From: a virus
Reading direction: 5' to 3' (one strand)
DNA: 64,000 bases
Virus record (IMG/VR): IMGVR_UViG_3300045988_136773
The notes beneath the pieces are model-generated. The model was given only the letters and a program-made list of their open reading frames with translations, searched no databases and had not been told where the DNA came from. Positions 1 to 64,000 of the stretch are shown here, piece after piece. The translations under genes and the position numbers were made by a program. How positions within the stretch are numbered: position 1 is the first letter of the stretch; each line of letters opens with the position of its first letter.

Positions 1-350
1 GTAATCTATCTGATCTTACCACTGTTGTCACGAGTGTACAAATTATTTTTCATAACCAGGACAAGCGATTCAATGGAGCACCTATTTTCCGAGGTAAAAC
101 AATTTGTCTGACAGGCGATTTTGTGCATGGTAGTATCACAGATGTATCAGCTATTCTAAGTAGTTATGCTGCACACGTCACCACACACTTTACATCTGAC
201 GTAGATTGTGTAATTACCGGATCTGTTCGAGAGAATATTGATAGCAAAGTTGTATCAAGTGCTAGATCCTATAATATTCCTATATTTGACGAAACCTCAT
301 TCTTTGCTGAATATGAAATAGATACAGATTTGCAATCTGTAATGTCATAA
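1..350 (+). CDS. C-terminal part of a BRCT-domain protein (5' end outside window); could be the C-terminus of an NAD-dependent DNA-ligase-like protein
   Basis: The frame is open from the window edge (codons start at nt 3). 'FRGKTICLTGDF...DCVITGS...SARSYNIPIFDETSF' fits the BRCT pattern GKT-x-V-LTG...D-x-V-V-G...A...I-x-I-x-x-E-x-x-F. Confidence 0.45.
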   Translation, partial: NLSDLTTVVTSVQIIFHNQDKRFNGAPIFRGKTICLTGDFVHGSITDVSAILSSYAAHVTTHFTSDVDCVITGSVRENIDSKVVSSARSYNIPIFDETSFFAEYEIDTDLQSVMS

Positions 351-362
351 TGGGGTGATACC

Positions 363-1844
363 GTGAGTAGATTACTTGATAAACTAAATAAGAGCATAAC
401 TAAGCATGATGCTGTTTCTTATATAAGATCTATTGTTACCGGGTCTGTATTTCGGACGACTGATACAAGAGGTAATACTAGCATAACCGATATTAAATCT
501 AAAATTGATACAATGCGAGGTCTTGCAAGGGATTCTCAAATTGCGACAGCATTGTCCTATTATGCTACAGATGCTACTACAACGAATACATCTGGGCAAA
601 TTTTATGGGCTACATCTGATAACAAACAGTTAGCTGATATCATAAATGGTCTTTTCAAGAAATGGAATATCAATTCTTACGCAAGAGACCATATTTTAGA
701 ACTTGCAACTATTGGTAACTTATATATACCAACAACAGATATGTATAAGGAGTCCACTTATTCTACAAAACAGATTGGTATAGCCTTAGACAATAATACT
801 ATTCCAAACAGAGATTTTGATATTATTCCATCATATAAAATCCCTCCAGAAGATGTTCTGCATTTGTGGTATCAGGGACAACCATGCGGTTATATGTACG
901 CACCAGATGATGATTTTAGCGGACACATTCGCTATCCTGAATCATCGATCATACACTTCTCTTTGGGTGGAATATTAGGTGACTACACAATTGACACCAA
1001 ACAAGCTGATGGATCTGTAAAGACATGGGATATCATGTTTGCTGAACCACTTATGAGCAATGCAATTTCACCTACACAGACATTAAATTTGTTAGAGGAT
1101 GCAACACTACTTTCATCTTTGAGTCGTGTAGTGCGCTTTGTAAATGTAGACTGCGGTGATTCAAATGACGAAGAGGCTGTTACCGCATATTTGCAACAAA
1201 TTAAAGATGCGATTGAGCAAAATCTGTCTATCAATACGTCTACTGGAGACGTTCAAAGCTTTGTAAATCCACAAAGCCCGAATAATTTAATTTACCTTCC
1301 AAAACGTAAAGGTCAAGATATTGTATCTATAACAGATTTGAACATGGCTGACTTTACAGAGGCTGATAATAACTTGTTGGAATATTATCAAAACAAGAAA
1401 CTATCTGTTCTCGGTGTGCCAAAAGAAGCAATGAACTTTTCATCTAATGAGGGTTTAGGCGGTGCTGGTTCTGTTATGTCACAGCGTTCTGCTCTATACG
1501 CTAATATTCTGACAAGAATAGAAACTGCATACAAAGCAGGGTGGACGAGTGCATTGAATACATATTTCAAGTCAAATAATATGAGTGCATATGCTGATAA
1601 CTTTGAGCTACACATGAATCCGATCATTACAACTCAATCTACAATTCAGTTTGACAGACGTGATTCTGCACTGAGTCAAGCGGATACATTTGTAAATGTT
1701 CTAAAGAATTTAGGTGTCACAAAATCAGATGCATACAGAGAAGGACTATCTGAGATCCTCACAGAGGGATTTCCTCAAATGGGATCAGACGCTAATGGTT
1801 GGCGGTTAAATTTGGAAGAAGGAGATGATACAAGTGAACTCTAA
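363..1844 (+). CDS. putative portal protein
   Basis: 493 aa, GTG start after GGGGTGA. It is the first large gene of the structural block, with portal-like size and an acidic C-terminus. No catalytic motifs. Assigned by size and position only. Confidence 0.5.
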   Translation: MSRLLDKLNKSITKHDAVSYIRSIVTGSVFRTTDTRGNTSITDIKSKIDTMRGLARDSQIATALSYYATDATTTNTSGQILWATSDNKQLADIINGLFKKWNINSYARDHILELATIGNLYIPTTDMYKESTYSTKQIGIALDNNTIPNRDFDIIPSYKIPPEDVLHLWYQGQPCGYMYAPDDDFSGHIRYPESSIIHFSLGGILGDYTIDTKQADGSVKTWDIMFAEPLMSNAISPTQTLNLLEDATLLSSLSRVVRFVNVDCGDSNDEEAVTAYLQQIKDAIEQNLSINTSTGDVQSFVNPQSPNNLIYLPKRKGQDIVSITDLNMADFTEADNNLLEYYQNKKLSVLGVPKEAMNFSSNEGLGGAGSVMSQRSALYANILTRIETAYKAGWTSALNTYFKSNNMSAYADNFELHMNPIITTQSTIQFDRRDSALSQADTFVNVLKNLGVTKSDAYREGLSEILTEGFPQMGSDANGWRLNLEEGDDTSEL

Positions 1845-2169
1845 TCAAGCATCTATATCAAATCTATTTTTCCATGATTTGAAGTTGTACAATAGCACAA
1901 ATTTCAGAACATTGTGCAGATCTGATTTGACATCAGTTACACCAGAAACTGTAAAAGCGTTCAGTAGTGTAATTACACGATATTTTATTTTCGCTGAAAA
2001 GCATCCTGAAATTTCTGATTTACAACTGAGAATGTTGTACTTCCAGTTAAAGCTTGATATGATTGGACGGTATTTTGCAAATTATCCGAATGTAAACTCA
2101 GATGATCTAATTGCATTTCAGACAGAGCTAAAATACTACGTTGCAGAAGATGGTGATTCTGATGTCTGA
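1825..2169 (+). CDS. hypothetical protein (head-tail region)
   Basis: 114-aa ORF overlapping the end of the upstream gene. Its stop overlaps the next start (ATGTCTGA). Confidence 0.5.
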   Translation: MIQVNSNQASISNLFFHDLKLYNSTNFRTLCRSDLTSVTPETVKAFSSVITRYFIFAEKHPEISDLQLRMLYFQLKLDMIGRYFANYPNVNSDDLIAFQTELKYYVAEDGDSDV

Positions 2170-2779
2170 GCCTTTACGATATAATATTTCAGATTGGCAC
2201 CAATTATCTGGATGCCAATCCAATAATAGCCGTGATTTACGAATATTTGTATCTGATTTTATTCAGGATAGTCGTCTTGTAGGACTTCGTATTCAGATAT
2301 GTCATGCAGATTTTGGAATCCTATTCTCGTGCATTTTGAATGCGCGTGGCAGTCTTGTATCTAAACTTGGAAGTCAGATTGCTTATGAACTATCAACAGA
2401 TACGATTCTTTCGATATTGAGCAAGTATGGATTTCTTATCACATTCAATCCTAAAGCACATTTACCACAAGATCAGTTAGCTTATCTGAAATCTATACAA
2501 GCATTTGGATTTGATAAGATTCGCGTAATATCAGTTCCAAGTTTTGAGAACAGCATAAAAATCTCAAAATCTCATATTGTGGCATTTAATGTTGACAAGA
2601 ATCCGAAATGGATAGATAACTTGTACTCTCCATCATACAAAGAGTTTCGTGTAAGCCTTGAAACTGGAAGTACAATTATTTTATCAAGAATTTCTGATAC
2701 AAATAAATGGTCTTGGGGTTGGTTAGATTATGTAGCGTCAATCGATGATATTCTAAAAGATAATATGGATGGTGAATAA
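2162..2779 (+). CDS. hypothetical protein (head-tail region)
   Basis: Start refined to ATG 2162, which overlaps the stop of the upstream ORF. Tightly packed in the operon. Confidence 0.55.
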   Translation: MSEPLRYNISDWHQLSGCQSNNSRDLRIFVSDFIQDSRLVGLRIQICHADFGILFSCILNARGSLVSKLGSQIAYELSTDTILSILSKYGFLITFNPKAHLPQDQLAYLKSIQAFGFDKIRVISVPSFENSIKISKSHIVAFNVDKNPKWIDNLYSPSYKEFRVSLETGSTIILSRISDTNKWSWGWLDYVASIDDILKDNMDGE

Positions 2780-2781
2780 TT

Positions 2782-3024
2782 GTGGATAACAAAGCAATTG
2801 CAATTGTAACTGAATATGTTAAGAGTCATTTAGATGTAACAGATGGTAACATTGATTTTGGAGTGTATACAGTATGGAAATGCAAAGCACTTCAGAATTG
2901 GAAGTATCTGTTGTCTACCACATTGTTCGATGGTATGTACTATGAACTGACATATAATGGTGACAAGCACGAGTGGTACCTTGACGCTTACAAGAAGTTT
3001 GAGAACAAAGTGATTACAGAGTGA
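2782..3024 (+). CDS. hypothetical small protein
   Basis: 80-aa ORF with a GTG start 3 nt after the upstream stop. Confidence 0.5.
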   Translation: MDNKAIAIVTEYVKSHLDVTDGNIDFGVYTVWKCKALQNWKYLLSTTLFDGMYYELTYNGDKHEWYLDAYKKFENKVITE

Positions 3025-3037
3025 TAGGAGTTAAATT

Positions 3038-3331
3038 ATGAAAAAGCTATTCATTTCACAGCCGATGCGTGGTAAATCCGACGAACAGATCATTGCAGAA
3101 CGACGTACTGCAATTCAGACTGCAATGCATTATTTGAATGAAGATGTAGAAGTCATTGACAGTTTCTTTAAAGCTGCACCACATGACGCAAAGCCATTGT
3201 GGTTCCTTGGCAAGTCATTAGAACTTTTGTCCACTGCTGATGTAGTATATTTCGCTGACGGATGGCAGGATTATAGGGGATGTAAAATTGAGCATGATTG
3301 TGCTGAAGCCTATGGTATCAAAATTTTATAA
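3038..3331 (+). CDS. DUF4406 / nucleoside 2-deoxyribosyltransferase-like protein
   Basis: 'MKKLFISQPMRGK...' at the N-terminus and 'ADVVYFADGWQDYRGCKIEHDCAEAYGIKI' at the C-terminus match the DUF4406 pattern (ISGPM-x-G ... l-x-gW-x-x-S-x-G-x-x-x-E-x-x-x-A). Confidence 0.5.
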   Translation: MKKLFISQPMRGKSDEQIIAERRTAIQTAMHYLNEDVEVIDSFFKAAPHDAKPLWFLGKSLELLSTADVVYFADGWQDYRGCKIEHDCAEAYGIKIL

Positions 3332-3346
3332 TTCTGGTGATGTACT

Positions 3347-3883
3347 ATGCAAAATAATCTTATAGGTCCTGACATACAGCTGATGCGTGATCGCTATGAC
3401 GAAGCTCTAATCTTACAAGGAATCCAATGTAAATATCAATATCCTTTATTTGCAGATTCCAATGCACAAGGTGAGTCTGTTATAGATAGCTATTCAGAAA
3501 TGATTCACACACAGATATTTTTTGACGGAAATCCAAAGGTCAAAACATATAAACGACTCGGATGGGTAGTTGAAAATGATAAGGACTTGCCATTTTTGGT
3601 ACATTGCAGCTTTAATTTACAAAACTTGCAAAAAGACTGCTTATTTCATATATCCGGTCAGTATACTGGTATGCCAGATCGAACATTCCGTGTTACAGAG
3701 TTGACATGTGATATACAAGCACCGGATCATATGATTGCACAAGTAATTCCTGTATATGATAAACAGACTGTAGGACGTACCAGAAAAGAAATTGCAAAGA
3801 CATTTGATAAATCAAATTATTTCCTACAAGATCCGATAGATTATCGAGGAACTTATGTATCAGAGTTGCCAGGTGATAGATAA
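3347..3883 (+). CDS. hypothetical protein (neck/tail completion candidate)
   Basis: 178-aa ORF with an RBS, between the portal block and the sheath gene. Confidence 0.55.
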   Translation: MQNNLIGPDIQLMRDRYDEALILQGIQCKYQYPLFADSNAQGESVIDSYSEMIHTQIFFDGNPKVKTYKRLGWVVENDKDLPFLVHCSFNLQNLQKDCLFHISGQYTGMPDRTFRVTELTCDIQAPDHMIAQVIPVYDKQTVGRTRKEIAKTFDKSNYFLQDPIDYRGTYVSELPGDR

Positions 3884-3895
3884 GGTGGTGAATTT

Positions 3896-4510
3896 GTGCT
3901 ATACCTATATGATAATGCAATTGTGGACGATTTGATGCGTAGCTTTAACCCAAATCATGTAGAAAATCCAGTTGTTAAAGTGATTTCTCCAGAACAGATT
4001 ATAGGACTAGCTGCACAAATTCAAGATGACAGTGTATCATTTCCAATTGTAGCACTAGATCGAGATGATAATACATCCATTGACGCAGATCGAATGAATT
4101 TTACACGAGCACATTTTGGGGTATCTTCAGTTTTAGATACTGAAACTAATAATTTATACTATGAGAAAGCAATACCAGTTAAGCTATCTTATGGTTTAAC
4201 TCTGTTGACTACAAACACAGCAGACAGAGATGAGTTATTAAAGGAACTGATGTTCAAATACATGAATATGTATTATTTGACTATACAGTTGCCGTACTAC
4301 TGTAAACGTAAGATTCGATTTGGTGTAACAATTGACACTAATTCTGAGATTCAGCATTCCTCTGGAAGTTTTGACTATCTGGAAAGTGGTAAATTGTATC
4401 AAACGATACTACCATTGCAGTGTGAAGGGTGCGTGCTTGTAAGCTATACTCCTGTGAAATTAAAACGAGTTACACATTCTGTAAATGCTGAACTAATCGA
4501 TAAATCGTAA
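3896..4510 (+). CDS. hypothetical protein (neck/tail completion candidate)
   Basis: 204-aa ORF with a GTG start after AAGGTGGTGA. Confidence 0.55.
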   Translation: MLYLYDNAIVDDLMRSFNPNHVENPVVKVISPEQIIGLAAQIQDDSVSFPIVALDRDDNTSIDADRMNFTRAHFGVSSVLDTETNNLYYEKAIPVKLSYGLTLLTTNTADRDELLKELMFKYMNMYYLTIQLPYYCKRKIRFGVTIDTNSEIQHSSGSFDYLESGKLYQTILPLQCEGCVLVSYTPVKLKRVTHSVNAELIDKS

Positions 4511-4540
4511 ACCTTATATATCGTCATGTGAGGTGATATT

Positions 4541-4774
4541 GTGATCTACAAAAACCTATCTCGCACTACAAAAACTTTTTATGGTGTAACATTCAAGCCA
4601 GGTTCATCTCATGAAGTATCTGGTTATATAACAAATCCAGATTTTATCGCAGTTTCCTGTGCAGACGAGACATCTAATGCAAAGAAACAGGCTACTGCGA
4701 AAAAGCAAGTCGTACAAAAAGAAAAAGCACAAAAAGGGGATGAGTTAACCAGTGGCACAGATTGTAATAAATGA
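4541..4774 (+). CDS. hypothetical small protein
   Basis: 77-aa ORF with a GTG start after GAGGTGA. It lies 21 nt downstream of an ACCTTATATA motif. Confidence 0.5.
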   Translation: MIYKNLSRTTKTFYGVTFKPGSSHEVSGYITNPDFIAVSCADETSNAKKQATAKKQVVQKEKAQKGDELTSGTDCNK

Positions 4775-6614
4775 GATTTCTCAAAACTATTCGTATAATA
4801 TCGGTACTACATCTTATGCAACTGTAGCGATGCCGATTACTGCCATGTGGGGACCATGCTATGGTGATCCGGAGTCCATTGTAGGCGATAATGGTACAGT
4901 TGATGATGTTTTAGAGCAGACATCATTCCAGCATTTTACAGCAACGCAATCCGGACTAGAAGCATTTACATCTACGTATCGTGGACCTGCATCGAATTAC
5001 AGATTAGCAAAGGACTATAGTTATCAAATGGCAGTAACCCTACTTACTGCTGGCTATGATGTTCTTGTTTGTCGCGTTTGTCCTGGTGCAAAGGCATCCA
5101 AAACAGTAGATGCTTATGCCCCATCCGGCACAAAGCCACACATTACATTTACAGCAAAATATCCTGGTACTTTTGGTAACAGATTAAAGATATCACTTAC
5201 TAAAGCATCTAACGGGAAATACTGGAATCTAATTACATATGTAGTAGACGCATCTGGTGTTACTACAGCTGTTGAAAATTTGATTTTTGTATTCGATGCA
5301 AACGCTGCAACGGATATTATCCCTCATGTTAGTGAAGTCGAATCAGATTTTATTGACATTAGTACAGATATTTCAGTTGACACTCATGCTTTTGATTCCA
5401 ATGGTTCTACAACTGTAGTTCAGCAGCTATCCGGTGGTTCTGACACTATGACATCTGATTCAACTGCTTCTACAGCATGGGAATCAGCAAAAACACTTGC
5501 TGAAACAAGATATAAATCTGCGGGTTATACAGAAACATCCAGTTGTAAGTATATTTCCGCATTTGACACAGCACCAACTGATTCATTAGTGGCAAATACT
5601 CAGAAATACAAAGAATGGATATATAATGCAGCGTATACTGTATATGATCTGCTACAGGATAAACTAAACTACAATCCAAATCGCATTATCAGTCCTGGTT
5701 GGGACGATCAGAATATTTGTGAACTTACAAATTCATCCGAATCTGTTCAGCTTACTGAGGTTTCTCCATTGCATAAAAAGATAATGGAAACTGCGTTTAC
5801 AAGTCGTTGTGCTACAGGATTTATTGATATTCCGAAGTCAGAATCAAGACAGTATGTGTCAAATGATGATTCCAAAAAGCTTGGATATGCTCAGATGCTT
5901 TCTAAAGTAGGAACCGATGTACTTACTACAGATGCAAATGCGGCTTTATATGCGTCGCATTCTGCATTGTTTGCACCATGGGGATCTTACAAGTATGTAG
6001 GAGCATCAAAAGCTTTTACTGCATCTCCGTCATTTCTTGCATTAATGCTGCAAAGAGCAATGATTTTAAATCAATCCTTACAGTATGAGTGGGCATTACC
6101 TACAAATCGTAAGCACAATCTTACTGTTGGTAAGATGGATTACAAGGTATCTAAGCATTTTCTTGACATCTGGCAAAAGCTTGATGGGGTTAGCCTGAAT
6201 GCAATTACCGAGATACCAGAACTTGGTTTGAACGTGTGGGGCAACTCGACATTATATGATGTGCTACCTGCTACATACCAGGCACTTGCAAATCTATCTA
6301 CAAGATTTTTGATAAATGCTGTAGAGGATGTTGTGTATAAGTGCGGTATTGCAATTACGTTCCAATATAATAATCAGCAAGCTTATGACAAATTCTATGC
6401 TGGGGTAACACCAACATTGGATACTATGAAGAATGTGGGTGCTATCGAAGATTACTATGTAACTATGGCTGCTGATATTAACGGCTTGGATCAAGTAAAC
6501 GCCAATACTGTAATTGGTAAAATCTATCTTGTAGTCAATGGCGTAGTGAACGACATTAAGGTTGATCTGATTGCACTTCCTCCTGGGAGTGATTTAAATC
6601 AATATAAGTCTTGA
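4752..6614 (+). CDS. tail sheath protein
   Basis: 620 aa, immediately upstream of the tube gene. The C-terminal 'LNAITEIPELGLNVWGNSTL' fits the conserved sheath motif (vN-x-i...G-x-x-vWG-x-rT). Confidence 0.75.
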   Translation: MAQIVINEISQNYSYNIGTTSYATVAMPITAMWGPCYGDPESIVGDNGTVDDVLEQTSFQHFTATQSGLEAFTSTYRGPASNYRLAKDYSYQMAVTLLTAGYDVLVCRVCPGAKASKTVDAYAPSGTKPHITFTAKYPGTFGNRLKISLTKASNGKYWNLITYVVDASGVTTAVENLIFVFDANAATDIIPHVSEVESDFIDISTDISVDTHAFDSNGSTTVVQQLSGGSDTMTSDSTASTAWESAKTLAETRYKSAGYTETSSCKYISAFDTAPTDSLVANTQKYKEWIYNAAYTVYDLLQDKLNYNPNRIISPGWDDQNICELTNSSESVQLTEVSPLHKKIMETAFTSRCATGFIDIPKSESRQYVSNDDSKKLGYAQMLSKVGTDVLTTDANAALYASHSALFAPWGSYKYVGASKAFTASPSFLALMLQRAMILNQSLQYEWALPTNRKHNLTVGKMDYKVSKHFLDIWQKLDGVSLNAITEIPELGLNVWGNSTLYDVLPATYQALANLSTRFLINAVEDVVYKCGIAITFQYNNQQAYDKFYAGVTPTLDTMKNVGAIEDYYVTMAADINGLDQVNANTVIGKIYLVVNGVVNDIKVDLIALPPGSDLNQYKS

Positions 6615-6630
6615 TCGGTGGTGATGTGAT

Positions 6631-7176
6631 ATGTTTACACCTTTATACATGGGTACAAATCATATGCTAGGAATTGACAATTTTGTTCCATTAACTACAA
6701 ATAACTTTGAAATCCGTATCTATAATATGGACGGTTCCACTCCAACTGAAAACGCAGATCTGTTGACGTTGTCTACCGATGAGGTTGGTTCCGTACAAGA
6801 ACAACAAGATAGCATTGTTGTCCATTATGGGAATGGTGTCATTAAGTTTCCGTCTAAGGTTACATTTGCTGATGTTGACTGGACACTGAACTGTTATTGT
6901 GAACCGAATGTACTTGACGCTTTACGTGCATGGCGTAAGCAAGTATATGATTCCGAAACTGAAAAGATGGGATTACCGTCTGAGTACATGAAGCAGGTAT
7001 ATTTCATTAAGTATGACGGACAAGGCCGTGCAAGAGATGTTATCAAGTGTCCTGGAACATGGATCGGTGCACTTGATAATGGTAGTGGCAATCAGACAGG
7101 CGGCGATATTGTTAAGGTAAAAGTTCCGTTTGTCATTTCTCGTGCAATTTACTTGAAACCAGAAGATATTCGCTGA
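6631..7176 (+). CDS. tail tube protein
   Basis: 181 aa, directly after the sheath gene and before the chaperone/tape-measure genes (canonical myovirus synteny). Confidence 0.65.
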   Translation: MFTPLYMGTNHMLGIDNFVPLTTNNFEIRIYNMDGSTPTENADLLTLSTDEVGSVQEQQDSIVVHYGNGVIKFPSKVTFADVDWTLNCYCEPNVLDALRAWRKQVYDSETEKMGLPSEYMKQVYFIKYDGQGRARDVIKCPGTWIGALDNGSGNQTGGDIVKVKVPFVISRAIYLKPEDIR

Positions 7177-7213
7177 TTTTAATTCACCTTAAAACCTTTG
7201 AGGAGTGTTTCAC

Positions 7214-8047
7214 ATGGCAATGATTTCAGAAAAGATCGAACTGCTTGGTAAGAATTTATATACTGATATTCCGGGTACACTGACATTAAAAAGCATTCCA
7301 ACAGCATCTGAATTGGAGTATGTTGGTAGTGAAGATTTTGTAGGTACCATGCTGGATAGCATTCTTCCAGAGGCAGTAGATGAAAATTTAAATTTCCATA
7401 ATCTTTTGGAAGTAGATTACTATTGGATTTGTAGATGCCTTAGAATTTTGAATTATGGACCATACTACACAACTAATGCTGTGTACTGTCGTTCATGTGG
7501 AAAGGTTTCATACGGAGAATTTCGAGTAAATTTGAAAACTATCAATTGCATTCCTATTCCTGATGATTTTTCAAATGACATCGTGGTTTCAAAAGATGAA
7601 TTTTTGGATTTCAGCGGTGATGTGCATTTAGCACTGCCTACAATTCAGCAGATTATCAATTGTAGAAACGATAAGGCATTTCAAACACCTGACGGTAATC
7701 TTGACAGTGATCTTGCAAGAATCTGCTATATGGTTACGTCAATTGGCGGAAAGTCTAATTTAACTCCGATTGAAATCAAATATAAAATTAAGAATGATTT
7801 GAGTGCAGCTGATTATATCATACTGCGAGATCGTATTTCAGAGCTGTCTGATTTTGGATTGCGTAATGGTGGCACAGCACAGTGTCCGAAATGTCATAGT
7901 AATGACGCTTCATTTGTTGCATTGGTTAATGATAAGTTTTTTCGCCCGTCCCTGGGAGATCTCCGGCAATGGAAACACGATCGAAGTGCAGGGGAAAATA
8001 AAAACATATCAAGAAGTGCGACAGCAACTATACGAAAACATAATTGA
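7214..8047 (+). CDS. tail assembly chaperone (short, non-frameshifted form); contains two CxxC pairs
   Basis: Lies between the tube and tape-measure genes. ATG 7214 follows GAGGAG. Contains 'CRSCGK' and 'CPKCHS'. Confidence 0.55.
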   Translation: MAMISEKIELLGKNLYTDIPGTLTLKSIPTASELEYVGSEDFVGTMLDSILPEAVDENLNFHNLLEVDYYWICRCLRILNYGPYYTTNAVYCRSCGKVSYGEFRVNLKTINCIPIPDDFSNDIVVSKDEFLDFSGDVHLALPTIQQIINCRNDKAFQTPDGNLDSDLARICYMVTSIGGKSNLTPIEIKYKIKNDLSAADYIILRDRISELSDFGLRNGGTAQCPKCHSNDASFVALVNDKFFRPSLGDLRQWKHDRSAGENKNISRSATATIRKHN

Positions 8048-8192
8048 TGAAACAATTTTTATTGCACGAGCATCTGAAGGTGCTGTGTCAACAGAATGGC
8101 TTATGCAGCAACCGATTTTTATTCGGAAAAAGTATGTAGATTCCTTTACTGCTGAATTGAAATCTAGAGAGGCTGCTTTGAAAAAGAAATAA
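7803..8192 (+). CDS. +1-frame extension of the tail assembly chaperone (probable frameshift product C-terminus)
   Basis: The ORF overlaps the 3' end of 7214..8047 in the +1 frame. It has no RBS or plausible own start and ends 60 nt before the tape-measure gene. This is the G/GT-like arrangement. Confidence 0.45.
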   Translation: MQLIISYCEIVFQSCLILDCVMVAQHSVRNVIVMTLHLLHWLMISFFARPWEISGNGNTIEVQGKIKTYQEVRQQLYENIIDETIFIARASEGAVSTEWLMQQPIFIRKKYVDSFTAELKSREAALKKK

Positions 8193-8199
8193 TTGAAAT

Positions 8200-8233
8200 A
8201 AGGGATAAGGTTAAGGAATCTTATCCCTTGTTT
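8200..8233 (+). terminator. stem-loop (attenuator/terminator) between chaperone and tape-measure genes
   Basis: AAGGGATAAG / CTTATCCCTT 10-bp stem with a 10-nt loop. The following T tract is weak (GTTTTA). Confidence 0.45.
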
Positions 8234-8253
8234 TATGCATAGGTGGTGGTTTT

Positions 8254-11200
8254 ATGCCTACAAATAATAATGACATAATTTCTGAGATTAATGGCAGCGA
8301 TCAGTCAAATTCCAAGAACTTCAGCAATTTTGAAGTTAAAGAATTATATATACTTGAATCTATTGACAAAACTGTAAAAGATATTTTGAAATCAAGTGGG
8401 CAATCTTCACAGTCCAATGCATTCAATACCTTATCTGGTAGTAGATCATTTCGAGATAAATCAAAATCAAATATATCAGCCGGAAAGGGATTTTCTCGTG
8501 GTGCTACAAATGATTTTGCAGATGCTTTTAAGAAATCAATCTTTGAAGCACTTATCGGTTCTGATTTTAAGGAGCAAATTCAAAGTGTATTTTCAGATTT
8601 AGCAGACGGGTTAGGCGTAGAAATAGGTGATATTCCAAAAACTCTTGGTGCAGAACTTGGAAAAACTGTGATGTCTGCATTTAAGGGTTCCGCGATTGGA
8701 AAAGAATTAACTGGTAAATTAGATGACGCGAAATCTAAATTTGTTAGTAATTTAAGATCTACTATACTTGGCACTAGCCAGCAATCTGCAAATGCTAAAA
8801 ATGAGAAGTCTAAAGGTTCTCAATCTCAGCAAGCTGACGGAGATTCTATATTTAGAAAATCTACTAAAAGCAATGTAGTATCTGACATACAGAATATTGT
8901 AATTCATGCACAAAGTGTTACAGTACAACAGTCTGATATTTCTAATCTTGCATCCGGTATATCAGAGGAACCCGCTGAACAGATTAAAAACATCATTTCA
9001 AGCAATCTTGGGGGAGATGCACTAGCTAAGTTCAAAGAAGCGGATTTGGGTACGATAAAAGATTTCATATCAAAGGGCGATAAATCCAGTATTGCAAACA
9101 TGTTTACTAGTGCATTTGGTGAATCTGGAGAAGTGTCATCCACTATTCAGGCTCTAACAGGTATGATGAGTACCAGCGGTGCTGAACTAGTCGGATCTTC
9201 CGAATTGGCAATAGGTGCAATAGGAGGATTAACCGGTGCTGCTGTAGTAGCAGGTGCTGCGATGGTTGCAGTGACAGCTGCTATGTGGGCATTGTCCCCT
9301 GCAATCGAAGCTACTACAAAACTAATAAAGAAAGCATCAGAAACCGCAGATAGATATGCTACATCTAGACAAAATCAAATTAAAACTGAAACAGATCGGT
9401 TAAAAGCAGACGTAGAAACAATGGTTAAAGCCCCATTTGACATTCTAAAGCAGGCTGCTGAAGAAATGTATAATGTGTGGGACACTAATCTCAGAAAAAT
9501 AAATGGTACACAAGGATATAGTAAAGATGACTTACAAGATTTGATTGCGTCATTTGCAGATAGACTGCGTTCTGAGGGTTTAACAAAAGTTGTCAGTGCA
9601 AGCTCTATTACAGATAATCTTGCAAAGGTGTTGGATTCTGGACTAAGTGGTAAAGTTGCAGAAGAATTTGCGTATATTGCAACAAAGCTTAATGCCGCAA
9701 TTCCGACACAAGATTTCTTTTCATATGCAAGTACTTATTCTTCTATTGCCGCAAATGCAATCCGACAAGGCAAGTCACAATCTGACGCTATCGACGAGGC
9801 CAATCGACAGTTAGAAGGATTTGCAAATAATATTTTATATGCAAGTCGCGAAGTTGCAGGTGGTTTTACAACTGGTTTAAAGGACGCAGAGAATCTATTC
9901 ACAGAGTCTGTACAGATTGCACAAGCGTCTAAAACTGGAAATGCTACTCAGATTTCCGCAGTGATGACTGCTGTTTCTGCTATTACAGGAGCAATTGCAC
10001 CAGATTTAGCACAGTCTATGACTGACGCTATTTACAAGGCGGCGACTGGTGGTAATAGCTCAGAGATTGTGGCACTACGTTCACTAGCAGGAATCAATGC
10101 GTCAAATACTGAATTTCTGAAGCAACTAGCGCAAGATCCACAGAAGGTGTTTGCAAATCTGTTTTCTGAATTAGGAAAACGTCAGAATATGTCAGAAGAC
10201 GCTTATATGGAAGTTGCAGAAGGACTCTCTAGTATTTTCGGCGTGTCTTCTGATGCTTTTGCAAGAGTGGATTTTTCCTACTTAGCTCAGGCTATATCAT
10301 CTATGGATACAAATAGCACTGCACTGCTGGATAATATGGATCTTCTTGCATCTGGTCAAACTACCACAAATGCAGAACAGTTAAAAATGCAGCAGATCAA
10401 TGAGTACATGCTCGATGAAGGATTGTCATATGTACTTGATAACGCCGCCGCTAGATCTATTCAAGAACATATGTGGGATGAACAAATTGCAAATGATTTG
10501 ATGGATGCTACATATGGTGTAGAGTTGCAAGGGTCTGCACTTGAATTTCTGGAAGGAATTCGTCATACTGTAGAAAACATTATGATACTTGTAAATCCTG
10601 CTGCTATGTTTGGAAAGATTAAAGCAGGAATTACAAATTTGATTGGATCCGCAGTTGAAAGTTCCGCACAAAGGGCAGATGTAAAGCAACTCCTTGAACT
10701 TGGAAAAGTTGGAACCGGAAATGCTACAGCAGCTTATCAGCTGACAACAACTGGTCAAAACCTAAATGTAACAGACGACATTATCAGTCTTATGGGTGGC
10801 ATTTCAGCATATTCGACAACATCAAAAATACGGCAAAGTCTTGTAAATACTTACACGCCATGGAATTCTTTTTACGATGCAACATCATCCAGAGGATTTA
10901 CAAATCGGATGAATCAGGCATACGCTACATTATCGTCCATTGGATCTATATTTAATTCTAGTCTATCTTCTAACTATTATTGGGGGACTGTAGGCAAAAG
11001 TAGTTCTGGTATATCTTCTGCCATTACAGGATCTGATGTTTTAGGTGTATCTGCATTAAAATCACGGGAATCTCAATCTAGTAATCCAACACGAGTAACA
11101 AATAATGCAGTGCAGAAGTTTCTAGGTACAATGAGTTCTTACTTGGAAGAGAATTCTGGAAAGGATGTTTCTTATGAAGACTGGGCGAAAACTGCAACCA

Positions 11201-11820
11201 GATTTGGAATATCGAATTTATCTGATGCACTAACCGATGTAGGTCTTACAAATGAGGCAGTTCAGGGGCAATTTGAGGCATTTCAAGCAGAGGAAGGTAT
11301 CAGAATTAAACAGGAACGAGAGCAACGTGAGGATCAATTTTGGGTAGATAATATCACACAGCTATCTACTAGTAACTCATGGATGGAAACTATTTATAAG
11401 AAGCAGTCTGATTTTTATGATGATTTTATACTGTTTCATGAAGATTTTCTTGCATATGGCGGCAAGGCAGGGCGATTTGAAGCATATCAAAAAGCTTTTA
11501 ATGCTTATTGTACAAGCTGGACAGAGTATTACGTTAAACACACTGCATACAGAAATGCAGTGGGATATGATAGTTCTAGTTGGGATAAGGTTAGATCTGC
11601 TGAAAATTCAAAATCAAGAGATGCTGTATATGCTCTAGCTGCTGCGTTAACAAAAAATAGTGTAGATCTGTTAGATCCTGCTGTTCAGACAAACGTATTG
11701 CTTGCAGAAATTTTGCAGATTGTAAATGCTATACTACAGACTGAATTTTCAAACTCTGACAGTTCCGCACTACCAAATAGCCTATCTGCTTTAGCATTGG
11801 GCATAAATAACCTAAAATGA
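8254..11820 (+). CDS. tape measure protein
   Basis: 1188 aa, downstream of the chaperone pair. Ala/Gly/Ser-rich with a hydrophobic segment 'AIGAIGGLTGAAVVAGAAMVAVTAAMWAL'. Confidence 0.85.
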   Translation: MPTNNNDIISEINGSDQSNSKNFSNFEVKELYILESIDKTVKDILKSSGQSSQSNAFNTLSGSRSFRDKSKSNISAGKGFSRGATNDFADAFKKSIFEALIGSDFKEQIQSVFSDLADGLGVEIGDIPKTLGAELGKTVMSAFKGSAIGKELTGKLDDAKSKFVSNLRSTILGTSQQSANAKNEKSKGSQSQQADGDSIFRKSTKSNVVSDIQNIVIHAQSVTVQQSDISNLASGISEEPAEQIKNIISSNLGGDALAKFKEADLGTIKDFISKGDKSSIANMFTSAFGESGEVSSTIQALTGMMSTSGAELVGSSELAIGAIGGLTGAAVVAGAAMVAVTAAMWALSPAIEATTKLIKKASETADRYATSRQNQIKTETDRLKADVETMVKAPFDILKQAAEEMYNVWDTNLRKINGTQGYSKDDLQDLIASFADRLRSEGLTKVVSASSITDNLAKVLDSGLSGKVAEEFAYIATKLNAAIPTQDFFSYASTYSSIAANAIRQGKSQSDAIDEANRQLEGFANNILYASREVAGGFTTGLKDAENLFTESVQIAQASKTGNATQISAVMTAVSAITGAIAPDLAQSMTDAIYKAATGGNSSEIVALRSLAGINASNTEFLKQLAQDPQKVFANLFSELGKRQNMSEDAYMEVAEGLSSIFGVSSDAFARVDFSYLAQAISSMDTNSTALLDNMDLLASGQTTTNAEQLKMQQINEYMLDEGLSYVLDNAAARSIQEHMWDEQIANDLMDATYGVELQGSALEFLEGIRHTVENIMILVNPAAMFGKIKAGITNLIGSAVESSAQRADVKQLLELGKVGTGNATAAYQLTTTGQNLNVTDDIISLMGGISAYSTTSKIRQSLVNTYTPWNSFYDATSSRGFTNRMNQAYATLSSIGSIFNSSLSSNYYWGTVGKSSSGISSAITGSDVLGVSALKSRESQSSNPTRVTNNAVQKFLGTMSSYLEENSGKDVSYEDWAKTATRFGISNLSDALTDVGLTNEAVQGQFEAFQAEEGIRIKQEREQREDQFWVDNITQLSTSNSWMETIYKKQSDFYDDFILFHEDFLAYGGKAGRFEAYQKAFNAYCTSWTEYYVKHTAYRNAVGYDSSSWDKVRSAENSKSRDAVYALAAALTKNSVDLLDPAVQTNVLLAEILQIVNAILQTEFSNSDSSALPNSLSALALGINNLK

Positions 11821-11866
11821 CGTAAAGTGACCTTATATATGGGTATATTATCTAGGAGGGATATCT

Positions 11867-14710
11867 TTGGATTTTATCAAATTTCCAGTTGCTACAACAA
11901 ATATTTTCCCATGTGCAAATACTACAAATGGTGGTCAACTTGTAACAGAATTTAACTTACGCTCCAGAGAATCTGTTGCTACAGATTCTAATGTGTCCTA
12001 TATGATTGGTCCGTCATATGTTCATGGTGAGTCTGATTTTGCCGTAAGCTTGATGAATGCGTCATCCCAGTACTTTGCAGATGAAACACCTACATCATCT
12101 ACAATTTTAAAAATTAATGAAGGTTCTGCTGTAGTCAACGGTCATTTTATTCAGTCGCTTGTACCAATTACAATAGATTTGGTTTCTGCAAATGAAGAAG
12201 CCAGAGTAAATGGTGACGCAGAGTTGACAGGGCATCTTAGCGTAGGTCTACGTGTGATGTATAGCACTGAAGCTACTATGAGCGGATCAATTCTTACCGA
12301 ATCTAAAGACACACAATATGCTGATTTGTACGAAGGTGTACAGATTGTTATTTTACCAACTACTGCATTTAAAACTCCAAGCGAAGTTCCGGATGCTCAG
12401 GAACAGGTGACTGCACATCTCTTGCTTGCAACATTCGACTATTTTAATGGCATAGTCACAAATATTCAGCAAAATTATCCGAGGAAATGTGCAGTCATGG
12501 ATGCAAGTCGGATCTCAAATGTAGATGCTATGCTGACCGACGACTATTTGAGAAAATCCGGCTTAAACTACAAAAAGCTTTATGTATTTGCTGGGAAAGG
12601 AAAAAATCCTGACACCGGAAAAGATACATGGTGCGACGCTACAGATACTATGATGGTGTGGGATAAAACTCCAACACCTATGACAGATAGTGAGTTTGTG
12701 AATAATGCAGTTAATCAAGGACTAGCTATAAAATCCGGAACTTCATCTGATGCTGTAAAAAATTTAATGAATCGGTACCCAGAAGCACTATTTGATACGC
12801 TTTCCACAGATGAAGTTGCAATGGTTGTACCTCATAAAGAAATTGACTATCCTATTCATACATCTAGCGGTGAAGCACAATTGTATCCGCTGAAAGTGTA
12901 TAAGCTTCCAGTAGCGGATTTTGTAGCAAACACACCTGGTACTGTAGATCGAGCATACACAGAACATGTGAAATCTATCACACAGAAAATCAATGACTTA
13001 TATCATTTAACATCTGGAAAGCAACGATGCTACGTCGATGTTTTGAATGATAGAGCAGATTTGCCAGCTTTAAATCAGAAATGGAATGTTGGTGATTACA
13101 TTCTTGTTGGCGAGGATAACACAATTGATATATCTAATACCGAGTATACACAACCTCCATCCTCTATGTATGTAGTAATACCTGGTATTGTATCAGCTGT
13201 AAAATATATAGGTAGTACTAAAAATTTAACTACAGCGTCAGATGAAGTTGCAGTTGGCGGAGGTCAGGTACCTCCGATGGGGGTTTTAATTCAAAGTTTA
13301 ACACAGTCAGATCCCCCAAATATAACAGATGCATCTGTATATAATGCATATTTCCATTTTGACGAAAATGAATATCGTGGTGCATACGGAGTTGATTATT
13401 TTGCGATTGATACACCTGTAATAGACGAATCAACCGGTGTCCAAAAAATTGATAAGGAATCAGGATTATCCCTGTTTGATAGATACTACTATGTTGTTGA
13501 CACTTCAGGTAAAAAATCTTATACAGATCCACCGATTTGGCTTACAGATGAAATTCCATTGGCTCAGACAGATCGAATTGGTGGATTTTTAAACGTACCA
13601 GACACTGCTACAGATGCAGGTTATGTCATTCGTGATGATGAAGGTCATCTTCGCATCCTAGATTATTCTTTACTTAGATCTGGAACACTAGCATATCAAC
13701 TAGGAGAGGATTTTGAAACATCATCCGGTTTGTCCATTTCAGAAATTCAAGCACAGTTAGACGAATATGTAAATTACAGAGTTGCGTTTCCGGATGCCAC
13801 ACAAATGCACCGCATTCAAAATGACGGTATACCGAACGAAATCAATGTAATTATTCATCTGTCTGCTGCCACAGATGAGGAGATTGCATCTAAGAGTACA
13901 ACATTAACTATTCGGGCAATTGATTCAAGGTTTAACACTCATGTAAATTTACAGATTTTGGGATCAGCAGATTCTAATGTTACTATAAATATTGAGGACT
14001 GTGAGAGAATCAGAATTGATACCATTTCCGGTACACCACATGTGAATCTATATCGTTCATGCTTATATTATGACTATACAATACTGGATAGACTTGCACA
14101 GGATACTATCGAGGATATGCGTTTATGGTATGTTATGCGTAAATCTACTGATCCTAGATTGACTGTTGACTATATGACTGTTCGTGAGTACGATACTCCA
14201 ACCATTTCGTCTGGAACAGATTTTTACGATACAAGCACCCCAAATGATAATCATTTTCTGTATGGTTTACAAAGCCTTACATTTAGTAGTGACGGTACAA
14301 TTGTTGGATGCTCTATGCTTGTTCGTAATGATTCTACATCAAACGTGCAAGAGGGGAAATTCATCATTGGTAACTCTTATGTTATTCCACAGGGTGGTGC
14401 ATTGATGTACCCTCAAAAACTATTAAGAAAGCAATTAAAAGTAACTGGACAATTTATATCTGCTTATCATATTGCGTCACCAGATAAATGGGTGGTACAA
14501 AATACAAGCTTCACTGCATTAAGCCAAAAGTATGAGGTTTCTACGGATGGTACTGCAAAAACCATTTCCGGTACAATTACATTCCTTGTAGATGCATTTT
14601 ATGTAGATAATGCACAAGTTCTGTCCGGAACTGGAACAGACGCATCTGATTCTATCGACGGATGGGAACCGTCAAAGTTTCATATATTCTCAGGTGGTGC
14701 TTTATCATGA
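11867..14710 (+). CDS. large virion structural protein (distal tail/baseplate-associated, function unknown)
   Basis: 947 aa, TTG start after AGGAGGG, immediately after the tape-measure gene. An ACCTTATATA motif lies at 11830. Confidence 0.55.
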   Translation: MDFIKFPVATTNIFPCANTTNGGQLVTEFNLRSRESVATDSNVSYMIGPSYVHGESDFAVSLMNASSQYFADETPTSSTILKINEGSAVVNGHFIQSLVPITIDLVSANEEARVNGDAELTGHLSVGLRVMYSTEATMSGSILTESKDTQYADLYEGVQIVILPTTAFKTPSEVPDAQEQVTAHLLLATFDYFNGIVTNIQQNYPRKCAVMDASRISNVDAMLTDDYLRKSGLNYKKLYVFAGKGKNPDTGKDTWCDATDTMMVWDKTPTPMTDSEFVNNAVNQGLAIKSGTSSDAVKNLMNRYPEALFDTLSTDEVAMVVPHKEIDYPIHTSSGEAQLYPLKVYKLPVADFVANTPGTVDRAYTEHVKSITQKINDLYHLTSGKQRCYVDVLNDRADLPALNQKWNVGDYILVGEDNTIDISNTEYTQPPSSMYVVIPGIVSAVKYIGSTKNLTTASDEVAVGGGQVPPMGVLIQSLTQSDPPNITDASVYNAYFHFDENEYRGAYGVDYFAIDTPVIDESTGVQKIDKESGLSLFDRYYYVVDTSGKKSYTDPPIWLTDEIPLAQTDRIGGFLNVPDTATDAGYVIRDDEGHLRILDYSLLRSGTLAYQLGEDFETSSGLSISEIQAQLDEYVNYRVAFPDATQMHRIQNDGIPNEINVIIHLSAATDEEIASKSTTLTIRAIDSRFNTHVNLQILGSADSNVTINIEDCERIRIDTISGTPHVNLYRSCLYYDYTILDRLAQDTIEDMRLWYVMRKSTDPRLTVDYMTVREYDTPTISSGTDFYDTSTPNDNHFLYGLQSLTFSSDGTIVGCSMLVRNDSTSNVQEGKFIIGNSYVIPQGGALMYPQKLLRKQLKVTGQFISAYHIASPDKWVVQNTSFTALSQKYEVSTDGTAKTISGTITFLVDAFYVDNAQVLSGTGTDASDSIDGWEPSKFHIFSGGALS

Positions 14711-15261
14711 TATATATTCATAATATCATAAAAATAAAATATGTAAATGAGGGATATCTTCCAAATTATCCATATCATATGATCAGCGATCATGAAATGT
14801 GCACAGCGTTCTTAAACACTAGTTCAAACAGCTTTTTTACGGATAATTACCCATGCGTTTCAGAATCTATTAAAACTGAATATACGTCTTTAGTTACAGC
14901 CATACAATATCACATTGATAAATATCTTGAATCCGCACATACCCAATCTCAGTATGAAATTCCAGACTGGGTATACAGTTACATGTTGGGTACTGTGATA
15001 TCTGTAAATAGTGATCCGTTGGATATTCATGATTTACTAGTGCTATTAGGGTGCGATAATATATCAGATACTTTTTCTGACGTTGCATCAACTTTATGCT
15101 ACAAGGAGAGTAATCAGTGGCTTAGAAAACGACCTACGTTTAATGGTGACTCCCGATACATTACATATCATGGAAAACGTATTGATTTGAGACCTCCGAC
15201 GATGTTTGGAGAACCACATGTTATAAAAAGTGCTAGATTAAGAACATCAAATTTGACGTAA
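14707..15261 (+). CDS. hypothetical protein
   Basis: The ATG overlaps the upstream stop (ATGA at 14707-14710). Confidence 0.5.
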   Translation: MIYIHNIIKIKYVNEGYLPNYPYHMISDHEMCTAFLNTSSNSFFTDNYPCVSESIKTEYTSLVTAIQYHIDKYLESAHTQSQYEIPDWVYSYMLGTVISVNSDPLDIHDLLVLLGCDNISDTFSDVASTLCYKESNQWLRKRPTFNGDSRYITYHGKRIDLRPPTMFGEPHVIKSARLRTSNLT

Positions 15262-15265
15262 GCAG

Positions 15266-16312
15266 GTGATGCGTTTGCAGTATTTACCAATAAATCTTCC
15301 GACAGGGAATTCAGTTGGAACATCATTAGTAGAATTAGCAAATCTTATTAGTTCAAGAGACATTGATAGCGTTCTAAATCTGAATAATATAACAAGATCG
15401 CATGATATCGGTAAGTCACTTCTTGATTTTTATAAAACTCTGAATATTGATTCCTGCGATAATGTCACATACCAAGAAAAAGGATCAATTTTGAATACAC
15501 TAACTAGTGATTCTGATGTGTTTGAAACAGCTGCATTACTCAATGAAACTGAATGGAAATTTTTGAAATTGACTGGAAGTTTTTATGGTATGCTGAAAAT
15601 TCCAGAAACTGTAAGACTGTCGAGCGTTGTGGGTGTACTAGGAAACAAGGATCATGTGAAAAAAGATATCTACAACAAGTCTTTTATGATGCTGAATGAC
15701 GAGAAAACATATGACCATAAAATCGATCCATCTATATTCAATAGTTATGATGGTAAGCGTGGTTCTCAGATTCTAACATCGACACCTACAAATAATCCAA
15801 TGCAGTGGTTTAAGCTCCCTTGGGGCAAAATATCTTTGTATTCTTCACTGTCAGGTAAGTCTATGGATTTTCCTGTATATCCAGATGGTTTGAAAGATGG
15901 TGTACAGGCCAACTATGAAACTATGTCTGATATTTTATACCAATATGAACCATGGCAGGTGTACCATAGTTCAGGTCCGAGGTCTAACACATTTTCATTT
16001 AAGATGCACCGTGATATGTGGAGCGGAAATCATCTTGATGGAAAATGTAATGAGCTGATCCGGTTCTGCGAGGCAAATTGCTATCCAGATTATAAGGGTG
16101 CATCCGTTCAAACTTCAACAGTTACTTTATACCTTGTAGGAAAGCCATACATTACCGGAGTTATGACTTCTGTAGATGTTTCATGGGACAGTGACAGTCC
16201 AATCGGACAGGATGGGTTTTATCTAGTATGTCAACTAGACTTAACTATCACAGAGGTAGCGTCAGAACCATTGAGCTATAATACAGTTATGAATAAGGGG
16301 TTGATCTCATGA
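15266..16312 (+). CDS. hypothetical tail/baseplate protein
   Basis: 348-aa ORF in the tail operon. Its stop overlaps the next start. Confidence 0.5.
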   Translation: MMRLQYLPINLPTGNSVGTSLVELANLISSRDIDSVLNLNNITRSHDIGKSLLDFYKTLNIDSCDNVTYQEKGSILNTLTSDSDVFETAALLNETEWKFLKLTGSFYGMLKIPETVRLSSVVGVLGNKDHVKKDIYNKSFMMLNDEKTYDHKIDPSIFNSYDGKRGSQILTSTPTNNPMQWFKLPWGKISLYSSLSGKSMDFPVYPDGLKDGVQANYETMSDILYQYEPWQVYHSSGPRSNTFSFKMHRDMWSGNHLDGKCNELIRFCEANCYPDYKGASVQTSTVTLYLVGKPYITGVMTSVDVSWDSDSPIGQDGFYLVCQLDLTITEVASEPLSYNTVMNKGLIS

Positions 16313-16764
16313 GTTCATTATGCTCAAAAAAGTATATCAAACCAATATATTATGATACACTAACACCTTATCAGGAAATAGATTACCATGGTATTCAGTA
16401 TACGGTTTGTCGAGATTTTGATAATATCAGCAGATATCGTGGTCTGCGTCAAATAGTACATGATCCAAATGAATCGACTCGATACATTACATTAGAAACA
16501 CAAAATACGGTGACATCTAATGCAAAATTTGAATATTATGATGTGCCACTATCTGAAGAAAATAGGCTAGATCTTATTTCAAATAGATTTTTCGGTTCAC
16601 CTCAATACAGCTGGGTAATTTCTTATTTTAATGATATTGAAGATGGGTATACTGTTCATGAAGGTCAAAGATTACGCATATTGAAGAATATTACAGCACT
16701 GTTCAATAACGGAGAATTGCTTGCACCAATTTCAGCAATGCAGATGAATCTTGGCACAGAATAA
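16309..16764 (+). CDS. LysM-like tail protein (XkdP / P2 gpX-like)
   Basis: 'LDLISNRFFGSPQYSWVISYFNDIEDGYTVHEGQRLRI' resembles a LysM fold. Its position after the tape-measure gene matches PBSX XkdP. Confidence 0.45.
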   Translation: MSSLCSKKYIKPIYYDTLTPYQEIDYHGIQYTVCRDFDNISRYRGLRQIVHDPNESTRYITLETQNTVTSNAKFEYYDVPLSEENRLDLISNRFFGSPQYSWVISYFNDIEDGYTVHEGQRLRILKNITALFNNGELLAPISAMQMNLGTE

Positions 16765-16800
16765 CCAGATTTACAAGTTCATATTTGTACATCTTGCACA

Positions 16801-16829
16801 TTGACTTTTTGGATAGACAACGATAGAAT
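16801..16829 (+). promoter_or_regulatory. sigma-A/sigma-70-type promoter of the toxin moron
   Basis: TTGACT (16801-16806), 17-bp spacer, TAGAAT (16824-16829). It sits in a 100-nt intergenic gap, followed by GGAGGTG and ATG 16866. Confidence 0.6.
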
Positions 16830-16865
16830 AAGAATAGAAACTGTAGAACTTTTGGAGGTGATTGT

Positions 16866-17048
16866 ATGAAACGTTATGTAAAACGACAACCATACGAACC
16901 TAATAATCTTGACAAAATATTAACGGCAGAGTCAGTTGATGTAAATTCTGAAACTTATGATATTGAATCTGATTCGCTCGACACATATTACTCGTTTACA
17001 TCATTGGAAGAGTATAGAAAATTTTTGAAACAAGTAGGGGCTGATTAA
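16866..17048 (+). CDS. small acidic protein in the antitoxin position upstream of the YafQ-like toxin
   Basis: 60 aa with a strong RBS. Its stop TAA is immediately followed by the toxin TTG start. It is acidic and has no recognisable RHH/HTH. The N-terminus is MKRYVK. Confidence 0.55.
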   Translation: MKRYVKRQPYEPNNLDKILTAESVDVNSETYDIESDSLDTYYSFTSLEEYRKFLKQVGAD

Positions 17049-17396
17049 TTGTCACGTATACTACAATTAAGCAATCGATATATTCGTGGGAGAAAACGTT
17101 GTAAGAAACGTGGTTGTAATATGAAATTGCTTGATGATATAGAAACTATTTTGTCAACTAGATCATTTACAGATGGGGAAATTGTAAAATATAAGGTTCA
17201 TAATCTATCTGGATCATTGAAAGGGTTTCAAGAATTACATCTAGGAAATCGATGCAGCGATTGGGTTGTAATATATCAAATATCAGGAAATCACGTTAAA
17301 TTTGAAGATACAATTGTAACTATGTATGATACTGGTACACATAAAGACTGCTTTGGTGCTTATGAACCAGACAACATGGAAATCATTTGGGTGTGA
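17049..17396 (+). CDS. YafQ/RelE-family endoribonuclease toxin
   Basis: 'YKVHNLSGSLKGFQELHLGNRCSDWVVIYQ...TGTHKDCFG' matches the YafQ signature (YK-x-H-x-L-x-G-x-x-KG...H...DW-x-x-IY...TGTH...FG), including the catalytic His/Asp/His/Phe positions. The N-terminus 'SNRYIRGRKRCKKRGCNMKLL' aligns to YafQ helix 1 as I recall it. Confidence 0.75.
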   Translation: MSRILQLSNRYIRGRKRCKKRGCNMKLLDDIETILSTRSFTDGEIVKYKVHNLSGSLKGFQELHLGNRCSDWVVIYQISGNHVKFEDTIVTMYDTGTHKDCFGAYEPDNMEIIWV

Positions 17397-17462
17397 GTAA
17401 GATACAACATTGTGAGGTGTTTGCATCAAAACTAATCATGCATTGACTTCATAACCTTAAAT

Positions 17463-17504
17463 AATAGCGATAGCTCTTTATAAGAGCTATCGCTATTTTT
17501 TTTG
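17463..17504 (+). terminator. rho-independent terminator closing the toxin moron
   Basis: Perfect 16-bp stem AATAGCGATAGCTCTT / AAGAGCTATCGCTATT with a 3-nt loop, followed by a T run. Confidence 0.85.
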
Positions 17505-18983
17505 TTTGTTATGGAGGTGTGCATCTTGAAAAAACAACCATTTTGTAATTTTACATTAGCAGGTGTAAGTATTACAGATTTTGGATTAGAAATGCCATCT
17601 CCATTTGCATCTTTGGAATTAAGCAATAGTGAAATACAGTCTATGACATCATGGACACTGAATTGCATGGTTGGTGGAGATGCCTCACGAAAAATGAATA
17701 TTGCGGCATTTGAAGCACTACTGTATAGTGCAGCACAGTCTGCAGCTCAGTATCCAGATTCCAGTGGTATTCCAGTATCATTTATCTTTGGGTGGCTAGA
17801 TGAATTTGGGAATGTTGCAGAATGCTTATCCTATCAAGGTTTTACAATTAAGTTTTCGGTAAGCACTACTGGAGTATACATGAACTATAAAATCACAGGA
17901 TATGCGTCGCTTGCAGTGCAAACCAGTATGCCTGTATTGCGTATTCCTGCGGTGAGCGGATTTGTACAGCCGTCTGCAATTGTTGTAGCACTAGCAGAAT
18001 CTGTTAAGGCTACATCTTACTATGAACTTGATATAGATCGAAATGACACACCAACTCTTGTAAATCATGGACCTATTACAACTAGCTTTAATAAGTATGT
18101 TCGCGGTGAATTTTCAGCAGATGACGAATATTCAGAATTTCCAGGACTGCTTCCACTATCTAAAACATATAGTTCTGCACAAAATGCCGCAGGATTGATT
18201 TATGGCTTCCACGGAGTCCGTAAATTAAGTCAGGTTGTAAATAATGCAACAGACCATGTTTCAGATTATTTAAGACGTAGTAATGTAGATACAACACCAC
18301 AGTGTGCATCATTTAGTTATTGGGTAGATGAGCCGACAATGACTCGTCCTGGAATTATCCATTATAAATCAAATGCTAATATTATGTCGTCACAGAATAA
18401 TGACGTACTGGAGTATGGCACAGAAAATGCAAATGTTTTATCAATCAGCGGCAGCTATGATGGTGTAGCATATAATATGTCTGATATGAATTTCAGACAA
18501 GTTGGATTTGCTGTAGATGGTAGTGGTAATACTATTACACAAGATGCTCAGGTTGTAAACAGTTGGAGCAGTTCTCTTTCTGATGTGTTTCAGTCCGCTA
18601 GTATTATCAATGACGTAAACGCATTAGCATCTCAGTTTAGCGGAGATTTCACGGTTCAGATTCCAGGTAGTGTGAAGTCATATACTGTGGCTCAACCAGT
18701 TTCCTTGATTGTATATTCTGGTGGTACACTATCACCAATTACAGGTATTTATAACATCGTATCTGTAACTCATAATGTGAGCAATTTATTTGTGACTACG
18801 CTGAAACTACAGCGGTTAGTTATCAGTAATGCAAATCAGACAGCTGCGGCACAAGGAATATTTGTTTCAGGAAGTAGTAACTATAATCGAAGTTCTTACG
18901 ATACGACAAATAATATCATTACTCCATACATGGTCAAATTCGGAGATCTATATCCGAATTTTGAGCACATGTCAACTCAGTAG
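17502..18983 (+). CDS. baseplate hub-like protein (XkdQ / Mu gp44-like by position)
   Basis: About 485-493 aa. The likely start is TTG 17526, 7 nt after GGAGGTG. Placed by synteny with the LysM protein upstream and the V/W/J/I-like genes downstream. Confidence 0.5.
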   Translation: MFVMEVCILKKQPFCNFTLAGVSITDFGLEMPSPFASLELSNSEIQSMTSWTLNCMVGGDASRKMNIAAFEALLYSAAQSAAQYPDSSGIPVSFIFGWLDEFGNVAECLSYQGFTIKFSVSTTGVYMNYKITGYASLAVQTSMPVLRIPAVSGFVQPSAIVVALAESVKATSYYELDIDRNDTPTLVNHGPITTSFNKYVRGEFSADDEYSEFPGLLPLSKTYSSAQNAAGLIYGFHGVRKLSQVVNNATDHVSDYLRRSNVDTTPQCASFSYWVDEPTMTRPGIIHYKSNANIMSSQNNDVLEYGTENANVLSISGSYDGVAYNMSDMNFRQVGFAVDGSGNTITQDAQVVNSWSSSLSDVFQSASIINDVNALASQFSGDFTVQIPGSVKSYTVAQPVSLIVYSGGTLSPITGIYNIVSVTHNVSNLFVTTLKLQRLVISNANQTAAAQGIFVSGSSNYNRSSYDTTNNIITPYMVKFGDLYPNFEHMSTQ

Positions 18984-18991
18984 GTGATTTC

Positions 18992-19531
18992 ATGTATAAA
19001 GAGTATTCCTATTCACCTATAACAAAATCATCTGTCAAAATATTAGTTCCCTGGATTTCAAATAGACAATCAAAGTTGTATAGTACTTACAAAACTTTGC
19101 ATACTGGATTAGATATACAAACACATGATGTGTATGGATTCCAGTCTGGAGTTGTAACACAAATTGGAAAAGATGAAGATGGTCACTCTGTTGTTACAGT
19201 TCAGTATAGCGGTCATGTTTCTCTTCGATATGGTCATTTGATGGATGTTTATGTAAAATCCGGCGAAACACTATTTGTCGGATCATTCATTGGAGTTGCT
19301 TATAAGTATGTGCATTTCGAGTATGTTACAACTGAGTCATCAATTTGGCCTGTCCATATTGGAACTATAACTTATTATAAACACGATCCAGAACCGCTTT
19401 TATCTGGTGATATTATCCTGAATGCAAATGATTGGTCTCAGGTACATCAAGCCAACTATTATTACGATGCGGCTTATCCTTTGACTGGAGCTATGGCTGA
19501 TGAGTTTTCAAATAATCGAAATGGTGATTAA
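18992..19531 (+). CDS. M23 (LytM-type) peptidase domain protein, virion-associated
   Basis: 'LHTGLDIQ' (HxxxD), 'YGHL' and 'VHFEY' follow the M23 pattern. The second His of the HxH motif appears to be replaced (Y-V-H). Confidence 0.65.
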   Translation: MYKEYSYSPITKSSVKILVPWISNRQSKLYSTYKTLHTGLDIQTHDVYGFQSGVVTQIGKDEDGHSVVTVQYSGHVSLRYGHLMDVYVKSGETLFVGSFIGVAYKYVHFEYVTTESSIWPVHIGTITYYKHDPEPLLSGDIILNANDWSQVHQANYYYDAAYPLTGAMADEFSNNRNGD

Positions 19532-19533
19532 CT

Positions 19534-20700
19534 GTGGCTGGTAATTCAAATTTAGCGTCATATATTGACAATAGTTCTACTAATTTCAATGAGCGTACAA
19601 AGTCAATTTCCAAAATAACTATACACATTGCAGCAGGATCTGTTACGCTAGATGGATTGTCCAGAACTATGCACGATTCATCGAGAGAAGTAAGCTGGAA
19701 CTATGGTATAGATGATAACGGAAAGATTGGACTGTATATTCCAGAAAAGTATAGAGCATGGACATCATCTAGTCAAGAGAATGATAACGTAGCAGTTACA
19801 ATAGAAGTTTCTAACACTGTGGCTAAGTATCCATGGCCTATTTCTGATGCCGCCTACTCTGCATTGCTTAATCTTTGTGAAGATATTTGTAGACGAAATA
19901 ATATTCCTGCATTGAATTATACTGGTAATAAGTCCGGCAATTTGACGATGCACAGATGGTTTTCCAATAAAGAGTGTCCAGGTGATTATCTTGCTGCTAA
20001 GTTTTCAGATATTGCAAAGCAAGTCAATGAGCGACTGAAAAAGAAAAAAATATCCTCATTTTTGACAAATCCAGAAACATCTGAATCAACCTCTGCTGGA
20101 GATGCGTTTTTAGGAACAACTACAGATATTGCGTCAATGATTGATTATACGTCATTTACGCCATATATTGCAACAATATCTCCATCTGTGAAATCATTCG
20201 ACGGTGCGAAACTAAAAGATCTTGGTGTTGTAGGTGTAGCGATAAACTCAGGAACCTATTTTGATTCTGTTCATATACAGAACAGTACATATAGATCTCA
20301 AAATTTAGATGCACATATAAAATCCGCAGTTTCTGCAAATCTTCCATTTTCATTATACACTGAAATACGTTCTAAAACGGTATCAGAGGTAAACAGAGAA
20401 CTGGATGAATTGCAACTATGTGTGCAAAAATATAACCCAACAATGGGCGTGTGGATTAAAATAGGATTTCAAAATTCAAAATCTATGAATAATGACATTA
20501 TAGACCGATGCAAAAAGCGACTTTTCATGCTGGGTCTGAAAAATAAAATTGGTCTATATTGTACACTGGAAAAATTAAAACTGATAGACTGGAAAGAGCG
20601 ATCAGAAGATTGGCTTTTATGGCTAGATTCTCATGTATCAGATGTTTCTGAATTTGAGTGTGTTTTAAATCCAGAATTTTTCATGACTGGTTATGATTGA
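19534..20700 (+). CDS. N-acetylmuramoyl-L-alanine amidase (Amidase_2/PGRP) with C-terminal GH25-like domain
   Basis: 'ISKITIHIAAG...AWTSSS...VTIEVSN...MHRWFSNKECPG' is paralogous to the endolysin at 40783. The C-terminal half has the GH25 muramidase layout (weak call). Confidence 0.75.
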   Translation: MAGNSNLASYIDNSSTNFNERTKSISKITIHIAAGSVTLDGLSRTMHDSSREVSWNYGIDDNGKIGLYIPEKYRAWTSSSQENDNVAVTIEVSNTVAKYPWPISDAAYSALLNLCEDICRRNNIPALNYTGNKSGNLTMHRWFSNKECPGDYLAAKFSDIAKQVNERLKKKKISSFLTNPETSESTSAGDAFLGTTTDIASMIDYTSFTPYIATISPSVKSFDGAKLKDLGVVGVAINSGTYFDSVHIQNSTYRSQNLDAHIKSAVSANLPFSLYTEIRSKTVSEVNRELDELQLCVQKYNPTMGVWIKIGFQNSKSMNNDIIDRCKKRLFMLGLKNKIGLYCTLEKLKLIDWKERSEDWLLWLDSHVSDVSEFECVLNPEFFMTGYD

Positions 20701-20711
20701 GTGGTGAGGTT

Positions 20712-22877
20712 ATGGCATTTACTCCTAGATTAAATGCACCATCTACAGCAGATAAATATTGGTTGAGACCGTCTAGCGGCGGATATAATCAATGTATCAA
20801 TATTAGCGGCGGCAGTGTACTTCCAAATTGTGTTGGATATGCTTATGGCAGATTCATGGAAATCATGGGCAAAACATCATGTAATTTATCTACGCATAAT
20901 GCTGGACTGTGGTATGGGAATACTGCTGACGGCTATCAAAGGGGTGCCTCACCGAGATTAGGTGCAGTCGTGTGCTGGAGCAGACCAGGAGATGCAGGGC
21001 ATGTTGCTATTGTAGAACAAATCAATTCAGATGGTTCAATTGTAACATCCAACAGTGCATATGGTGGCAGACGATTCTATCAGCAGACTTTAAGCCCACC
21101 AGCATATACATGGAGCAATAATTATCATTTTCAAGGATTTATCTATAATCCTGCTACAGTATCTGATACTGGAACTGCAATGCCTACGGTTGCTACGAGT
21201 AAGTTATCACAATTCTTTCAAGTAGCTAACTCTCATATGGGAGAACACGGAAATTGGGTGTGGACAACACTAGGATGGGAAGGGGAATGGTGCTGTGCAT
21301 TTTTAATGGCATGTGCAAAGACAGTAGGTGGTCTACTGGATGTTATTATTCCAACAACCTATTCGTGTACAACACTATGTCAATATGGAAGAGAGCATAA
21401 GTGTAACAGCGTATTTATTGATGGACCTAGAAACGGAAATGCTGTAAAACCACAAGTAGGCGACTTTATCCTGTTTAACTTCAATAAGACTGGAAAATAT
21501 GAATGTTCCCATGTCGGTGTCGTATCTGAATTGAATGGCGATAAGATCATGACAATTGAAGGTAATACAAAGACATATAATAGATATACTAGTGTAATTG
21601 CAAATCATGAGTATGATTATACAAATACTTCAATTGTCGGATACTTTAGGCCAAACTGGTCACTTGTAGGTGCATCTGTGAGCGACTTAGCAAGCTATGG
21701 GTTATCCGGGTATGGATCACTGTTTACAACGAAAACGACTAGGCGAGATGCGACGATTCGTGAAATTGCATATATCACGAATGACAAGTTTAGCACAGCT
21801 CAATCCGGAATACGATTATCAGCTATTAACTATACAGATAAATTAAACTCTATGTACTCCGGTTATTCTGATATAGCTAATCCTGCAAATGTGATTATTG
21901 ATGGAATAACCGACACAAATGCAAAAGCAATTATTGAATATCTACTTGGAAAGGGATTAAATGCTGCTGCATCTTGTGGTATATGCGGTAATATCTATTA
22001 TGAAAGTTCCTACAGAACCGATGCTGTCAATAAGAACAGTGGTGCATCTGGAATATGTCAATGGCTAGGTAGTCGAAAAACTGCTATGATTAGTGCAGCC
22101 GGATCGAATTGGATGAACAATCTTACATGTCAGTTAGATTATCTATGGTATGAACTCTCTAATGGATTTTCTAAGGTGTTACAGCATTTGCAATCTGTCA
22201 CGAACAATGACAGTGGGGCACAAGATGCTGCTGATTATTTTGTACGGCAGTTTGAAAAACCTGGTAGTTATGAAAAAACTTCACCACCTAGAAAAGCAAA
22301 AGCGTCTGAATTATTTAGTCAGTTGGTTGTACAACAAGTTTCCTCTGGTACTGTAAGTTTAGGAAACTCTAAAATTCCGCTTCAATCTGGAATTCCTACA
22401 GCAAGTGGTACAGAGATTGTTATACCGTCATATGTCGGACAGTCTGGTATATCTGACATTTATACAAATTACTCGTATTTCTATACAAGATGGGGTAAAA
22501 GTACTAACCAATATAAGCTTGCTCAGATATGGGGTAGTATGGGAAAGCCTAGTGATAGAAATATAGCAGTAATCAACGGAAATTACTTGATCGCAGTAAA
22601 ACCGATATTCGGAAAAGTTGGAGATATGATGACAGTAGTTCTGAATGATGGTACATATTTCAATGCCATTATGGCAGATGCAAAAGCTAATGAGAACGGA
22701 TCTACAGGATATGCTACATATGGTCATGGATCAAATGGACATGTTAATGTTATAGAGTGGGAAGCTGTGGGTAATCCCAATTCCCATATAACCGGAAGTG
22801 CGTATCCACGGGATCTGGCAGGATGGAAAGGTAAAACTGTTACACGAATTATTAATCGAGGTGCGTGGATGAAATGA
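20712..22877 (+). CDS. multidomain tail-associated peptidoglycan hydrolase (2x CHAP/NlpC-P60-like + phage tail lysozyme domain)
   Basis: CHAP domain 1: 'PNCVGYAYGRF...GHVAIVEQINSDG'. CHAP domain 2: 'WCCAFLMAC...SHVGVVSELNGDKIMTIEGN'. Tail-lysozyme motif: 'CGICGNIYYESSYRTDAVNKNSGASGICQWLGSRK'. Confidence 0.8.
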   Translation: MAFTPRLNAPSTADKYWLRPSSGGYNQCINISGGSVLPNCVGYAYGRFMEIMGKTSCNLSTHNAGLWYGNTADGYQRGASPRLGAVVCWSRPGDAGHVAIVEQINSDGSIVTSNSAYGGRRFYQQTLSPPAYTWSNNYHFQGFIYNPATVSDTGTAMPTVATSKLSQFFQVANSHMGEHGNWVWTTLGWEGEWCCAFLMACAKTVGGLLDVIIPTTYSCTTLCQYGREHKCNSVFIDGPRNGNAVKPQVGDFILFNFNKTGKYECSHVGVVSELNGDKIMTIEGNTKTYNRYTSVIANHEYDYTNTSIVGYFRPNWSLVGASVSDLASYGLSGYGSLFTTKTTRRDATIREIAYITNDKFSTAQSGIRLSAINYTDKLNSMYSGYSDIANPANVIIDGITDTNAKAIIEYLLGKGLNAAASCGICGNIYYESSYRTDAVNKNSGASGICQWLGSRKTAMISAAGSNWMNNLTCQLDYLWYELSNGFSKVLQHLQSVTNNDSGAQDAADYFVRQFEKPGSYEKTSPPRKAKASELFSQLVVQQVSSGTVSLGNSKIPLQSGIPTASGTEIVIPSYVGQSGISDIYTNYSYFYTRWGKSTNQYKLAQIWGSMGKPSDRNIAVINGNYLIAVKPIFGKVGDMMTVVLNDGTYFNAIMADAKANENGSTGYATYGHGSNGHVNVIEWEAVGNPNSHITGSAYPRDLAGWKGKTVTRIINRGAWMK

Positions 22878-23173
22878 TAACATATGGGTATGCCAAAGAG
22901 TATCAGTATACAGGTGACGGAACATTGAAGATAAAAGTGCGTATTCCATCTGTACATGGACCATATAATATGCGAGATTATGGTGGAAAGCAGGTGCGAA
23001 ATTATGTCTATGATGAAGATCTGCCTTGGATTAGTTCTATCCTTTTACCACATTTGCCACAAGAGGGTGAAGTAGTGGCTATCGCATCTTTGGATAAAGG
23101 AAATAGTGATTTTATTGTTATCGGACTTACAGGTGGCAGTTATCAATCCGGTGCAGTGAATTTTGGGGAGTGA
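22865..23173 (+). CDS. small baseplate protein (XkdR / gpV-spike-like)
   Basis: 102 aa. 'KIKVRIPSVHG...LPWISSILLPHLPQEGEVVAIASLDKGNSDFIVIG' looks like an OB-fold spike domain. Placed by position before the gp25-like gene. Confidence 0.45.
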   Translation: MDEMITYGYAKEYQYTGDGTLKIKVRIPSVHGPYNMRDYGGKQVRNYVYDEDLPWISSILLPHLPQEGEVVAIASLDKGNSDFIVIGLTGGSYQSGAVNFGE

Positions 23174-23181
23174 TTTTTTTT

Positions 23182-23580
23182 ATGATTTCTTCTTTATCAT
23201 TTCCAAACTTATTTGATGTATCAAGGAATAAAGTTGGTGTTTTAACAAATAAGGACGCTGTCGCAAACCGATGCAGACTTCTTATGCTGACAGAACCTAC
23301 AGAATTGTACAACTATCCGACATTCGGAGTTGGATTAAAGCAATATCTATTTCAGTATAACACTGAGAATACAAAAGCAATTTTAAAGGATAGAATCAAG
23401 AACCAGTTTCGTACATTTGAACCAGACTGTAATGCAGATAATACATCTTTTGCAGATGGACTTTTGGTTACTGGTGAAAATGAAGATACTACAGTTCAAG
23501 ATTTTAATACATTGAAGTTGACAGTTGGAATACAAACCGTATTAGGTGATGATGTGGAGGTAACAATAGATGGTGAGTAA
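23182..23580 (+). CDS. baseplate wedge protein, gp25/gpW (XkdS)-like
   Basis: 'VANRCRLLMLTEPTELYNYPTFGVGLKQYLFQ' fits the GPW_gp25 pattern (i-x-x-x-l-x-T-x-x-GE-x-x-x-P-x-FG). Confidence 0.6.
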   Translation: MISSLSFPNLFDVSRNKVGVLTNKDAVANRCRLLMLTEPTELYNYPTFGVGLKQYLFQYNTENTKAILKDRIKNQFRTFEPDCNADNTSFADGLLVTGENEDTTVQDFNTLKLTVGIQTVLGDDVEVTIDGE

Positions 23581-25609
23581 TGCACCTTCTGGAATGGTAA
23601 AATACACATCCAGAGATTTTGATTCAATTATGAAAGACTTCTGGGATCTAGTTCCTAAACTTACAGAACTGTGGAATCCTAGTGTATATGATGCAAGCGA
23701 TTCTACAAAGTGGAATCCGGATGCAATCTCTGATCCTGGTGTTGTACTTGGTATCTTTTTAGCCAGTGTTGCAGATATGCTTGGTGTAAATACAGATTGG
23801 CTTGCAAATGAAGTATTTGCACCATCTGTATCCCAACGGAAAAATGCCGAAAAATTATTCAGTCTAATGGGATATACGCTTGGATGGTATACAGCTGCCA
23901 GAACCGAGGTAACATTTACAAACAACACTGAGAATTCAATTACTCTAGACTTTGGATTCAATGGTGGTAATTTCTGTACAGTCAATGCTTATACAGACAT
24001 CACAAATCAGTCCAGAGTAATTACATACAATATCTTGCCAATGACAAATACTTATGGTGCTGCGGAAACTAGAAGTAAGCGTCAAATTGTTGCAGATGGT
24101 ACAAATGTATTTGCAGACACTGATATTGTTCACCTTGCACCAGGTAAAACCTGCACCCGTGTAGCTGTAGAAGGTTCTCTTCGGTCTGTTACAAAGTCTG
24201 TAGAAGAGATCAAAAAGAATAACTGTGTTATTAAGCTGCCATCTCAACACATTGATACAACTGCTGTATGGGTAAAAGCAAAGGCAAGCTTGCATGATGA
24301 TACTTATTTAGATACCCAGTGGGTTCAGGTAAGTTCTCCGTCTGAATTTATTGAACCAGAACCGATGTTTGCAGTCACCTACGATAATTACAGCAATGCA
24401 CAGTTGCAGATTTCAAATTATATTAACCAATTGGAGAATTACTCAAACAACTATCTTGTAATTTACTGGATTGAATGTTCTGGTGCAATCGGATGTGTCA
24501 ATGCAAATGTACTATCCAATTTCCAGCCCGCAAAACCAAATGCGTGCGATAATGCAAAGTACACAACAGAATCTGGTGATATTTCTGTATCAAACCTTGC
24601 AAATACATCTGAAATGCCACACACTTATACGGTAACTGGAAAAAGCCCAGAAACTGCAAAAGAAGCATATCGAAATAGCCGAAATTATATCAATACATGG
24701 GATAGTTTGATTACACTTCCAGACTTTACACGTTTTTTGACACGAGAAGCCGGAATTGACTGCGGAACTGTACTTGATTGTCAAAAGGCATTAGAGATAA
24801 ATCTTGCAATCTACAAAAACACAAATTTGACAGATGCTCAAAAGAGTAAAATGTATATCACTTATCATGATTTCCCAGAATCATCTGATACCTATACACA
24901 GTTTAAGTGGGATAATATTCTGGACATTGGTTTTGATCCAACAGATCCAAATCGATTTGTATTTTCTACAAATTTTCAAAGATACACAGCGATGTGCTTT
25001 GCAATCTATAATGATTTCAATGAATCCGAGTATCCGGATACAACTTATACACCAGTAAAGAAGAATACGATAAGCACAGTGAAGTATGCATCATCTAGTA
25101 ATGATTATGATTATGCGTTTATCGGGTATCAGCCGCCTATGAATATCATAAACAGTGTAATAGATGATTATAGACCATTGCAAGCAATGTCTGTAGAGCT
25201 GCAATTTGGATTTGTTCGTGTTTTCCCGTGGTATGTTGTTGGTGAAATTTATCCTAAGACTACAGTCGATAAGGATAAAGCAAAAACGATCATTGCAAAT
25301 GTCAAAGAAAAACTCGCTCTGTATTTTTCTCCTGCAAATCGAAAACTAGGACAAAAGCCGACGGTAATGGAAGTTGTTGAGATTATTGAGAGTGCAGATT
25401 CTAACATTCGATACTTTGATGCCGGAAATCTTAAATTTCCTGTGATAAACTGGGGAGAACTATCTAAAGTTGGTGCACAAGAACATATTGATACTTACGA
25501 TATTGAGTATTTTAATCCAATTTCATTTGCACGGTATCAGGATTTAGGTGCAAATATCGGAGAATCCAGAAACAACTTACGAATTGCTCCGGATTGGATA
25601 CTAGAATGA
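23570..25609 (+). CDS. baseplate J-like protein (XkdT/gp6/gpJ)
   Basis: 679 aa, directly after the gp25-like gene and overlapping its end (canonical W-J-I order). Confidence 0.6.
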   Translation: MVSNAPSGMVKYTSRDFDSIMKDFWDLVPKLTELWNPSVYDASDSTKWNPDAISDPGVVLGIFLASVADMLGVNTDWLANEVFAPSVSQRKNAEKLFSLMGYTLGWYTAARTEVTFTNNTENSITLDFGFNGGNFCTVNAYTDITNQSRVITYNILPMTNTYGAAETRSKRQIVADGTNVFADTDIVHLAPGKTCTRVAVEGSLRSVTKSVEEIKKNNCVIKLPSQHIDTTAVWVKAKASLHDDTYLDTQWVQVSSPSEFIEPEPMFAVTYDNYSNAQLQISNYINQLENYSNNYLVIYWIECSGAIGCVNANVLSNFQPAKPNACDNAKYTTESGDISVSNLANTSEMPHTYTVTGKSPETAKEAYRNSRNYINTWDSLITLPDFTRFLTREAGIDCGTVLDCQKALEINLAIYKNTNLTDAQKSKMYITYHDFPESSDTYTQFKWDNILDIGFDPTDPNRFVFSTNFQRYTAMCFAIYNDFNESEYPDTTYTPVKKNTISTVKYASSSNDYDYAFIGYQPPMNIINSVIDDYRPLQAMSVELQFGFVRVFPWYVVGEIYPKTTVDKDKAKTIIANVKEKLALYFSPANRKLGQKPTVMEVVEIIESADSNIRYFDAGNLKFPVINWGELSKVGAQEHIDTYDIEYFNPISFARYQDLGANIGESRNNLRIAPDWILE

Positions 25610-25625
25610 TTGGTGGTGATACATT

Positions 25626-26834
25626 ATGAATATAAAATCAGTATCACTTCCAGAAATCTATAAATCTAGTGCCGACTTTCGATTTTTTATAGATTGGTTT
25701 ACAGCATCACTCTCAAAAATTCAGTATGATATTGAAAATTTCATGGATTTATATGATCCGCTGAAATGCCCAGAAGATTTGTTGTGGATGCTTACAGATA
25801 CTATGGGATATAAATTCGATGATCGATTGAATACAGCGTTTAATCGACTTGTTTTGCTGTATTTTATGTCAGTTATCAAGAATCGTGGCAGCAAAGATGG
25901 TGTGACGCTTGCTGCTGAGTTGAATCTTGCACAATTCCGTATTGAAGATGCTGCAAAAGAAAATGACATACTGAACAACCGACTAGAGGATGTTTCTATC
26001 CCAGTAAATACTGTGTATGTCACACCACATACTGCTGACGGATATATTGACGTGGTCTACTTCGCAGATAAAAAGCCCTTGGATGCTTGTATCGAATATG
26101 CAAGACCAGTTGGGATGTTTTTATTCCAGCATGCAGGTGTAAGATATGACGCTAGAACAAAAATTGGAATTGATGCGCGACTTACAAATGTAAATGACAT
26201 TGGAATGTCATTTGGTCCAGTGCAAGTTGGACATTATCGCAGAGAAGATTATGCTAGATTACAAAAGACACTGGATTCTGATGGTACAAAAGTGGATATT
26301 TCTCATAAGAAGCACAATGTATGGTCTAGGAATAGCGATTACGAGGATAGGGCAAACGGTGATGGTACATACGAAAGTGGTACAAAGTCACAAGATACTA
26401 TAAATCCTGCATATCGGGCACTGTATTCTATGCAGATCAGTAATAATGAGGAAATTGTAAAATCCTTGGTATCTGATCCAATATTCAGTATTGGATATGA
26501 ACCACAAGATGTAAGTACAACATTCCCAGATGACTATTTAACTAGAACTACAAATGAGAATGGCGTAGTAAGTCAGACATCTTATAATCCATACGCAGAA
26601 TCTAAGCCATGGAATCTGAGGTATGATCGAGATTACGATGAATCTCAGACACATAAACAGGATTCTGGTGTATATGATGTCATGACATTAGATCCAGACA
26701 GATCTACAGATATTTTGAATCCCAGACCTGCGGTAAATCCAGTAATGTCTCAAATGGGCGATGCAATTTCTCTAAACGATTCTAATTCATCTTACACAAA
26801 AGTAGACAAAGACGGAAATATTACTCATACCTAA
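25626..26834 (+). CDS. baseplate/tail protein I-like (XkdU-like)
   Basis: 402 aa. The N-terminal 'LLWMLTDTMGYKFDDRLNTAFNRLVLLYFMSVIKNRGSKDGV' resembles the gpI/DUF2313 pattern. It follows the J-like gene. Confidence 0.5.
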   Translation: MNIKSVSLPEIYKSSADFRFFIDWFTASLSKIQYDIENFMDLYDPLKCPEDLLWMLTDTMGYKFDDRLNTAFNRLVLLYFMSVIKNRGSKDGVTLAAELNLAQFRIEDAAKENDILNNRLEDVSIPVNTVYVTPHTADGYIDVVYFADKKPLDACIEYARPVGMFLFQHAGVRYDARTKIGIDARLTNVNDIGMSFGPVQVGHYRREDYARLQKTLDSDGTKVDISHKKHNVWSRNSDYEDRANGDGTYESGTKSQDTINPAYRALYSMQISNNEEIVKSLVSDPIFSIGYEPQDVSTTFPDDYLTRTTNENGVVSQTSYNPYAESKPWNLRYDRDYDESQTHKQDSGVYDVMTLDPDRSTDILNPRPAVNPVMSQMGDAISLNDSNSSYTKVDKDGNITHT

Positions 26835-26840
26835 AAACAC

Positions 26841-26872
26841 AGACCGATAGCGTAAAACTATCGGTCTTTTTG
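26841..26872 (+). terminator. rho-independent terminator after the baseplate operon
   Basis: AGACCGATAG / CTATCGGTCT 10-bp stem with a 7-nt loop, followed by TTTTT. Confidence 0.8.
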
Positions 26873-26928
26873 TATTTGTTCACATTCAAAACCTTTTATA
26901 CAAGGTGAATAAAGGTGGTGAGTGTGAT

Positions 26929-27159
26929 ATGTCAGATACAGTAACTCCAATGGGACAAGGTCCTGCAAAACCTGCGACAACAACAGAGCAGGTAAAAGAT
27001 GATAATGGATTTACAAATCCAAATCTTCATAGACGTATATACACATCACCAGACGATACTTCAACCACATACAAACTTGGTATTTATGGGTATGATTCTT
27101 ACCGAGTTACAGAAACCGTGGTACATGATGAAGAATCAAGAACATGTGAAATTCCGTAA
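26929..27159 (+). CDS. hypothetical small protein
   Basis: ATG 26929 follows AAAGGTGGTGA. About 76 aa, upstream of the fibre gene. Confidence 0.45.
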   Translation: MSDTVTPMGQGPAKPATTTEQVKDDNGFTNPNLHRRIYTSPDDTSTTYKLGIYGYDSYRVTETVVHDEESRTCEIP

Positions 27160-27173
27160 TGGTGGTGTGGTAA

Positions 27174-30032
27174 GTGCGAAAATATTTAGATTTAACAGGA
27201 CTTCATTATTTGGTCAATACAACAGTCAATCTATATAATCAACGGTGTGGACTACGGGTAGAAGGTAAGGAATTTACAGTAGCTGGTAATAAAGTTACAG
27301 CTGGTGTAGAGGCTGAAATTTTCAACGACTATAGAGAAAACGGATGTATTGCTACTGGTGTATACTCTCATGCAGAGGGATATGGTACATTAGCATCCGG
27401 TTCGTTTTCTCACTCTGAGGGGCATTCATCTGTTGCATCTGGTGATTTTTCACATGCTGAAGGGAAACAGACAACTGCATCTGGATTTCGTAGTCATTCT
27501 GAGGGAGAGGGTACAAGAGCTGTTGGTCAATGTTCTCATTCTGAAGGTATTGGAACAAGTGCTACTGGTTCGTATTCTCATTCAGAAGGTTGTATGACAG
27601 TAGCAGGGGCAAATCCAGATGACTCTGAAAATACATATGTTCCAAAATCATGTCATGCTGAAGGTAACGGCGGTATAGCCTGCGGAGATTATTCTCATGT
27701 AGAAGGGTATGCCTATCCAATATCAGTTCCTAGTTCGAATTGTTATCGTTCTATAAGTGGTGCAACTGCATCTCATGTTGAAGGCGCAGCAAATGAGACC
27801 TTTGCTCCAGGTTCACATGCAGAAGGCATTGGTAACTCTGTGAAATCTAAAAATGGTGCAAAATACGGAATCCATATAGAGGGCGTAAGAAATTATAGTC
27901 CGAATGAATCTTCTACAGGACAAGCATCACATATAGAGGGAGAATCAAATTACCATTTAGGTGGATACCAAGTGCATCTTGAAGGCGTAAGCAATGCCAC
28001 AGATTCAGATAATGTACATATAGAAGGAAATACATGTAATGTTGCAAGCTCAAAGTGTGCTCATGCTGAGGGTAACGCAAATGTAATTGCAAATTCTGAC
28101 AATGCACATGCTGAGGGGTGTGCAAATAAGATTGGTGTGATGAATCAAGATGCTGGGTGGAAAACAGACGATTCTGGAAATTACATAATGTCCTACACTG
28201 CATTGAAAGATTCTGATGGTAATCCAATTGCAGTAAAATGTTTTGCAACTCATGCGGAAGGTAATAACAACATATGTTTATGTCCTATGTCTCATGCAGA
28301 GGGTGACTCTAACTATTTAGGGAATGGTAGTTGGACTATGCATATTGAAGGCAATTACAATACTGCTACAGCTATTGCTGGTACATCCAGATTTTCTCAT
28401 ATTGAGGGTTGCTCGAACCAGGTGGATTCTGCACAAATTTCGCATGTAGAGGGTAATACAAACGAAGTCGGAAAAGGCATGGTTATAAATGGGACTAGTA
28501 TAAAATCAGGTGTAACTATGTCACATATCGAAGGAAACGTTAACAAGGTTACAGCCGTGGATAGTTGTCACATAGAAGGTTGTGATAACCGAGTTTATTC
28601 TGCTTTTTCTACATCAGTTGGTGGTGCTGGAAATACAGTAACTGGAAATAAAACTTGTGTCTTTGGCGGTAATAACACAGTAAATACTCAATGCAGTTTA
28701 GTGTTTGGCGAATATAATAATTGTACTGGTGGGGATTCATGTGCTGGTGGTGCAGGAATATCAGTAGAAGGATCACGCTCCTTTGGATTTGGCACAGGAC
28801 ATCTTACTGGTGTATCTAACATAGCAAAAACAGCCCCATATTCATTTGTATTCGGTGATACATGTGTCGCATATGGGAGCAATTCATTTATATTCGGACG
28901 ACTTAATACTACAGGTATCGCATCAACTGATGATATTCCAGATCCCACTGAACCATCATATGGAGTAGCAATTGGGGTATTATGTCAGACATATGGAAGT
29001 TATTCTCTCGCATTTGGCAACAGCAATACTGCCAGGGGTGATGGTTCAATAGTTCTAGGTAAGTACAATAAGTCTTACAGCCCATATTCATTTATATTTG
29101 GAGATAGTAATACTACAGGAACACAACCTACAGATGATAATCCTAATCCTTCTGAACCGCCATATTCGATTGCGATAGGTGTCGGACAAATTGTAGAAGG
29201 TTATCATTCATTAGCCTTTGGAATTGGTTCACATATATATAGTAGTGCTTATTATTCATATGCATTAGGTGGTGCAGGTGGACATGCTGTATATTCCCCA
29301 TATTCTTTAGCATTGGGTTGTGGCTGTACTGTGGGCATTGAACCTACTACGGATAATCCATCGCCTAAACAAAATTCACATTGCTATGCAATTGGCTCAG
29401 GTAGCAAAACTTCCGGAAATTTATCATTTTCCTTTGGAGGTGGGTGTAGCACAACTGGGAATTATTCGTTAACTTTTGGAACCGGTTCTTCTAATTCTGG
29501 GAACTGGTCTGTGGCTATTGGGAGTGGTACGAATGTAGAAGCTGATTATAGTTTTGCATTTGGCAATGAAGGTGTCCATATTTATTCAGGTGCAAGTAAT
29601 TCTATTGCACTTATGTCTGGAGCGAAAGTACATTCTAGTGAATCTGTAGCTATCGGTTGTGGTAGTGTAGCTGGGAACAGTGAAAATGATACATCTCAAT
29701 CTTTGGCTCCAGCTTGCTTTACATTTGGTTCTAAATGTATGTCAAGAGGTGGATATGGCTCTCTTGCAACTGGTTATAATACAATTTCGTCATCTAAAGG
29801 TCAATTTGTTACTGGTAAATATAATAAAGAAGATGCAAATAACAAGTACGGTTTCATTTTAGGGAATGGTAATTATGACAGTAGTTCTAAAACAACCACT
29901 CGTTCCAATGCAATTGCAGTTGACTGGCATGGAAAAATCTACGTCAACAATTCCGAAACCGGAGTAGATGTCTTAGATTTACTAAACAGGATTACAGCAC
30001 TAGAAGAAAAAGTAGCTGCATTAACATCTTAA
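27174..30032 (+). CDS. tail fibre with SHxEG 14-aa repeats, YadA-head-like SxAxG repeats and a C-terminal coiled coil
   Basis: 952 aa with about two dozen (S)H-x-EG motifs. The first six have exact 14-aa periodicity. About 16 S-[FLVY]-x-[FIL]-G repeats follow. It ends in 'LDLLNRITALEEKVAALTS'. Confidence 0.7.
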   Translation: MRKYLDLTGLHYLVNTTVNLYNQRCGLRVEGKEFTVAGNKVTAGVEAEIFNDYRENGCIATGVYSHAEGYGTLASGSFSHSEGHSSVASGDFSHAEGKQTTASGFRSHSEGEGTRAVGQCSHSEGIGTSATGSYSHSEGCMTVAGANPDDSENTYVPKSCHAEGNGGIACGDYSHVEGYAYPISVPSSNCYRSISGATASHVEGAANETFAPGSHAEGIGNSVKSKNGAKYGIHIEGVRNYSPNESSTGQASHIEGESNYHLGGYQVHLEGVSNATDSDNVHIEGNTCNVASSKCAHAEGNANVIANSDNAHAEGCANKIGVMNQDAGWKTDDSGNYIMSYTALKDSDGNPIAVKCFATHAEGNNNICLCPMSHAEGDSNYLGNGSWTMHIEGNYNTATAIAGTSRFSHIEGCSNQVDSAQISHVEGNTNEVGKGMVINGTSIKSGVTMSHIEGNVNKVTAVDSCHIEGCDNRVYSAFSTSVGGAGNTVTGNKTCVFGGNNTVNTQCSLVFGEYNNCTGGDSCAGGAGISVEGSRSFGFGTGHLTGVSNIAKTAPYSFVFGDTCVAYGSNSFIFGRLNTTGIASTDDIPDPTEPSYGVAIGVLCQTYGSYSLAFGNSNTARGDGSIVLGKYNKSYSPYSFIFGDSNTTGTQPTDDNPNPSEPPYSIAIGVGQIVEGYHSLAFGIGSHIYSSAYYSYALGGAGGHAVYSPYSLALGCGCTVGIEPTTDNPSPKQNSHCYAIGSGSKTSGNLSFSFGGGCSTTGNYSLTFGTGSSNSGNWSVAIGSGTNVEADYSFAFGNEGVHIYSGASNSIALMSGAKVHSSESVAIGCGSVAGNSENDTSQSLAPACFTFGSKCMSRGGYGSLATGYNTISSSKGQFVTGKYNKEDANNKYGFILGNGNYDSSSKTTTRSNAIAVDWHGKIYVNNSETGVDVLDLLNRITALEEKVAALTS

Positions 30033-30048
30033 ATCGAGGTGATACACA

Positions 30049-31026
30049 TTGTTATTAGCAAGTAAAGATATGGGCGTAAGACATAATGTATCATTTCGAG
30101 TAATTGATCTAGCAACAAACAAAGTAGTGTCTACTCATACAGGACACAATCAAGCAACCAACACACTTCTGACTGGAATTGCAAGCTTTCTGAAAGGCGA
30201 TGGAGTCTTAAATCAAGGAACTCATATGCTGAATAAGTATGTTCCAAGATATATTTCCCTGGGAACAATGGGGCTTATCAATCAAGAAGAAGATGCAGAT
30301 GGATTGCCAGCTGGAATCGGGGAGATTGATGGAGAAGAATCGCAACGATTTGATGACTATATGAATCAAGTTCCGGGATTCGGGGCAGATGGCTATGATG
30401 CAAACCAGAATAACAATCGAACTTATCTAGGAATCGGACCTGCATTTGCAGACAGAGATACTGCACAAGACGAGTCACCAAAAACCATTCGATGCGAACT
30501 TGTATCTCCAACATTCCCTAGGGCTGAAATATCATATCGAACGGTTATTCCTGAAATAAAAGCAGAGCTGCCAGAAACAGTGGATGTCATTTTCAGTGCA
30601 ATGATCTCTACAGGGGCACTTGCACAGTTCAGAGAACCCGGAAAAGACTATGTGTTTATTACGGAAGCCGGATTATGGTCAAAACGAGATTTGCTGAGTA
30701 TGAATCCAGAAAGTCCGTCAGGATATAGCAAAAACAATGGATTGCTTGCAGGATACCGTATTGCACCGCCAGATGAAATAAACTGGGATATGGTTGCAAA
30801 CAACACAGTAACAGAAGAGCAAGCTCAGAAGAATCGAAATATTTTGAAACATGAAATTCTGAAAGTCGGAATCAATCAAGTTGTACAAGTTGTGTGGAAG
30901 ATTCAAATCGGAGCAATCAAACAATTGACTGCGAGTTCTGACCAGATAACTAGTATTACAAATCAAGAAATTGATGACTGTTTCGATGAGTATCTAAACG
31001 GAACACCATGTAAGCATCAATTCTAA
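30049..31026 (+). CDS. tail fibre/receptor-binding-associated protein, paralog A
   Basis: 325 aa. About 65% identical by eye over about 300 aa to the N-terminal part of 31041..32579. Confidence 0.55.
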   Translation: MLLASKDMGVRHNVSFRVIDLATNKVVSTHTGHNQATNTLLTGIASFLKGDGVLNQGTHMLNKYVPRYISLGTMGLINQEEDADGLPAGIGEIDGEESQRFDDYMNQVPGFGADGYDANQNNNRTYLGIGPAFADRDTAQDESPKTIRCELVSPTFPRAEISYRTVIPEIKAELPETVDVIFSAMISTGALAQFREPGKDYVFITEAGLWSKRDLLSMNPESPSGYSKNNGLLAGYRIAPPDEINWDMVANNTVTEEQAQKNRNILKHEILKVGINQVVQVVWKIQIGAIKQLTASSDQITSITNQEIDDCFDEYLNGTPCKHQF

Positions 31027-31040
31027 TACAGAAATGGTAG

Positions 31041-32579
31041 GTGAGATTCAGATTGGACATAACACAAATCTTAAAAGACACCGGAGTTAAGAACAATGTC
31101 ACAATTCGAGTTTTAGAAGCTGGATCTCATAAAGTTGTATCTGAACATGTTGGACATAATCAAGCAACAAATACAATGCTGACAGGTTTAGCTCATTATC
31201 TGATTGGTGATGGTATTTTAAATCAGGGAGCATATATGCTGAACCATTTCATCCCAAGATACATATCTTTGGGAACTATGGGATTGATAAACCAAGAGGA
31301 AGATGCTGACGGATTACCTGCCGGAATTGGTGTAACTGGTGGAACAGAAGAAAAACGATTTACAGAGTACATGGAACAAGTCCCTGGATATGGTGCAGAC
31401 GGGTATGATCCAAATCAAAATAATCACCGTGCATATCTGGGATTAGGTCCAGTGTTTTCAGATCGTGATACATTAGATGATGAAACACCAAAAACAGTTC
31501 GATGCGAATTGATTTCCAATACATTTCCAAGAGCTGAAATATCATACCGTCAAGTTGTTCCAGAAGTAACAGCAGAGTTGGCAGAAACACTCGATGTAGT
31601 TTTTAGCGCAATGATTTCAACAGGAGCATTAGAGCAGTTTCGGGAACCAGGAAAAGACTATGTGTTCATCACAGAATGCGGTTTGTGGACATGTCCTGAT
31701 TGGAATGACAGTGAAAGTAATGGACTTCTGGCAGGGTATCGAATTGTACCACCAAATGAAGAAAACTGGATTATGAAATCCAATTCTGATGTAACACCTG
31801 CACAAGCTGCAAACAATCGTGAACTTCTGAAACATCAAATCTTGAAAGTCAAGAAAAATCAAGTTGTCCAGGTTATCTGGAAAATACAACTTGGTGCAAT
31901 CAAACAGCTTACTGGCTATAATTCATCCGGCAAGCTGGATTTGAATTTGACAAATATCAAAACGAAAGATATTCGATATTATTCTCAGTCGAATGCAATT
32001 CCATTGGATATACAATCTGAAACAACCATATGTGATATTGATTTCACGTTGCCAGAATCAGATAATGCAATCTATGTACAAACTGCATTTCAGGCAATCA
32101 TACTTGCAGATATACTGGTTACTGGCTCAAATCCAAAAATAAAAGTAAAGTACGTTCTGAATGATTCTTATTTAACCACATGGGAAGCGGAACAAACTCT
32201 AACAAACGGTTCTCAGATATTAAATCTAGCACAGCCCTTATATAAGTATGACATCATAAAGAACAATTTGAAAGTGATACTCGCACCTGTAAATTGTACA
32301 TTGTCTGTTCCAGTACGAAAACTGTCTGCCCAGATCAATGCAATCACGGACTGGTCTGGTGAAATCAGAGTTACGGAATCCGGGATGAAACCGATTACAT
32401 TTGATGGAAACAGAAAAATGAACATAAATCCATGTATCGACGAGATTATATTTGCAGGATTCGATAGTCCGACATTATCTGGAATAGGAGACACTGTATC
32501 AATTATCAATATTCCGTCCAGATCGATGACAGTAAACGGCATATCTGGTTCTGTAGATTTTGAACTAAAAGACGAATAG
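31041..32579 (+). CDS. tail fibre/receptor-binding-associated protein, paralog B with unique C-terminal domain
   Basis: 512 aa. The N-terminal 300 aa are paralogous to 30049..31026. The C-terminal about 210 aa are unique. Confidence 0.55.
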   Translation: MRFRLDITQILKDTGVKNNVTIRVLEAGSHKVVSEHVGHNQATNTMLTGLAHYLIGDGILNQGAYMLNHFIPRYISLGTMGLINQEEDADGLPAGIGVTGGTEEKRFTEYMEQVPGYGADGYDPNQNNHRAYLGLGPVFSDRDTLDDETPKTVRCELISNTFPRAEISYRQVVPEVTAELAETLDVVFSAMISTGALEQFREPGKDYVFITECGLWTCPDWNDSESNGLLAGYRIVPPNEENWIMKSNSDVTPAQAANNRELLKHQILKVKKNQVVQVIWKIQLGAIKQLTGYNSSGKLDLNLTNIKTKDIRYYSQSNAIPLDIQSETTICDIDFTLPESDNAIYVQTAFQAIILADILVTGSNPKIKVKYVLNDSYLTTWEAEQTLTNGSQILNLAQPLYKYDIIKNNLKVILAPVNCTLSVPVRKLSAQINAITDWSGEIRVTESGMKPITFDGNRKMNINPCIDEIIFAGFDSPTLSGIGDTVSIINIPSRSMTVNGISGSVDFELKDE

Positions 32580-32594
32580 TAGGTGATGTAAATT

Positions 32595-34007
32595 ATGCCC
32601 TTACAAGGCTATACAAAAATAGAATTGACTGATGTAGAAACAAACAATACAGAAGTCTATGAGAAACACAACATTGTCACAAATGCACTGTCTGAGATAT
32701 TCAGACCAATTGGATATTGGAAAGATTGCAACTCATTACTAAATCGTACAAATCCATGGGTGTCTACATTATGTGGCGGATTGCTTTGTTTTGATAAAAA
32801 CATTCCAGAAGATAAAAATACATTATTTGCACCTGCTGGAACAACTTTGATTGCGTGTGGTGCTCATGGTGAAGTTAATGCTACATCAAATTCAATAAGA
32901 GGAGATAGCAATAAGTTAGAAACTTCAATTAACACTTCAACTAAGGTTGCAAAATTTGTATATGACTTCAAGACATCTCAGGGAAATGGTACGATAAATA
33001 GTGTTTGTCTAACGTCTTATAAAGGTGGATTTCGATCATATAACATGAATTCAAATGCGGATGCTAATTCACAGCATCTGCAAGATTATTCACATTACCG
33101 TATTGGTGCAGTGTATCCATACATTTCTGATATCGGCGACTATGGTACTTGTAAAAATGCAGAACGAACATTTTTAATTGATTCAAAGTCTGGCATAAAA
33201 TATAGTTTACTTTATGACACCGTAGACTATTTGAAAATTATCAAGCGAAACGTATATACAAACAGCATTAGTATCTTTGATTCAGATATAAGTACATCGA
33301 AAACAAGGATATTGTCTAGCACTCAAATAAAATTAAATATTGGTAGACTTTGTGATATCTACCAATGGTGGAGCTATGATGATAGGGTATTATATTTATT
33401 TTTACCAAAAACGTCTAATGATGGATCAGGATCTGTCGCAGCTGGAAAAACCATCAGAATTATAAAACTAAGCTACCCTAATTGGGAAGCTGAATATTTT
33501 GATGTCGAAAATACTACTGATGGTACAATATCATGCGATAGTTGCTGCGTATATAAAAACAATTTATACTTTACAACATCCTATTCTAGTTCAAATATAT
33601 ATTATATACAGCCATACAGGGTGAATATACTAGATTCCTCTGATTACACAAAATTTGCTAAAATACAGCGACAATCTACTGACTATTTGCGTCCGATTAG
33701 TGTTTTCGGCGGGAAAATATTATATTTTGGATTATGCCGCTCCTCTTACTCATACACCTATGATAGTTTTATATTCGACACTGAATTAGGTACAGGATCA
33801 GTTACTGATTGTGCTACAACTTGGGCTAGCGGATATTTAATGAATCCTATTTTAGATGATAATTTTCATTTCTATTCCGGCTATAGCCATTCTGTCATTG
33901 TTCCATCCAACTACCTAGCAACAATAAACAACCTAGAAACACCAATCATCAAAACATCCGATAAGACTATGAAAATTACATACACACTGAAAGAGGTGGA
34001 TTTATAA
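32595..34007 (+). CDS. hypothetical tail fibre-region protein
   Basis: 470-aa ORF with an RBS, the last large gene of the fibre block. Confidence 0.5.
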   Translation: MPLQGYTKIELTDVETNNTEVYEKHNIVTNALSEIFRPIGYWKDCNSLLNRTNPWVSTLCGGLLCFDKNIPEDKNTLFAPAGTTLIACGAHGEVNATSNSIRGDSNKLETSINTSTKVAKFVYDFKTSQGNGTINSVCLTSYKGGFRSYNMNSNADANSQHLQDYSHYRIGAVYPYISDIGDYGTCKNAERTFLIDSKSGIKYSLLYDTVDYLKIIKRNVYTNSISIFDSDISTSKTRILSSTQIKLNIGRLCDIYQWWSYDDRVLYLFLPKTSNDGSGSVAAGKTIRIIKLSYPNWEAEYFDVENTTDGTISCDSCCVYKNNLYFTTSYSSSNIYYIQPYRVNILDSSDYTKFAKIQRQSTDYLRPISVFGGKILYFGLCRSSYSYTYDSFIFDTELGTGSVTDCATTWASGYLMNPILDDNFHFYSGYSHSVIVPSNYLATINNLETPIIKTSDKTMKITYTLKEVDL

Positions 34008-34346
34008 ATGGATGAAATTGTATTCACTACACCTGCACTGTTAGATTTTCTTTCTCAGATAGATGAATTAGGACCGTATCCATTGGAACTACATGAGAAC
34101 GATAACAATATACAAATTGTAATCGGAGATTCCGTCTATAGCATCAATTCAAACCATGCAGATCAGATTCAAGTAAAAACTGACGTTGTACAAGAAGTAT
34201 CTGACATTGCAGATTCCACTTGTGAAACCTTATCTAATTCTGACGACAGCCTAGAACCAATCGAATCCGGAATAATAAAGGAATTTGCAAAGACACTACT
34301 TGTCGGCGGATTAGTTCGACTAACAAACAAAGTTCTAAAGAAATGA
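34008..34346 (+). CDS. hypothetical acidic protein
   Basis: 112 aa. The ATG abuts the upstream stop (TAAATG). Confidence 0.5.
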   Translation: MDEIVFTTPALLDFLSQIDELGPYPLELHENDNNIQIVIGDSVYSINSNHADQIQVKTDVVQEVSDIADSTCETLSNSDDSLEPIESGIIKEFAKTLLVGGLVRLTNKVLKK

Positions 34347-35749
34347 GGGATTTCAGCGTGAACGTACAAATAAAAAATAAATCTGTAAATGCAGATACAG
34401 GCATCCCTACTACGATAATCGGAACATATTCTGGAGAAGTATTAGATGCAAGAATTACAAATAACAACGGCTTAGATATTACTGATGAAGTAATCCATAC
34501 TGTCTTAGAGTCGGATGATTATAAACAGGGTATTGAAAATGGATGGTTCATTGGATTTCTAGGACACCCAGAAGATCCAAATTGTATGGATTTCAAAAAC
34601 GGATGTATCGTCATGACCGATATGTCAATTGACGATAACGGAAAAGTCTATGGTGAATTTAATCTGGTAGGTACACCTGTAGGACAAATTGTAAAGACGT
34701 TTATTGACGCTGGAGTAAAGTTTGGCATTTCCATTCGTGGAGCAGGGGATATTGTCGATAACGCTGTAGATCCTGAAACATTTGTATTCCGTGGATATGA
34801 CTTAGTATCTTTCCCGGCATATCCGGAATCAATCCCAAAGTTTACAGCAATTGCAGCATCTACAAATACAGATGACCGAAAGAAGTATCAATCTGTCTGC
34901 AAGGTGGTTCGGGATAACATTTCTGCAATCACATCCAGTACTGCAATTGACGTAATTCAATCTCAATTTGCAAAACAGTCTGATACATATAAAATGCTTC
35001 AAACACAAAAGGATAAGCTTACTGCATCTACAGAAACCGCATCAGATATAGATCCTGAATTTGCAAAAGAAAAGATTCAAGCAATGACAGATTTATGCAT
35101 TCGCCTTATGGAGTCTACAAAGACACTGTCTCAGGAAAAAGATAAGATGATGCACAATCATGCAAAAGAGACAATCTCTGCAAGCAGAAAGATCAGAACA
35201 TTAAAACGAATTACAAGCAGTCAGATGTGCGATATTATGGGACAGCTCAAATCTGAGCAGTCAGACTATACAGCACTGCAAAAAGAAAATAAACGAATTA
35301 AGACACAGTTATCTGACGTGAAAAAGAAAAACCTTATATATAAACAGAGGGTTGAAGCGAGTGCAGACGAACTTCAAGAAAAGCAAAAGATCATTGCAAG
35401 TCTAAAGTCACAAATGCGTGAAACCGTCACAGCTAGTACAGACTTAGAGACACGCACATCAAACCTTGATGAAACAAATCGAAAGCTACGTTCTGAACTT
35501 CGTACTTGTAAGCAAACTTTGCAGTCATTCCAAGCAGCATATGCAGATATATATGCTTCTGCATTAGGTGTAAATCCAGGTAGTCTTAGTATCACAGCAA
35601 GCACAACTGTAGACGATTTACAGAAAATAGTAAATAGTGCTACAAGCACATCAAACATGGCAACCGCAGATATGGTAGAGCCATTGTATATCATTGATGA
35701 ATGTGATGATACAGACGACTACGAAACAAATGATCTTGTAACAATGTAA
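34343..35749 (+). CDS. putative prohead protease / scaffolding protein
   Basis: 468 aa, immediately upstream of the capsid gene. It has a globular N-terminal domain ('GFLGHPED', 'FGISIRGAGD') and a long Gln/Lys/Glu-rich coiled-coil C-terminal half. LTAST, VTAST and ITAST motifs are present. Confidence 0.5.
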   Translation: MRDFSVNVQIKNKSVNADTGIPTTIIGTYSGEVLDARITNNNGLDITDEVIHTVLESDDYKQGIENGWFIGFLGHPEDPNCMDFKNGCIVMTDMSIDDNGKVYGEFNLVGTPVGQIVKTFIDAGVKFGISIRGAGDIVDNAVDPETFVFRGYDLVSFPAYPESIPKFTAIAASTNTDDRKKYQSVCKVVRDNISAITSSTAIDVIQSQFAKQSDTYKMLQTQKDKLTASTETASDIDPEFAKEKIQAMTDLCIRLMESTKTLSQEKDKMMHNHAKETISASRKIRTLKRITSSQMCDIMGQLKSEQSDYTALQKENKRIKTQLSDVKKKNLIYKQRVEASADELQEKQKIIASLKSQMRETVTASTDLETRTSNLDETNRKLRSELRTCKQTLQSFQAAYADIYASALGVNPGSLSITASTTVDDLQKIVNSATSTSNMATADMVEPLYIIDECDDTDDYETNDLVTM

Positions 35750-35783
35750 TTCCAATATTCCAATTATAGGAGTGAGATAATAC

Positions 35784-37220
35784 ATGACTATTAAGGCAAC
35801 ACATAAGACACCAGCACGGCGTAAGATCACTGCTGGTACAAGCATTACTGCAAATGCACGCACAAAACAAGGTGCAACTCGAAATGCAGCAATGGCAAAG
35901 CTAGATCCACAGCGTAGAGCATTCGCACAGCAGATCATGGCAAACTGCAATCGTATGGGCAAGCGTACATCCATTATGGGTGCAACAAACACCTCTAACA
36001 TTGCAGCACGTCCGGACTTCATGGAGCTCCTGCCGATGTTCGTACAGCAGCTGCTTGTACTGGATGTATTCGGCTCTGTAGCAATGAAATCTCGTCAGCA
36101 ACTGATTCCGTATTTCAAGTTTGTAGCAGAGAACACCAAGGGGGAAACTCAGAGATGTTCTATTCTGTCTACTCCGTTTGTAAACAAACAGGGATTTGAT
36201 CCGAACTTCACTGGTCGAGTAGTAAAGAATGAGATCGTAGAGTCTGCAACTGGTTCTTTCACAACTGGTACTCTGGCATATCTTCCGGTACTGCCGAACT
36301 CTGTAACAATTTCTACCAATCTGGTAGGCGTAACCACTGAGTATACCGATGACGGAGCAGGTTCTATCCTAGACAGCGAGGGTGCATCTAAGGGTTCTAT
36401 CGACTACAGCACTGGTGCAATTAAGTTCACAACTCCGATCACTATCGCAGCTGGTGACACCGTAAAGGCAACTTACCAGTATGATAATGAAACTGTAGGT
36501 CCGAACGCACAGGATGAATATGGTGCACAGATGGCTAAGGGTTATCTGGATCTGGATGAAATCAACCTGGTAGCAGAAGCACACGAACTGGCTTGCTACT
36601 GGTCAATCTACAGTGCATTCGCAGCACAGCAGGAATATGGTGCTAATATTGGCGATATGTCCAAGGACGCAGCATTCTCTGAGCTGACTGCTGAAATCAA
36701 CACTGCTGGTTTCAAGAAGCTGAAGAATGCAGCTGCATACAATCCTGCATATAACTGGGATGCTTCTCCGGTCATGTCTGGTTCTGTTGTACCGTCTGAC
36801 TACATCAATCAGTTTAAGCTGAAGCTGAATCAGGCATCCAACAGCATCTACCAGAGAACCAACCTGGCTAGACCGAACCGTCTGATTGTAGGTACTAACG
36901 TAGAATCTTACCTGCGGATGGTAAACGGATTCTCTTCTGCATCTATTGATGACACTGTAGGTCCGTACAAGTCTGGTAAGCTGGATCAGTTTGAAATCTA
37001 TGTAGATCCGACATATGATCCGAATGAATGGGTAATGTGCTGCAAGTCTAACGACATCCGCAGAAACTCTGCTCTGTTTGGTGAGTACATGCCGTTTACA
37101 AACACTGACGCTATTGGTCTGGCAAACGCATCTGTACAGCAAGGTTACGCTACAATGTACGCTATGGAAATCGTAAATCCGGCTACTATTGCTAGTGGTA
37201 GAATTGTTGGTACTTATTAA
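35784..37220 (+). CDS. major capsid protein
   Basis: 478 aa after the scaffold-like gene. Codon usage shifts strikingly to CTG/CCG/CGT/GGT, typical of a very highly expressed gene. It has a basic N-terminal propeptide-like segment. Confidence 0.7.
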   Translation: MTIKATHKTPARRKITAGTSITANARTKQGATRNAAMAKLDPQRRAFAQQIMANCNRMGKRTSIMGATNTSNIAARPDFMELLPMFVQQLLVLDVFGSVAMKSRQQLIPYFKFVAENTKGETQRCSILSTPFVNKQGFDPNFTGRVVKNEIVESATGSFTTGTLAYLPVLPNSVTISTNLVGVTTEYTDDGAGSILDSEGASKGSIDYSTGAIKFTTPITIAAGDTVKATYQYDNETVGPNAQDEYGAQMAKGYLDLDEINLVAEAHELACYWSIYSAFAAQQEYGANIGDMSKDAAFSELTAEINTAGFKKLKNAAAYNPAYNWDASPVMSGSVVPSDYINQFKLKLNQASNSIYQRTNLARPNRLIVGTNVESYLRMVNGFSSASIDDTVGPYKSGKLDQFEIYVDPTYDPNEWVMCCKSNDIRRNSALFGEYMPFTNTDAIGLANASVQQGYATMYAMEIVNPATIASGRIVGTY

Positions 37221-37267
37221 TCAGACCAATACAGAAAACAGAAAATAACACATGAGGTGATATAGAA

Positions 37268-37660
37268 ATGGCATATACAGTCAAGATCACATACACTGGT
37301 CCGGCAAATCCGGAAGCAATTAAGTTTGCATCTCCGATCTGTCCGACATTTGCACCAACAAACGCTTACATAGATACTCCGGCATATAAGGGTACCGTAT
37401 ATGATACGCATGTAACTGGATTTGGTTTCATTGATCTGATGGAACCATATGCAACTACTGGATTCCCGTACCCAGTACCGCTTGCACAGTTCAAGCTGGC
37501 TGTTGTTGGTAAGGATAACGCTAAGGGTGCTAAGGAAGTAGAGTTCACTGTAGAAAGCTACATGGAAGCATTTTGGTACATGGAAGCTGGTGCGGCTCTG
37601 AAGAATCAAGGCTTTACCGTAGAAGTGAAAGAAAAAGAAGCGGCAACCAGTAAGGAATAA
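37268..37660 (+). CDS. hypothetical head protein (decoration/accessory candidate)
   Basis: 130 aa with the same high-expression codon bias as the capsid gene, directly downstream of it. Confidence 0.55.
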   Translation: MAYTVKITYTGPANPEAIKFASPICPTFAPTNAYIDTPAYKGTVYDTHVTGFGFIDLMEPYATTGFPYPVPLAQFKLAVVGKDNAKGAKEVEFTVESYMEAFWYMEAGAALKNQGFTVEVKEKEAATSKE

Positions 37661-37710
37661 TAATCTCATATAAAATGATCAAGTTTTATTAGTGAAGGGA
37701 GTCCTACAAC

Positions 37711-38421
37711 ATGACAATGCAAGAGGTTGTATCTCAGGTGTCATTTATGCTGGGATTCCCAGCTAATAAAAATGTAGAGGGGCTTCAAGTAGAGGAAGCA
37801 GTAAACATTGCATTCCGAGAACTGCAACGGTATATGAAAACTCCGGTTGAGAAAACAGTCCCATATTCTCCAAGAATAGACCTGCTCAAAGTAGGAATCG
37901 AAACGGTAAGGGTGCAGTATGTACAAGCTGCATATCCAAGACTAGGCTTAAATCTGACATCCATTGAAAGTGGTAATGTATTTCAAGTTGGTGCGGCAGT
38001 CAATGTTTATAATCCGGTCGGACAAGGCAACATTGTAAATATTGATCCCATCATGAGAGAGATGGCATTAGCTCAGGTACGAAATTGCCTGGCAACAGAT
38101 TTTCAGTGGCATTATGATAATCAGAATCAGGTTGTGTATTGTGCTCATAAAGATCCAGTACCACCTGCGGTAACAATCCGATACATTCCAGTATTACATG
38201 ATGTATCAGAGATAAAAAGCCAAACATGGATCGATTACCTGCTCCGGTTAAGTGAAGCAAACATGAAAAAAGCATTAGGTCGGACAAGATCAAAGTACCG
38301 AGTAGAGGGTTCAAACGTAACTCTTGATGGTGAAACGCTTTTAGATGAGGCAAACACTGAACTAGAAACAATCCGAAATGAACTGAGTCAAATTAGCAGC
38401 AATCTAGTTGTTTTAAACTAA
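37711..38421 (+). CDS. hypothetical head-completion/adaptor candidate
   Basis: 236-aa ORF with RBS GAAGGGAG, in the head module. Confidence 0.5.
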   Translation: MTMQEVVSQVSFMLGFPANKNVEGLQVEEAVNIAFRELQRYMKTPVEKTVPYSPRIDLLKVGIETVRVQYVQAAYPRLGLNLTSIESGNVFQVGAAVNVYNPVGQGNIVNIDPIMREMALAQVRNCLATDFQWHYDNQNQVVYCAHKDPVPPAVTIRYIPVLHDVSEIKSQTWIDYLLRLSEANMKKALGRTRSKYRVEGSNVTLDGETLLDEANTELETIRNELSQISSNLVVLN

Positions 38422-38444
38422 AATATACAGGAGGCACAATTCCT

Positions 38445-38786
38445 ATGAAGATCAAGATGAATCGTAAGGTAGCGGCAAAGTCCGCTGTTAAAGGTCGCAG
38501 AGTAATGGCTGATACTGACGTAGCACCGGAGGCATCTGAACTGTTGTTTGAAGCAGAAGATGTCGCAGATCTGGTGTCAGAAGTTACTGGTGAAGATGTA
38601 GATGTAACCGCAGATGATACTTCTGTAACATTCGATATTGGTGAGGATTCTTACGTTGTAGAGGCAGAGGGTACTGAAGATGCTGTAGAGTCTTGTACCA
38701 CCATTACCCGTAAGAAGAAAGCCGTATCTGCATCTACTAATCGCAGAGCAGGTCGGCAGATTAAGTGTGTAGCACGTCGTAAGTAA
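38445..38786 (+). CDS. hypothetical protein with basic termini and acidic core
   Basis: 113 aa, RBS AGGAGG. It has a 'KKKAVSASTNRR' motif near the C-terminus. Confidence 0.55.
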   Translation: MKIKMNRKVAAKSAVKGRRVMADTDVAPEASELLFEAEDVADLVSEVTGEDVDVTADDTSVTFDIGEDSYVVEAEGTEDAVESCTTITRKKKAVSASTNRRAGRQIKCVARRK

Positions 38787-38819
38787 TCTTACAGTTGCAC
38801 CTTATATATGAATGAATAG

Positions 38820-38861
38820 GCACCTGAGCAGGATATGCACACCTGTTCAGGTGCTTTTTTT
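38820..38861 (+). terminator. rho-independent terminator after the head module
   Basis: 13-bp stem GCACCTGAGCAGG / CCTGTTCAGGTGC (one G-U pair) with a 9-nt loop, then a T7 run. The left arm contains the GAGCAGG motif. Confidence 0.8.
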
Positions 38862-38882
38862 GTTTATATGGAGGAATCAATT

Positions 38883-39821
38883 ATGAGTGAATCAATTAAC
38901 TGTAGTATTTTATCTGATGCTGCTAAGTTTCTAAAGCAACTATCAGAAACATTTTTCAAGCTGATCGATAAGATCTGTGATTCTGGTTTGATGTCAGATG
39001 TCAAACAGGGTAAAGATGGTGAAGTTACCAGTAAACTGCATATTGGTGGAGATATAGCAGAGTGTACAATGAAACCAAATGAAAAGCATAAGGGTGCATG
39101 GGATGTAGTGATCATTCCGAAGGGTAAGAAGAAAATCACACTGACAAATATCCCAGAAAAGAACTTTCAGGATGAATTATTAAAGACGCTTCGTGAAGTT
39201 TACCCGGATGCAGAGTTTCAAGAGATAAAATCATCTCATTCTATGAAGGTAAAACTACAAAAAATCGTATCTGCGAAAGAAATTTCAGTTCGGTGTGTTG
39301 GTATAAATGCCAATTACGCCCCTGCTCAGACACTGGATGATTTGTGCAATGTGCTGAATGATGATGCTTTTCTTGACATGATACCAGAAAATCTTGCAAT
39401 GTTTGAGATTACAGATCTTGGAGATGATTACGTCATCGATGTAACAGATGATTTTGAATGTGATATTGACCTAAGCGTGGTAACTAGCTGTGCACTAACT
39501 GCATTAATTGCTGTAATGAATGAAATCTGGACTGGTAGATTAGATAATGCAACTCTGATTACTTACAGAGATATGCTGATAGCTGATCTAGATGAGCTTA
39601 GTAAGTATGCAGATACTGCAATTTCATATAGTTCAGCGGACCTTTCATGTACACAAGCATATCCAGCAATTCAGGATTACATTTCAGCATTACAATACTA
39701 TAGTTGTAATATATCCTCTGAGCGTGCAGATCCAGTAGAGTCTATATTAGATAATCTTACAGAAAAATGGGAGTCTATTACGCTGGATGATTATGGTGAT
39801 GACAATGTCGTTTGGGAATGA
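38883..39821 (+). CDS. hypothetical protein
   Basis: ATG 38883 follows TGGAGGA. About 312 aa. Confidence 0.55.
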   Translation: MSESINCSILSDAAKFLKQLSETFFKLIDKICDSGLMSDVKQGKDGEVTSKLHIGGDIAECTMKPNEKHKGAWDVVIIPKGKKKITLTNIPEKNFQDELLKTLREVYPDAEFQEIKSSHSMKVKLQKIVSAKEISVRCVGINANYAPAQTLDDLCNVLNDDAFLDMIPENLAMFEITDLGDDYVIDVTDDFECDIDLSVVTSCALTALIAVMNEIWTGRLDNATLITYRDMLIADLDELSKYADTAISYSSADLSCTQAYPAIQDYISALQYYSCNISSERADPVESILDNLTEKWESITLDDYGDDNVVWE

Positions 39822-40200
39822 TAGAGAGTTTCGGAGATATTTGGAATCATCTGAAAACGTGTACGCAGATGTTTCCAGAATTGCGAGGGAAGCAAGATCT
39901 CTTGCAAACGATATGAATAACAAATTGCTACATTCTGACGCAATTACATGCGCTGTGCATGGTACAAGCCCTGAGTGTGAGATGTGGCGAGATGCTGAAG
40001 ATGAATATGAAGCTACTGTCATTCGAGATATGTTCTGTTCTATTGAGGATAAGACAGTTTGTGATGCTGTATATGATTCCTACTATGACAGCAAAGATGC
40101 ACGTCACCTTATATATGTATACAATGAGATAAAGGATAAACCACGTCAAGCAAGAGTACGCATCTTGACTAGGATGCTATGGTACAAATTGCAAGCATAG
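39805..40200 (+). CDS. hypothetical protein
   Basis: The likely start is ATG 39805, overlapping the upstream gene end. About 131 aa. Confidence 0.45.
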   Translation: MSFGNDREFRRYLESSENVYADVSRIAREARSLANDMNNKLLHSDAITCAVHGTSPECEMWRDAEDEYEATVIRDMFCSIEDKTVCDAVYDSYYDSKDARHLIYVYNEIKDKPRQARVRILTRMLWYKLQA

Positions 40201-40218
40201 GAAAGGTGGTCATTTCAT

Positions 40219-40671
40219 ATGACTGAAAATAAAATTACAGAGACATTGGAAGTTTCTAATATGACAGAGCGGGTTACTGATGCAACAATTACCGAACCTG
40301 CTCCAAAACAAAAGCCAAAACGCGGACGCAGGAAAGCAGATGTTGAACTGAATGTTTCCGAAAAGACAACAACCACTACTACAGAAGTTGTTGCGGAAAC
40401 AGAATCTGAAAAAGCAGTTTCAGTATTATCTGTAACTGGATCTGGATTAAGAGCAGGAAAGACATACACAAATGAAAATGGCATCCGGCTGTATGCATCA
40501 TGTGTAGCAACAAATCCAGCATATCGCTATATGGGTTCAGTTGCTATCTGGTCTGATGATACAATCAACAATCGAGTACGAATTACAGATACTTGTATCC
40601 ATGCTGGTATTCATAGCAAGCTTATCGGATGGGTAAATATCAATGAATTAGGAGATGAGATCAATGTCTGA
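40219..40671 (+). CDS. hypothetical protein with C-terminal SH3b-like domain
   Basis: 150 aa, RBS AAAGGTGG. 'GIRLYASCVATNPAYRYMGSVAIWSDDTINNRVRITD...LIGWVNINEL' looks SH3-like. No transmembrane segment. Confidence 0.45.
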   Translation: MTENKITETLEVSNMTERVTDATITEPAPKQKPKRGRRKADVELNVSEKTTTTTTEVVAETESEKAVSVLSVTGSGLRAGKTYTNENGIRLYASCVATNPAYRYMGSVAIWSDDTINNRVRITDTCIHAGIHSKLIGWVNINELGDEINV

Positions 40672-40783
40672 TGAAAAGGATTTGGAAACACTGACATCGG
40701 AAACTAGTCTGTCGGAGCAGGTTGATACTGTATCTGACGAAATGGAAGTTGAACTGAACAACGGAAAAGGTGATGATGAATAA
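40664..40783 (+). CDS. small acidic ORF (39 aa), translationally coupled on both sides
   Basis: ATG 40664 overlaps the upstream stop, and its stop overlaps the endolysin start (TAATG). RBS GGAGATGAG. It falls below the ORF-track cutoff. Confidence 0.4.
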   Translation: MSDEKDLETLTSETSLSEQVDTVSDEMEVELNNGKGDDE

Positions 40784-41811
40784 TGGCATTTACAAATAGT
40801 CCATTAGTATCCAAAGTACATCTGTCTACAAAGTATAATATCCGAACTGAAAAGATTTCTAAGATTACAATTCACCATGCTGCCGGAGTCATTTCATTTG
40901 AAAACCTGCTCAACTATGTAGCTACAGTAGGTCGTGATATGTCTGCAAACTATGTTCTGAGCGGCGGTAAGCTTGGATTGGTAGTCGAAGAGAAAAATCG
41001 TGCATGGACATCTTCCAGTGCTTGGAATGACCAGAGAGCGGTTACAATTGAAGTTGCGAACTCATCTAAGGGCGGTAACTGGCCAATCTCTGATGCAGAT
41101 CTGAATATGCTCATTAAGTGGTGTGCAGACGTGTGCAAGCGGAATGGTATTCCAAAACTGTACTATGATGGTACAAAGAATGGCACATTGACATTTCACG
41201 AGATGTTTGCAAATACAAATTGCCCAGGACCATACATCAAGTCCAAGGCAAACTACATTTGTCATGAGGTTAATAAACTGATTGGTGCAAAGAGTACAAC
41301 TACAGCGTCCACAAAGCCCTCAGCGTCATCTACAGCAAGTACCAGTACAGGTAAGCAATATCATGTTGTAACTAGCGTATACGGCTATATAAGTGCTTCT
41401 GATGCGGTTTCTGATAAGAACAGAAAGGTAACTGTAAAACCTGGTACCTACTATATCTATAATGAAACATCTACGGCAGTAAATGTTACAAAGACAAAGA
41501 GTTCTCCAGGTGCATGGATTGCTAAGTCTAAAAATGTAACAGCATCTACTAGTTCAAAACCTCAGACTTCAATCCGATATGATTGGAAAAAGGGACAGGC
41601 AGTAAAATTGACAAAGCAGAAAACACAGCTATTTGCAAATGATTCTACTGCTACTCCGGCAGCTATGTTATCCCCTGGTACGTATTATATCTATGATGGT
41701 ATCAAGTGCGGTCTTGGTAGATTTCGTATTACCACAAAAGCTGAAAACTGTGGAAAGACACCAGTGGGGAAATACGTAACTGGATTTGTATCCGCAGACA
41801 ATTTTAGTTGA
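40783..41811 (+). CDS. endolysin: N-acetylmuramoyl-L-alanine amidase (Amidase_2) with two C-terminal cell-wall-binding repeats
   Basis: 'ISKITIHHAAG...AWTSSSAWNDQRAVTIEVAN...FHEMFANTNCPGPY', then a Ser/Thr linker and two repeats that each contain 'PGTYYIY'. Confidence 0.85.
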   Translation: MAFTNSPLVSKVHLSTKYNIRTEKISKITIHHAAGVISFENLLNYVATVGRDMSANYVLSGGKLGLVVEEKNRAWTSSSAWNDQRAVTIEVANSSKGGNWPISDADLNMLIKWCADVCKRNGIPKLYYDGTKNGTLTFHEMFANTNCPGPYIKSKANYICHEVNKLIGAKSTTTASTKPSASSTASTSTGKQYHVVTSVYGYISASDAVSDKNRKVTVKPGTYYIYNETSTAVNVTKTKSSPGAWIAKSKNVTASTSSKPQTSIRYDWKKGQAVKLTKQKTQLFANDSTATPAAMLSPGTYYIYDGIKCGLGRFRITTKAENCGKTPVGKYVTGFVSADNFS

Positions 41812-41845
41812 CATCTTCTAGGCAAAATTTTCCTTCCTTATACAA

Positions 41846-41893
41846 AATCGCCGTGTAAGTCATTCACTGACCTGCATGGTGATTTTTTTTTGT
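41846..41893 (+). terminator. rho-independent terminator after the endolysin
   Basis: AATCGCCGTG / CATGGTGATT stem (with G-U pairs) and an inner 4-bp stem, followed by a T9 run. Confidence 0.65.
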
Positions 41894-41937
41894 TTTTCAC
41901 TCGTTATACATTATGTGCGGAGCAGGAGGTTGTTTCT

Positions 41938-43743
41938 ATGATTAAAATAGTACAAAATGGAAATGTGTATGAACTAGACTTTCGATATGATCCAAAATTG
42001 ATAGAACTTGTGAAAAACGTACCAGGCAGACACTATATCCCACAAACAAAACGATGGGAGATTCCAGTAGACAACTTAGGAAGATTCCTCAATGAAATTA
42101 AGGGAACTGCATATGAATCTCAGGTTCAAACATACTCTGGAGAACACATAAATGAAAACGCACATGTTGAGGTAACAGATAAAATTCCAGATGAAGATAT
42201 TTCTGATATTACACATTATGTCAGAGCAGGCGGTCATTTGTATCCACACCAAATTGACTTTCTGAAATATATGAAGCATCGTCAACGGAATGGATTTATA
42301 CTTGCTGATGAAATGGGATTAGGTAAAACGCTTGAAATTATAAATATGGCGTTATACCACAGAGATGCATATCATTATCAGCACTGCTTAATTATATGCT
42401 GTGTGAATACTGCGAAGTTTTCCTGGAAAGAAGATATTGAAACACACACAAACGGCTGTGAGATAGCATATATCCTCGGTACACGAAAGAAACGCAATGG
42501 TGGGTACTCTTATGGTGGTGGTGCAGAAAAGCTCTCAGATCTAACTACAGGGTGCATGTACGGCAATGTATCCTGCTCCAAGCTGCCATATTTCTTAATC
42601 ATGAATATAGAAGCACTTAGAACACGAGCAGGTCGTGTGTATACGATTGAACAACAACTGATTAAGATGATTCAGCAAGGTCAAATCGGAATGATTGCAA
42701 TTGATGAAATTCACAAAAATGCATCCCCAAAATCAATTCAAGGCAAACGCCTGCTCAATATAAAAAAGAAAACCGGAATTGCAGCTGAATGGATTCCTAT
42801 GACTGGTACACCAATTGTAAATAAACCAACAGATGTATATCTTCCATTAAAACTGATCGATGGTCATACCTATAAGGATTACTGGAGCTGGTGCCAACAT
42901 TTCTGTCTGTACGGTGGTTATGGAGATCATGATATTATAGGATACCGGAATATACCGCAAATGAAGCTCATGCTGAAGCGTAATATGCTTCGGAGATTAA
43001 AAAACGACGTTTTGGAACTTCCAGAAAAGACATATTATACAGAATACGTTGAAAACACACCTGCTCAATGCAAACTCTATACAAAAGTGACAAATGAACT
43101 TGTGTCTGACAGGGATGAGATTGTGCATTCTGTAAATCCATTGGTACGTATGTTAAAGCTTCGACAAGTAAACGGGAGTCCAGAACTTATTGATGATACC
43201 ATATCAATTGATAAATCTTATCTATCAAAGAATGCAAAGCTTGTAAGAGTCATGGAACTGATTGATGATATCATAGATCGTGGAGAAAAAGTTGTCGTAT
43301 TTTCCAACTGGACTGCACCATTAAAAACCTTATATAGATTCATAGCTACAAAATATAAAGTGTGCTGCTTTACTGGTACGATGCCTGAAGAATCCAGGCA
43401 GAAGCATAAAACTGTATTTTTGAACAATCCAGAGTACAAGGTGATGCTTGGTACAATTGGTGCATTAGGGGTAAACCACACACTGACATCTGCAAACAAT
43501 GTTATCTTTTATGATGATCCATGGAATCCTGCAACAAAGCATCAAGCAGAGGATAGAGTGTATCGTATTGGTACTACAAAATCCGTAAATATCTACACGG
43601 TTATTGTAAAAGATACCATCGACGAAGTTGTCAACAATATTTTGAAGAACAAGCAAGATATGTCCAGTTATATTGTAGACAATGGATTGGATATCCGAAA
43701 CAATCCGGAATTGTTTGATATGCTGGTTGGTCATGGTAGGTGA
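41938..43743 (+). CDS. SNF2-family helicase/ATPase
   Basis: 'ILADEMGLGKT' (motif I), 'AIDEIHK' (DExH), 'VVVFSNW', and 'DDPWNPATKHQAEDRVYRIGT' (motif VI). ATG 41938 follows GGAGCAGGAGG. Confidence 0.9.
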   Translation: MIKIVQNGNVYELDFRYDPKLIELVKNVPGRHYIPQTKRWEIPVDNLGRFLNEIKGTAYESQVQTYSGEHINENAHVEVTDKIPDEDISDITHYVRAGGHLYPHQIDFLKYMKHRQRNGFILADEMGLGKTLEIINMALYHRDAYHYQHCLIICCVNTAKFSWKEDIETHTNGCEIAYILGTRKKRNGGYSYGGGAEKLSDLTTGCMYGNVSCSKLPYFLIMNIEALRTRAGRVYTIEQQLIKMIQQGQIGMIAIDEIHKNASPKSIQGKRLLNIKKKTGIAAEWIPMTGTPIVNKPTDVYLPLKLIDGHTYKDYWSWCQHFCLYGGYGDHDIIGYRNIPQMKLMLKRNMLRRLKNDVLELPEKTYYTEYVENTPAQCKLYTKVTNELVSDRDEIVHSVNPLVRMLKLRQVNGSPELIDDTISIDKSYLSKNAKLVRVMELIDDIIDRGEKVVVFSNWTAPLKTLYRFIATKYKVCCFTGTMPEESRQKHKTVFLNNPEYKVMLGTIGALGVNHTLTSANNVIFYDDPWNPATKHQAEDRVYRIGTTKSVNIYTVIVKDTIDEVVNNILKNKQDMSSYIVDNGLDIRNNPELFDMLVGHGR

Positions 43744-43749
43744 TTTATA

Positions 43750-43962
43750 GTGTACCGATATATTAAAGCCGCTGAAGAGCCATCTGCACTGGAAGAAAGC
43801 TTAGATGGTCTAAAAGACGATTTTAATTACATCATGGATGGCTTAGACAAGCTAAGCCGGACTGGTGATGATTCTGCTAAGGCTGCATTGTCTATTGCTT
43901 TAAGTCTTAGTGATGCAATTGAAAATCATATAGAGCAGGTATCTAGTCAAATTTTGAAGTAA
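43750..43962 (+). CDS. hypothetical small acidic protein (MYRYIK leader)
   Basis: 70 aa, GTG start after GGTAGGTGA. Confidence 0.5.
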   Translation: MYRYIKAAEEPSALEESLDGLKDDFNYIMDGLDKLSRTGDDSAKAALSIALSLSDAIENHIEQVSSQILK

Positions 43963-43981
43963 TAGAATAGGAGATAGTATT

Positions 43982-45202
43982 ATGAAGATTTATAAGAAAA
44001 GCAAAACAGTTTCTGCATCATATGACATTTATGCAGATTCCACTACAGAACATGATTACTTAGAAGAATTAAAGGATGCGTGTGGCAAAATTTCAAACCA
44101 CATTGTCAATGTTGATTATTTTGATGACGATCTCAATTCATATGTTGTGATTTATGACAAACCAGCACGAAGCGACTACGCATGGAAACGAAAGAAGACA
44201 CTTATTTCTGGATTAGAGAGATACGGCATATCTGCTAAATACATCAGCAGCATGGAAAATCTTAAAATGGTTGAGATTGCTATTGCAGATGCGGATACAG
44301 TAGAATCATCTAGTAATATCAGTGCGTCATCTAAGTCAGATAACTTTGTTTTCTACTATAACAGAAAGCGTATGTATTCTGGAGATGGTACAGGATTTGC
44401 ACGAGTAATCGAAAAGCTATGTAAGAATGAAAAGGTGAATGCTGCACTGCAAGATTGGTGCAATCAGTTTGGTGATCCATTTGATTTTGATGGTACACCA
44501 AGAGACACCGCAAATGTATTTGCACAGCTCATTGAACAGGACTTTCATGAACAGCAGAATGACTTCTACGCAGATGGATCTGGCACTGGTATTAATTTTG
44601 AGTGCTTCCCAGAATCTCAGGAATCTGTAAATTCCGCATCTGCATCTGCAAAGAAATCAGTTACTGCATCTACCAGTGCAGATGATATCTACGCAGATGA
44701 CATTGAATCTATTCTGAATGATGCTGGATTCTTCCCAGTGTATGTAGAAAAGACAAGAACTCACCTTGGAACAGAGTTTATTGTAAATTATGACACAGAT
44801 GAGCATGAACTAAATGATCTGCTGTTTACATTGGAAAACAACGGATACATTGCAACAGTAGATGAAACTACTTCAGATGGTGTTCTTTTGTTCCTGGAGC
44901 AGGTGGATTCCACACCGAAATATCTGTATCAAGTATCTTTTGGTAGTTGGGTTGAAACCGTAGAAATGGATGATGAAACATCTGACTATCAAGAAATTGT
45001 AGATACTCTAATCGATCAGCTTGAAGCAGAAGGCTCTGAGGGATGCTTTGTTCCTGATGATGAAATTGATACATATCCAGAAGATGAGTATGTTGTTGGC
45101 GGAAACCATGGTCGTGCACTAATTACAAACGGTATCCTTGATATTCAGCCTATTGGATGGAGCAATGACGTACAAGCTTCTACTGATATTGTAACTATGT
45201 AA
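43982..45202 (+). CDS. hypothetical highly acidic protein (MKIYKK...VSAS leader)
   Basis: 406 aa, RBS TAGGAGA. Contains [VI]-[ST]-A-S motifs at residues 10-13, about 113 and about 222, and 'QAST' near the C-terminus. Confidence 0.6.
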   Translation: MKIYKKSKTVSASYDIYADSTTEHDYLEELKDACGKISNHIVNVDYFDDDLNSYVVIYDKPARSDYAWKRKKTLISGLERYGISAKYISSMENLKMVEIAIADADTVESSSNISASSKSDNFVFYYNRKRMYSGDGTGFARVIEKLCKNEKVNAALQDWCNQFGDPFDFDGTPRDTANVFAQLIEQDFHEQQNDFYADGSGTGINFECFPESQESVNSASASAKKSVTASTSADDIYADDIESILNDAGFFPVYVEKTRTHLGTEFIVNYDTDEHELNDLLFTLENNGYIATVDETTSDGVLLFLEQVDSTPKYLYQVSFGSWVETVEMDDETSDYQEIVDTLIDQLEAEGSEGCFVPDDEIDTYPEDEYVVGGNHGRALITNGILDIQPIGWSNDVQASTDIVTM

Positions 45203-45245
45203 TATCCTTCAACAGAATTGCGGTGGATGTCCTCGGACTACACCT

Positions 45246-45276
45246 AAAGAAGTCAGATGCGTCTGGCTTCTTTTTG
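45246..45276 (+). terminator. rho-independent terminator
   Basis: GAAGTCAGA / TCTGGCTTC stem (one G-U pair) with a 4-nt loop, then TTTTT. Confidence 0.6.
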
Positions 45277-45295
45277 TCAAATGGAAGTGATTGTT

Positions 45296-45763
45296 ATGGA
45301 TGATTCTCTTCTTGGAAAGAAGGCAGAAGCCAAAATCAAAGAATGGTTGGATAGACCACAAGATGGGTACTGTTTTGACCGCATACCAGATCAGATGACA
45401 GGATTCTATGGCTCTAAGAATATCTGTGATTTCACGCTATACATATATCCAAATAAGTATTATATTGAATCCAAAGCAACATGGAAAGATCGATTTGACT
45501 TTTCTATGCTTACAGAAAAACAGCATACTGGGCTTACAGAAAAGTCTAAGATCTATGGCGTATACGGAGTAGTCATTGTATTATTTGCAACCTACAAGAG
45601 AGCAATCGTTATAGATATTAGGGAGATCAATCGACTGATACAGTCTGGCAGAAAGTCTATCAATATCAAAACTATGGATAAGATAGGCTTACAGTATCAT
45701 GAGATTGAAACAATCCCTAGCAGAAAGGAATTGCTTGATTACACAGGAGGGTTTCAACTATGA
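45296..45763 (+). CDS. PD-(D/E)xK nuclease, RecU-like Holliday junction resolvase candidate
   Basis: 'ICDFTLYIYPNKYYIESKATWKDRFDFSMLTEKQHTGL' fits the RecU pattern D-F...[IF]E-x-K-x-T...F-x-x-x-x-L-x-x-x-Q. Confidence 0.5.
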   Translation: MDDSLLGKKAEAKIKEWLDRPQDGYCFDRIPDQMTGFYGSKNICDFTLYIYPNKYYIESKATWKDRFDFSMLTEKQHTGLTEKSKIYGVYGVVIVLFATYKRAIVIDIREINRLIQSGRKSINIKTMDKIGLQYHEIETIPSRKELLDYTGGFQL

Positions 45764-46140
45764 CTACAAATCATGAAAACAATGTTTATTCCGCAGGTAT
45801 TACAGATACCATCTATGGTGGAGCATTTGCTGATATTGCTTCGAAGCTTAATGATCGCCACTACAGTATCACTGTCTGCAAAGGTGCACACAGTGAACCG
45901 ATTGTGTCTGTTACAAACACTTTTGTTCCGGAAATTATGCCGATCATTCATGTAAATGCACGAACTATGAAAGACAATGATGGTCTGTGGTGGGTATTGG
46001 ATTTAAAATTCAGCTTTCCGGATTTATGGCAAGAACACGGATCTGACCCGACGGCTGTAAGCTACATGCTGAGTGTATGGGATGCTATTACTCACATTGC
46101 GACAATGTTGAATGAGATTAAGATACCTTACACCGATTAA
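45760..46140 (+). CDS. hypothetical protein
   Basis: 126 aa. The ATG overlaps the upstream stop (ATGA). Confidence 0.55.
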   Translation: MTTNHENNVYSAGITDTIYGGAFADIASKLNDRHYSITVCKGAHSEPIVSVTNTFVPEIMPIIHVNARTMKDNDGLWWVLDLKFSFPDLWQEHGSDPTAVSYMLSVWDAITHIATMLNEIKIPYTD

Positions 46141-46160
46141 GATACTACAAATTCAATGCA

Positions 46161-46211
46161 AAGAAATAGCCTGCTCTGAGATTGACAACTCGGAGCAGGC
46201 TATTTTTTTTT
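46161..46211. terminator. bidirectional rho-independent terminator between convergent + and - strand genes
   Basis: ATAGCCTGCTC(TGAG) / (CTCG)GAGCAGGCTAT stem, with a T9 run on the + strand and an A/T run on the other side. The two arms are the CCTGCTC and GAGCAGG motif copies. Confidence 0.85.
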
Positions 46212-46212
46212 G

Positions 46213-46551
46213 TTATTTAGAATCCAGCAAATCACACATTGCTTTCAGCTTATCCAACTTTTCAGGTTCCGGAATGCTAGATAAGCCAGAAAGTAATTTC
46301 TCATATAGCATTTTTATTGTATTCGCAGTGTCATCATGGGTTTTGCATTCAGATAGACCAAGCAAATAGTCTAGTGACACATGAAATTCATTTGCCATTT
46401 TTATAATGACACCTAGTGAAGGCATAACACTGTTATTTTCTCTTTCATATTTCTGGTATGCACTCCATGATACTCCAAACAGTTCTGCAGCTTGCTGTTG
46501 CGTAATTCCTCTTGCTTTTCTGAGCTCTCGAATCTTACTTGTGAACGACAT
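46213..46551 (-). CDS. XRE-family helix-turn-helix transcriptional regulator
   Basis: 'IRELRKARGITQQQAAELFGVSWSAYQKYERENNSVMPSLGVIIKMANEFHVSLDYLLG' is a canonical HTH_3/XRE domain. Confidence 0.85.
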   Translation of the reverse strand: MSFTSKIRELRKARGITQQQAAELFGVSWSAYQKYERENNSVMPSLGVIIKMANEFHVSLDYLLGLSECKTHDDTANTIKMLYEKLLSGLSSIPEPEKLDKLKAMCDLLDSK

Positions 46552-46597
46552 ATGTATGTCACTTCCTAACCAATCGTTATAGTATTATGTACTCGCA

Positions 46598-46948
46598 TTA
46601 TTGTTGCTTGTCAATGCTATGTACGGCATCTGTGATTAGGTCTAATACAGCATCTCTATGATCTTCAGATAATTGCACATACTTCTTCAGCAGGACCTGC
46701 TCCAGAGGCTTTAAATCATAGTCAGTAGATTTAGCAGATTCTCTAGATGTATTAGTTCTACCAAGTATATCATCTGTAGTCATACCATAAAAGTCTGCTA
46801 GCTTTTGAAGTGCATTTAGACCTAACTCACGCTCTCCATATTCATACTTGATGTACGTAGTATACGGGATACCTGCTCCGATGGAAACATCCTTTTTGCT
46901 CATATTATTCGACAGTCGTATTTTGATTAGTTGATCTTTTAGTTCCAT
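46598..46948 (-). CDS. XRE-family helix-turn-helix transcriptional regulator
   Basis: 'LIKIRLSNNMSKKDVSIGAGIPYTTYIKYEYGERELGLNALQKLADFYGMTTDDILG' is an XRE HTH. The likely start is ATG 46948, after AGGATGGTGA. Confidence 0.8.
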   Translation of the reverse strand: MELKDQLIKIRLSNNMSKKDVSIGAGIPYTTYIKYEYGERELGLNALQKLADFYGMTTDDILGRTNTSRESAKSTDYDLKPLEQVLLKKYVQLSEDHRDAVLDLITDAVHSIDKQQ

Positions 46949-46970
46949 GAAAATCACCATCCTACTATTT

Positions 46971-46999
46971 ATTATACCACGATTGGGTTAATGTGTCAA
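46971..46999 (-). promoter_or_regulatory. consensus sigma-A promoter driving the minus-strand XRE operon
   Basis: The reverse complement reads TTGACA, 17 bp, TATAAT (perfect consensus). Confidence 0.75.
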
Positions 47000-47023
47000 T
47001 GCAATTCTTTATTCCATACCCAT

Positions 47024-47056
47024 TTGTACAATTTATACAAATACGCAGTTGTACAT
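47024..47056. promoter_or_regulatory. candidate operator repeats TTGTACAA / TTATACAA / TTGTACAT
   Basis: Three related 8-mers at 47024, 47033 and 47049 lie between the divergent promoters. The first is a perfect palindrome. Confidence 0.45.
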
Positions 47057-47082
47057 TTGGGTGATTTTTCTATCAAAATCGC

Positions 47083-47111
47083 TTGACAATTTACACATAC
47101 GGGTGTATAAT
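47083..47111 (+). promoter_or_regulatory. consensus sigma-A promoter driving the rightward early operon
   Basis: TTGACA (47083-47088), 17 bp, TATAAT (47106-47111). A 130-nt leader runs to ATG 47244. Confidence 0.75.
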
Positions 47112-47243
47112 GAATATAGGAAGAAACACAAATGGGTAAACATTAAAACGTAGCAATGAATCAGTACCGAGAACATATGTAGCAGGGAATGATAGTGAGA
47201 ACGTAGCTTGATGTTTACGAATACTATTTTGGAGGAATGACTT

Positions 47244-47477
47244 ATGAATATGACTACAATTCGTGTATCACTCAAAATGTTCGATATGAACACTATGGAA
47301 ATCGTAGATAAGCAGGTAGATCTGCCTGTTAATACACATGCGGCTGATGTGCTTATGGGAAGATCACATCTGGGAGAGCGAGAGGTTCTTCATATGTTTG
47401 AGAACCTGCTCCGGTCTATGTCAAACCTTTGTGGTTACACCTATGAAGGATACTACGGAATCGAGGAGAACTTCTGA
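47244..47477 (+). CDS. hypothetical early protein
   Basis: 77 aa, RBS TGGAGGA. Confidence 0.55.
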   Translation: MNMTTIRVSLKMFDMNTMEIVDKQVDLPVNTHAADVLMGRSHLGEREVLHMFENLLRSMSNLCGYTYEGYYGIEENF

Positions 47478-47503
47478 TCATTACGCAGATAGGATGTATA
47501 AAT

Positions 47504-48094
47504 ATGAACTTGATTAAATTTAATGTAGGTAGCTTCTATGAAGCAGTATGGTATGATAGATACTACCATACATACAAAAGAATGTACGAAGCGATTTCTA
47601 AGAGCACATGCACTATTACATTTAAGGATGTAGAATCTCAGGATATTATCACATACAAGCTTCGTAAGGATTATGATTCATTTAGAAATGCAGAAATTGC
47701 GTATCCTTATGGTGCGGATTCCGATTCTCCGATAATTTACGCAACGCATAAGATTTCACTTACGTTTTTTATGGACAACAAGGTCGCTTTAAAGACTTAT
47801 AAAGCTTATGATCTTAACGGAGAAAACAGTTGTTTTGTTCATACAGGTTCTAATAGTTTTGTATTCCATTGCTCAGATTGTCTGAACCAGCTGAATGATC
47901 AGTATATACTGATCACAAACGTTGAAAGTTATTTGGATGCCAGCACCTTTTTAATGTTTATGGAAAATGGATATATCGATATTTGGTATGGTTATAGTCT
48001 AGAGGCATTTATTTGGATTAAACAAAATGGCTTGCCAGTTTCCATCAAAAGCGAAATCGAGTACTTGGAATCAAATCATTTACGTTCAAAATAA
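47504..48094 (+). CDS. hypothetical early protein (F-x-VG-x-x-Y domain family member 1)
   Basis: 196 aa. The N-terminal 'FNVGSFYEAVWYD...CTITFKD...NAEIAYPYG' is shared with the next two genes. Confidence 0.55.
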   Translation: MNLIKFNVGSFYEAVWYDRYYHTYKRMYEAISKSTCTITFKDVESQDIITYKLRKDYDSFRNAEIAYPYGADSDSPIIYATHKISLTFFMDNKVALKTYKAYDLNGENSCFVHTGSNSFVFHCSDCLNQLNDQYILITNVESYLDASTFLMFMENGYIDIWYGYSLEAFIWIKQNGLPVSIKSEIEYLESNHLRSK

Positions 48095-48187
48095 GCATCA
48101 TATTGTGTTTCTGAACCGTTTCACGGAATAAAAAAAGCGGTATCCTACACAAGTATAAATCTAAATAAATTCATGGAGGTATGACAT

Positions 48188-48631
48188 ATGAAACAGTTTG
48201 AAGTCGGCAAAACCTATCAGATGTCAAGTATCTGCAACGCAGATTGCATCTGGGAGTATGTTGTGATAGATAGAACTGCAAAGACCATCACAATTCAGAG
48301 TACGCACAATAGCACTATTAAAAAGTGCAGAGTGCATACAGCAGAATCTAATGCATGCGATGCAGAAACTGTATTTCCGCTTGGAAATTATTCCATGTGT
48401 CCCAAACTGAGAGCAGATTCTCAGAAGATAGTGTCAGAAGATCCAGAACAGCATCAGCTCAATGTAGAATATACAAATCTTCAAAGGGCAATTCTGCTAT
48501 TAGCAAAATCAATGTACATCATGCCAATTGGTAGTTCCCGTAGACTGAGAGCACAAGCGACATTGGATGATTTCAGGAAAAGGCGTGAGGATCTAAAGTC
48601 TAAAGGTGCAAAATTGATTCTAAATGTGTAA
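48188..48631 (+). CDS. hypothetical early protein (family member 2)
   Basis: 147 aa. 'FEVGKTYQMSS...KTITIQS...DAETVFPLG'. Confidence 0.55.
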   Translation: MKQFEVGKTYQMSSICNADCIWEYVVIDRTAKTITIQSTHNSTIKKCRVHTAESNACDAETVFPLGNYSMCPKLRADSQKIVSEDPEQHQLNVEYTNLQRAILLLAKSMYIMPIGSSRRLRAQATLDDFRKRREDLKSKGAKLILNV

Positions 48632-48647
48632 AACCGGAGGTGATTTC

Positions 48648-49205
48648 ATGGGATGGTTTGAAACAACATTTCTACCATCATTCGAACTTGGCAAGCATTA
48701 TGCTCAGTATACTTGGTTGAAGCCATGGCAGTACAAAGGCTTAATGAATCTTGCAAAAAGTAATAACTGGCATATGCTTAGTTCACGGCAACTCAATGTG
48801 ATTCTTAACAACTCTAAAGAGTGGATGAGAACTTGCTATAAAAACTCATACTTGTATATGAGTTCTAAGTATATCGTAGTTACAGAAATCAGCAATTCGA
48901 CTGGCTTCGTTACTATTGATATTCGAGATGCTGCAAAGTTAAAAGCTTTTGAAGTAGGAAAAGTTTATTATGACACCGTATACTATGATGACGAATATGA
49001 TCCGGAGCTTGATGGAGATGAGGGATTTTCTTGTAAGGTGATTTCCAGAGATGATGATTACATCACTGTAGAGGATACAAAGACACACAAAACGCACGTA
49101 TGCAGTATCGATCTCGCATCTACCATTCATTATAATGCAGAAACAATTTACCCACTGCATACTTGTGGTGGAGATTGGTTAGAGCCAATAATTATGGCAA
49201 AGTAG
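48648..49205 (+). CDS. hypothetical early protein (family member 3; domain at C-terminus)
   Basis: ATG 48648 follows GGAGGTGA. The C-terminal half reads 'FEVGKVYYDTVYYDD...DYITVEDT...NAETIYPLH'. Confidence 0.55.
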   Translation: MGWFETTFLPSFELGKHYAQYTWLKPWQYKGLMNLAKSNNWHMLSSRQLNVILNNSKEWMRTCYKNSYLYMSSKYIVVTEISNSTGFVTIDIRDAAKLKAFEVGKVYYDTVYYDDEYDPELDGDEGFSCKVISRDDDYITVEDTKTHKTHVCSIDLASTIHYNAETIYPLHTCGGDWLEPIIMAK

Positions 49206-49219
49206 ATAGGAGGCAGCTT

Positions 49220-49453
49220 ATGTGGATTGCACTTATAAATCCGAAGAACCAAATTATAAATTCTGATATGCTGACAGATATTCGTATCGATTCAACAGGA
49301 CGCTTTCCGTTCGTACAGTACTATTCAGGTGAGCACATGATTGGCAGAGAATGCTTTACCCATTATGAAGATGCAGAAAACAGAGTTGAGGCTTTGAGAA
49401 CTGCTATGAATGCTAGCAATCAATACCGTACATGGTATGGTCCTACAGTATAA
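49220..49453 (+). CDS. hypothetical small protein
   Basis: ATG 49220 follows TAGGAGG. 77 aa. Confidence 0.5.
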   Translation: MWIALINPKNQIINSDMLTDIRIDSTGRFPFVQYYSGEHMIGRECFTHYEDAENRVEALRTAMNASNQYRTWYGPTV

Positions 49454-49474
49454 CATTGGAGGTGAAATCTAGCT

Positions 49475-49648
49475 ATGTCGCACAGAATATTTACGCTTAC
49501 TGACACAGCAAAGGATAAGCATATGACGTTGGATGATGCTGTCAATAGTGGCGAAATCAAAACCGTAGAAACGTTTGAAACTTATGATGACGCACTTGAC
49601 GCATTTTTTACAAGATATTGTGATTTTGACGCATATGGTATTGAATAA
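49475..49648 (+). CDS. hypothetical small protein (57 aa, below ORF-track cutoff)
   Basis: ATG 49475 follows TGGAGGTGA. 'MSHRIFTLTDTAKDKHMTLDDAV...'. A hairpin at 49665-49690 follows. Confidence 0.45.
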   Translation: MSHRIFTLTDTAKDKHMTLDDAVNSGEIKTVETFETYDDALDAFFTRYCDFDAYGIE

Positions 49649-49737
49649 CCAGATTGATAATACAAACCTGCTTTATGCTTAGAGCAGGTTAGTAATTTAA
49701 GTATTCTAAGTAAATTAACAGTGGAGGGTAAACTATT

Positions 49738-50655
49738 ATGGACAGAAAATACTTTACAATCAATGAGGATGGGGCTAGAGTAGCACATGAACTCATGTCT
49801 TTCAGTGATTACAAATCTGGAAGTGCTACTGCTGAATATCATGCTACTGTAGATGTAGCATATGACATTGCAGACAAAGTGGCTGATAAACGTCCAGATG
49901 ATGCTGAAAGAGCTTATAGCATAGCAGAACGCTATTCTAAGAAAATGGCTGACTACTATAATCGAGATATTAGTATTGGGAAAATGTGTCCATCTGTTAT
50001 GATTTCTGGAGGAAGCAATTTCCCTGTAAAGAAGAAAGAACGACAAATTGCCGCATGGGATCGAAATCATGAATTTTATAATGCTACTCAGAAATTGATC
50101 GATAAACTGAATAGTATGTTAAACGGTTCTGAGGTAATCCGATCTAATGACGAAAAGGCAATTGAGAAGTTAGAGTATAAAATTGCTGATTTGAAAGAAC
50201 TGCAAGATCAAATGAAATCGGCAAACAAGGCAATTCGATTGAAAGATACAGAGCATGGCGATGACCTGCTCAGAGAAATGGGATTCAGTGAAGATGCGAT
50301 CCGTAAACTGAGAGAGCCGGATTTCTGTGGTAGAATAGGATACCCTAGTTTCTTACTCACGAACAACAATGCAAACATTCATAGATTGGAAGAGCGTTTG
50401 AAATCTTTAAAATCTGTGAAAGCGAAAGGGACTGCTGAGATTGAGTATTATGGATTTCGTGTTGTGGAGAATACGGAAGCCATGCGGTATCAGATTTTAT
50501 TTGATGAGAAGCCAGATGCTGATGTAAGGTCTATTCTGAAAAGTAATGGGTTCAAATGGGCACCTTCTCAGAGTGCATGGCAGCGACAAATCACAACAGC
50601 TGGTAAGTACGCATTGGATAAGGTTGTAAACATTATTAAAGATTTAGAGAGGTGA
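49738..50655 (+). CDS. DUF3560-like protein
   Basis: The C-terminal 'YQILFDEKPDADVRSILKSNGFKWAPSQSAWQRQ' matches the DUF3560 hallmark (F-x-x-kP...L-K-x-x-GF-[RK]-W-x-P-x-x-x-AWQR) as I recall it. Confidence 0.55.
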   Translation: MDRKYFTINEDGARVAHELMSFSDYKSGSATAEYHATVDVAYDIADKVADKRPDDAERAYSIAERYSKKMADYYNRDISIGKMCPSVMISGGSNFPVKKKERQIAAWDRNHEFYNATQKLIDKLNSMLNGSEVIRSNDEKAIEKLEYKIADLKELQDQMKSANKAIRLKDTEHGDDLLREMGFSEDAIRKLREPDFCGRIGYPSFLLTNNNANIHRLEERLKSLKSVKAKGTAEIEYYGFRVVENTEAMRYQILFDEKPDADVRSILKSNGFKWAPSQSAWQRQITTAGKYALDKVVNIIKDLER

Positions 50656-50662
50656 TAGATTT

Positions 50663-51346
50663 ATGTCTCGTGGGGATATGATGAAGATATCGTGCACAGA
50701 TCATCTTGGTAATTCATATGATTCTATAACTTCTATGTGCGAAGCATATGGGATTAACCCTGCTACGTTTTCAAAGCGCATTCAAAGAGGTAAAACACTA
50801 GAGCAGGCTCTGACAGAACCTGTTAGATCAAGATTGTGTCAAAATATGAATCAAGTTATTGACGCAGATGGTAATGTTTTTTCTTCTTTAAACGCAATGT
50901 GCAAACATTACGACATGGATTACAATACATATGTAAAAATAAGAGAATCTGGTATGTCTAAAAAGGAAGCACTTGCAGTCCCGAAACAGACAAGCAGATC
51001 ATGTGTAGACCATCTAGGAAATCAATTTAAATCCACCTCTGACATGTGCAGATATTATGACATGGATTACTCTGTATATCAAAATCGGATTAGGCGTGGA
51101 TGGTCTGTCAAAGACGCATTAACAACAAAATTGCGTAACAGACAGTCAAATAAGGTCTGCCGCACTGTATATCATTCATACAAACTAATCTATTTAGGCA
51201 ATTCCTATATCGTATATGCGACATCTCCACATGAAGCGATACAAAAATGGGAATTGTTTAAAGGCTATCTAAATCCTCAACCTGGTGTAGATATCCTGGA
51301 GCTAAAGCCTGGGACTGAAATTCACGATTATTGTACAATTATTTAG
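50663..51346 (+). CDS. DNA-binding protein candidate with three tandem NUMOD1-like HTH repeats
   Basis: Three repeats of about 45 aa: 'CTDHLGNSYDSITSMCEAYGINPATFSKRIQRGKTLEQAL', 'VIDADGNVFSSLNAMCKHYDMDYNTYVKIRESGMSKKEAL' and 'CVDHLGNQFKSTSDMCRYYDMDYSVYQNRIRRGWSVKDAL'. No nuclease motif was seen. Confidence 0.5.
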   Translation: MSRGDMMKISCTDHLGNSYDSITSMCEAYGINPATFSKRIQRGKTLEQALTEPVRSRLCQNMNQVIDADGNVFSSLNAMCKHYDMDYNTYVKIRESGMSKKEALAVPKQTSRSCVDHLGNQFKSTSDMCRYYDMDYSVYQNRIRRGWSVKDALTTKLRNRQSNKVCRTVYHSYKLIYLGNSYIVYATSPHEAIQKWELFKGYLNPQPGVDILELKPGTEIHDYCTII

Positions 51347-51420
51347 CTTATGCAGATATCGCACAATCGTTATACATTGTGTAGGGAAGTGTTACACAAT
51401 AACTTGATGAGGTGATATGT

Positions 51421-52290
51421 ATGTTTAACAAGGATAATCTCTGGACTATGGATCAGATTGGATTTGTGTTTCTACCAGATAGCAAACCGGATACATGGAA
51501 AATCATTGATCCTACTACTGATACAGAAGTAGGTGAGTACTATGAACTGGATGCTACTGTATATACCTATGCTGATTCTACACCAGATGATAAGAATGAA
51601 ATCATTGGTGCATTTCAGATGTTTCGGGATAGACCAGAGTACAGTGTTTACAGAGCACATAAGCTGATTCACGGTCTTAACACTGATAGCTTTAGCACAT
51701 TAGATGATGCATCAGATTTGTATGACACATTGATTGCTGGATGTGCAATTATGCTGTATGGTGAAGAGTATGGATTAAAGCGTGCAGATAGTTTCCTAAG
51801 ATGGATTCGGAATACCGATTTTTATCAAGCACCTGCATCTGCAAAGTATCATGACGCATTCGAAGGTGGTCTTTTGAAACACTCTCTGGATGTAGCCTAT
51901 CATATCACGGACCTGCTCCAGTTAGAATCATTTTCAACTGTGAATATTGCATCTTGTATATTAGTAGCATTGACACATGATCTTTGTAAGATTGGATTGT
52001 ACAAGCCTTATCTGAAGAATGTCAAGAGTGAAGAAACAGGCCAGTGGGAAAAAGAACGTGCATATACATACAATGACGCAAATATTCCTCTTGGGCATGG
52101 TGCAGCATCCTTGTATATTACTCAGAAGTTTTTCCATCTGAGTTTAGAAGAAGCCCTTGCAATTCGGTGGCATATGGGCAGATGGAACATGTGTGATGAT
52201 GAAGTTGGGGAATATCATGTAGCAGTAAAGAAATATCCGCTTGTATATATGCTCCAGTTTGCTGATCAACTGTCTATTAAAGAGTACTAA
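51421..52290 (+). CDS. HD-domain phosphohydrolase
   Basis: 'YHDAFEGGLLKHSLDV', 'ALTHDLCKIG', 'GHGAAS' and 'RWHMG' fit the H...HD...D metal-binding pattern. ATG 51421 follows GAGGTGA. Confidence 0.75.
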   Translation: MFNKDNLWTMDQIGFVFLPDSKPDTWKIIDPTTDTEVGEYYELDATVYTYADSTPDDKNEIIGAFQMFRDRPEYSVYRAHKLIHGLNTDSFSTLDDASDLYDTLIAGCAIMLYGEEYGLKRADSFLRWIRNTDFYQAPASAKYHDAFEGGLLKHSLDVAYHITDLLQLESFSTVNIASCILVALTHDLCKIGLYKPYLKNVKSEETGQWEKERAYTYNDANIPLGHGAASLYITQKFFHLSLEEALAIRWHMGRWNMCDDEVGEYHVAVKKYPLVYMLQFADQLSIKEY

Positions 52291-52362
52291 TTGGTAAACC
52301 TTATATACCTGTGACTAATACACACAAGCACTGTGTGTACAACAGGAAAGGTGATATTAATT

Positions 52363-53088
52363 ATGCTGAGATATGTAAAACACAGTCCTATTACTGCATC
52401 TGTGTCTGGTCCAGTTGAACCCGACACTGTATACGAGCTTGCACTGTATATCGAAAACGACGGAAATCTTTACCGTCAAATGATTGTACCTACAATCAAG
52501 AACATGCAGCGTAAGATTAAGTCAGGTAAATATGATGACTCTCAGGCAGTCAAGGCTTGGCAGTATGTTGCTGACGAAGGTGTTCGTCGATATGGTAAGG
52601 AATTCGGCAATGGCGGCAACAGTGTTGCTTGGGTAAACAAGAATACTCGAATCGCCATTGCAGAAGAACTGAAGGATTACTATGATGATCTGGTACAAGA
52701 TCCAGACAGTATTTCATCTGCTACTAAGATTGAAAAGAAAACTGTATCTGCATCTACAAAGAAGTATCGTGCAAAGGGAAAGAAGTCCGTTGAAGCTGCT
52801 AGTGTGATCCAGAATGGTCTGAGTGAATATAAGCCGTGGTCTGGTGCAAAAGACACATGGGAAATCCTGGAGAAGTTTGGAAAGCTGGACGAACTGGAAA
52901 ATTACATTGATGAAATGTTCTATGATGAATCCCGTGGTGAAGGTGTCATTGGTGAAACTGAACTGAATGACCTGCTCCGGTTTGAACCAGAACATATCTA
53001 TGAATATGTAGGTCTATACTACAATCCGGATACTGATGAAGTATCAGATGAACCATTTGACGAAGATGATGAAGGGGACTACGAGTAA
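52363..53088 (+). CDS. hypothetical protein (MLRYVK...ITAS leader)
   Basis: ATG 52363 follows AAAGGTGA. 241 aa. Contains 'KKTVSASTKKY' internally and has an acidic C-terminus. Confidence 0.55.
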   Translation: MLRYVKHSPITASVSGPVEPDTVYELALYIENDGNLYRQMIVPTIKNMQRKIKSGKYDDSQAVKAWQYVADEGVRRYGKEFGNGGNSVAWVNKNTRIAIAEELKDYYDDLVQDPDSISSATKIEKKTVSASTKKYRAKGKKSVEAASVIQNGLSEYKPWSGAKDTWEILEKFGKLDELENYIDEMFYDESRGEGVIGETELNDLLRFEPEHIYEYVGLYYNPDTDEVSDEPFDEDDEGDYE

Positions 53089-53309
53089 TGGTACGATATA
53101 TTAAAGCAGGTTACACAATGGACAATGTAGATGCCATGGAAGAGAAGTTGTACGACTATTTTGACGTAGATGGCGGCGGTGCAAAGGATCTACTTGAAGC
53201 CATTATAAAGGCTCTGGATTATGATACGAAAGGCGAAATTTACGAGTACATCATTCGTGCATATGATGTTGATAGCTATTTTGAAGAATCAGAAGATGAT
53301 TCTGAATAA
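53088..53309 (+). CDS. hypothetical small acidic protein (MVRYIK leader)
   Basis: 73 aa. The ATG overlaps the upstream stop (TAATG). Confidence 0.55.
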   Translation: MVRYIKAGYTMDNVDAMEEKLYDYFDVDGGGAKDLLEAIIKALDYDTKGEIYEYIIRAYDVDSYFEESEDDSE

Positions 53310-53339
53310 TATTGATTGCTTTGATGCTGCTAACTACGA

Positions 53340-53368
53340 TTGAATTTTCATCATGATTCTGGTATAAT
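53340..53368 (+). promoter_or_regulatory. sigma-A promoter with extended -10
   Basis: TTGAAT (53340-53345), 17 bp, TGgTATAAT (tataat at 53363-53368). Confidence 0.65.
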
Positions 53369-53403
53369 ACAAATATATTATGGATATGTCGGAGGTCATT
53401 TAC

Positions 53404-53934
53404 ATGAAAATATATTCTAGTTCTGGTAGAAAATCAGTATGTATCAACATTACAGTTGAATTCATTGGAAGCGTGATTGAGTGTTCTAAAACAGTTCCCT
53501 TTGGAAAGATAAATCTTACACCACAGGAGATGTTTGATTTCACTGATTTCGTTGAAGATATTGGTGGTCTTATTGATACACTTGATTTTGAGATTATGGA
53601 TGAACATCCTAGCAGATATGCAAAGTCAGCATCTTATTATTATACTTTTTATCCAACAGATTCTGACTTTGATGTTTGCTATGAATACTTGTACTTTTTA
53701 AGAATATCCACTCATGAAAGACAGAGTGAATCTGAAAATCCATTTCCGAAGTATTACCCAAAGACTGCACAACAATATAAAATGCCAAAAAGTAAATCTG
53801 GTATGCAGCATCACAAACATATCAAAGTAATTGTCAATGACAAGACATATGACACATATGATGATGCGTTTGAAGCAGTCAAGAAGAAATTCGAGAATAT
53901 TCAAAGACAGAGTGACAAACTCAATGGTAAATAG
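53404..53934 (+). CDS. hypothetical protein
   Basis: ATG 53404 follows GGAGGT. 176 aa, beginning MKIYSSS. Confidence 0.5.
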   Translation: MKIYSSSGRKSVCINITVEFIGSVIECSKTVPFGKINLTPQEMFDFTDFVEDIGGLIDTLDFEIMDEHPSRYAKSASYYYTFYPTDSDFDVCYEYLYFLRISTHERQSESENPFPKYYPKTAQQYKMPKSKSGMQHHKHIKVIVNDKTYDTYDDAFEAVKKKFENIQRQSDKLNGK

Positions 53935-53944
53935 GGGTGAATCT

Positions 53945-54304
53945 GTGAAAATTAAAAAAATGCGGATTTATGCCGCAGACGATGATGAATTCACAAGTTC
54001 AAATTATGATCCTGACGAAACATATGATAATGTATCAGACTCACTGGATGATTTATCTGACAGTGTAGACGATATGCAGGAATCTGTAGATGATGCAGTA
54101 GTTGATGAAGATCCAGTCGATATTGAAATGGATAACAACATTGCAAATCACTATATCGCTGAGTGTGAATCATGTCATGGTGTGTTTATTTCTGCCATGG
54201 AAGAAACTGATCAGGAGATTGAAAAGATTACTGGTACCTGTCCACTGTGTGATAAGCCAACAGATCAGTACCTAAAGTGGATCATCAAAGAACTTGAAAA
54301 ATGA
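53945..54304 (+). CDS. hypothetical acidic protein with C-terminal zinc ribbon
   Basis: GTG 53945 follows AGGGGTGA. 'CESCHG...(24 aa)...CPLCD'. Confidence 0.5.
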   Translation: MKIKKMRIYAADDDEFTSSNYDPDETYDNVSDSLDDLSDSVDDMQESVDDAVVDEDPVDIEMDNNIANHYIAECESCHGVFISAMEETDQEIEKITGTCPLCDKPTDQYLKWIIKELEK

Positions 54305-54314
54305 GGTGCGATGC

Positions 54315-54770
54315 GTGGATTGGACAATCTTAATTGTTCCTGTCGCATCTCTGTTATCCGCAGTATCAGTTGCATTGCTGAACAATTGGGATAAGATCAA
54401 TCCCAATAAAAAGCGTGTAACTGACCTGCTCCAACTTGTAACAGCATTAAAAAAGTCCGCTGATGCTACACAGGGTGATGTTAAAAAGCTTGGAGATCAG
54501 CTTACTAACATATCCTCAGCAGAGCGGACTTTGCTGCAAACAAGTATATTAGATTTGTGTCACGGAATACAAAAAGATATTGAGTATGGTGATATTGATT
54601 ACTCAGAGAAACTGAAACAACTTATCATCCTATATCGAGAATATCATGCCTGTGGATTCAATAACCAAGGAAAGCTGTATTTCAATGACACAATCGAGAA
54701 AGCGGCAGAAGATAATAATATATTAGTACATGAATTGATGAATCAGTATTTTTCTGATTATCAACCGTAA
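54315..54770 (+). CDS. membrane-anchored protein (N-terminal TM helix)
   Basis: GTG 54315 follows GAGGTG. 'WTILIVPVASLLSAVSVALLNNW' is a single transmembrane segment, followed by a soluble domain. Confidence 0.5.
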   Translation: MDWTILIVPVASLLSAVSVALLNNWDKINPNKKRVTDLLQLVTALKKSADATQGDVKKLGDQLTNISSAERTLLQTSILDLCHGIQKDIEYGDIDYSEKLKQLIILYREYHACGFNNQGKLYFNDTIEKAAEDNNILVHELMNQYFSDYQP

Positions 54771-54784
54771 AGGAGAGACGAGTT

Positions 54785-55162
54785 ATGTGGGATGAATTTT
54801 TTAAATATCTTGTAGCATTTGCGTTTACTGTAGTATCAGCTGCAACCACTACGATTGTACTGCCTGCTCTAGCTAGATGGCTGAAATCTAAGTCGGACAG
54901 TGAAGTTATCAAATCTGGAATCGATGATCTTGCACAGACTACAGGGACCTGTGTAGACTATTTAGAGCAGACGGTTGTAACTGAACTAAAAGCACAAAAC
55001 AAATGGAATTCTGAAACACAGAAAGAAGTTTTGAATATGGCTATTGAGCAGGTTATTACTGGGCTGACAAACGCCACAAAGCGAACCCTGGAAGCTGGAA
55101 ATATTCACGCTACTGTAGAAAGATACATTGAGGCATACATTCAATCAAAAAAGAACCAGTAA
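54785..55162 (+). CDS. holin-like protein (LL-H holin family-like)
   Basis: 125 aa. It has an N-terminal TM helix 'YLVAFAFTVVSAATTTIVLPALARWL' and then an amphipathic region containing 'VDYLEQTVV'. Its size and layout match Holin_LLH. Confidence 0.45.
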   Translation: MWDEFFKYLVAFAFTVVSAATTTIVLPALARWLKSKSDSEVIKSGIDDLAQTTGTCVDYLEQTVVTELKAQNKWNSETQKEVLNMAIEQVITGLTNATKRTLEAGNIHATVERYIEAYIQSKKNQ

Positions 55163-55165
55163 TGC

Positions 55166-55194
55166 TTGACTTTTCTGCTGACACAAGGTATAAT
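55166..55194 (+). promoter_or_regulatory. sigma-A promoter upstream of the PRTase-like gene cluster
   Basis: TTGACT (55166-55171), 17 bp, TATAAT (55189-55194), then GGAGGT and ATG 55212. Confidence 0.7.
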
Positions 55195-55211
55195 GCAGAT
55201 GGAGGTATAAG

Positions 55212-55997
55212 ATGAAAAGATATATCAAAAGTGGAATCCAATTTGATTCTGACAATCAACAATATACATTTGACTTTACAATTGATTTACCAGACGATAT
55301 CATAGACATTGTACCACCAAAGCTATACAGATCATCTATAAGAAATAGTGTTTACTGGTTTGGTTATCTATTCAAAGACACTGCATCTTCAAAACAGAGA
55401 AGTGACTTCATTCATGCTATTAAGGGGATTGGTAATTCTAAAATTGCAGATCATGAATTAAGACAGTTCATAGAATTACCTCTCGGAGAGCTGGATAAGC
55501 AATTTGGAATGTATAACATAGATTGTCTTGTGTACCCAGTATCTAACCGGAGTAAGCTAGTGAACAAAATCATTTCTGTTATCAATTCTTATACATCACA
55601 TGATAAGCATTCTGCAAGCTACCAATTGGTGAAATCTATTCCAACAAAAATTGAATTTGACTGGGAATCATTTGAAATTGATAATGGATATGACACTAAC
55701 AAATACAATCAGATGAAGAAGTATGTAGAAACAACATTACTGCCAGCAATTCATGAACTTGATTATTTTTCACTAGCAGCAAATGTAAAACCGAAGTACA
55801 GAAAGTACATCAAAGATTACCTTGGGTTCATTTCTCAAGATCAGCTGGATAGTTATGCTAGTGCACAGGGACAAAATATTCTTGTTGTAGATGACATTAA
55901 CACGTCCGGTTCTACCCTGGATGAAATTCTTAGAGTTTTGAATAGAGTGAATCGAAATGCAAATATTTTTGTGTTTACGCTAATTGGTAATATGTGA
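55212..55997 (+). CDS. type I phosphoribosyltransferase-like protein (MKRYIK leader)
   Basis: The PRPP-binding loop 'ILVVDDINTSGSTLDEI' lies about 35 aa from the C-terminus (ComF/PRTase-like layout). No N-terminal zinc finger. Confidence 0.6.
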   Translation: MKRYIKSGIQFDSDNQQYTFDFTIDLPDDIIDIVPPKLYRSSIRNSVYWFGYLFKDTASSKQRSDFIHAIKGIGNSKIADHELRQFIELPLGELDKQFGMYNIDCLVYPVSNRSKLVNKIISVINSYTSHDKHSASYQLVKSIPTKIEFDWESFEIDNGYDTNKYNQMKKYVETTLLPAIHELDYFSLAANVKPKYRKYIKDYLGFISQDQLDSYASAQGQNILVVDDINTSGSTLDEILRVLNRVNRNANIFVFTLIGNM

Positions 55998-56009
55998 AGG
56001 AGATATAGT

Positions 56010-56663
56010 ATGAAGATCTATGTTAAATCGTCTGAATCGATTCTTGCATCTAGTTTCAATCGTGCAAGAGCCCATATGAACAGAGAACTGTGTGCATTCA
56101 TTACAGCGTTTCGGGATTCTGATGAATCTGGAAATCCATATTCACTGAAAGAAAAACGACAGAGAAACAAAGAGTTAGAAAGAGAAATTAAGTCATCTGG
56201 TCTAACATATGTCAAAGCAAAAGGCGGATTTATTGAGAATGCCGGGACCACCAATGCTGTGAGAGTCGAAGAGGAGACATTCTGTGTTATTAACAATAGA
56301 TACGCTCCAAATGATTTTATAAAACTTGCGATTCACTGGTGTGGTATGTTTGACCAGGATGCTGTACTGGTCACAGAACCAAATCCAATTCGCAGATCTG
56401 ATGGTCATCCAGATGCAGGAAAGCCGATCGATATCATTGGACGGTATTATGACAAGCATGGTAATGTAGAGATGGAATTTCATAATGCGTCAGTGAAAGA
56501 TGCAGAAGAATTCTTTACTAATCTATACGGTAAAGACTTTGTACTATCATCTACGGATATTCATGCTACAGAAAGCCGTCAAATTTACAGTGTTAGCGGA
56601 AGAGTAATGGCTGCACGAGATTTCAAATGCAAATACCCTGAACTAGTAGATATCGAGGAATAG
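56010..56663 (+). CDS. hypothetical protein (MKIYVK...ILAS leader)
   Basis: 217 aa, RBS GAAGGAGA. Confidence 0.55.
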   Translation: MKIYVKSSESILASSFNRARAHMNRELCAFITAFRDSDESGNPYSLKEKRQRNKELEREIKSSGLTYVKAKGGFIENAGTTNAVRVEEETFCVINNRYAPNDFIKLAIHWCGMFDQDAVLVTEPNPIRRSDGHPDAGKPIDIIGRYYDKHGNVEMEFHNASVKDAEEFFTNLYGKDFVLSSTDIHATESRQIYSVSGRVMAARDFKCKYPELVDIEE

Positions 56664-56667
56664 TATT

Positions 56668-57090
56668 GTGAAACGATATATTAAATGCTCTGTAGAAACA
56701 CCAAGAGCAGGAATCTTTTGGATTATTGACAATCAGATTGTGTCTGTTTACGACGAAGTTAACACTTCTTATAATCCACTGGAGCAGGATGACCTGCTCC
56801 ACAAAGAAATCTGGAACATGCTAAAGCATAATTACAAGTGCAATAACAAAGTAGTTCCTTATGATTTTTACCCAAGAGGTCGGGTGATGATATACCCTGT
56901 AAGGAACAGTTCCGGTGAATTTCAATACTATGATTGTTTGATTTACGGAGATTCTTGTATCTTGAATAATTCAGATTTACGAGATACAATTATTGATGAA
57001 TTTCGACTATATTTGAAATCATGTGAGGTTTCGTTTGAGGGAAAGTTCTCTGTGGACGGCACACACTATACTTGTCATAATTGTAGATGA
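56668..57090 (+). CDS. hypothetical protein, FWI-D / YPRGRV family paralog 1 (MKRYIK leader)
   Basis: 140 aa, GTG start. 'GIFWIIDNQIV', 'HKEIWNML' and 'YDFYPRGRVMIYP', ending in 'YTCHNC'. Confidence 0.55.
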   Translation: MKRYIKCSVETPRAGIFWIIDNQIVSVYDEVNTSYNPLEQDDLLHKEIWNMLKHNYKCNNKVVPYDFYPRGRVMIYPVRNSSGEFQYYDCLIYGDSCILNNSDLRDTIIDEFRLYLKSCEVSFEGKFSVDGTHYTCHNCR

Positions 57091-57117
57091 CAAGTGTCAA
57101 TTGAAGGTGGTGGTTCT

Positions 57118-57486
57118 ATGAAAATTACAGCTATGTCAAAAGAACTGTCAAGAGGTGTGTTTTGGATTGTAGATGACAAAATCTTAGCATTTCCATTCAT
57201 GAATGACGGAATCGGTGTGGCTAAATCTGGTAATACATATAATCACAAACGCCTCTGGAATGATATAAAACCACGAGGTTGCAATAAGTCATACAACTAC
57301 TACCCAAGAGGGCGTGTTGATATTTCAAATAAAAGTAAAGCAATCATTTACATGAACCCTGATATTTCAGATGATTGGATTCCATACATTCGTCAGGAAT
57401 TTGGGATTCATGAAATACCTGTGATTCGATACGATTACAGTCAGCATTACAAATGTTACTTAGATGACGGATGGGTTCCAGACTGA
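57118..57486 (+). CDS. hypothetical protein, FWI-D / YPRGRV family paralog 2
   Basis: ATG 57118 follows GAAGGTGGTGG. 'GVFWIVDDKIL', 'HKRLWNDI' and 'YNYYPRGRVDIS'. Confidence 0.55.
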   Translation: MKITAMSKELSRGVFWIVDDKILAFPFMNDGIGVAKSGNTYNHKRLWNDIKPRGCNKSYNYYPRGRVDISNKSKAIIYMNPDISDDWIPYIRQEFGIHEIPVIRYDYSQHYKCYLDDGWVPD

Positions 57487-57511
57487 CAAGTAACCAAAAA
57501 CCAATCGTTAT

Positions 57512-57551
57512 ATACCATGTAGGCAGTTAATGCTTACATGGTATTTTTTTG
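57512..57551 (+). terminator. rho-independent terminator
   Basis: ATACCATGTA / TACATGGTAT 10-bp stem with a 13-nt loop, then a T7 run. Its left arm abuts a CAATCGTTATA motif. Confidence 0.8.
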
Positions 57552-57568
57552 TTTTCAGGAGGTATAGT

Positions 57569-57793
57569 ATGACTACACATAAGCGGTCAACTGGTTATGG
57601 AGCTTGCATGTTTTGTCATAAACAAATATGGTTTGAGAGAAACGTAGTTAATAAGACTGTTGTATTTGAAGCTACGAGTTGCGGATCTCGATGCCAAGTG
57701 ATAGTGAGTTATACAATGCACAAACGATGTGCTGCAACCAGATGGCTTGATTTCCTTAATGAACATCCGGAGGTGCGTGAGATTGGCAATTAA
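57569..57793 (+). CDS. small Cys-rich protein
   Basis: ATG 57569 follows CAGGAGGT. 74 aa. Contains 'CMFCHK' and 'SCGSRC'. Confidence 0.5.
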   Translation: MTTHKRSTGYGACMFCHKQIWFERNVVNKTVVFEATSCGSRCQVIVSYTMHKRCAATRWLDFLNEHPEVREIGN

Positions 57794-58001
57794 ATCAGAT
57801 TATCACTATTATCCAAAGGTGCACCGATTGCTTATTCTTAAAGATAAATCAACAAAAGAGGATGCAATTGAAACTGCTGTAACATTCTTCAAATCTGGTG
57901 TTGAACTTCGAGAGGATGAAACTTCCTATATGTTCAAACCAGCGTCAGAATCAGATATATGCAAATATTTCTTTATGGAGGATGATAAGTATGCTGAATA
58001 A
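57783..58001 (+). CDS. hypothetical small protein
   Basis: The likely start is TTG 57783, 9 nt after GGAGG. About 72 aa. It overlaps both neighbouring genes. Confidence 0.4.
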   Translation: MAIKSDYHYYPKVHRLLILKDKSTKEDAIETAVTFFKSGVELREDETSYMFKPASESDICKYFFMEDDKYAE

Positions 58002-59589
58002 AGAACAACAGCATGTGGTTGATTCAAATGCAAAACAGATATTAGTACTTGCCGGAGCAGGTACTGGAAAGACAACAGTACTTATATCAAGAGTAGCACG
58101 GCTTGTAGCATCAGGCGTAAAGCCGACAAGTATATTAGGACTTACCTTTACAAATGCAGCTGCATCTGAAATGCGTGAACGATACAAGCGAATATGCAAA
58201 ACTACAGATACTCCGATGTTCTGCACATTTCATGCGTTTTGCTACTCTTTGATTATCCAGGATACTGCCGTAAGAAATGCAATTGGATATAAGGGTATTC
58301 CAGATATTGCGAAAGATGCTGATTTGAAACGCATTGAGATGTCAGTGAAAGCACAGTGTGGAGTGAAATTGTCACATGACGCACTTATGCGAAATACGGA
58401 ACCAGCATCTCTTAAAGGTGCGATGCAGTATCGTGTTTTCCGAAAACAGTATGAAAAGAAGCTAAAGCAAGAAAACCTAATCACATTTGACATTATGTGC
58501 TACGAAGTTGGTAAGCTGTTTGTAGACAATATACCATGTATCCGTCAGTATAAAGATACGTACAAATACATTTTTGTCGATGAATTTCAGGATACAGATC
58601 AGAAACAGTGGGACTTTGTAAGTTCCTTTGCAGATGCAAACCTGCTCGTGGTAGGAGATGCAAAACAGAACCTATACAGTTTCAGAGGAAGTACAAGTGC
58701 TATCATAAAGCAGCTATCTCAGGATAGTAATTGGGAAACAATTAAGTTAAGTCAAAACTACAGATCTACTTCTCAGATCTGTGACTTTTCAAATAAGATA
58801 CATAATTGGGGAGACTCTCCATACAATCTTGTAATTCATAGTGATAGACCTGGATGTGATGTTGTAATGTATCATAGATCATATGATGGTGGCATTCTGA
58901 CAGACAAAGAATTGAAAGTGATTCAAGATTCTATTCATGCTGGAGAAACAGCAGCAGTTCTGTGTAGGTCCAATGCAGAAGTGAAAAATGTAATCAATTC
59001 GTTTGAATTGAATCAAATCCCATATATCACAAAGCAGGTAGATAAGATGTCCGATAAAGAACATATCCTGCTCAGTGCAATTCGTTCAGAACATCTGATT
59101 CCATGGTTGTCTGGAAATCTTACAGCATCAGAGTATACAGAATACATCCGTATGTGTACTTTAATCCCGAAGTATAGAGATGATGAGATGAAGTTTTCAG
59201 AGGTGTATTATAAAAGATTTTCTGAGGAGTTTGACACTATATATGCTATCCGGAAAATCTTAAACTCTGAATGTTTTACAAATGGAAAGGTAATTGCAAT
59301 CTGCAACATTTTGAAAATTCGCACTCCAAAGGATGTTGCACTGGAGCAGGTAAACCACGATGAAGTTATTCTGAAATGTATTGAATATCTAAAATCCAGT
59401 ACAGCACAGGTAAAAGCACCGATCTATATCGGGACCATTCATTCGGTAAAGGGACTAGAGTATGATGTAGTACACCTACTCGGAGTAGGTTCAAAATCAT
59501 TTAATTTGAAAGACGAAGAACAACATAATATTTACTATGTAGGCTGCACAAGAGCAAAGAGTAAACTGTATGTGTGGAAATCAATATAA
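57991..59589 (+). CDS. UvrD/PcrA/Rep-family (SF1) DNA helicase
   Basis: 'LAGAGTGKTT' (Walker A), 'IFVDEFQDTD' (motif II), 'NYRS', 'IGTIHSVKGLEYDVV' and 'YVGCTRAK' (motif VI). ATG 57991 follows GGAGGATGA. Confidence 0.9.
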   Translation: MLNKEQQHVVDSNAKQILVLAGAGTGKTTVLISRVARLVASGVKPTSILGLTFTNAAASEMRERYKRICKTTDTPMFCTFHAFCYSLIIQDTAVRNAIGYKGIPDIAKDADLKRIEMSVKAQCGVKLSHDALMRNTEPASLKGAMQYRVFRKQYEKKLKQENLITFDIMCYEVGKLFVDNIPCIRQYKDTYKYIFVDEFQDTDQKQWDFVSSFADANLLVVGDAKQNLYSFRGSTSAIIKQLSQDSNWETIKLSQNYRSTSQICDFSNKIHNWGDSPYNLVIHSDRPGCDVVMYHRSYDGGILTDKELKVIQDSIHAGETAAVLCRSNAEVKNVINSFELNQIPYITKQVDKMSDKEHILLSAIRSEHLIPWLSGNLTASEYTEYIRMCTLIPKYRDDEMKFSEVYYKRFSEEFDTIYAIRKILNSECFTNGKVIAICNILKIRTPKDVALEQVNHDEVILKCIEYLKSSTAQVKAPIYIGTIHSVKGLEYDVVHLLGVGSKSFNLKDEEQHNIYYVGCTRAKSKLYVWKSI

Positions 59590-59609
59590 TAAAAAGGAAT
59601 GTAAATCAT

Positions 59610-59894
59610 ATGAAAGAAGCTAAACATATTTACCGAATCGAGTATAGGGATGCTGTATACGTTGAAGCTACTAGTAAGGAAGATGCAGTGTCTCAATTGG
59701 TTGCTAGTGCAGTTAATGATACTCTGCATGCGTCACAATGTCCAGAAATCGTATGCGTTAAAGATTACACAGATATGTGCAATACAAACGCTATCATTGT
59801 ACATGGTGGTACTAATCAATTTTGGAGTCACAGTACAGATGAAAATATAACGCCAGTATCCACAACACTACTAGGAGGACAAAATCATGAATGA
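59610..59894 (+). CDS. hypothetical protein
   Basis: ATG 59610 follows AAAGGAATG. About 94 aa. Confidence 0.45.
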   Translation: MKEAKHIYRIEYRDAVYVEATSKEDAVSQLVASAVNDTLHASQCPEIVCVKDYTDMCNTNAIIVHGGTNQFWSHSTDENITPVSTTLLGGQNHE

Positions 59895-60285
59895 TGAAGA
59901 GAAAGATTTCGATATTGCAACCCACTGCGGCTTGTTAATCGATACTAAAACTAGACGTGTAGTATCATTGTGCGGAACTATAGCAGATACATATCCGGTT
60001 GTTTACGTTTTACCGGATGTGGACACAAACGATGTCTATCTGTCAGATGATTCAAACTTAATCAAGTATGACAAGTATTGGTTTGATGATCATCTAGGTG
60101 AAGAAGCAGATAGTGAATCTACAAAAGATCTTGTATTTCAGATTCCACTATCAAGATTGAATGCTCTAAGGCACGAGTTGCATTCTCTGTCATCCAGTAT
60201 TAATCTAATTGGGGATTCTATGATAGATACCGAACTGGCTTTTAGAGCATTCTGTGCTGCACTTACTGATGTTCCAAAACAATAA
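59887..60285 (+). CDS. hypothetical protein
   Basis: 132 aa, RBS AGGAGGA. It overlaps the upstream stop. Confidence 0.55.
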   Translation: MNDEEKDFDIATHCGLLIDTKTRRVVSLCGTIADTYPVVYVLPDVDTNDVYLSDDSNLIKYDKYWFDDHLGEEADSESTKDLVFQIPLSRLNALRHELHSLSSSINLIGDSMIDTELAFRAFCAALTDVPKQ

Positions 60286-60298
60286 AGGATATACATAT

Positions 60299-60535
60299 AT
60301 GATTACCCCAAAGTCTGAATCAAAATACAAGATATTCGATGTGTTCAAGATGGATATGTCAATTGGATTCAATGATCCACCTAAATATGAATTCATGCAG
60401 ATACTAGGAATTGATTACCTTAGTCCAACACGAGGTTACTGGTATCATTGTAAGATTGCAGATAAAGTATATAGCATGTCAGAACTTGAAATAACCCATG
60501 CAATTGTAGAAGGGAGATGTCACTATGCGACATAA
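60299..60535 (+). CDS. hypothetical protein
   Basis: ATG 60299 follows AAAGGAT. About 78 aa. Confidence 0.45.
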   Translation: MITPKSESKYKIFDVFKMDMSIGFNDPPKYEFMQILGIDYLSPTRGYWYHCKIADKVYSMSELEITHAIVEGRCHYAT

Positions 60536-60764
60536 AGTAGACAAAGAACACATATTAAGTCTGTGCGAACCTGGAGACTACGGGATTTTTGCACCACCTA
60601 TGAAAGCCCAAGTTGCACTAAATGAATTGTGCAGATATCTTTTAGGCGATGATTGGTATGATACATCAGGTACATCTTGTCAAGAGCAGGTCAATACCGC
60701 GATTGTATATGAAATTGAAAGCCACTATAAAAGAAAGCCTTGGTTATACTGGGGCTACTTCTAA
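60525..60764 (+). CDS. hypothetical protein
   Basis: 79 aa, RBS GAAGGGAG. Confidence 0.5.
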   Translation: MRHKVDKEHILSLCEPGDYGIFAPPMKAQVALNELCRYLLGDDWYDTSGTSCQEQVNTAIVYEIESHYKRKPWLYWGYF

Positions 60765-60785
60765 AAACTTTAGGAGGTACAAACA

Positions 60786-61061
60786 GTGACAGTTGAAATG
60801 TTTTTGAAGCAATATGTTCTGGATGGATATATTCGTTTATTTGGATATGTAGATGACGGATGGGAATTACTCAGTGACGGACATATAGATGCTGATGCAG
60901 AACTTGATTATTCTGAGGAAAACACTGTAACAAAGGATGCGATATTATATGGTGGTAGAATGCGGAAATACCTCAGTTGCGATGTCATCAGGTTGTATCA
61001 GCCAGGTCCAGAAGCAATTAGCATTTGTATTGATGTACGTCAAGCATTACAGCAATTCTAG
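60786..61061 (+). CDS. hypothetical protein
   Basis: 91 aa, GTG start after TAGGAGGT. Confidence 0.5.
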   Translation: MTVEMFLKQYVLDGYIRLFGYVDDGWELLSDGHIDADAELDYSEENTVTKDAILYGGRMRKYLSCDVIRLYQPGPEAISICIDVRQALQQF

Positions 61062-61142
61062 CCATGATTTGATATATAACTAGCAACTTGTAAATAGATA
61101 GTCATCTATCAGTCATACAAGTTAGTAAAAATCAATCGTTAT

Positions 61143-61183
61143 AGATAGTAGGGATGATTCAAAGTCATTCCTACTATCTTTTA
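61143..61183 (+). terminator. stem-loop / probable terminator
   Basis: AGATAGTAGG(GATGA) / (TCATT)CCTACTATCT forms a 15-bp stem, followed by TTTTAT. It directly follows a CAATCGTTATA motif. Confidence 0.6.
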
Positions 61184-61201
61184 TATATGGAGGTTGTACT
61201 A

Positions 61202-61519
61202 ATGGCAAGACTTAAAGACTTAAAGAGAATGTGTAAAGCTTATGACGCTTGTATTTATTGCCCAATGAGTGAAGCAGGTTGCTCTTCGCCTAATAAGTTC
61301 TATGACAACGCTGACGAACTTGTTGACAAGTGGGTATCAGAGCATCCTGTAAAGACATATGCTATGGACCTCTTCGAGAAGTTTCCGAAAGCTCCAAAAG
61401 ATGCGTCTGGATATCCATTGCTATGTATTAGGTTAATATATTCTGAATTTTTAGACAAGCCTTGTTTAGGATGCAAGTGCACAGATTGTTGGAATCAACT
61501 TATTCCTGAAGATAAATGA
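61202..61519 (+). CDS. Cys-rich small protein, tandem paralog 1
   Basis: 'LKDLKRMC...C..C...C...KTYAMDLFEKFPKAP...C...C.GC.C..CW'. ATG 61202 follows TGGAGGT. Confidence 0.6.
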   Translation: MARLKDLKRMCKAYDACIYCPMSEAGCSSPNKFYDNADELVDKWVSEHPVKTYAMDLFEKFPKAPKDASGYPLLCIRLIYSEFLDKPCLGCKCTDCWNQLIPEDK

Positions 61520-61544
61520 TTTGAATTAGAAAGGATAAGTACAA

Positions 61545-61868
61545 ATGAGTAGTATCAAGGACTTAAAGCGTATGTGCAATACCATTGAATGCTTTAAATG
61601 TGATTTACTAGAATGGTGTGAAGAAGATGGCAGAATATCTGAATTACCAGATAACGTAGATAGCATTGTATATAGATGGGTAAAAACACATCCGCTTAAA
61701 ACATATAAAGATGATTTCTTTGAAAAATTTCCAGACGCACCAAAAACCGAAAATGGTATACCTCAAGTGTGCCCAGCTAATGTATATCCCAATATTGACT
61801 TTGATGAATTTCATCTTAATGGCGATTGCATTAAATGTTGGGATCAGTATATGCCAGAAGATAGCTAA
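61545..61868 (+). CDS. Cys-rich small protein, tandem paralog 2
   Basis: 'SSIKDLKRMC..C..C...WC...KTYKDDFFEKFPDAP...C...C..CW'. Confidence 0.6.
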   Translation: MSSIKDLKRMCNTIECFKCDLLEWCEEDGRISELPDNVDSIVYRWVKTHPLKTYKDDFFEKFPDAPKTENGIPQVCPANVYPNIDFDEFHLNGDCIKCWDQYMPEDS

Positions 61869-61893
61869 GTTGTATTAGAGAGGATGTGTGTAA

Positions 61894-62205
61894 ATGAGTA
61901 GTATCAAAGATTTAAAGTCTATGTGTGCTAATACACCATGTCGTGATTGCAGGCTTCTGTCGTGGTGTGAAAGCCGTGATAGAATCTCTGAACTTCCTGA
62001 TGATACGAATGAAATTGTAGATGCGTATGTAAGCAATTACCACCAAAAGACTTATACTATGGATTTCTTTGAAAAGTTCCCAAATGCAAGGACATATAAA
62101 GGAATTCCAACGATTTGCCTCCGTGACATTCACCCAGAATTAGTAGATAAATGTTATGGGGAAAATTGCTTAGAGTGCTGGAACAGGGAGATTCAAGAAC
62201 AATGA
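61894..62205 (+). CDS. Cys-rich small protein, tandem paralog 3
   Basis: 'SSIKDLKSMC..PC..C...WC...KTYTMDFFEKFPNA...C...C..C..CW'. Confidence 0.6.
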   Translation: MSSIKDLKSMCANTPCRDCRLLSWCESRDRISELPDDTNEIVDAYVSNYHQKTYTMDFFEKFPNARTYKGIPTICLRDIHPELVDKCYGENCLECWNREIQEQ

Positions 62206-62447
62206 CTTATGCTGTATGCGATAAATGCAGAAAACCAATTCCATATGTCAAGAAGAAAAATATTCTTGGAATTGAAGAAGAGGTACTTGATAGAGGAATA
62301 GTAAGAAGTTCTGAATGGTAAATTGACGCACTGTTTTATGAATATGATTTATGTAAAAGCTGTGCAGACACTATTTCATTGCAAGCCGATAATCTATTTC
62401 TAGGGATGAAGCTAGCAGTACTACAGGAGGCAAATAAGAGTGAATGA
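62202..62447 (+). pseudogene. zinc-ribbon small gene interrupted by an in-frame TAA (62319-62321)
   Basis: 'MTYAVCDKCRK...SSEW*IDALFYEYDLCKSCADT...'. The first CxxC lies before the stop and the second CxxC after it, in the same frame. The ATG overlaps the upstream stop. Confidence 0.5.
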
Positions 62448-62819
62448 AAAACTGAAACCATGCCCGTTTTGCGGCAGCACAAAACTAAAGATTGAAAGTA
62501 AGCGTACTTTTAATTACGGTAAAAACATTGTTCTGTTACAGTAAGATGTATGAAATGTCATGCAAGAAGTCCAGTTGTTGGAATCAATTTGGACAATAAT
62601 CAGTACAATGAGCGTGAACTTTGTGAATCACAAGTAACGGAAGCTTGGAACAAACGAGTATCAGAACTTGAACATAGACCTATAGTCCATGCACATTGGG
62701 CTTTTCGTACAAGTTATAGTTTCAAATGCTCAAATTGTGGAGAAATCGGATATATAATTTCACATCGATTCTGTCCGAACTGTGGTGCAAAGATGGATAT
62801 GAAGGTGGAAGATAAATAA
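62440..62819 (+). pseudogene. Lar-family-like (restriction alleviation-like) zinc-ribbon protein split by a -1 frame change at an A5 run
   Basis: Frame 0 from GTG 62440 reads 'NEKLKPCPFCGSTKLKIESKRTFNYGK' and stops at 62542. The -1 frame continues 'KHCSVTVRCMKCHARSPVVG...CSNCGE...CPNCGAKM'. The join is only possible at AAAAA 62521-62525. Confidence 0.5.
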
Positions 62820-63037
62820 TGACTGAATTTGTTTCAAAAATTAACAGGAATGAATATGAAATCACTTTCAAAACAAGCATCTGGTCTGAATACAAAGAGA
62901 TTCAAGAAGCTATGAGATCTATCATAGATAATCACAAAACAGCACCTATACACTTAAATACAAATACTTGCGTAAGCTGCGGTGCAGAGATTCCTGAAGG
63001 TTATCATATTTGTCCAATATGCTCGAAGGAGTGGTAA
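62819..63037 (+). CDS. small zinc-ribbon protein
   Basis: 72 aa. 'CVSCGAEIPEGYHICPICS'. The start overlaps the upstream stop (TAATG). Confidence 0.55.
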   Translation: MTEFVSKINRNEYEITFKTSIWSEYKEIQEAMRSIIDNHKTAPIHLNTNTCVSCGAEIPEGYHICPICSKEW

Positions 63038-63040
63038 CTT

Positions 63041-63364
63041 ATGGAAAAGATTTGTAAGATATGTGGTAAATCTAGGTTTATGTTTTCATGGGAAGATATT
63101 TGCTACACTTGTAAGCAGAAGAAAGACCTAGCAGAAATACAACAAAAGATAAAAGATAATCAAGAAGATGTTGATACCTTTTCTAAAAACTATATTATTT
63201 GCCCTTATTGTGGTAACGCTTTAGATACATGTTATGGCTATGAGGACTTCCCAGAACTATATGAAGAAGGGGATCATGAACTAGAATGTAATGAGTGTGG
63301 AAAGACATTTATAATGGAGACAATGGTATCATACTCCTATGAAACACGCAAACCCGATGAATGA
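63041..63364 (+). CDS. small protein with two zinc ribbons
   Basis: 107 aa with 'CKICGK', 'CYTCKQ', 'CPYCGN' and 'CNECGK'. Confidence 0.55.
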   Translation: MEKICKICGKSRFMFSWEDICYTCKQKKDLAEIQQKIKDNQEDVDTFSKNYIICPYCGNALDTCYGYEDFPELYEEGDHELECNECGKTFIMETMVSYSYETRKPDE

Positions 63365-63408
63365 TGAATCGTTATTATAATCATAAATAACCAAGGAGGA
63401 CTATACAT

Positions 63409-63678
63409 ATGATTACAAATTTCCGAGACTGGAAGCTGTTTGCACATGAGTTCTATGTGTACGAAATAAACGGTCATCTTAGATATGAGATACTTGTTGA
63501 ATTCCATGAACAGTATACAAATGTACTCAACGCTATTGTGACACTTTATATCTCTGGATATTACTATGATAAGAGATTAGAATCTGGTAAATGCTATAAC
63601 AGACATCGCCTAGTTGATTCGAAACCGCTTCATGAAGCATTAGAGGTCGCACATAGGCATTATGAAACAAATTTTTAA
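63409..63678 (+). CDS. hypothetical protein
   Basis: 89 aa, RBS AAGGAGGA. Confidence 0.55.
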   Translation: MITNFRDWKLFAHEFYVYEINGHLRYEILVEFHEQYTNVLNAIVTLYISGYYYDKRLESGKCYNRHRLVDSKPLHEALEVAHRHYETNF

Positions 63679-63698
63679 TAAGGATGGTGTTACCCATA

Positions 63699-63878
63699 AT
63701 GAACGTAAAAGAACTTATTGAACAGTTACAAAGATTTGACGAAGATACCGAAGTACGAATCATTGACATAGATTCTGATCCGTTAGATGATGCTACAGGA
63801 TGGGAATGCTCAAATACATATATGCTTATTCATGGTGCGACTGGCAAATCACTTGTATGTATTATTCCGGCGATGTAA
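63699..63878 (+). CDS. hypothetical small protein (paralog of the next gene)
   Basis: ATG 63699 follows AAGGATGGTG. 'MNVKELIEQLQRFDEDTEVRIID' is similar to the next gene's 'MKVNELIKYLQEYKAFNETDVRIMS'. Confidence 0.5.
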   Translation: MNVKELIEQLQRFDEDTEVRIIDIDSDPLDDATGWECSNTYMLIHGATGKSLVCIIPAM

Positions 63879-63899
63879 TGACATTGGAGATAGATTTTA

Positions 63900-64000
63900 A
63901 TGAAAGTGAATGAGCTGATTAAGTATTTACAAGAATATAAGGCTTTTAATGAAACTGATGTTCGTATCATGTCCAAATCAAATGATACATTAAAGGACGG
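63900..64000 (+). CDS. hypothetical small protein, 3' end outside window
   Basis: ATG 63900 follows TGGAGATAG. The frame stays open to the window edge. Confidence 0.45.
   Translation, partial: MKVNELIKYLQEYKAFNETDVRIMSKSNDTLKD

Follow-up and report, generated by a model that had tools for sequence, protein, structure and literature searches.

Chi sequences are defined by being read by a host enzyme, whose own chromosome carries them in excess and in a common orientation. In phages of the P1 family, Chi occurs on both strands and is concentrated where the headful ends fall; in P1 itself it is the top octamer, and among Firmicutes the Chi words are AGCGG and GAAGCGG (bioRxiv 10.1101/2021.07.08.451572). 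The subject of this analysis is a word, CCTGCTC/GAGCAGG, in a 64-kb stretch of phage DNA (the window). The original prediction knew of no standard feature that would explain it, but the Chi clustering of the P1 family is a published precedent (bioRxiv 10.1101/2021.07.08.451572). Of the four explanations then proposed, a Chi-like function fits best, and the P1 precedent is reproduced here.

An exhaustive search of both strands finds 41 copies in the window, where a dinucleotide shuffle leads one to expect 3.74 ± 2.13 (maximum 11). The 35 copies counted in the original prediction are all at correct coordinates, and those overlooked start at 40451 (−), 42224 (−), 46872 (+), 54863 (+), 55046 (−), and 56705 (−). 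Under a maximal-order Markov model the word ranks first among 7-mers, far ahead of the next (z = 8.0), and none of the 8-mer extensions of CCTGCTC scanned with this model is prominent. All seven positions are strict: the exact word has 46 copies in this comparison, against 0–6 for each of its 21 one-mismatch variants. The flanking bias is real, if weaker than had been stated, with A at −1 in 26/41 copies, C at +1 in 19/41, and R at +2 in 36/41; the clade consensus, from 83 independent sites, is W-CCTGCTC-Y-R.

The window comes from a ~146-kb gut myovirus genome, circularly assembled, and the word divides this genome into two zones. The rich zone is contiguous, runs from 34.7 kb of the window to at least ~81.2 kb, about one third of the genome, and holds 52 copies in 46.6 kb (1.12/kb), against 3 copies, a background level, in at least 82–84.9 kb of the poor zone (0.035/kb). 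This is a 32-fold contrast (binomial P = 2.7e-20), from counts that cover all but 14.5 kb of the genome, a remainder in which the far end of the rich zone lies. At its left edge the count climbs sharply, from 0 to 11 copies per 4 kb, and a long tail stretches rightward. The confinement originally described holds in the window: one copy stands alone at 26986, 40 lie within 34740–60690, and none follows up to 64 kb. However, the stretch from 60.7 to 64 kb is a local hole, and the rich zone, whose in-window part is 34740..64000, resumes at ~65.2 kb, past the window end. The labels given to the zones, a tail module on one side and head, lysis, and early genes on the other, were inaccurate. The poor zone occupies 1..34739 of the window with portal, neck, sheath, tape measure, baseplate, and fibre genes, and leftward, outside the window, it goes on for 47.6 kb or more with genes for terminase, RecA, clamp loader, and DNA polymerase A. 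In the rich zone, late genes (capsid, lysin) stand beside early and replication genes; therefore, the partition matches neither the function of the genes nor their timing.

The peptides encoded by the word are LL, EQx, G/R-A-G, PAx, and S/T-C-S, in the frames that had been listed. The lone poor-zone copy (26986..26992, −) encodes EQV in ORF 26905-27159, and the orthologous codons do not contain it in L109 or in L011, a phage with 71% nucleotide identity to that of the window. The first rich-zone copy (34740..34746, −) gives G-A-G in a protease/scaffold-like ORF (34343-35749), at a position conserved in L011, and the major capsid gene (35784-37220) has another G-A-G (36355..36361, −). An adaptor-like ORF (37711-38421) carries D-L-L (37881..37887, +) and Y-L-L (38238..38244, +), and ORF 38445-38786 carries R-A-G (38746..38752, −). 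An intergenic copy conserved in L011 (38826..38832, −) is one arm of hairpin 38815-38859; then come P-A-Q in ORF 38835-39821 (39321..39327, +), and P-A-P (40297..40303, +) and R-A-G (40451..40457, −) in ORF 40219-40671. One copy lies 5' of the endolysin gene in intergenic DNA (40715..40721, −) and one within this gene (40783-41811), as N-L-L (40905..40911, +). The SNF2/HARP helicase gene (41890-43743) holds E-Q-E (41920..41926, −); two copies conserved in L011, namely R-A-G (42224..42230, −; KRG/KNG in outgroups) and S-C-S (42572..42578, +; SAP/NEP in outgroups); and, in the window lineage only, R-A-G (42626..42632, −), R-L-L (42750..42756, +), and P-A-Q (43060..43066, +). E-Q-V follows in ORF 43750-43962 (43933..43939, −; conserved in L011) and in the acidic ORF 43982-45202 (44897..44903, −).

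Between convergent genes, an inverted pair of the word (left arm 46170..46176, +; right arm 46193..46199, −) makes the 20-pair stem of a terminator-like hairpin (46161-46208), a non-coding context that the original prediction had recognized. The minus-strand XRE gene 46598-46960 has two copies, E-Q-V (46696..46702, +) and G-A-G (46872..46878, +) on the coding strand, and the small ORF 47338-47517 has T-C-S (47405..47411, +). One copy is intergenic, 5' of the primase gene (49682..49688, −), and the gene itself (49738-50655) contains D-L-L (50265..50271, +), the same peptide being written with different codons in L011. E-Q-A occurs in the HNH-like ORF 50663-51346 (50801..50807, −), while D-L-L recurs in the HD-domain ORF 51412-52290 (51912..51918, +), in ORF 52333-53088 (52971..52977, +), and in ORF 54294-54770 (54425..54431, +), the latter two being conserved in L011. 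P-A-L (54863..54869, +) and E-Q-V (55046..55052, −) are in ORF 54785-55162, and R-A-G (56705..56711, −) is in ORF 56668-57090. The coding palindrome GGAGCAGGatgaCCTGCTCC has E-Q-D in its left arm (56782..56788, −) and D-L-L in its right arm (56793..56799, +). The UvrD-type helicase gene (57898-59589) reads the word as G-A-G-T in its Walker A motif (58055..58061, −), as had been noted, and as N-L-L (58641..58647, +), I-L-L (59067..59073, +), and E-Q-V (59344..59350, −); the last in-window copy is E-Q-V in a Tad8-family ORF, 60525-60764 (60684..60690, −).

A comparison with related phages, as the original prediction had proposed, reveals a pattern that is kept while its sites change. L011 has the same top word, the same left edge of the rich zone, and the same rich/poor partition despite ~29% nucleotide divergence; an L011-type polymerase region in L105 is poor in the word, and a right flank resembling that of L011, in L206, is rich in it. 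As for single sites, 8 are shared between the window and L011, 12 are window-specific, and 8 are L011-specific; conservation of individual sites (7/18, against a baseline of 19%) is weak. Clades at ≤62% helicase identity are without the word, and outgroups have it at 0/19, 1/14, and 0/12 orthologous codons. The origin of the word is clade-specific, within the window/L011 clade. Most site gains relative to the outgroups changed the amino acid; evolution put the word in place even where the encoded protein had to change.

What does selection act upon: the DNA or the peptide? That CCTGCTC/GAGCAGG is a recognition word selected at the DNA level, as originally argued, is strongly supported because a synonymous-codon shuffle yields 11.6 ± 2.1 copies (maximum 17) against the 41 observed, five frame/strand classes carry the word about equally, its density is 3.1/kb in non-coding and 1.4/kb in coding DNA, and some sites were made by amino-acid changes. 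The shuffle and the non-coding density refute the idea that the word is a coding by-product, the commonest way in which this phage encodes Leu-Leu or Glu-Gln, and its probability is practically nil. It is true that the wider phage family has the word at 0.17/kb, that 75/136 coding copies there are read in a single frame as GAG-CAG-G (Glu-Gln-x) and sit where homologous loci share them, and that a mild coding background exists there; yet the poor zone, with the same codon usage, has just 3 copies in 82 kb. A historical footprint is another option: the rich zone would derive from a donor that had the word throughout its genome, the poor zone from a word-free lineage. Phage genomes are commonly mosaic, and a contiguous partition, blind to gene function, would be in keeping with this. 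Nonetheless, this proposal has become very improbable: the zones do not differ in GC (37.7% against 37.1%), and their k-mer usage, this word aside, is the same, without any contrast of like magnitude; L011 and L109 resemble the window about equally closely on either side of the edge, and similarity to three other lineages is the same across it; L011 preserves the partition at its present divergence; and site gain and loss are ongoing, with lineage-specific gains that partly occur via amino-acid changes. Besides, a footprint merely moves the question of the enrichment to the donor lineage.

Perhaps a sequence-specific DNA-binding protein, phage-encoded or co-injected, binds or loads at the word, and the zone is the domain on which it acts: as a ratchet drawing in part of the genome, by coating or condensing the first-entering DNA, or by silencing one genome domain. 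The restriction of the word to the window/L011 clade fits the gain of a new reader gene, and this clade has its own unannotated genes (40219-40671, 48188-48631, 50663-51346, 52333-53088, and 54294-54770); the rich zone contains two XRE repressor genes along with perfect divergent promoters, and a function on double-stranded DNA would account for the absent orientation preference. We consider this reading unlikely, since transcription-factor sites normally tolerate degeneracy, whereas each one-mismatch variant of the word is at background; most copies are inside ORFs, unoriented to transcription, with Poisson-like spacing (CV 0.99); single positions are weakly conserved; and no DNA-binding fold is recognizable among the candidate proteins. 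Or, is the word the target of a modifying or nicking enzyme, such as a phage methyltransferase, a PAPS-reductase/Dam cassette, or an HNH nickase? Type IIS, IIG, and III restriction-modification enzymes typically have a strict, asymmetric 7-bp specificity of this kind, as do nickases, and the genome encodes N6/N4 methyltransferase, Dam-family, PAPS-reductase-like, and HNH-like proteins; modified bases or T5-like single-strand interruptions would then be predicted in the rich zone. Such an enzyme seems decidedly unlikely: we know of no enrichment of modification-enzyme targets, the regional enrichment is left without explanation, and strain L016 has the word at full density even without the PAPS-reductase/Dam cassette. 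Moreover, nicks of the T5 type are confined to a single strand, whereas the sites here are split 24 to 28 between strands.

The best explanation, to which we give a probability of about 0.4, is that the word is a Chi-type signal of a host helicase-nuclease, sited in the zone of the virion DNA ends, and that it acts by dose rather than by position, being supplied on both strands; the copies are oriented at random (27 runs, where 26.8 would be expected). The reader would be an end-processing enzyme of the AddAB or RecBCD type, and packaging would be of the pac-initiated headful kind, proceeding rightward from a pac near 34–38 kb of the window, so that the rich zone would be the stretch downstream of pac holding both ends of each terminally redundant molecule. 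An enzyme entering the injected DNA from either end would soon reach a correctly oriented copy, cease degradation, and pass the end to recombination; the incoming genome would be protected, and circularization or recombination-primed replication would be promoted via the terminal redundancy. When contigs of ~145–147 kb are compared by their shared genes, each opens at a different place, as a circularly permuted genome would lead one to expect.

Several observations count against the Chi-type reading. In two candidate host-like Clostridia chromosomes, chosen via a host-derived deaminase gene, the word is at background (~1 per 20 kb), although their GC of 28–31% suggests that they are not the host. 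A weakly identified large terminase gene sits 36 kb from the rich-zone edge, where the ORF is acidic and where a search for a pac-like repeat array found none. Across the zone the density forms a plateau broken by holes and has no clean decay, and no dominant word of any kind exists in syntenic sister clades, whose mode of packaging is presumably the same. Finally, with RecA, RecU, and SbcC-like proteins of its own, the phage need not rely on host recombination.

Phage P1 is the closest precedent, because both genomes have a top-ranked word, on both strands, with a regional concentration, and the pattern of P1 is matched quantitatively. Re-analysed with the same statistics, P1 has 50 Chi sites, 31 of them on the top strand, with a top z-score of 5.3; 28 fall ≤36 kb after pac, and a 32-kb middle is sparse. 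A Gram-positive pac phage, 80alpha, has 6 copies of the S. aureus Chi GAAGCGG against ~1.4 expected, all of them 4.5–15 kb downstream of terS. GAGCAGG itself, G-rich, asymmetric, and 7 nt long, is like the Firmicute words AGCGG and GAAGCGG: an AGC core, and then GG.

The word CCTGCTC/GAGCAGG is present in 41 copies in the window, as found by an exhaustive search, with 20 reading CCTGCTC and 21 reading GAGCAGG on the plus strand. The original prediction listed 35 copies, and all of its coordinates are correct; with six copies that it had overlooked (40451, 42224, 46872, 54863, 55046, and 56705), the total rises to 41. The regional distribution that it described stands: apart from the copy at 26986, all are in 34740-60690 (40 copies), and 60.7-64 kb is empty. 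In what follows, the stretch from 34.7 kb rightward is called the rich zone, and the rest of the ∼146-kb phage genome the poor zone. Shuffling the window with its dinucleotides preserved gives 3.74 ± 2.13 expected copies and never more than 11, and the word ranks first among the 7-mers of the window under a maximal-order Markov model, with z = 8.0 versus 4.3 for the runner-up. None of its 8-, 9-, or 10-mer extensions stands out under the same model.

Could the proteins account for this excess? The original prediction suggested a synonymous-codon shuffle, and this was carried out within each gene so that the proteins and the per-gene codon usage were preserved. The shuffled sequences average 11.6 ± 2.1 copies and never exceed 17, far below the 41 observed; consequently, the excess exists at the level of the DNA and not of the protein. 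The copies in the window fall into five frame and strand classes of similar size (EQx 10, G/R-A-G 9, xLL 11, PAx 4, and S/T-C-S 2), and another five are intergenic. Within the zone, 35 of the 40 window copies are in ORFs, about equally in sense and antisense, and the density over the whole rich zone is 3.06/kb in non-coding DNA versus 1.44/kb in coding DNA. Shuffle, frames, and non-coding density together refute a coding artefact.

The word is also strict. GAGCAGG is an asymmetric 7-mer with four G residues, and its 21 one-mismatch variants occur 0-6 times each in the rich zone versus 46 exact copies, so that all seven positions are constrained. The flanks contribute little: in the window, A is found at -1 in 26/41 copies and R at +2 in 36/41, and over 83 independent sites the clade-wide consensus is W-CCTGCTC-Y-R, where C at -1 and G at +1 are rare and C at +2 is absent. 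Copies in the rich zone are spaced in a Poisson-like manner (CV 0.99), and their orientation is random, with 24 on the plus strand, 28 on the minus strand, and 27 runs versus 26.8 expected. Some copies are paired: the strongest hairpin of the region, a terminator-like structure at 46161-46208, is built from an inverted pair of the word, and a perfect palindrome at 56781-56800 (GGAGCAGG-atga-CCTGCTCC), inside the ORF at 56668-57090, consists of two copies. A search of the literature for CCTGCTC/GAGCAGG itself returned only primer-related noise.

The genome that carries this word can be followed well beyond the window, which is identical throughout their overlap to the ENA contig ERZ28573323 scaffold_51 (145,990 bp). 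In other samples, contigs of 144.8, 146.0, and 147.1 kb have differing breakpoints relative to the same genes, as a circularly permuted genome would give; this suggests that the source genome is circularly assembled, which is compatible with circular permutation. The phage is a large myovirus, and the window encodes a T4-type portal, sheath, tape measure, and baseplate. After the tail genes come, in order, a protease/scaffold-like protein, the major capsid protein, and an adaptor; then an Amidase_2 endolysin, an SNF2/HARP helicase, RecU, XRE repressors, a primase, and an HD protein; and, further on, a weak SAM-lyase match, a UvrD-type helicase, and a Tad8-family protein. No close relative was found among deposited phages by megablast of 20 kb, and protein searches returned distant relatives only. 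Large Streptococcus, Bacillus, and Listeria myoviruses have capsid proteins ∼25% identical to the one encoded here, and the amidase is similar to amidases of Streptococcus, Faecalibacterium, and Ruminococcus phages; on these resemblances, the host is probably a Gram-positive gut bacterium.

Several features of the gene content deserve mention in their own right. The gene order is unusual, since the portal and neck genes (363-1844) are followed immediately by the sheath and the whole tail, and the protease/scaffold-like and capsid genes (34343-37220) come only ∼33 kb later, past the tail fibers. Two very large plus-strand ORFs in the middle of the tail module, 8254-11820 (1188 aa) and 11867-14710 (947 aa), have no match in PHROGs or Pfam. 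At 46971-47111, two perfect 12/12 sigma-70 promoters (TTGACA-17-TATAAT) face divergently beside the minus-strand XRE genes 46213-46551 and 46598-46960, and the region looks like a switch-type early control region. A strain-variable defense and counter-defense set, which includes the weak SAM-lyase match and the Tad8-family protein, occupies 56010-56663 and 60525-60764 in the window and, on two contigs that extend it, 12454-13928 of L015 and 1276-2265 and 6455-7324 of L207. One strain (L016) has C5-methylase fragments in place of the PAPS-reductase and Dam cassette, and one strain has in addition an Mrr-like nuclease and an N6_Mtase/Methylase_S gene. A LAGLIDADG-type insertion is present in the family A DNA polymerase (1738-5367 of contig L103), and the terminase-like gene of one strain contains an intein with an HNH domain (L021, 5202-8396). 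The genome family also encodes a Bro-N/ANT antirepressor, a CI-type repressor, many small HTH proteins, and a Spo0A_C-like protein (L207, 10001-10786 and neighbors), and a relative has a PemK toxin (L205, 7789-8667). No integrase was seen in the ∼132 kb examined, and together these features hint at a temperate or plasmid-prophage lifestyle, P1-like in kind.

How far does the partition seen in the window extend? A map was built by walking outward on identical or ∼98%-identical contigs; beyond the window it is a composite of L019, L103, L104, L120, L207, L015, and L111, so that copy numbers in a given strain may differ by one or two. In window-equivalent positions, negative to the left, there are no copies in -9.6 to 0 kb, in -19.5 to +1 kb, or in -37.6 to -47.6 kb, and single copies lie at -23.8 kb and -36.1 kb. 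Rightward, a hole spans 60.7-65.2 kb, after which copies resume and extend to ∼81.2 kb. In total, the rich zone holds 52 copies in 46.6 kb (1.12/kb) versus 3 copies in at least 84.9 kb of the poor zone (0.035/kb), a 32-fold contrast (binomial P = 2.7e-20). The poor-zone density is at or under the composition expectation of 0.058/kb, and the enrichment of the word amounts to ∼20-fold over this expectation. The rich zone represents 32-44% of the genome, a range that reflects 14.5 kb (83.9-98.4 kb) outside the map. Its profile is a plateau with holes reaching to ∼81 kb, which weakens the idea of a simple gradient decaying from a single point.

The partition tracks neither gene function nor expression class. 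The poor zone has the genes for DNA polymerase A, the clamp loader, RecA, a ligase-like protein, the terminase, the portal, and the whole tail, and the rich zone has those for the capsid and lysis plus early, replication, and anti-defense genes. Its right-hand stretch spans the PAPS-reductase and Dam genes, four YopX genes, MazG, a second SNF2 helicase, an N6/N4 methyltransferase, an SbcC-like ATPase, a sigma factor, and an array of 13 tRNA genes. The two zones are alike in GC (37.7% and 37.1%), and no other k-mer contrast is of comparable size. Far smaller contrasts do exist in the composite genome: the palindrome TTGCAA has 72 sites in 62.8 kb of the poor zone versus 20 in 39.1 kb of the rich zone, a ∼2.2-fold higher density in the former, GCGC is rarer in the rich zone (3 versus 16), and TGATCA is commoner there (14 versus 4).

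Relatives of the phage bear on the evolution of this arrangement. The 122-kb IMG/VR contig L011, with 77% helicase identity and ∼71% nucleotide identity to the window, has the identical top word, with 21 copies in 21.8 kb (z = 7.6), the first of which is homologous to the copy at 34740. Its polymerase region (L105) is poor, with 1 copy in 20.7 kb, and an L011-like right flank (L206) is rich, with 6 copies in 8.8 kb; thus, the partition is conserved. The individual sites are less so. In the alignment, 8 are common to the window and L011, 12 are specific to the window, and 8 to L011, and under a stricter mapping 7/18 sites are conserved versus a baseline of 19% for all 7-mers and 15% for GC-matched ones (P = 0.04). 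From these comparisons, selection preserves the density of the zone more than fixed positions.

Outside this clade, the picture is different. The syntenic relatives L109, from a Clostridium sp. MAG (62% helicase identity), and L001-L010 (∼55%) have 1-3 copies per ∼21 kb, and no other dominant word was found in these sister clades. Outgroups carry the word at orthologous codons in 0/19, 1/14, and 0/12 cases, and most site gains are amino-acid changes at variable positions, such as KRG/KNG to RAG, SAP/NEP to SCS, and SVQ/KYQ to PAQ in the helicase. Over 945 kb of the wider family, the word is found at 0.17/kb, mostly as in-frame GAG-CAG-G in one orientation and at positions common to homologous loci, which reads as ordinary coding background. 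The enrichment in all frames and on both strands is, therefore, derived in one clade. Two further candidates for a dominant word, in L054 and L073, were set aside: their top 7-mers (CTCAAGT and AGATTTG) stem from tandem 15-bp repeats. These unrelated phage loci (L054, 15688-16039, and L073, 3505-3766) have 24 and 18 copies of their units and are probably pentapeptide-repeat coding sequence.

The search for the host gave fewer clues. The window has no tRNA genes, and the array of 13 is at 16327-20907 of L111, a contig of the right-hand part of the map, where it adjoins a gene for a TadA-like deaminase (19566-20021). Low-GC Clostridia have chromosomal genes 71-74% identical to that of this deaminase, which is therefore probably host-derived. 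In two candidate Clostridia chromosome pieces to which the deaminase led and whose link to the host is weak (L114-L119, GC 28-31%), the word is at background, ∼1 copy/20 kb, and these low-GC pieces are probably not from the host. Scanning bacterial genomes with the endolysin returned nothing beyond a further phage contig, in a Clostridium MAG, and a single weak rumen match. Among the queries used to extend the map, the deaminase search did not return the exact protein, the SNF2 query matched a widespread module rather than close relatives, and the metagenome query gave distant relatives only.

What kind of molecule would read such a word? The leading answer is a tentative one, to which we assign a probability of about 0.4: by analogy, GAGCAGG may be the Chi-type control word of a host enzyme of the AddAB/RecBCD type, placed where the ends of the packaged DNA fall. 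A pac site is predicted near 34-38 kb, from which packaging would proceed rightward, and the rich zone would be the downstream stretch that receives both ends of each packaged molecule. With copies on both strands, an enzyme entering from either end would be switched from degradation to recombination, by which the incoming DNA would be protected and circularization or recombination-primed replication promoted. Such a model would account for a zone that is contiguous and ignores gene function, for the need for both orientations, for the weight of dose over position, and for the steep left edge. The properties of the word, its partition and evolution, and the resemblance to P1 are observed; the reader protein, the mode of packaging, and the place of pac are inferred. 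The large terminase gene, a weak match, is at -3.2 to -1.2 kb, 36 kb from the zone edge; no repeat array was found at the edge (32-40 kb); and an acidic ORF there was dropped as a candidate small terminase, with no PDB sequence match and an unusable structure model (pLDDT 50).

These last results and some further observations count against a Chi-type word. The plateau with holes shows no clean decay, the sister clades, which presumably package their DNA in the same way, do without such a word, and RecA, RecU, and SbcC-like proteins are encoded by the phage itself. The weak points leave real room for a reader that is encoded by the phage or injected with its DNA, which we regard as rather unlikely, and for a target of modification or nicking, which is more doubtful still. 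On the former account, the word would not be a host Chi at all; it would be read by an undescribed phage-encoded or co-injected system acting on one physical domain of the genome, again an outcome to which we give rather low odds. Such a system could be, for example, a sequence-specific ratchet or protector for DNA entering in a particular phase, or the word could mark its own domain as exempt from a nuclease. The sudden appearance of the word in one clade, via amino-acid changes, would then be the trace of a newly acquired reader gene, to be sought among the clade-specific ORFs (40219-40671, 48188-48631, 50663-51346, 52333-53088, and 54294-54770). The clade-specific genes have no match in NCBIfam, and none could be annotated.

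One ORF was considered as the reader and rejected. The plus-strand ORF 43982-45202 encodes a very acidic protein of 406 aa with no family match, and it is absent from word-negative relatives. The central ∼95-aa domain of its counterpart in L011 (12131-12415) is 96.8% identical in protein and 96.4% in DNA, versus ∼71% in DNA for the neighboring genes, and it looks like a recently exchanged DNA-mimic or anti-defense module; the protein is acidic and mimic-like, and no DNA binder. As for nicking, T5-type single-strand interruptions have their sites all on one strand of a physically nicked DNA, and here the word is about equal on the two strands. Restriction targets are normally avoided in phage genomes, and a word enriched ∼20-fold over its composition expectation is the opposite of avoided; a restriction-modification or BREX target that is not avoided would be one methylated by a cognate enzyme. 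The last alternative is that of a mosaic, in which, as the original prediction had it, the tail module came from a lineage that lacks the word. This explanation is disfavored by the k-mer comparison of the zones and the gene-by-gene identities: the two zones have the same composition, the similarities to relatives are equal across the edge, the partition has been kept after deep divergence, and sites are still being gained.

The stakes differ with the answer. If the word is of the Chi type, it would be the first candidate Chi for an uncultured gut Firmicute lineage, and one found from a phage genome alone. The end-zone strategy of P1 would then extend to large Gram-positive gut phages in a more extreme form, with a 32-fold contrast and protein changes as its cost, and a dominant, strict, zonal word would predict packaging mode and pac side from the sequence alone. 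Matching such a word to bacterial genomes with a skew in it would be a new route for linking phages to hosts, and the phage would offer an unusually clean natural case of DNA-level selection overriding protein sequence. If it is not Chi, these data point to a sequence-reading system so far undescribed, acting on one domain of a phage chromosome.

Other word systems resemble this one in part. The DNA uptake sequences of Neisseriaceae (DUS) and Pasteurellaceae (USS) also occur about once per kb, in both orientations and all frames, with inverted pairs serving as terminators, and they are scarce in recently acquired DNA. However, they are 9-12 nt long, found across the genomes of naturally competent hosts, and recognized by the competence machinery, whereas the present word has 7 nt, occupies a single zone of a phage genome, does not rise above background in the candidate bacterial DNA, and is missing from sister phages; we know of no uptake process that would read it. 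The stoperators of cluster A mycobacteriophages and the C1 operators of P1 share with it the many asymmetric copies scattered over a phage genome. These operators are 13-17 bp long, mismatch-tolerant, and mostly intergenic, and stoperators follow the direction of transcription. Sites of this kind do not fit the word, a strict 7-mer that lies within ORFs in 35/40 cases, has no orientation rule, and is only weakly conserved in position.

The Chi words read by AddAB in Firmicutes are closer in form. AGCGG of B. subtilis, GAAGCGG of S. aureus, and GCGCGTG of L. lactis (bioRxiv 10.1101/2021.07.08.451572, section 11) are, like GAGCAGG, within 5-7 nt, asymmetric, G-rich, and strictly specific. The AGC core and terminal GG are common to GAGCAGG, AGCGG, and GAAGCGG, but GAGCAGG is identical to no Firmicute Chi word and the resemblance is compositional only. 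Chi words are read by the host helicase-nuclease, whose degradation they attenuate or whose recombination they promote, and they are enriched in the host chromosome in co-orientation with replication; for GAAGCGG in S. aureus, the co-oriented share is 89.7%. As a control, the Gram-positive pac phage 80alpha has six copies of GAAGCGG versus ∼1.4 expected genome-wide, all on one strand and 4.5-15 kb downstream of terS (21392-31574 in our sequence L210). In both phages, a short word, which in 80alpha is the host Chi, is over-represented and confined to one stretch, which in 80alpha is downstream of the small-terminase/pac region; the numbers in 80alpha are small, with six copies in one orientation, whereas here there are more than 50, with the two orientations equal.

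The nearest precedent is phage P1, as described in 'Myths and mechanisms: RecBCD and Chi hotspots as determinants of self vs. non-self' (bioRxiv 10.1101/2021.07.08.451572). In the 94.8 kb of P1, the paper counts 50 Chi sites, and Chi is the commonest octamer, present on both strands, in several frames, and at equal density in ORF and non-ORF DNA. The sites are concentrated where the ends of the sequentially headful-packaged, terminally redundant molecules fall, and the authors propose that RecBCD entering from either injected end meets an active Chi, which favors circularization via the terminal redundancy; P7, D6, and NGUA22 are like P1 (same paper, section 12). Rerunning P1 (NC_005856) with the scripts used for the window recovered the 50 sites, 31 of them on the top strand, with Chi as the top 8-mer (z = 5.3), one-mismatch variants at no more than 14 copies, 28 sites within 36 kb downstream of pac, and 3 in the 32-kb middle.

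P1 and the present phage have much in common. In each, a short asymmetric word ranks first among the k-mers (by the same method, z is 8.0 here versus 5.3 in P1), with copies on the two strands in nearly random orientation, in several frames, and no sparser in non-coding than in coding DNA; in each, one part of the genome is dense in copies and another has almost none. There are differences, too. Unlike that of P1, the word is no described Chi, its density is twice as high (1.1/kb versus 0.53/kb), and its contrast is sharper (32-fold versus roughly 8-fold). The zone is one-sided at a steep edge, whereas that of P1 straddles pac. Moreover, this is a 146-kb myovirus of a probably Gram-positive gut host, with RecA, RecU, and SbcC-like proteins of its own, so that any dependence on host RecA/RecBCD may differ from that of P1.

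Taken by analogy, then, the phenomenon would be of a known kind, in which a strict recombination word of host type is crowded into one part of a phage genome, as in the P1 family, and the present word is a candidate for membership in the Chi family. Where this case differs from the P1 family is in the word itself, the probable host group, the twofold density, the sharper and one-sided partition, and a recent, clade-specific origin accompanied by changes in the proteins.

Follow-up and report, generated by a model that had tools for sequence, protein, structure and literature searches.

A short N-terminal tag on eight unrelated accessory proteins of an uncultured gut phage probably marks capsid cargo delivered with the DNA

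The window analysed here is a stretch of 64,000 nucleotides from IMG/VR virus record IMGVR_UViG_3300045988_136773 (Table 1). Eight of its 81 called genes start with M-x-[RI]-Y-[IVK]-K, exactly at the eight positions proposed in a preliminary description of the sequence; composition predicts 0.005 such starts (Poisson P ~1e-23). Although the definition of the motif is post hoc, relatives of the phage replicate it independently. Inside window proteins, [RI]Y[IVK]K occurs once (1.3 expected). When a start-codon triplet followed by the motif was sought in all frames on both strands, every match was the start of a leader gene, with no off-frame matches in the window. A position-specific scoring matrix (PSSM) trained on leaders from other phages only gave a bimodal distribution, with the eight genes at +3.7 to +23.6 bits and the rest at -8 or below. 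Two weaker cases that had also been proposed were lost at this stage: MKIYSSS (53404) scored -8 bits, and MRIYAAD (53960) scored -19 bits and is internal to a gene starting at 53924. The leader is absent from the major capsid protein (MCP), sheath, portal and scaffold, and none of the 73 other window genes carries it. After removal of the first 10 residues the eight proteins have no mutual BLASTP similarity, as had been claimed. A Shine-Dalgarno-like sequence lies upstream of each leader gene, and the upstream regions have nothing else in common.

Table 1. Features of the window. A slash marks the putative cleavage position; bits are leader PSSM scores.
Feature	Coordinates	Strand	Remarks
T4-type portal protein	363..1844	+	Pfam Portal_T4 on identical gene in locus L236
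Leader gene	16866..17048	+	60 aa, acidic, MKRYVKRQ; 14.5 bits
Prohead protease (S77, T4 gp21 family) fused to coiled-coil scaffold	34343..35749	+
ACCTTATATA inside scaffold gene	35331..35340	+	453 nt upstream of MCP start; position kept in 11 relatives
Major capsid protein	35784..37220	+	N-terminal propeptide MTIKATHKTPARRKITAG/TSITAN
Candidate protease substrate	38445..38786	+	113 aa; adjoins head genes
Candidate late-promoter element ACCTTATATA	43327..43336	+	423 nt upstream of 43750; precedes 43750 and 43982
Leader gene	43750..43962	+	70 aa, pI 4.4, GTG start, MYRYIKAA; 16.2 bits
Leader gene, modular protein or polyprotein	43982..45202	+	406 aa, MKIYKKSKTVSA/S
Candidate late-promoter element ACCTTATATA	52298..52307	+	65 nt upstream of 52363; precedes 52363 and 53088
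Leader gene, two-module protein	52363..53088	+	241 aa, MLRYVKHSPITA/S; internal KKTVSA/ST at aa 128-131
Leader gene	53088..53309	+	73 aa, very acidic (pI 4.05), MVRYIKAG; 14.5 bits
Sigma-70-type promoter-like site	55166..55194	+	TTGACT-17-TATAAT, 11 of 12; precedes 55212-57486 operon
Leader gene, ComF/PRTase-fold protein	55212..55997	+	261 aa, MKRYIKS/G
Leader gene, distant SAM-lyase similarity	56010..56663	+	217 aa, MKIYVKSSESILA/S
Leader gene	56668..57090	+	140 aa, GTG start, MKRYIKCS; 23.6 bits, best fit to clade consensus
Intrinsic-terminator-like hairpin	57512..57544	+	closes 55212-57486 operon

The 16866 product is an atypical member, with R and Q at positions 7-8 instead of small residues. 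Its gene is followed immediately by one for a YafQ-type toxin (17049-17396), an arrangement in which 16866 takes the place expected of an antitoxin, and this cassette has its own sigma-70-type promoter and terminator inside the tail module. The 43982 product has three additional sites of protease type, ISAS at aa 113-116, VTAS at aa 227-230 and VQAS at aa 397-400; its homologs P0040-P0043 contain the same modules in other orders, separated by KRK[FY]TVKAS or KRKYV[ST]AS linkers. Listeria P100-like phages encode a homolog of module 2 of the 52363 product as a separate protein of 73 aa. AlphaFold2 models were made for two products. For 55212, Foldseek ranked ComF 7p0h first (E 1.9e-5) and PurR and APRT/HGPRT enzymes next; for 56010, the two best matches were phage SAM lyases, both weak. 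The leader is predicted to be disordered in both, with pLDDT <50 for residues 1-6 of 55212 and residues 1-14 of 56010, and the folds begin with a strand (8-12) and a helix (14-25), respectively.

Judging from its genes, the phage builds a T4-type head, with a Portal_T4 portal, a gp23-like MCP and an S77 protease-scaffold. The window protease domain matches Pfam S77 at 27.5 bits (gathering threshold 27), all 11 protease N-domains match that family (best E-value 4.9e-9), and tblastn matches the protease to cyanophage gp21. The MCP starts MTIK, as does T-even gp23. One short motif recurs throughout this machinery. Across 45 MCPs, the density of [IVL]xA[SG] is 21 per 1000 residues within the first 70 positions and 1.9 per 1000 beyond them, and its propeptide context is A-R-R-P-[IV]-T-A-[SG]-T-S. 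Scaffold parts carry 3.7 copies each (LTAST, ISASR, VTAST and ITAST in the window), and the junction between protease and scaffold always reads I-A-A-S-T. The 38445 product, with basic ends and an acidic middle, has a KKAVSAST site at aa 94-97. Given this recurrence in MCP propeptides, scaffold and junction, we infer that the S77 protease cleaves at [IV]-x-A-[SG], and the full site may be read as (basic)-(basic)-x-[IV]-x-[AS]/[SG]. The putative site parallels the R and M sites of herpesvirus assemblin, YLQA-T and VQA-S (PMC4498786).

The leader replicated in relatives. IMG/VR loci yielded 185 non-redundant leader starts with the consensus MKRYI[KR][SA][SATN]. In a search of 2.9 million contigs the clade MCP was also present on 16/108 leader-hit contigs, and on 12/20 of those of at least 100 kb. 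By this distribution the leader is a hallmark of the whole phage clade and not a peculiarity of the window phage. The tag was found in no cultured relative, including Streptococcus phage GXN1, the closest isolate tested. The same DNA pattern in bacterial and archaeal genomes gave singletons in 118/120 loci, and these cellular matches lack the small residues at positions 7-8 (24% and 20%, versus 73% and 72% in viral hits). Arg3 is encoded by AGA, CGA, AGG, CGC, CGT and CGG, Ser7 by both TCN and AGY, and Tyr4 by TAT (62%) or TAC (38%). Because synonymous codon families are mixed, selection acts on the leader peptide; the earlier contention that conservation lies in the peptide and not in a duplicated DNA cassette is thus strengthened by the larger set.

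We compared the leader with the putative cleavage site. K-R-Y-I-K-S/S aligns with R-R-P-V-T-A/S, and within proteins the leader PSSM scores highest on the polyprotein linkers described above. Leader arrays also contain genes whose products begin with MKRVVTAST, MKRVIAS, MKRVIIAS or MKRVIKAST. Members of the SAM-lyase-like and PRTase-like families have a variable basic leader that invariably ends in [IV]-x-[AGS]/[SG], directly ahead of the conserved core. These observations fit a leader that has the shape of the putative protease site and grades into it. The PSSM did not pick out the MCP and scaffold sites of the window. Tyr4 and Lys6 hardly vary among leaders, whereas Pro and Thr stand at those places in MCP sites; the leader therefore goes beyond, or differs from, a simple cleavage site. 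The preliminary description had placed a cleavage point at residue 13-14. The [IV]-[STL]-A-S motif is indeed present at residues 10-14 of the 43982, 52363 and 56010 products, and it matches the [IV]-x-A-S that recurs in clade MCP propeptides and scaffolds. However, such a second downstream site is not enriched among the 185 leaders, and the general tag has 8 residues instead of the 13 proposed. If the leader is cut, the cut probably falls after residue 7.

Given that the tag resembles the putative cutting site of the head protease, it probably marks proteins for capsid loading. The consensus M-K-R-Y-[IV]-[KR]-[SA]-[SATN] could be the protease recognition sequence in minimal form, set at the extreme N-terminus. 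During prohead formation the disordered tag would dock tagged proteins on the protease/scaffold core. Upon protease activation it would be removed after residue 7, or, in the 43982, 52363 and 56010 products, after residue 12 or 13 at a second canonical site, and polyprotein relatives would be split into modules at internal copies of tag-like sequence. Mature cargo would remain in the head and then accompany the DNA into the next host cell. In the window this cargo would comprise the ComF/PRTase-fold protein, the distant SAM-lyase-like protein and small acidic proteins; tagged proteins of relatives have ART-PolyVal, GNAT, LRV-repeat and metallopeptidase-like domains. From cleavage at [IV]-x-A-[SG] through cutting of the leader to packaging and injection of tagged proteins, we infer these steps from sequence.

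A direct precedent for a leader common to otherwise different cargo is provided by T4 Ip1-3, which have only the N-terminal MKTYQEFIAE in common; that leader targets them for packaging and undergoes a single cleavage (PMC8442874, PMC12373910, PMC3012670). Some tagged proteins have domains of kinds known from polyvalent proteins, for which delivery along with the DNA is predicted (PMC5512222). We consider it somewhat more probable than its negation that the leader is a targeting and processing tag, analogous to the T4 capsid targeting sequence, that is recognised by the head-assembly proteins of the phage itself. This analogy had been put forward in the preliminary description; it is the best supported of the readings, though only indirectly, by the T4-type head, the site-like leader and the polyvalent-type domains. 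The residue 13-14 site is not general.

Several observations weigh against a capsid tag. Arrays hold up to 11 tagged genes within 9 kb, many for cargo, and 30% of genes in array loci are tagged. Tagged proteins are acidic on average (mean net charge -0.067 per residue), whereas T4 internal proteins are basic. The leader is not stable among orthologs (MKRLIYGG, MKRIITGG). The sigma-70-type promoter of the 55212-57486 operon makes early expression possible, and promoters of this type together with terminators suggest it for both that operon and 16866. In favour of a capsid tag, hints of late expression come from ACCTTATATA, which has 7 exact matches, all on the + strand (0.2 expected), and stands ahead of two leader operons as well as structural genes, and from two related loci (L148 and L113) in which tagged-gene arrays are packed within the baseplate operon. 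The early-looking operons, the accessory or anti-defence appearance of the acidic cargo and the antitoxin position of 16866 (antitoxins being classic protease substrates) would also suit a reader outside head assembly, with the disordered, basic-hydrophobic peptide serving as a degron for a host AAA+ or phage protease, a host-target docking motif or a localisation signal. We regard this as unlikely. Only phages whose MCP and protease are of the present type carry the tag, it resembles a motif repeated in their MCP propeptides and scaffolds, and array neighbours have canonical VTAST at the tag position. A membrane-like segment is predicted in only 7/181 tagged proteins, and the S77 protease is the sole candidate reader found.

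Tuning of the first codons or residues for initiation or early elongation (a "translational ramp"), with no targeting role, would account for a motif exactly at the gene start and for the mild A-rich bias (AAA in 84% of Lys6 and 73% of Lys2 codons; in the window, TAT and AAA are both used 8/8, against backgrounds of 0.71 and 0.57). Residues 3-5 can strongly change protein yield, and Tyr and Ile codons are reported to be favourable. We judge this explanation improbable. The mixed Arg3, Ser7 and Tyr codons place the constraint on the peptide, and the tag is missing from the genes with the strongest expression (MCP, sheath, portal, scaffold). PSSM scores are bimodal, not graded; cellular matches lack positions 7-8; and initiation cannot explain the same sequence as an internal polyprotein linker.

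A recombination joint, in which conserved DNA at gene starts provides microhomology for cassette shuffling and the peptide is a by-product, would suit the tandem, hyperplastic arrays of unrelated ORFs in which tagged genes often lie, and the CGATATATTAAA sequence identical in three window genes. It is very improbable: codons vary widely across the 185 leaders, positions 7-8 keep their amino-acid classes via different codon families, comparison of DNA with amino-acid identity reveals largely no excess DNA conservation, and upstream regions share only the Shine-Dalgarno sequence. Common descent of the N-terminal segment, or coincidence, is effectively refuted by the chance expectation given above and by the diversity of the tagged proteins, which include small paralogous groups (largest cluster n=14) but fall into 138 BLASTP clusters for 181 proteins, 117 of them singletons, and differ in their Pfam domains.

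Eight genes of the window, named here by their start coordinates, begin with the leader M-x-[RI]-Y-[IVK]-K, as a rule followed by two small residues (16866, 43750, 43982, 52363, 53088, 55212, 56010, and 56668). All eight starts listed in the preliminary description are real, and a Shine-Dalgarno-like sequence lies upstream of each. The motif stands at the N-terminus of 8 of the 81 window genes, versus 0.005 expected from composition, and a search of every frame on both strands for a start-codon triplet joined to the motif returned only these eight gene starts; inside window proteins the tetrapeptide was seen once against 1.3 expected. A leader scoring matrix (PSSM) trained exclusively on leaders of other phages gave the eight scores of +3.7 to +23.6 bits and placed the remaining window genes at -8 or below. 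Two weaker versions proposed earlier are not members: MKIYSSS (53404) scores -8 bits, and MRIYAAD (53960), at -19 bits, is internal to a gene starting at 53924. Past the leader the eight proteins are unrelated, as had been described; they have no mutual similarity there, and their Pfam domains differ or are absent. The leader is missing from the phage's own abundant structural genes. The start of 16866 is real, and its membership is qualified by atypical residues (R, Q) at positions 7-8.

The leader is widespread in related phages. Scanning IMG/VR with the pattern GGAG-spacer-ATGAARMGNTAYRTNAAR, which fixed leader positions 3-6 and left positions 7-8 free, returned at least 119 loci, and the wider search that had been suggested yielded 185 non-redundant leaders among the matches listed. 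At least two leader starts occur in 37 of the loci among the matches listed (at least 119), with 11 in 9 kb at L057, 7 each at L043 and L113, and 6 each at L042 and L148. The consensus of these 185 leaders is M, K (94%), R (85%), Y, I (77%) or V, and K (78%) or R, followed by S/A (72%) at position 7 and S/A/T/N (72%) at position 8; past position 8 there is no conservation. When the first 10 residues were removed, 181 tagged proteins fell into 138 BLASTP clusters, 117 of them singletons. A reading by common ancestry was rejected on this clustering and on the lack of mutual similarity past the leader.

Conservation at the level of the peptide, proposed from the window, extends to the wider set: across the 185 leaders Arg3 uses six codons, Ser7 both the TCN and AGY families, and Tyr4 TAT (62%) and TAC (38%). 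With codon families mixed in this way, the constraint lies on the peptide. A duplicated DNA cassette was therefore discarded, as was a nucleotide-level start element (a translational operator or recombination joint), for which the leader codons offer only a mild A-rich bias.

We then compared viral and cellular sequences. A profile search with the major capsid protein (MCP) of the clade found 72 loci, and 16 contigs were shared with the 108 leader contigs among the matches listed; for leader contigs of at least 100 kb, 12 of 20 among the matches listed carry the clade MCP. On sequence evidence the tag is a hallmark of a phage clade. The identical DNA pattern was run against 185,579 bacterial and archaeal genomes as a control, where 118 of 120 loci among the matches listed have at most one match. 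Positions 7 and 8 of the cellular matches are small in 24% and 20%, which is background, versus 73% and 72% in the viral matches listed, and the one five-match locus belongs to a Clostridia MAG, on a contig that looks phage-like. Because nearly all cellular loci among the matches listed have at most a single match, with positions 7-8 at background, the tag is not a general cellular N-terminal preference, the alternative on which the earlier proposal would have foundered. We saw no lineage-specific co-variation of the leader among the genes of a single genome, and found no paper with MKRYIK, MKRYIR, or MKRYVK. At one related locus (L159), a SAM-lyase homolog starts MYKLVNTS beside a gene with the canonical MKRYIKSSE.

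The phage to which the window belongs measures ~146 kb and was assembled from human gut metagenomes. The window matches ENA ERZ28573323 scaffold_51, is 99% identical to IMGVR_UViG_3300045988_122658, and carries nearly all its genes on the + strand. Megablast with the window returned no close cultured phage. The best matches of the MCP, at ~25% identity, are large myoviruses of Streptococcus, Bacillus, and Listeria; the leader scan of cultured relatives covered Streptococcus phage GXN1 in full, with LIS04 and SP-15 left out, and the leader is absent from GXN1. The phage has head genes of the T4 type. A Pfam S77 match was obtained for 11/11 clade proteases (best E 4.9e-9), the N-terminal domain of the window protease scoring 27.5 bits where the gathering threshold is 27, and tblastn with this protein found a cyanophage gp21. 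H75 and S130 are invariant in the clade proteases, and the coiled coil occupies the C-terminal half of the window protein; sequence and profile searches of the PDB with the protease gave nothing significant. Gut or rumen Clostridia are the probable hosts. Contig JAZLCB010000369.1 (L291) of a Clostridia bacterium MAG has five leader genes, is the sole multi-leader cellular locus among the matches listed, and looks like a contig of the leader phage clade binned with the MAG. A related protein (P0063) is labelled Lachnospiraceae; both labels are weak host hints.

Coordinates of head and tail genes, repeated sequence elements, and protease-site motifs in the window (↓, predicted cut)
Feature	Position	Strand	Detail
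Portal	363-1844		Pfam Portal_T4
Tail lysozyme/CHAP protein	20712-22877
gp25-like baseplate wedge protein	23182-23580
Protease-scaffold, 468 aa	34343-35749		S77 (gp21-family) protease fused to coiled-coil scaffold
MCP	35784-37220		N-terminus MTIKATHK; T-even gp23 N-terminus MTIKTK
ACCTTATATA copies	4511, 11830, 35331, 38799, 40106, 43327, 52298	+
AATCGTTATA, 5 exact copies	45604, 46572, 51365, 57503, 61134	+	replication/accessory region
[ILV]-[TS]-A-[SG], scaffold part of protease			4 copies: LTAST, ISASR, VTAST, ITAST
[ILV]-[TS]-A-[SG], MCP	residue 15		RRKITAG↓T
[ILV]-[TS]-A-[SG], small protein from 38445			KKAVSAST
[ILV]-[TS]-A-[SG], 43982	residues 10, 113, 227
Related V-Q-A-S, 43982	residue 397
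[ILV]-[TS]-A-[SG], 52363	residues 10, 128
[ILV]-[TS]-A-[SG], 56010	residue 11

A short motif recurs in the MCPs, scaffolds, and proteases of the clade. In 45 non-redundant MCPs, [IVL]xA[SG] occurs at 21 per 1000 in the first 70 residues versus 1.9, an 11-fold difference, in the context A-R-R-P-[IV]-T-A-[SG]-T-S and commonly in two or three copies. Scaffold parts across the clade hold a mean of 3.7 copies; the protease domain ends in F-T-x-I-A-A-S-T in all clade proteases without variation, and in several of these proteases a basic stretch at the N-terminus ends in [IV]-x-A-[SA]. Given that this layout matches that of herpesvirus assemblin, we infer from motif recurrence that (basic)-(basic)-x-[IV]-x-[AS]↓[SG] would be the cleavage site of the S77 protease.

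The leader can be aligned in register with this predicted site, M-K-R-Y-I-K-S↓S against A-R-R-P-V-T-A↓S. Both have basic residues at P6 and P5, I or V at P3, and small residues at P1 and P1', and they differ at P4 (Tyr versus Pro) and P2 (Lys versus Thr); leader positions 5-8, [IV]-K-[SA]-[SATN], would thus fit [IV]-x-[AS]↓[SG], itself a predicted specificity. The leader PSSM did not recover the MCP and scaffold sites of the window. Its top internal matches in each homolog of 43982 are the linkers of that protein. 43982 (43982-45202) and its homologs P0040-P0043 are modular polyproteins of 328-676 aa, with 2-6 shuffled modules lacking Pfam assignments, a module order that varies, and linkers in P0040-P0043 reading KRK[FY]TVKAS, KRKYVSAS, or KRKYVTAS. 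Neighbours in the tandem arrays of tagged genes start MKRVVTAST, MKRVIAS, MKRVVAS, MKRVIIAS, MKRVIKAST, or MKKIVAAT.

Two cargo families show where the leader stops. In 38 homologs of the SAM-lyase-like protein, a leader of variable length always ends in hydrophobic-x-A/G↓S/G right before the core SSFNRA (SIYA↓S, QPITA↓S, RPVMA↓S, TIQA↓S), and a few members are nearly leaderless. Among 120 homologs of the PRTase-like protein, the conserved core G-[IV]-R...FDY follows leaders of the kind MKRYIKS↓G, MKRLIYG↓G, MKITKSNIKS↓G, or MKRLRKTITS↓G. Module 2 of 52363 (window 52744-53088; L162 1525-1746) starts directly after KKTVSA↓ST and is homologous to a protein of 73 aa that stands alone in Listeria P100/A511-like phages. 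AlphaFold2 gave pLDDT <50 for residues 1-14 of 56010, whose fold starts with a helix at 14-25, and for residues 1-6 of 55212, whose fold starts with a strand at 8-12; in these models the tag is a flexible appendix outside the fold. The cleavage point suggested earlier at residue 13-14 survives as an extra canonical site in three proteins and does not mark where the common leader ends. A second site after the leader is not a general trait either, [IVL]xA[SG] being found at residues 7-40 in 7.6% of the 185 proteins versus 9.8% of controls. The common tag spans eight residues, and the cut, if any, most likely falls after residue 7.

On balance, we consider it somewhat probable that the leader is a targeting-and-processing tag working in the manner of the T4 capsid targeting sequence (CTS). 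Tagged proteins would load into the capsid when the tag, a minimal protease-recognition peptide, docks on the protease-scaffold core; once loaded they would be trimmed and then delivered with the DNA. Three other explanations were weighed: that another system reads the tag, that it serves expression, and that it is a joint at the DNA level. What weighs most against all three is the occurrence of tag-like linkers inside proteins, the restriction to a clade, the mixed codons, and the highly expressed genes that have no tag. A Sec, Tat, or lipoprotein signal peptide was dismissed: the leader lacks a hydrophobic core of 10-20 residues, residues 7-16 are polar (rich in S, T, N, D, E, and K), and a membrane-like segment is present in 7/181 tagged proteins.

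The comparison with T4, offered in the preliminary description as the closest precedent, stands for its logic and its homologous protease and falls short for the tag, the specificity, the cargo charge, and the number of genes. T4 internal proteins Ip1-3 and many relatives in T-even phages have in common only the N-terminal leader MKTYQEFIAE, which directs them into the scaffolding core and is removed by a single gp21 cut (PMC8442874, PMC12373910, PMC3012670). As in T4, a short N-terminal leader is the sole common feature of unrelated accessory or anti-defence proteins, a gp21-family prohead protease accompanies a scaffold core, the end of the leader resembles the predicted protease site, and variable clusters away from the head module hold the tagged genes; both leaders have M-K-x-Y. 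In contrast, the tag here has 8 residues rather than 10 and no similarity to MKTYQEFIAE except M1, K2, and Y4, and the predicted specificity is [IV]-x-[AS]↓[SG], whereas that of gp21 is [LI]-x-E↓. The cargo is mostly acidic, unlike the small, basic, DNA-associated Ip1-3, and tagged genes are far more numerous (arrays of up to 11 among the matches listed; ~138 families in the sample). Since logic and protease agree yet tag, specificity, and cargo differ, the leader would be CTS-like in working and is not a sequence member of the T4 CTS family.

The protease-scaffold fusion itself recalls assemblin. In the pseudorabies virus (PrV) pUL26 protease-scaffold, the release (R) site is YLQA-T and the maturation (M) site VQA-S (PMC4498786). 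The junction I-A-A-S-T and the scaffold [IV]-T-A-S of our phage have the same hydrophobic-x-Ala↓Ser/Thr form, and copies of the motif are present at the junction, along the scaffold, and within the MCP propeptide; cleavage would fall between Ala and Ser. The enzyme here is a phage S77 protease, not a herpesvirus one, and its cut positions are predictions from motif recurrence; no herpesvirus is known to place such a site at the N-terminus of diverse cargo as a tag. In phage P1, an N-terminal segment of DarB, a large anti-restriction protein, suffices to send either DarB or a reporter into the capsid (PMC9024508). Unlike the tag, that signal has a length between 9 and 30 residues and is known for a single protein, with no shared consensus, and the P1 protease is of the HK97 type. 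The tag would also be analogous to Prp substrates in Firmicutes and their phages, as a short N-terminal extension removed at an A↓S-type site. Host Prp cuts the L27 extension of Firmicutes and the capsid and scaffold leaders of staphylococcal phage 80alpha at ...F-A↓S. The Prp motif L-N-L-Q-x-F-A↓S is absent here; in contrast to that system, the motif is also internal and is repeated in scaffold and MCP, and the phage has its own protease. Head-protein propeptides of giant phages (phiKZ, SPN3US) are long and unconserved between proteins, with a site S/A/G-x-E, and to our knowledge these phages have no short common leader. Published accounts describe a prohead protease related to that of T4 gp21 that processes many of the internal or ejection proteins of these phages (PMC5694885, PMC7411985, PMC10052503).

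Most of the 149 tagged proteins compared with Pfam have no match; the others include LRV and BspA-type repeats, SAM-lyase, PRTase, ART-PolyVal, LPD29, phage metallopeptidase, GNAT, DUF5662, RepL, and the Mu transposase C-domain. PHROGs assigned the 149 cargo proteins almost throughout to families without a known function. Tagged proteins are mostly single-domain, with a median length of 128 aa and a mean net charge of -0.067 per residue, and the window cargo has a pI of 4.05-6.2. A ComF/PRTase fold was assigned to the protein of 55212 (Foldseek 7p0h, E 1.9e-5), and 56010 has a weak relation to phage SAM lyases (Pfam 27.7 bits versus a threshold of 28; Foldseek E 6e-3, TM 0.28-0.39). Polyvalent proteins are predicted to enter the host with the DNA, and several cargo domain types match theirs (PMC5512222). 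The overlap comprises ART-PolyVal, LPD29, metallopeptidase, and GNAT domains together with the idea of effectors delivered with DNA, and the multi-module, shuffled 43982 family may be similar in build (Iyer et al., 2017). Unlike polyvalent proteins, the putative effectors here are mostly separate small genes with a tag each, and release of the modules appears to fall to the prohead protease, acting at tag-like linkers, instead of to zincin peptidases embedded in the protein.

Evidence on timing is divided. ACCTTATATA occurs in seven exact copies in the window versus 0.2 expected, five of them ahead of structural genes and two ahead of leader genes (43750/43982 and 52363/53088). The copy 453 nt upstream of the MCP is conserved in position in 11 relatives, and in 11 related phages CCTTATATA is conserved ~450-520 nt ahead of the MCP start; we regard ACCTTATATA as a candidate late-promoter element of the clade. 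Most tagged genes of the wide set lie within operons. At L148 and L113, four to six of them, 3-15 nt apart, form part of a baseplate operon between homologs of window genes 23570 and 25626. T4 Alt-family ARTs are packaged and associated with baseplate genes (PMC5512222). Counting against late expression, 55212-57090 has a promoter-like site (TTGACT-17-TATAAT) and a terminator, and 16866 has its own sigma-70-like promoter. ATCGTTATA upstream of leader genes in other phages is modestly enriched (~6-fold; 9/185), and AATCGTTATA/ATCGTTATA may represent a second promoter class.

A larger proposal, which we put forward only tentatively, is that MKRYIK[SA][SA] could be the address label of a large 'injectome': in T4-superfamily myoviruses of 75-250 kb that form a clade infecting gut and rumen Clostridia, dozens of genes per genome, from far more than a hundred unrelated families, would bear it. 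Proteins injected with phage DNA act before phage gene expression and so are well placed as counter-defence factors; outside T4 and P1 they are hardly recognisable from sequence. If the proposal is true, hundreds of uncharacterised gut and rumen phage proteins become candidate injected effectors (ComF/PRTase-fold, SAM-lyase-like, ART, GNAT, and LRV-repeat proteins, along with numerous acidic ORFans), and pre-made anti-defence and host-takeover candidates could be listed straight from metagenomes. The T4 internal-protein strategy would then be old and widespread, its tag re-fitted to an assemblin-like protease specificity, and the eight residues could serve as a portable signal with which to package foreign proteins in Firmicutes phages for protein delivery. 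Either way, the predicted protease site and the candidate late promoter help annotate the clade.

Several further features of these genomes were recorded. Just upstream of a YafQ-type toxin gene, 16866 lies in a self-contained cassette (16765-17525) within the tail/baseplate module, which has its own promoter (sigma-70-like, TTGACT-17-TAGAAT) and ends in a terminator-like hairpin. Its 60-aa acidic leader protein (16866-17048) abuts a 115-aa YafQ/RelE-type toxin homolog (17049-17396; Pfam E 1.4e-13), and the cassette resembles a toxin-antitoxin moron in which the tagged protein would sit where the antitoxin is expected. The sole minus-strand genes of their region encode two HTH regulators (HTH_3/HTH_19; 46213-47111) flanked by divergent 12/12 sigma-70 promoters (46999-46971, -; 47083-47111, +), a putative switch-like control region in an otherwise unidirectional genome. 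The amidase endolysin (40783-41811) has a protease-site-like SKNVTASTSS at residue 252, near the boundary between its amidase-type endolysin family match and the C-terminal region. Another likely protease substrate is encoded at L236 3947-4144, ~4 kb ahead of the portal gene and just outside the window: this basic protein of 65 aa (MSIKVKKTKKQTISAS...) starts like an MCP and has a canonical site at residues 13-16. In Listeria P100/A511-like phages, the gene of the 73-aa hypothetical protein adjoins the terminal repeat.

Accessory genes of the window include a 79-aa protein with a Pfam Tad8 match (60525-60764), among small genes downstream of a UvrD-type helicase. A 39-aa ORF and ~380 nt of coding-looking sequence occupy 62202-62588; the near-identical contig L002 has an 81-aa gene there, so truncation or a frameshift may have affected the window copy. 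Two adjoining paralogs of 325 and 512 aa (30049-32579) have ~300 N-terminal residues in common and diverge in their C-termini, and three tandem paralogs of 103-107 aa (61202-62205) have near-identical N-termini, M..[IL]KDLK.MC.
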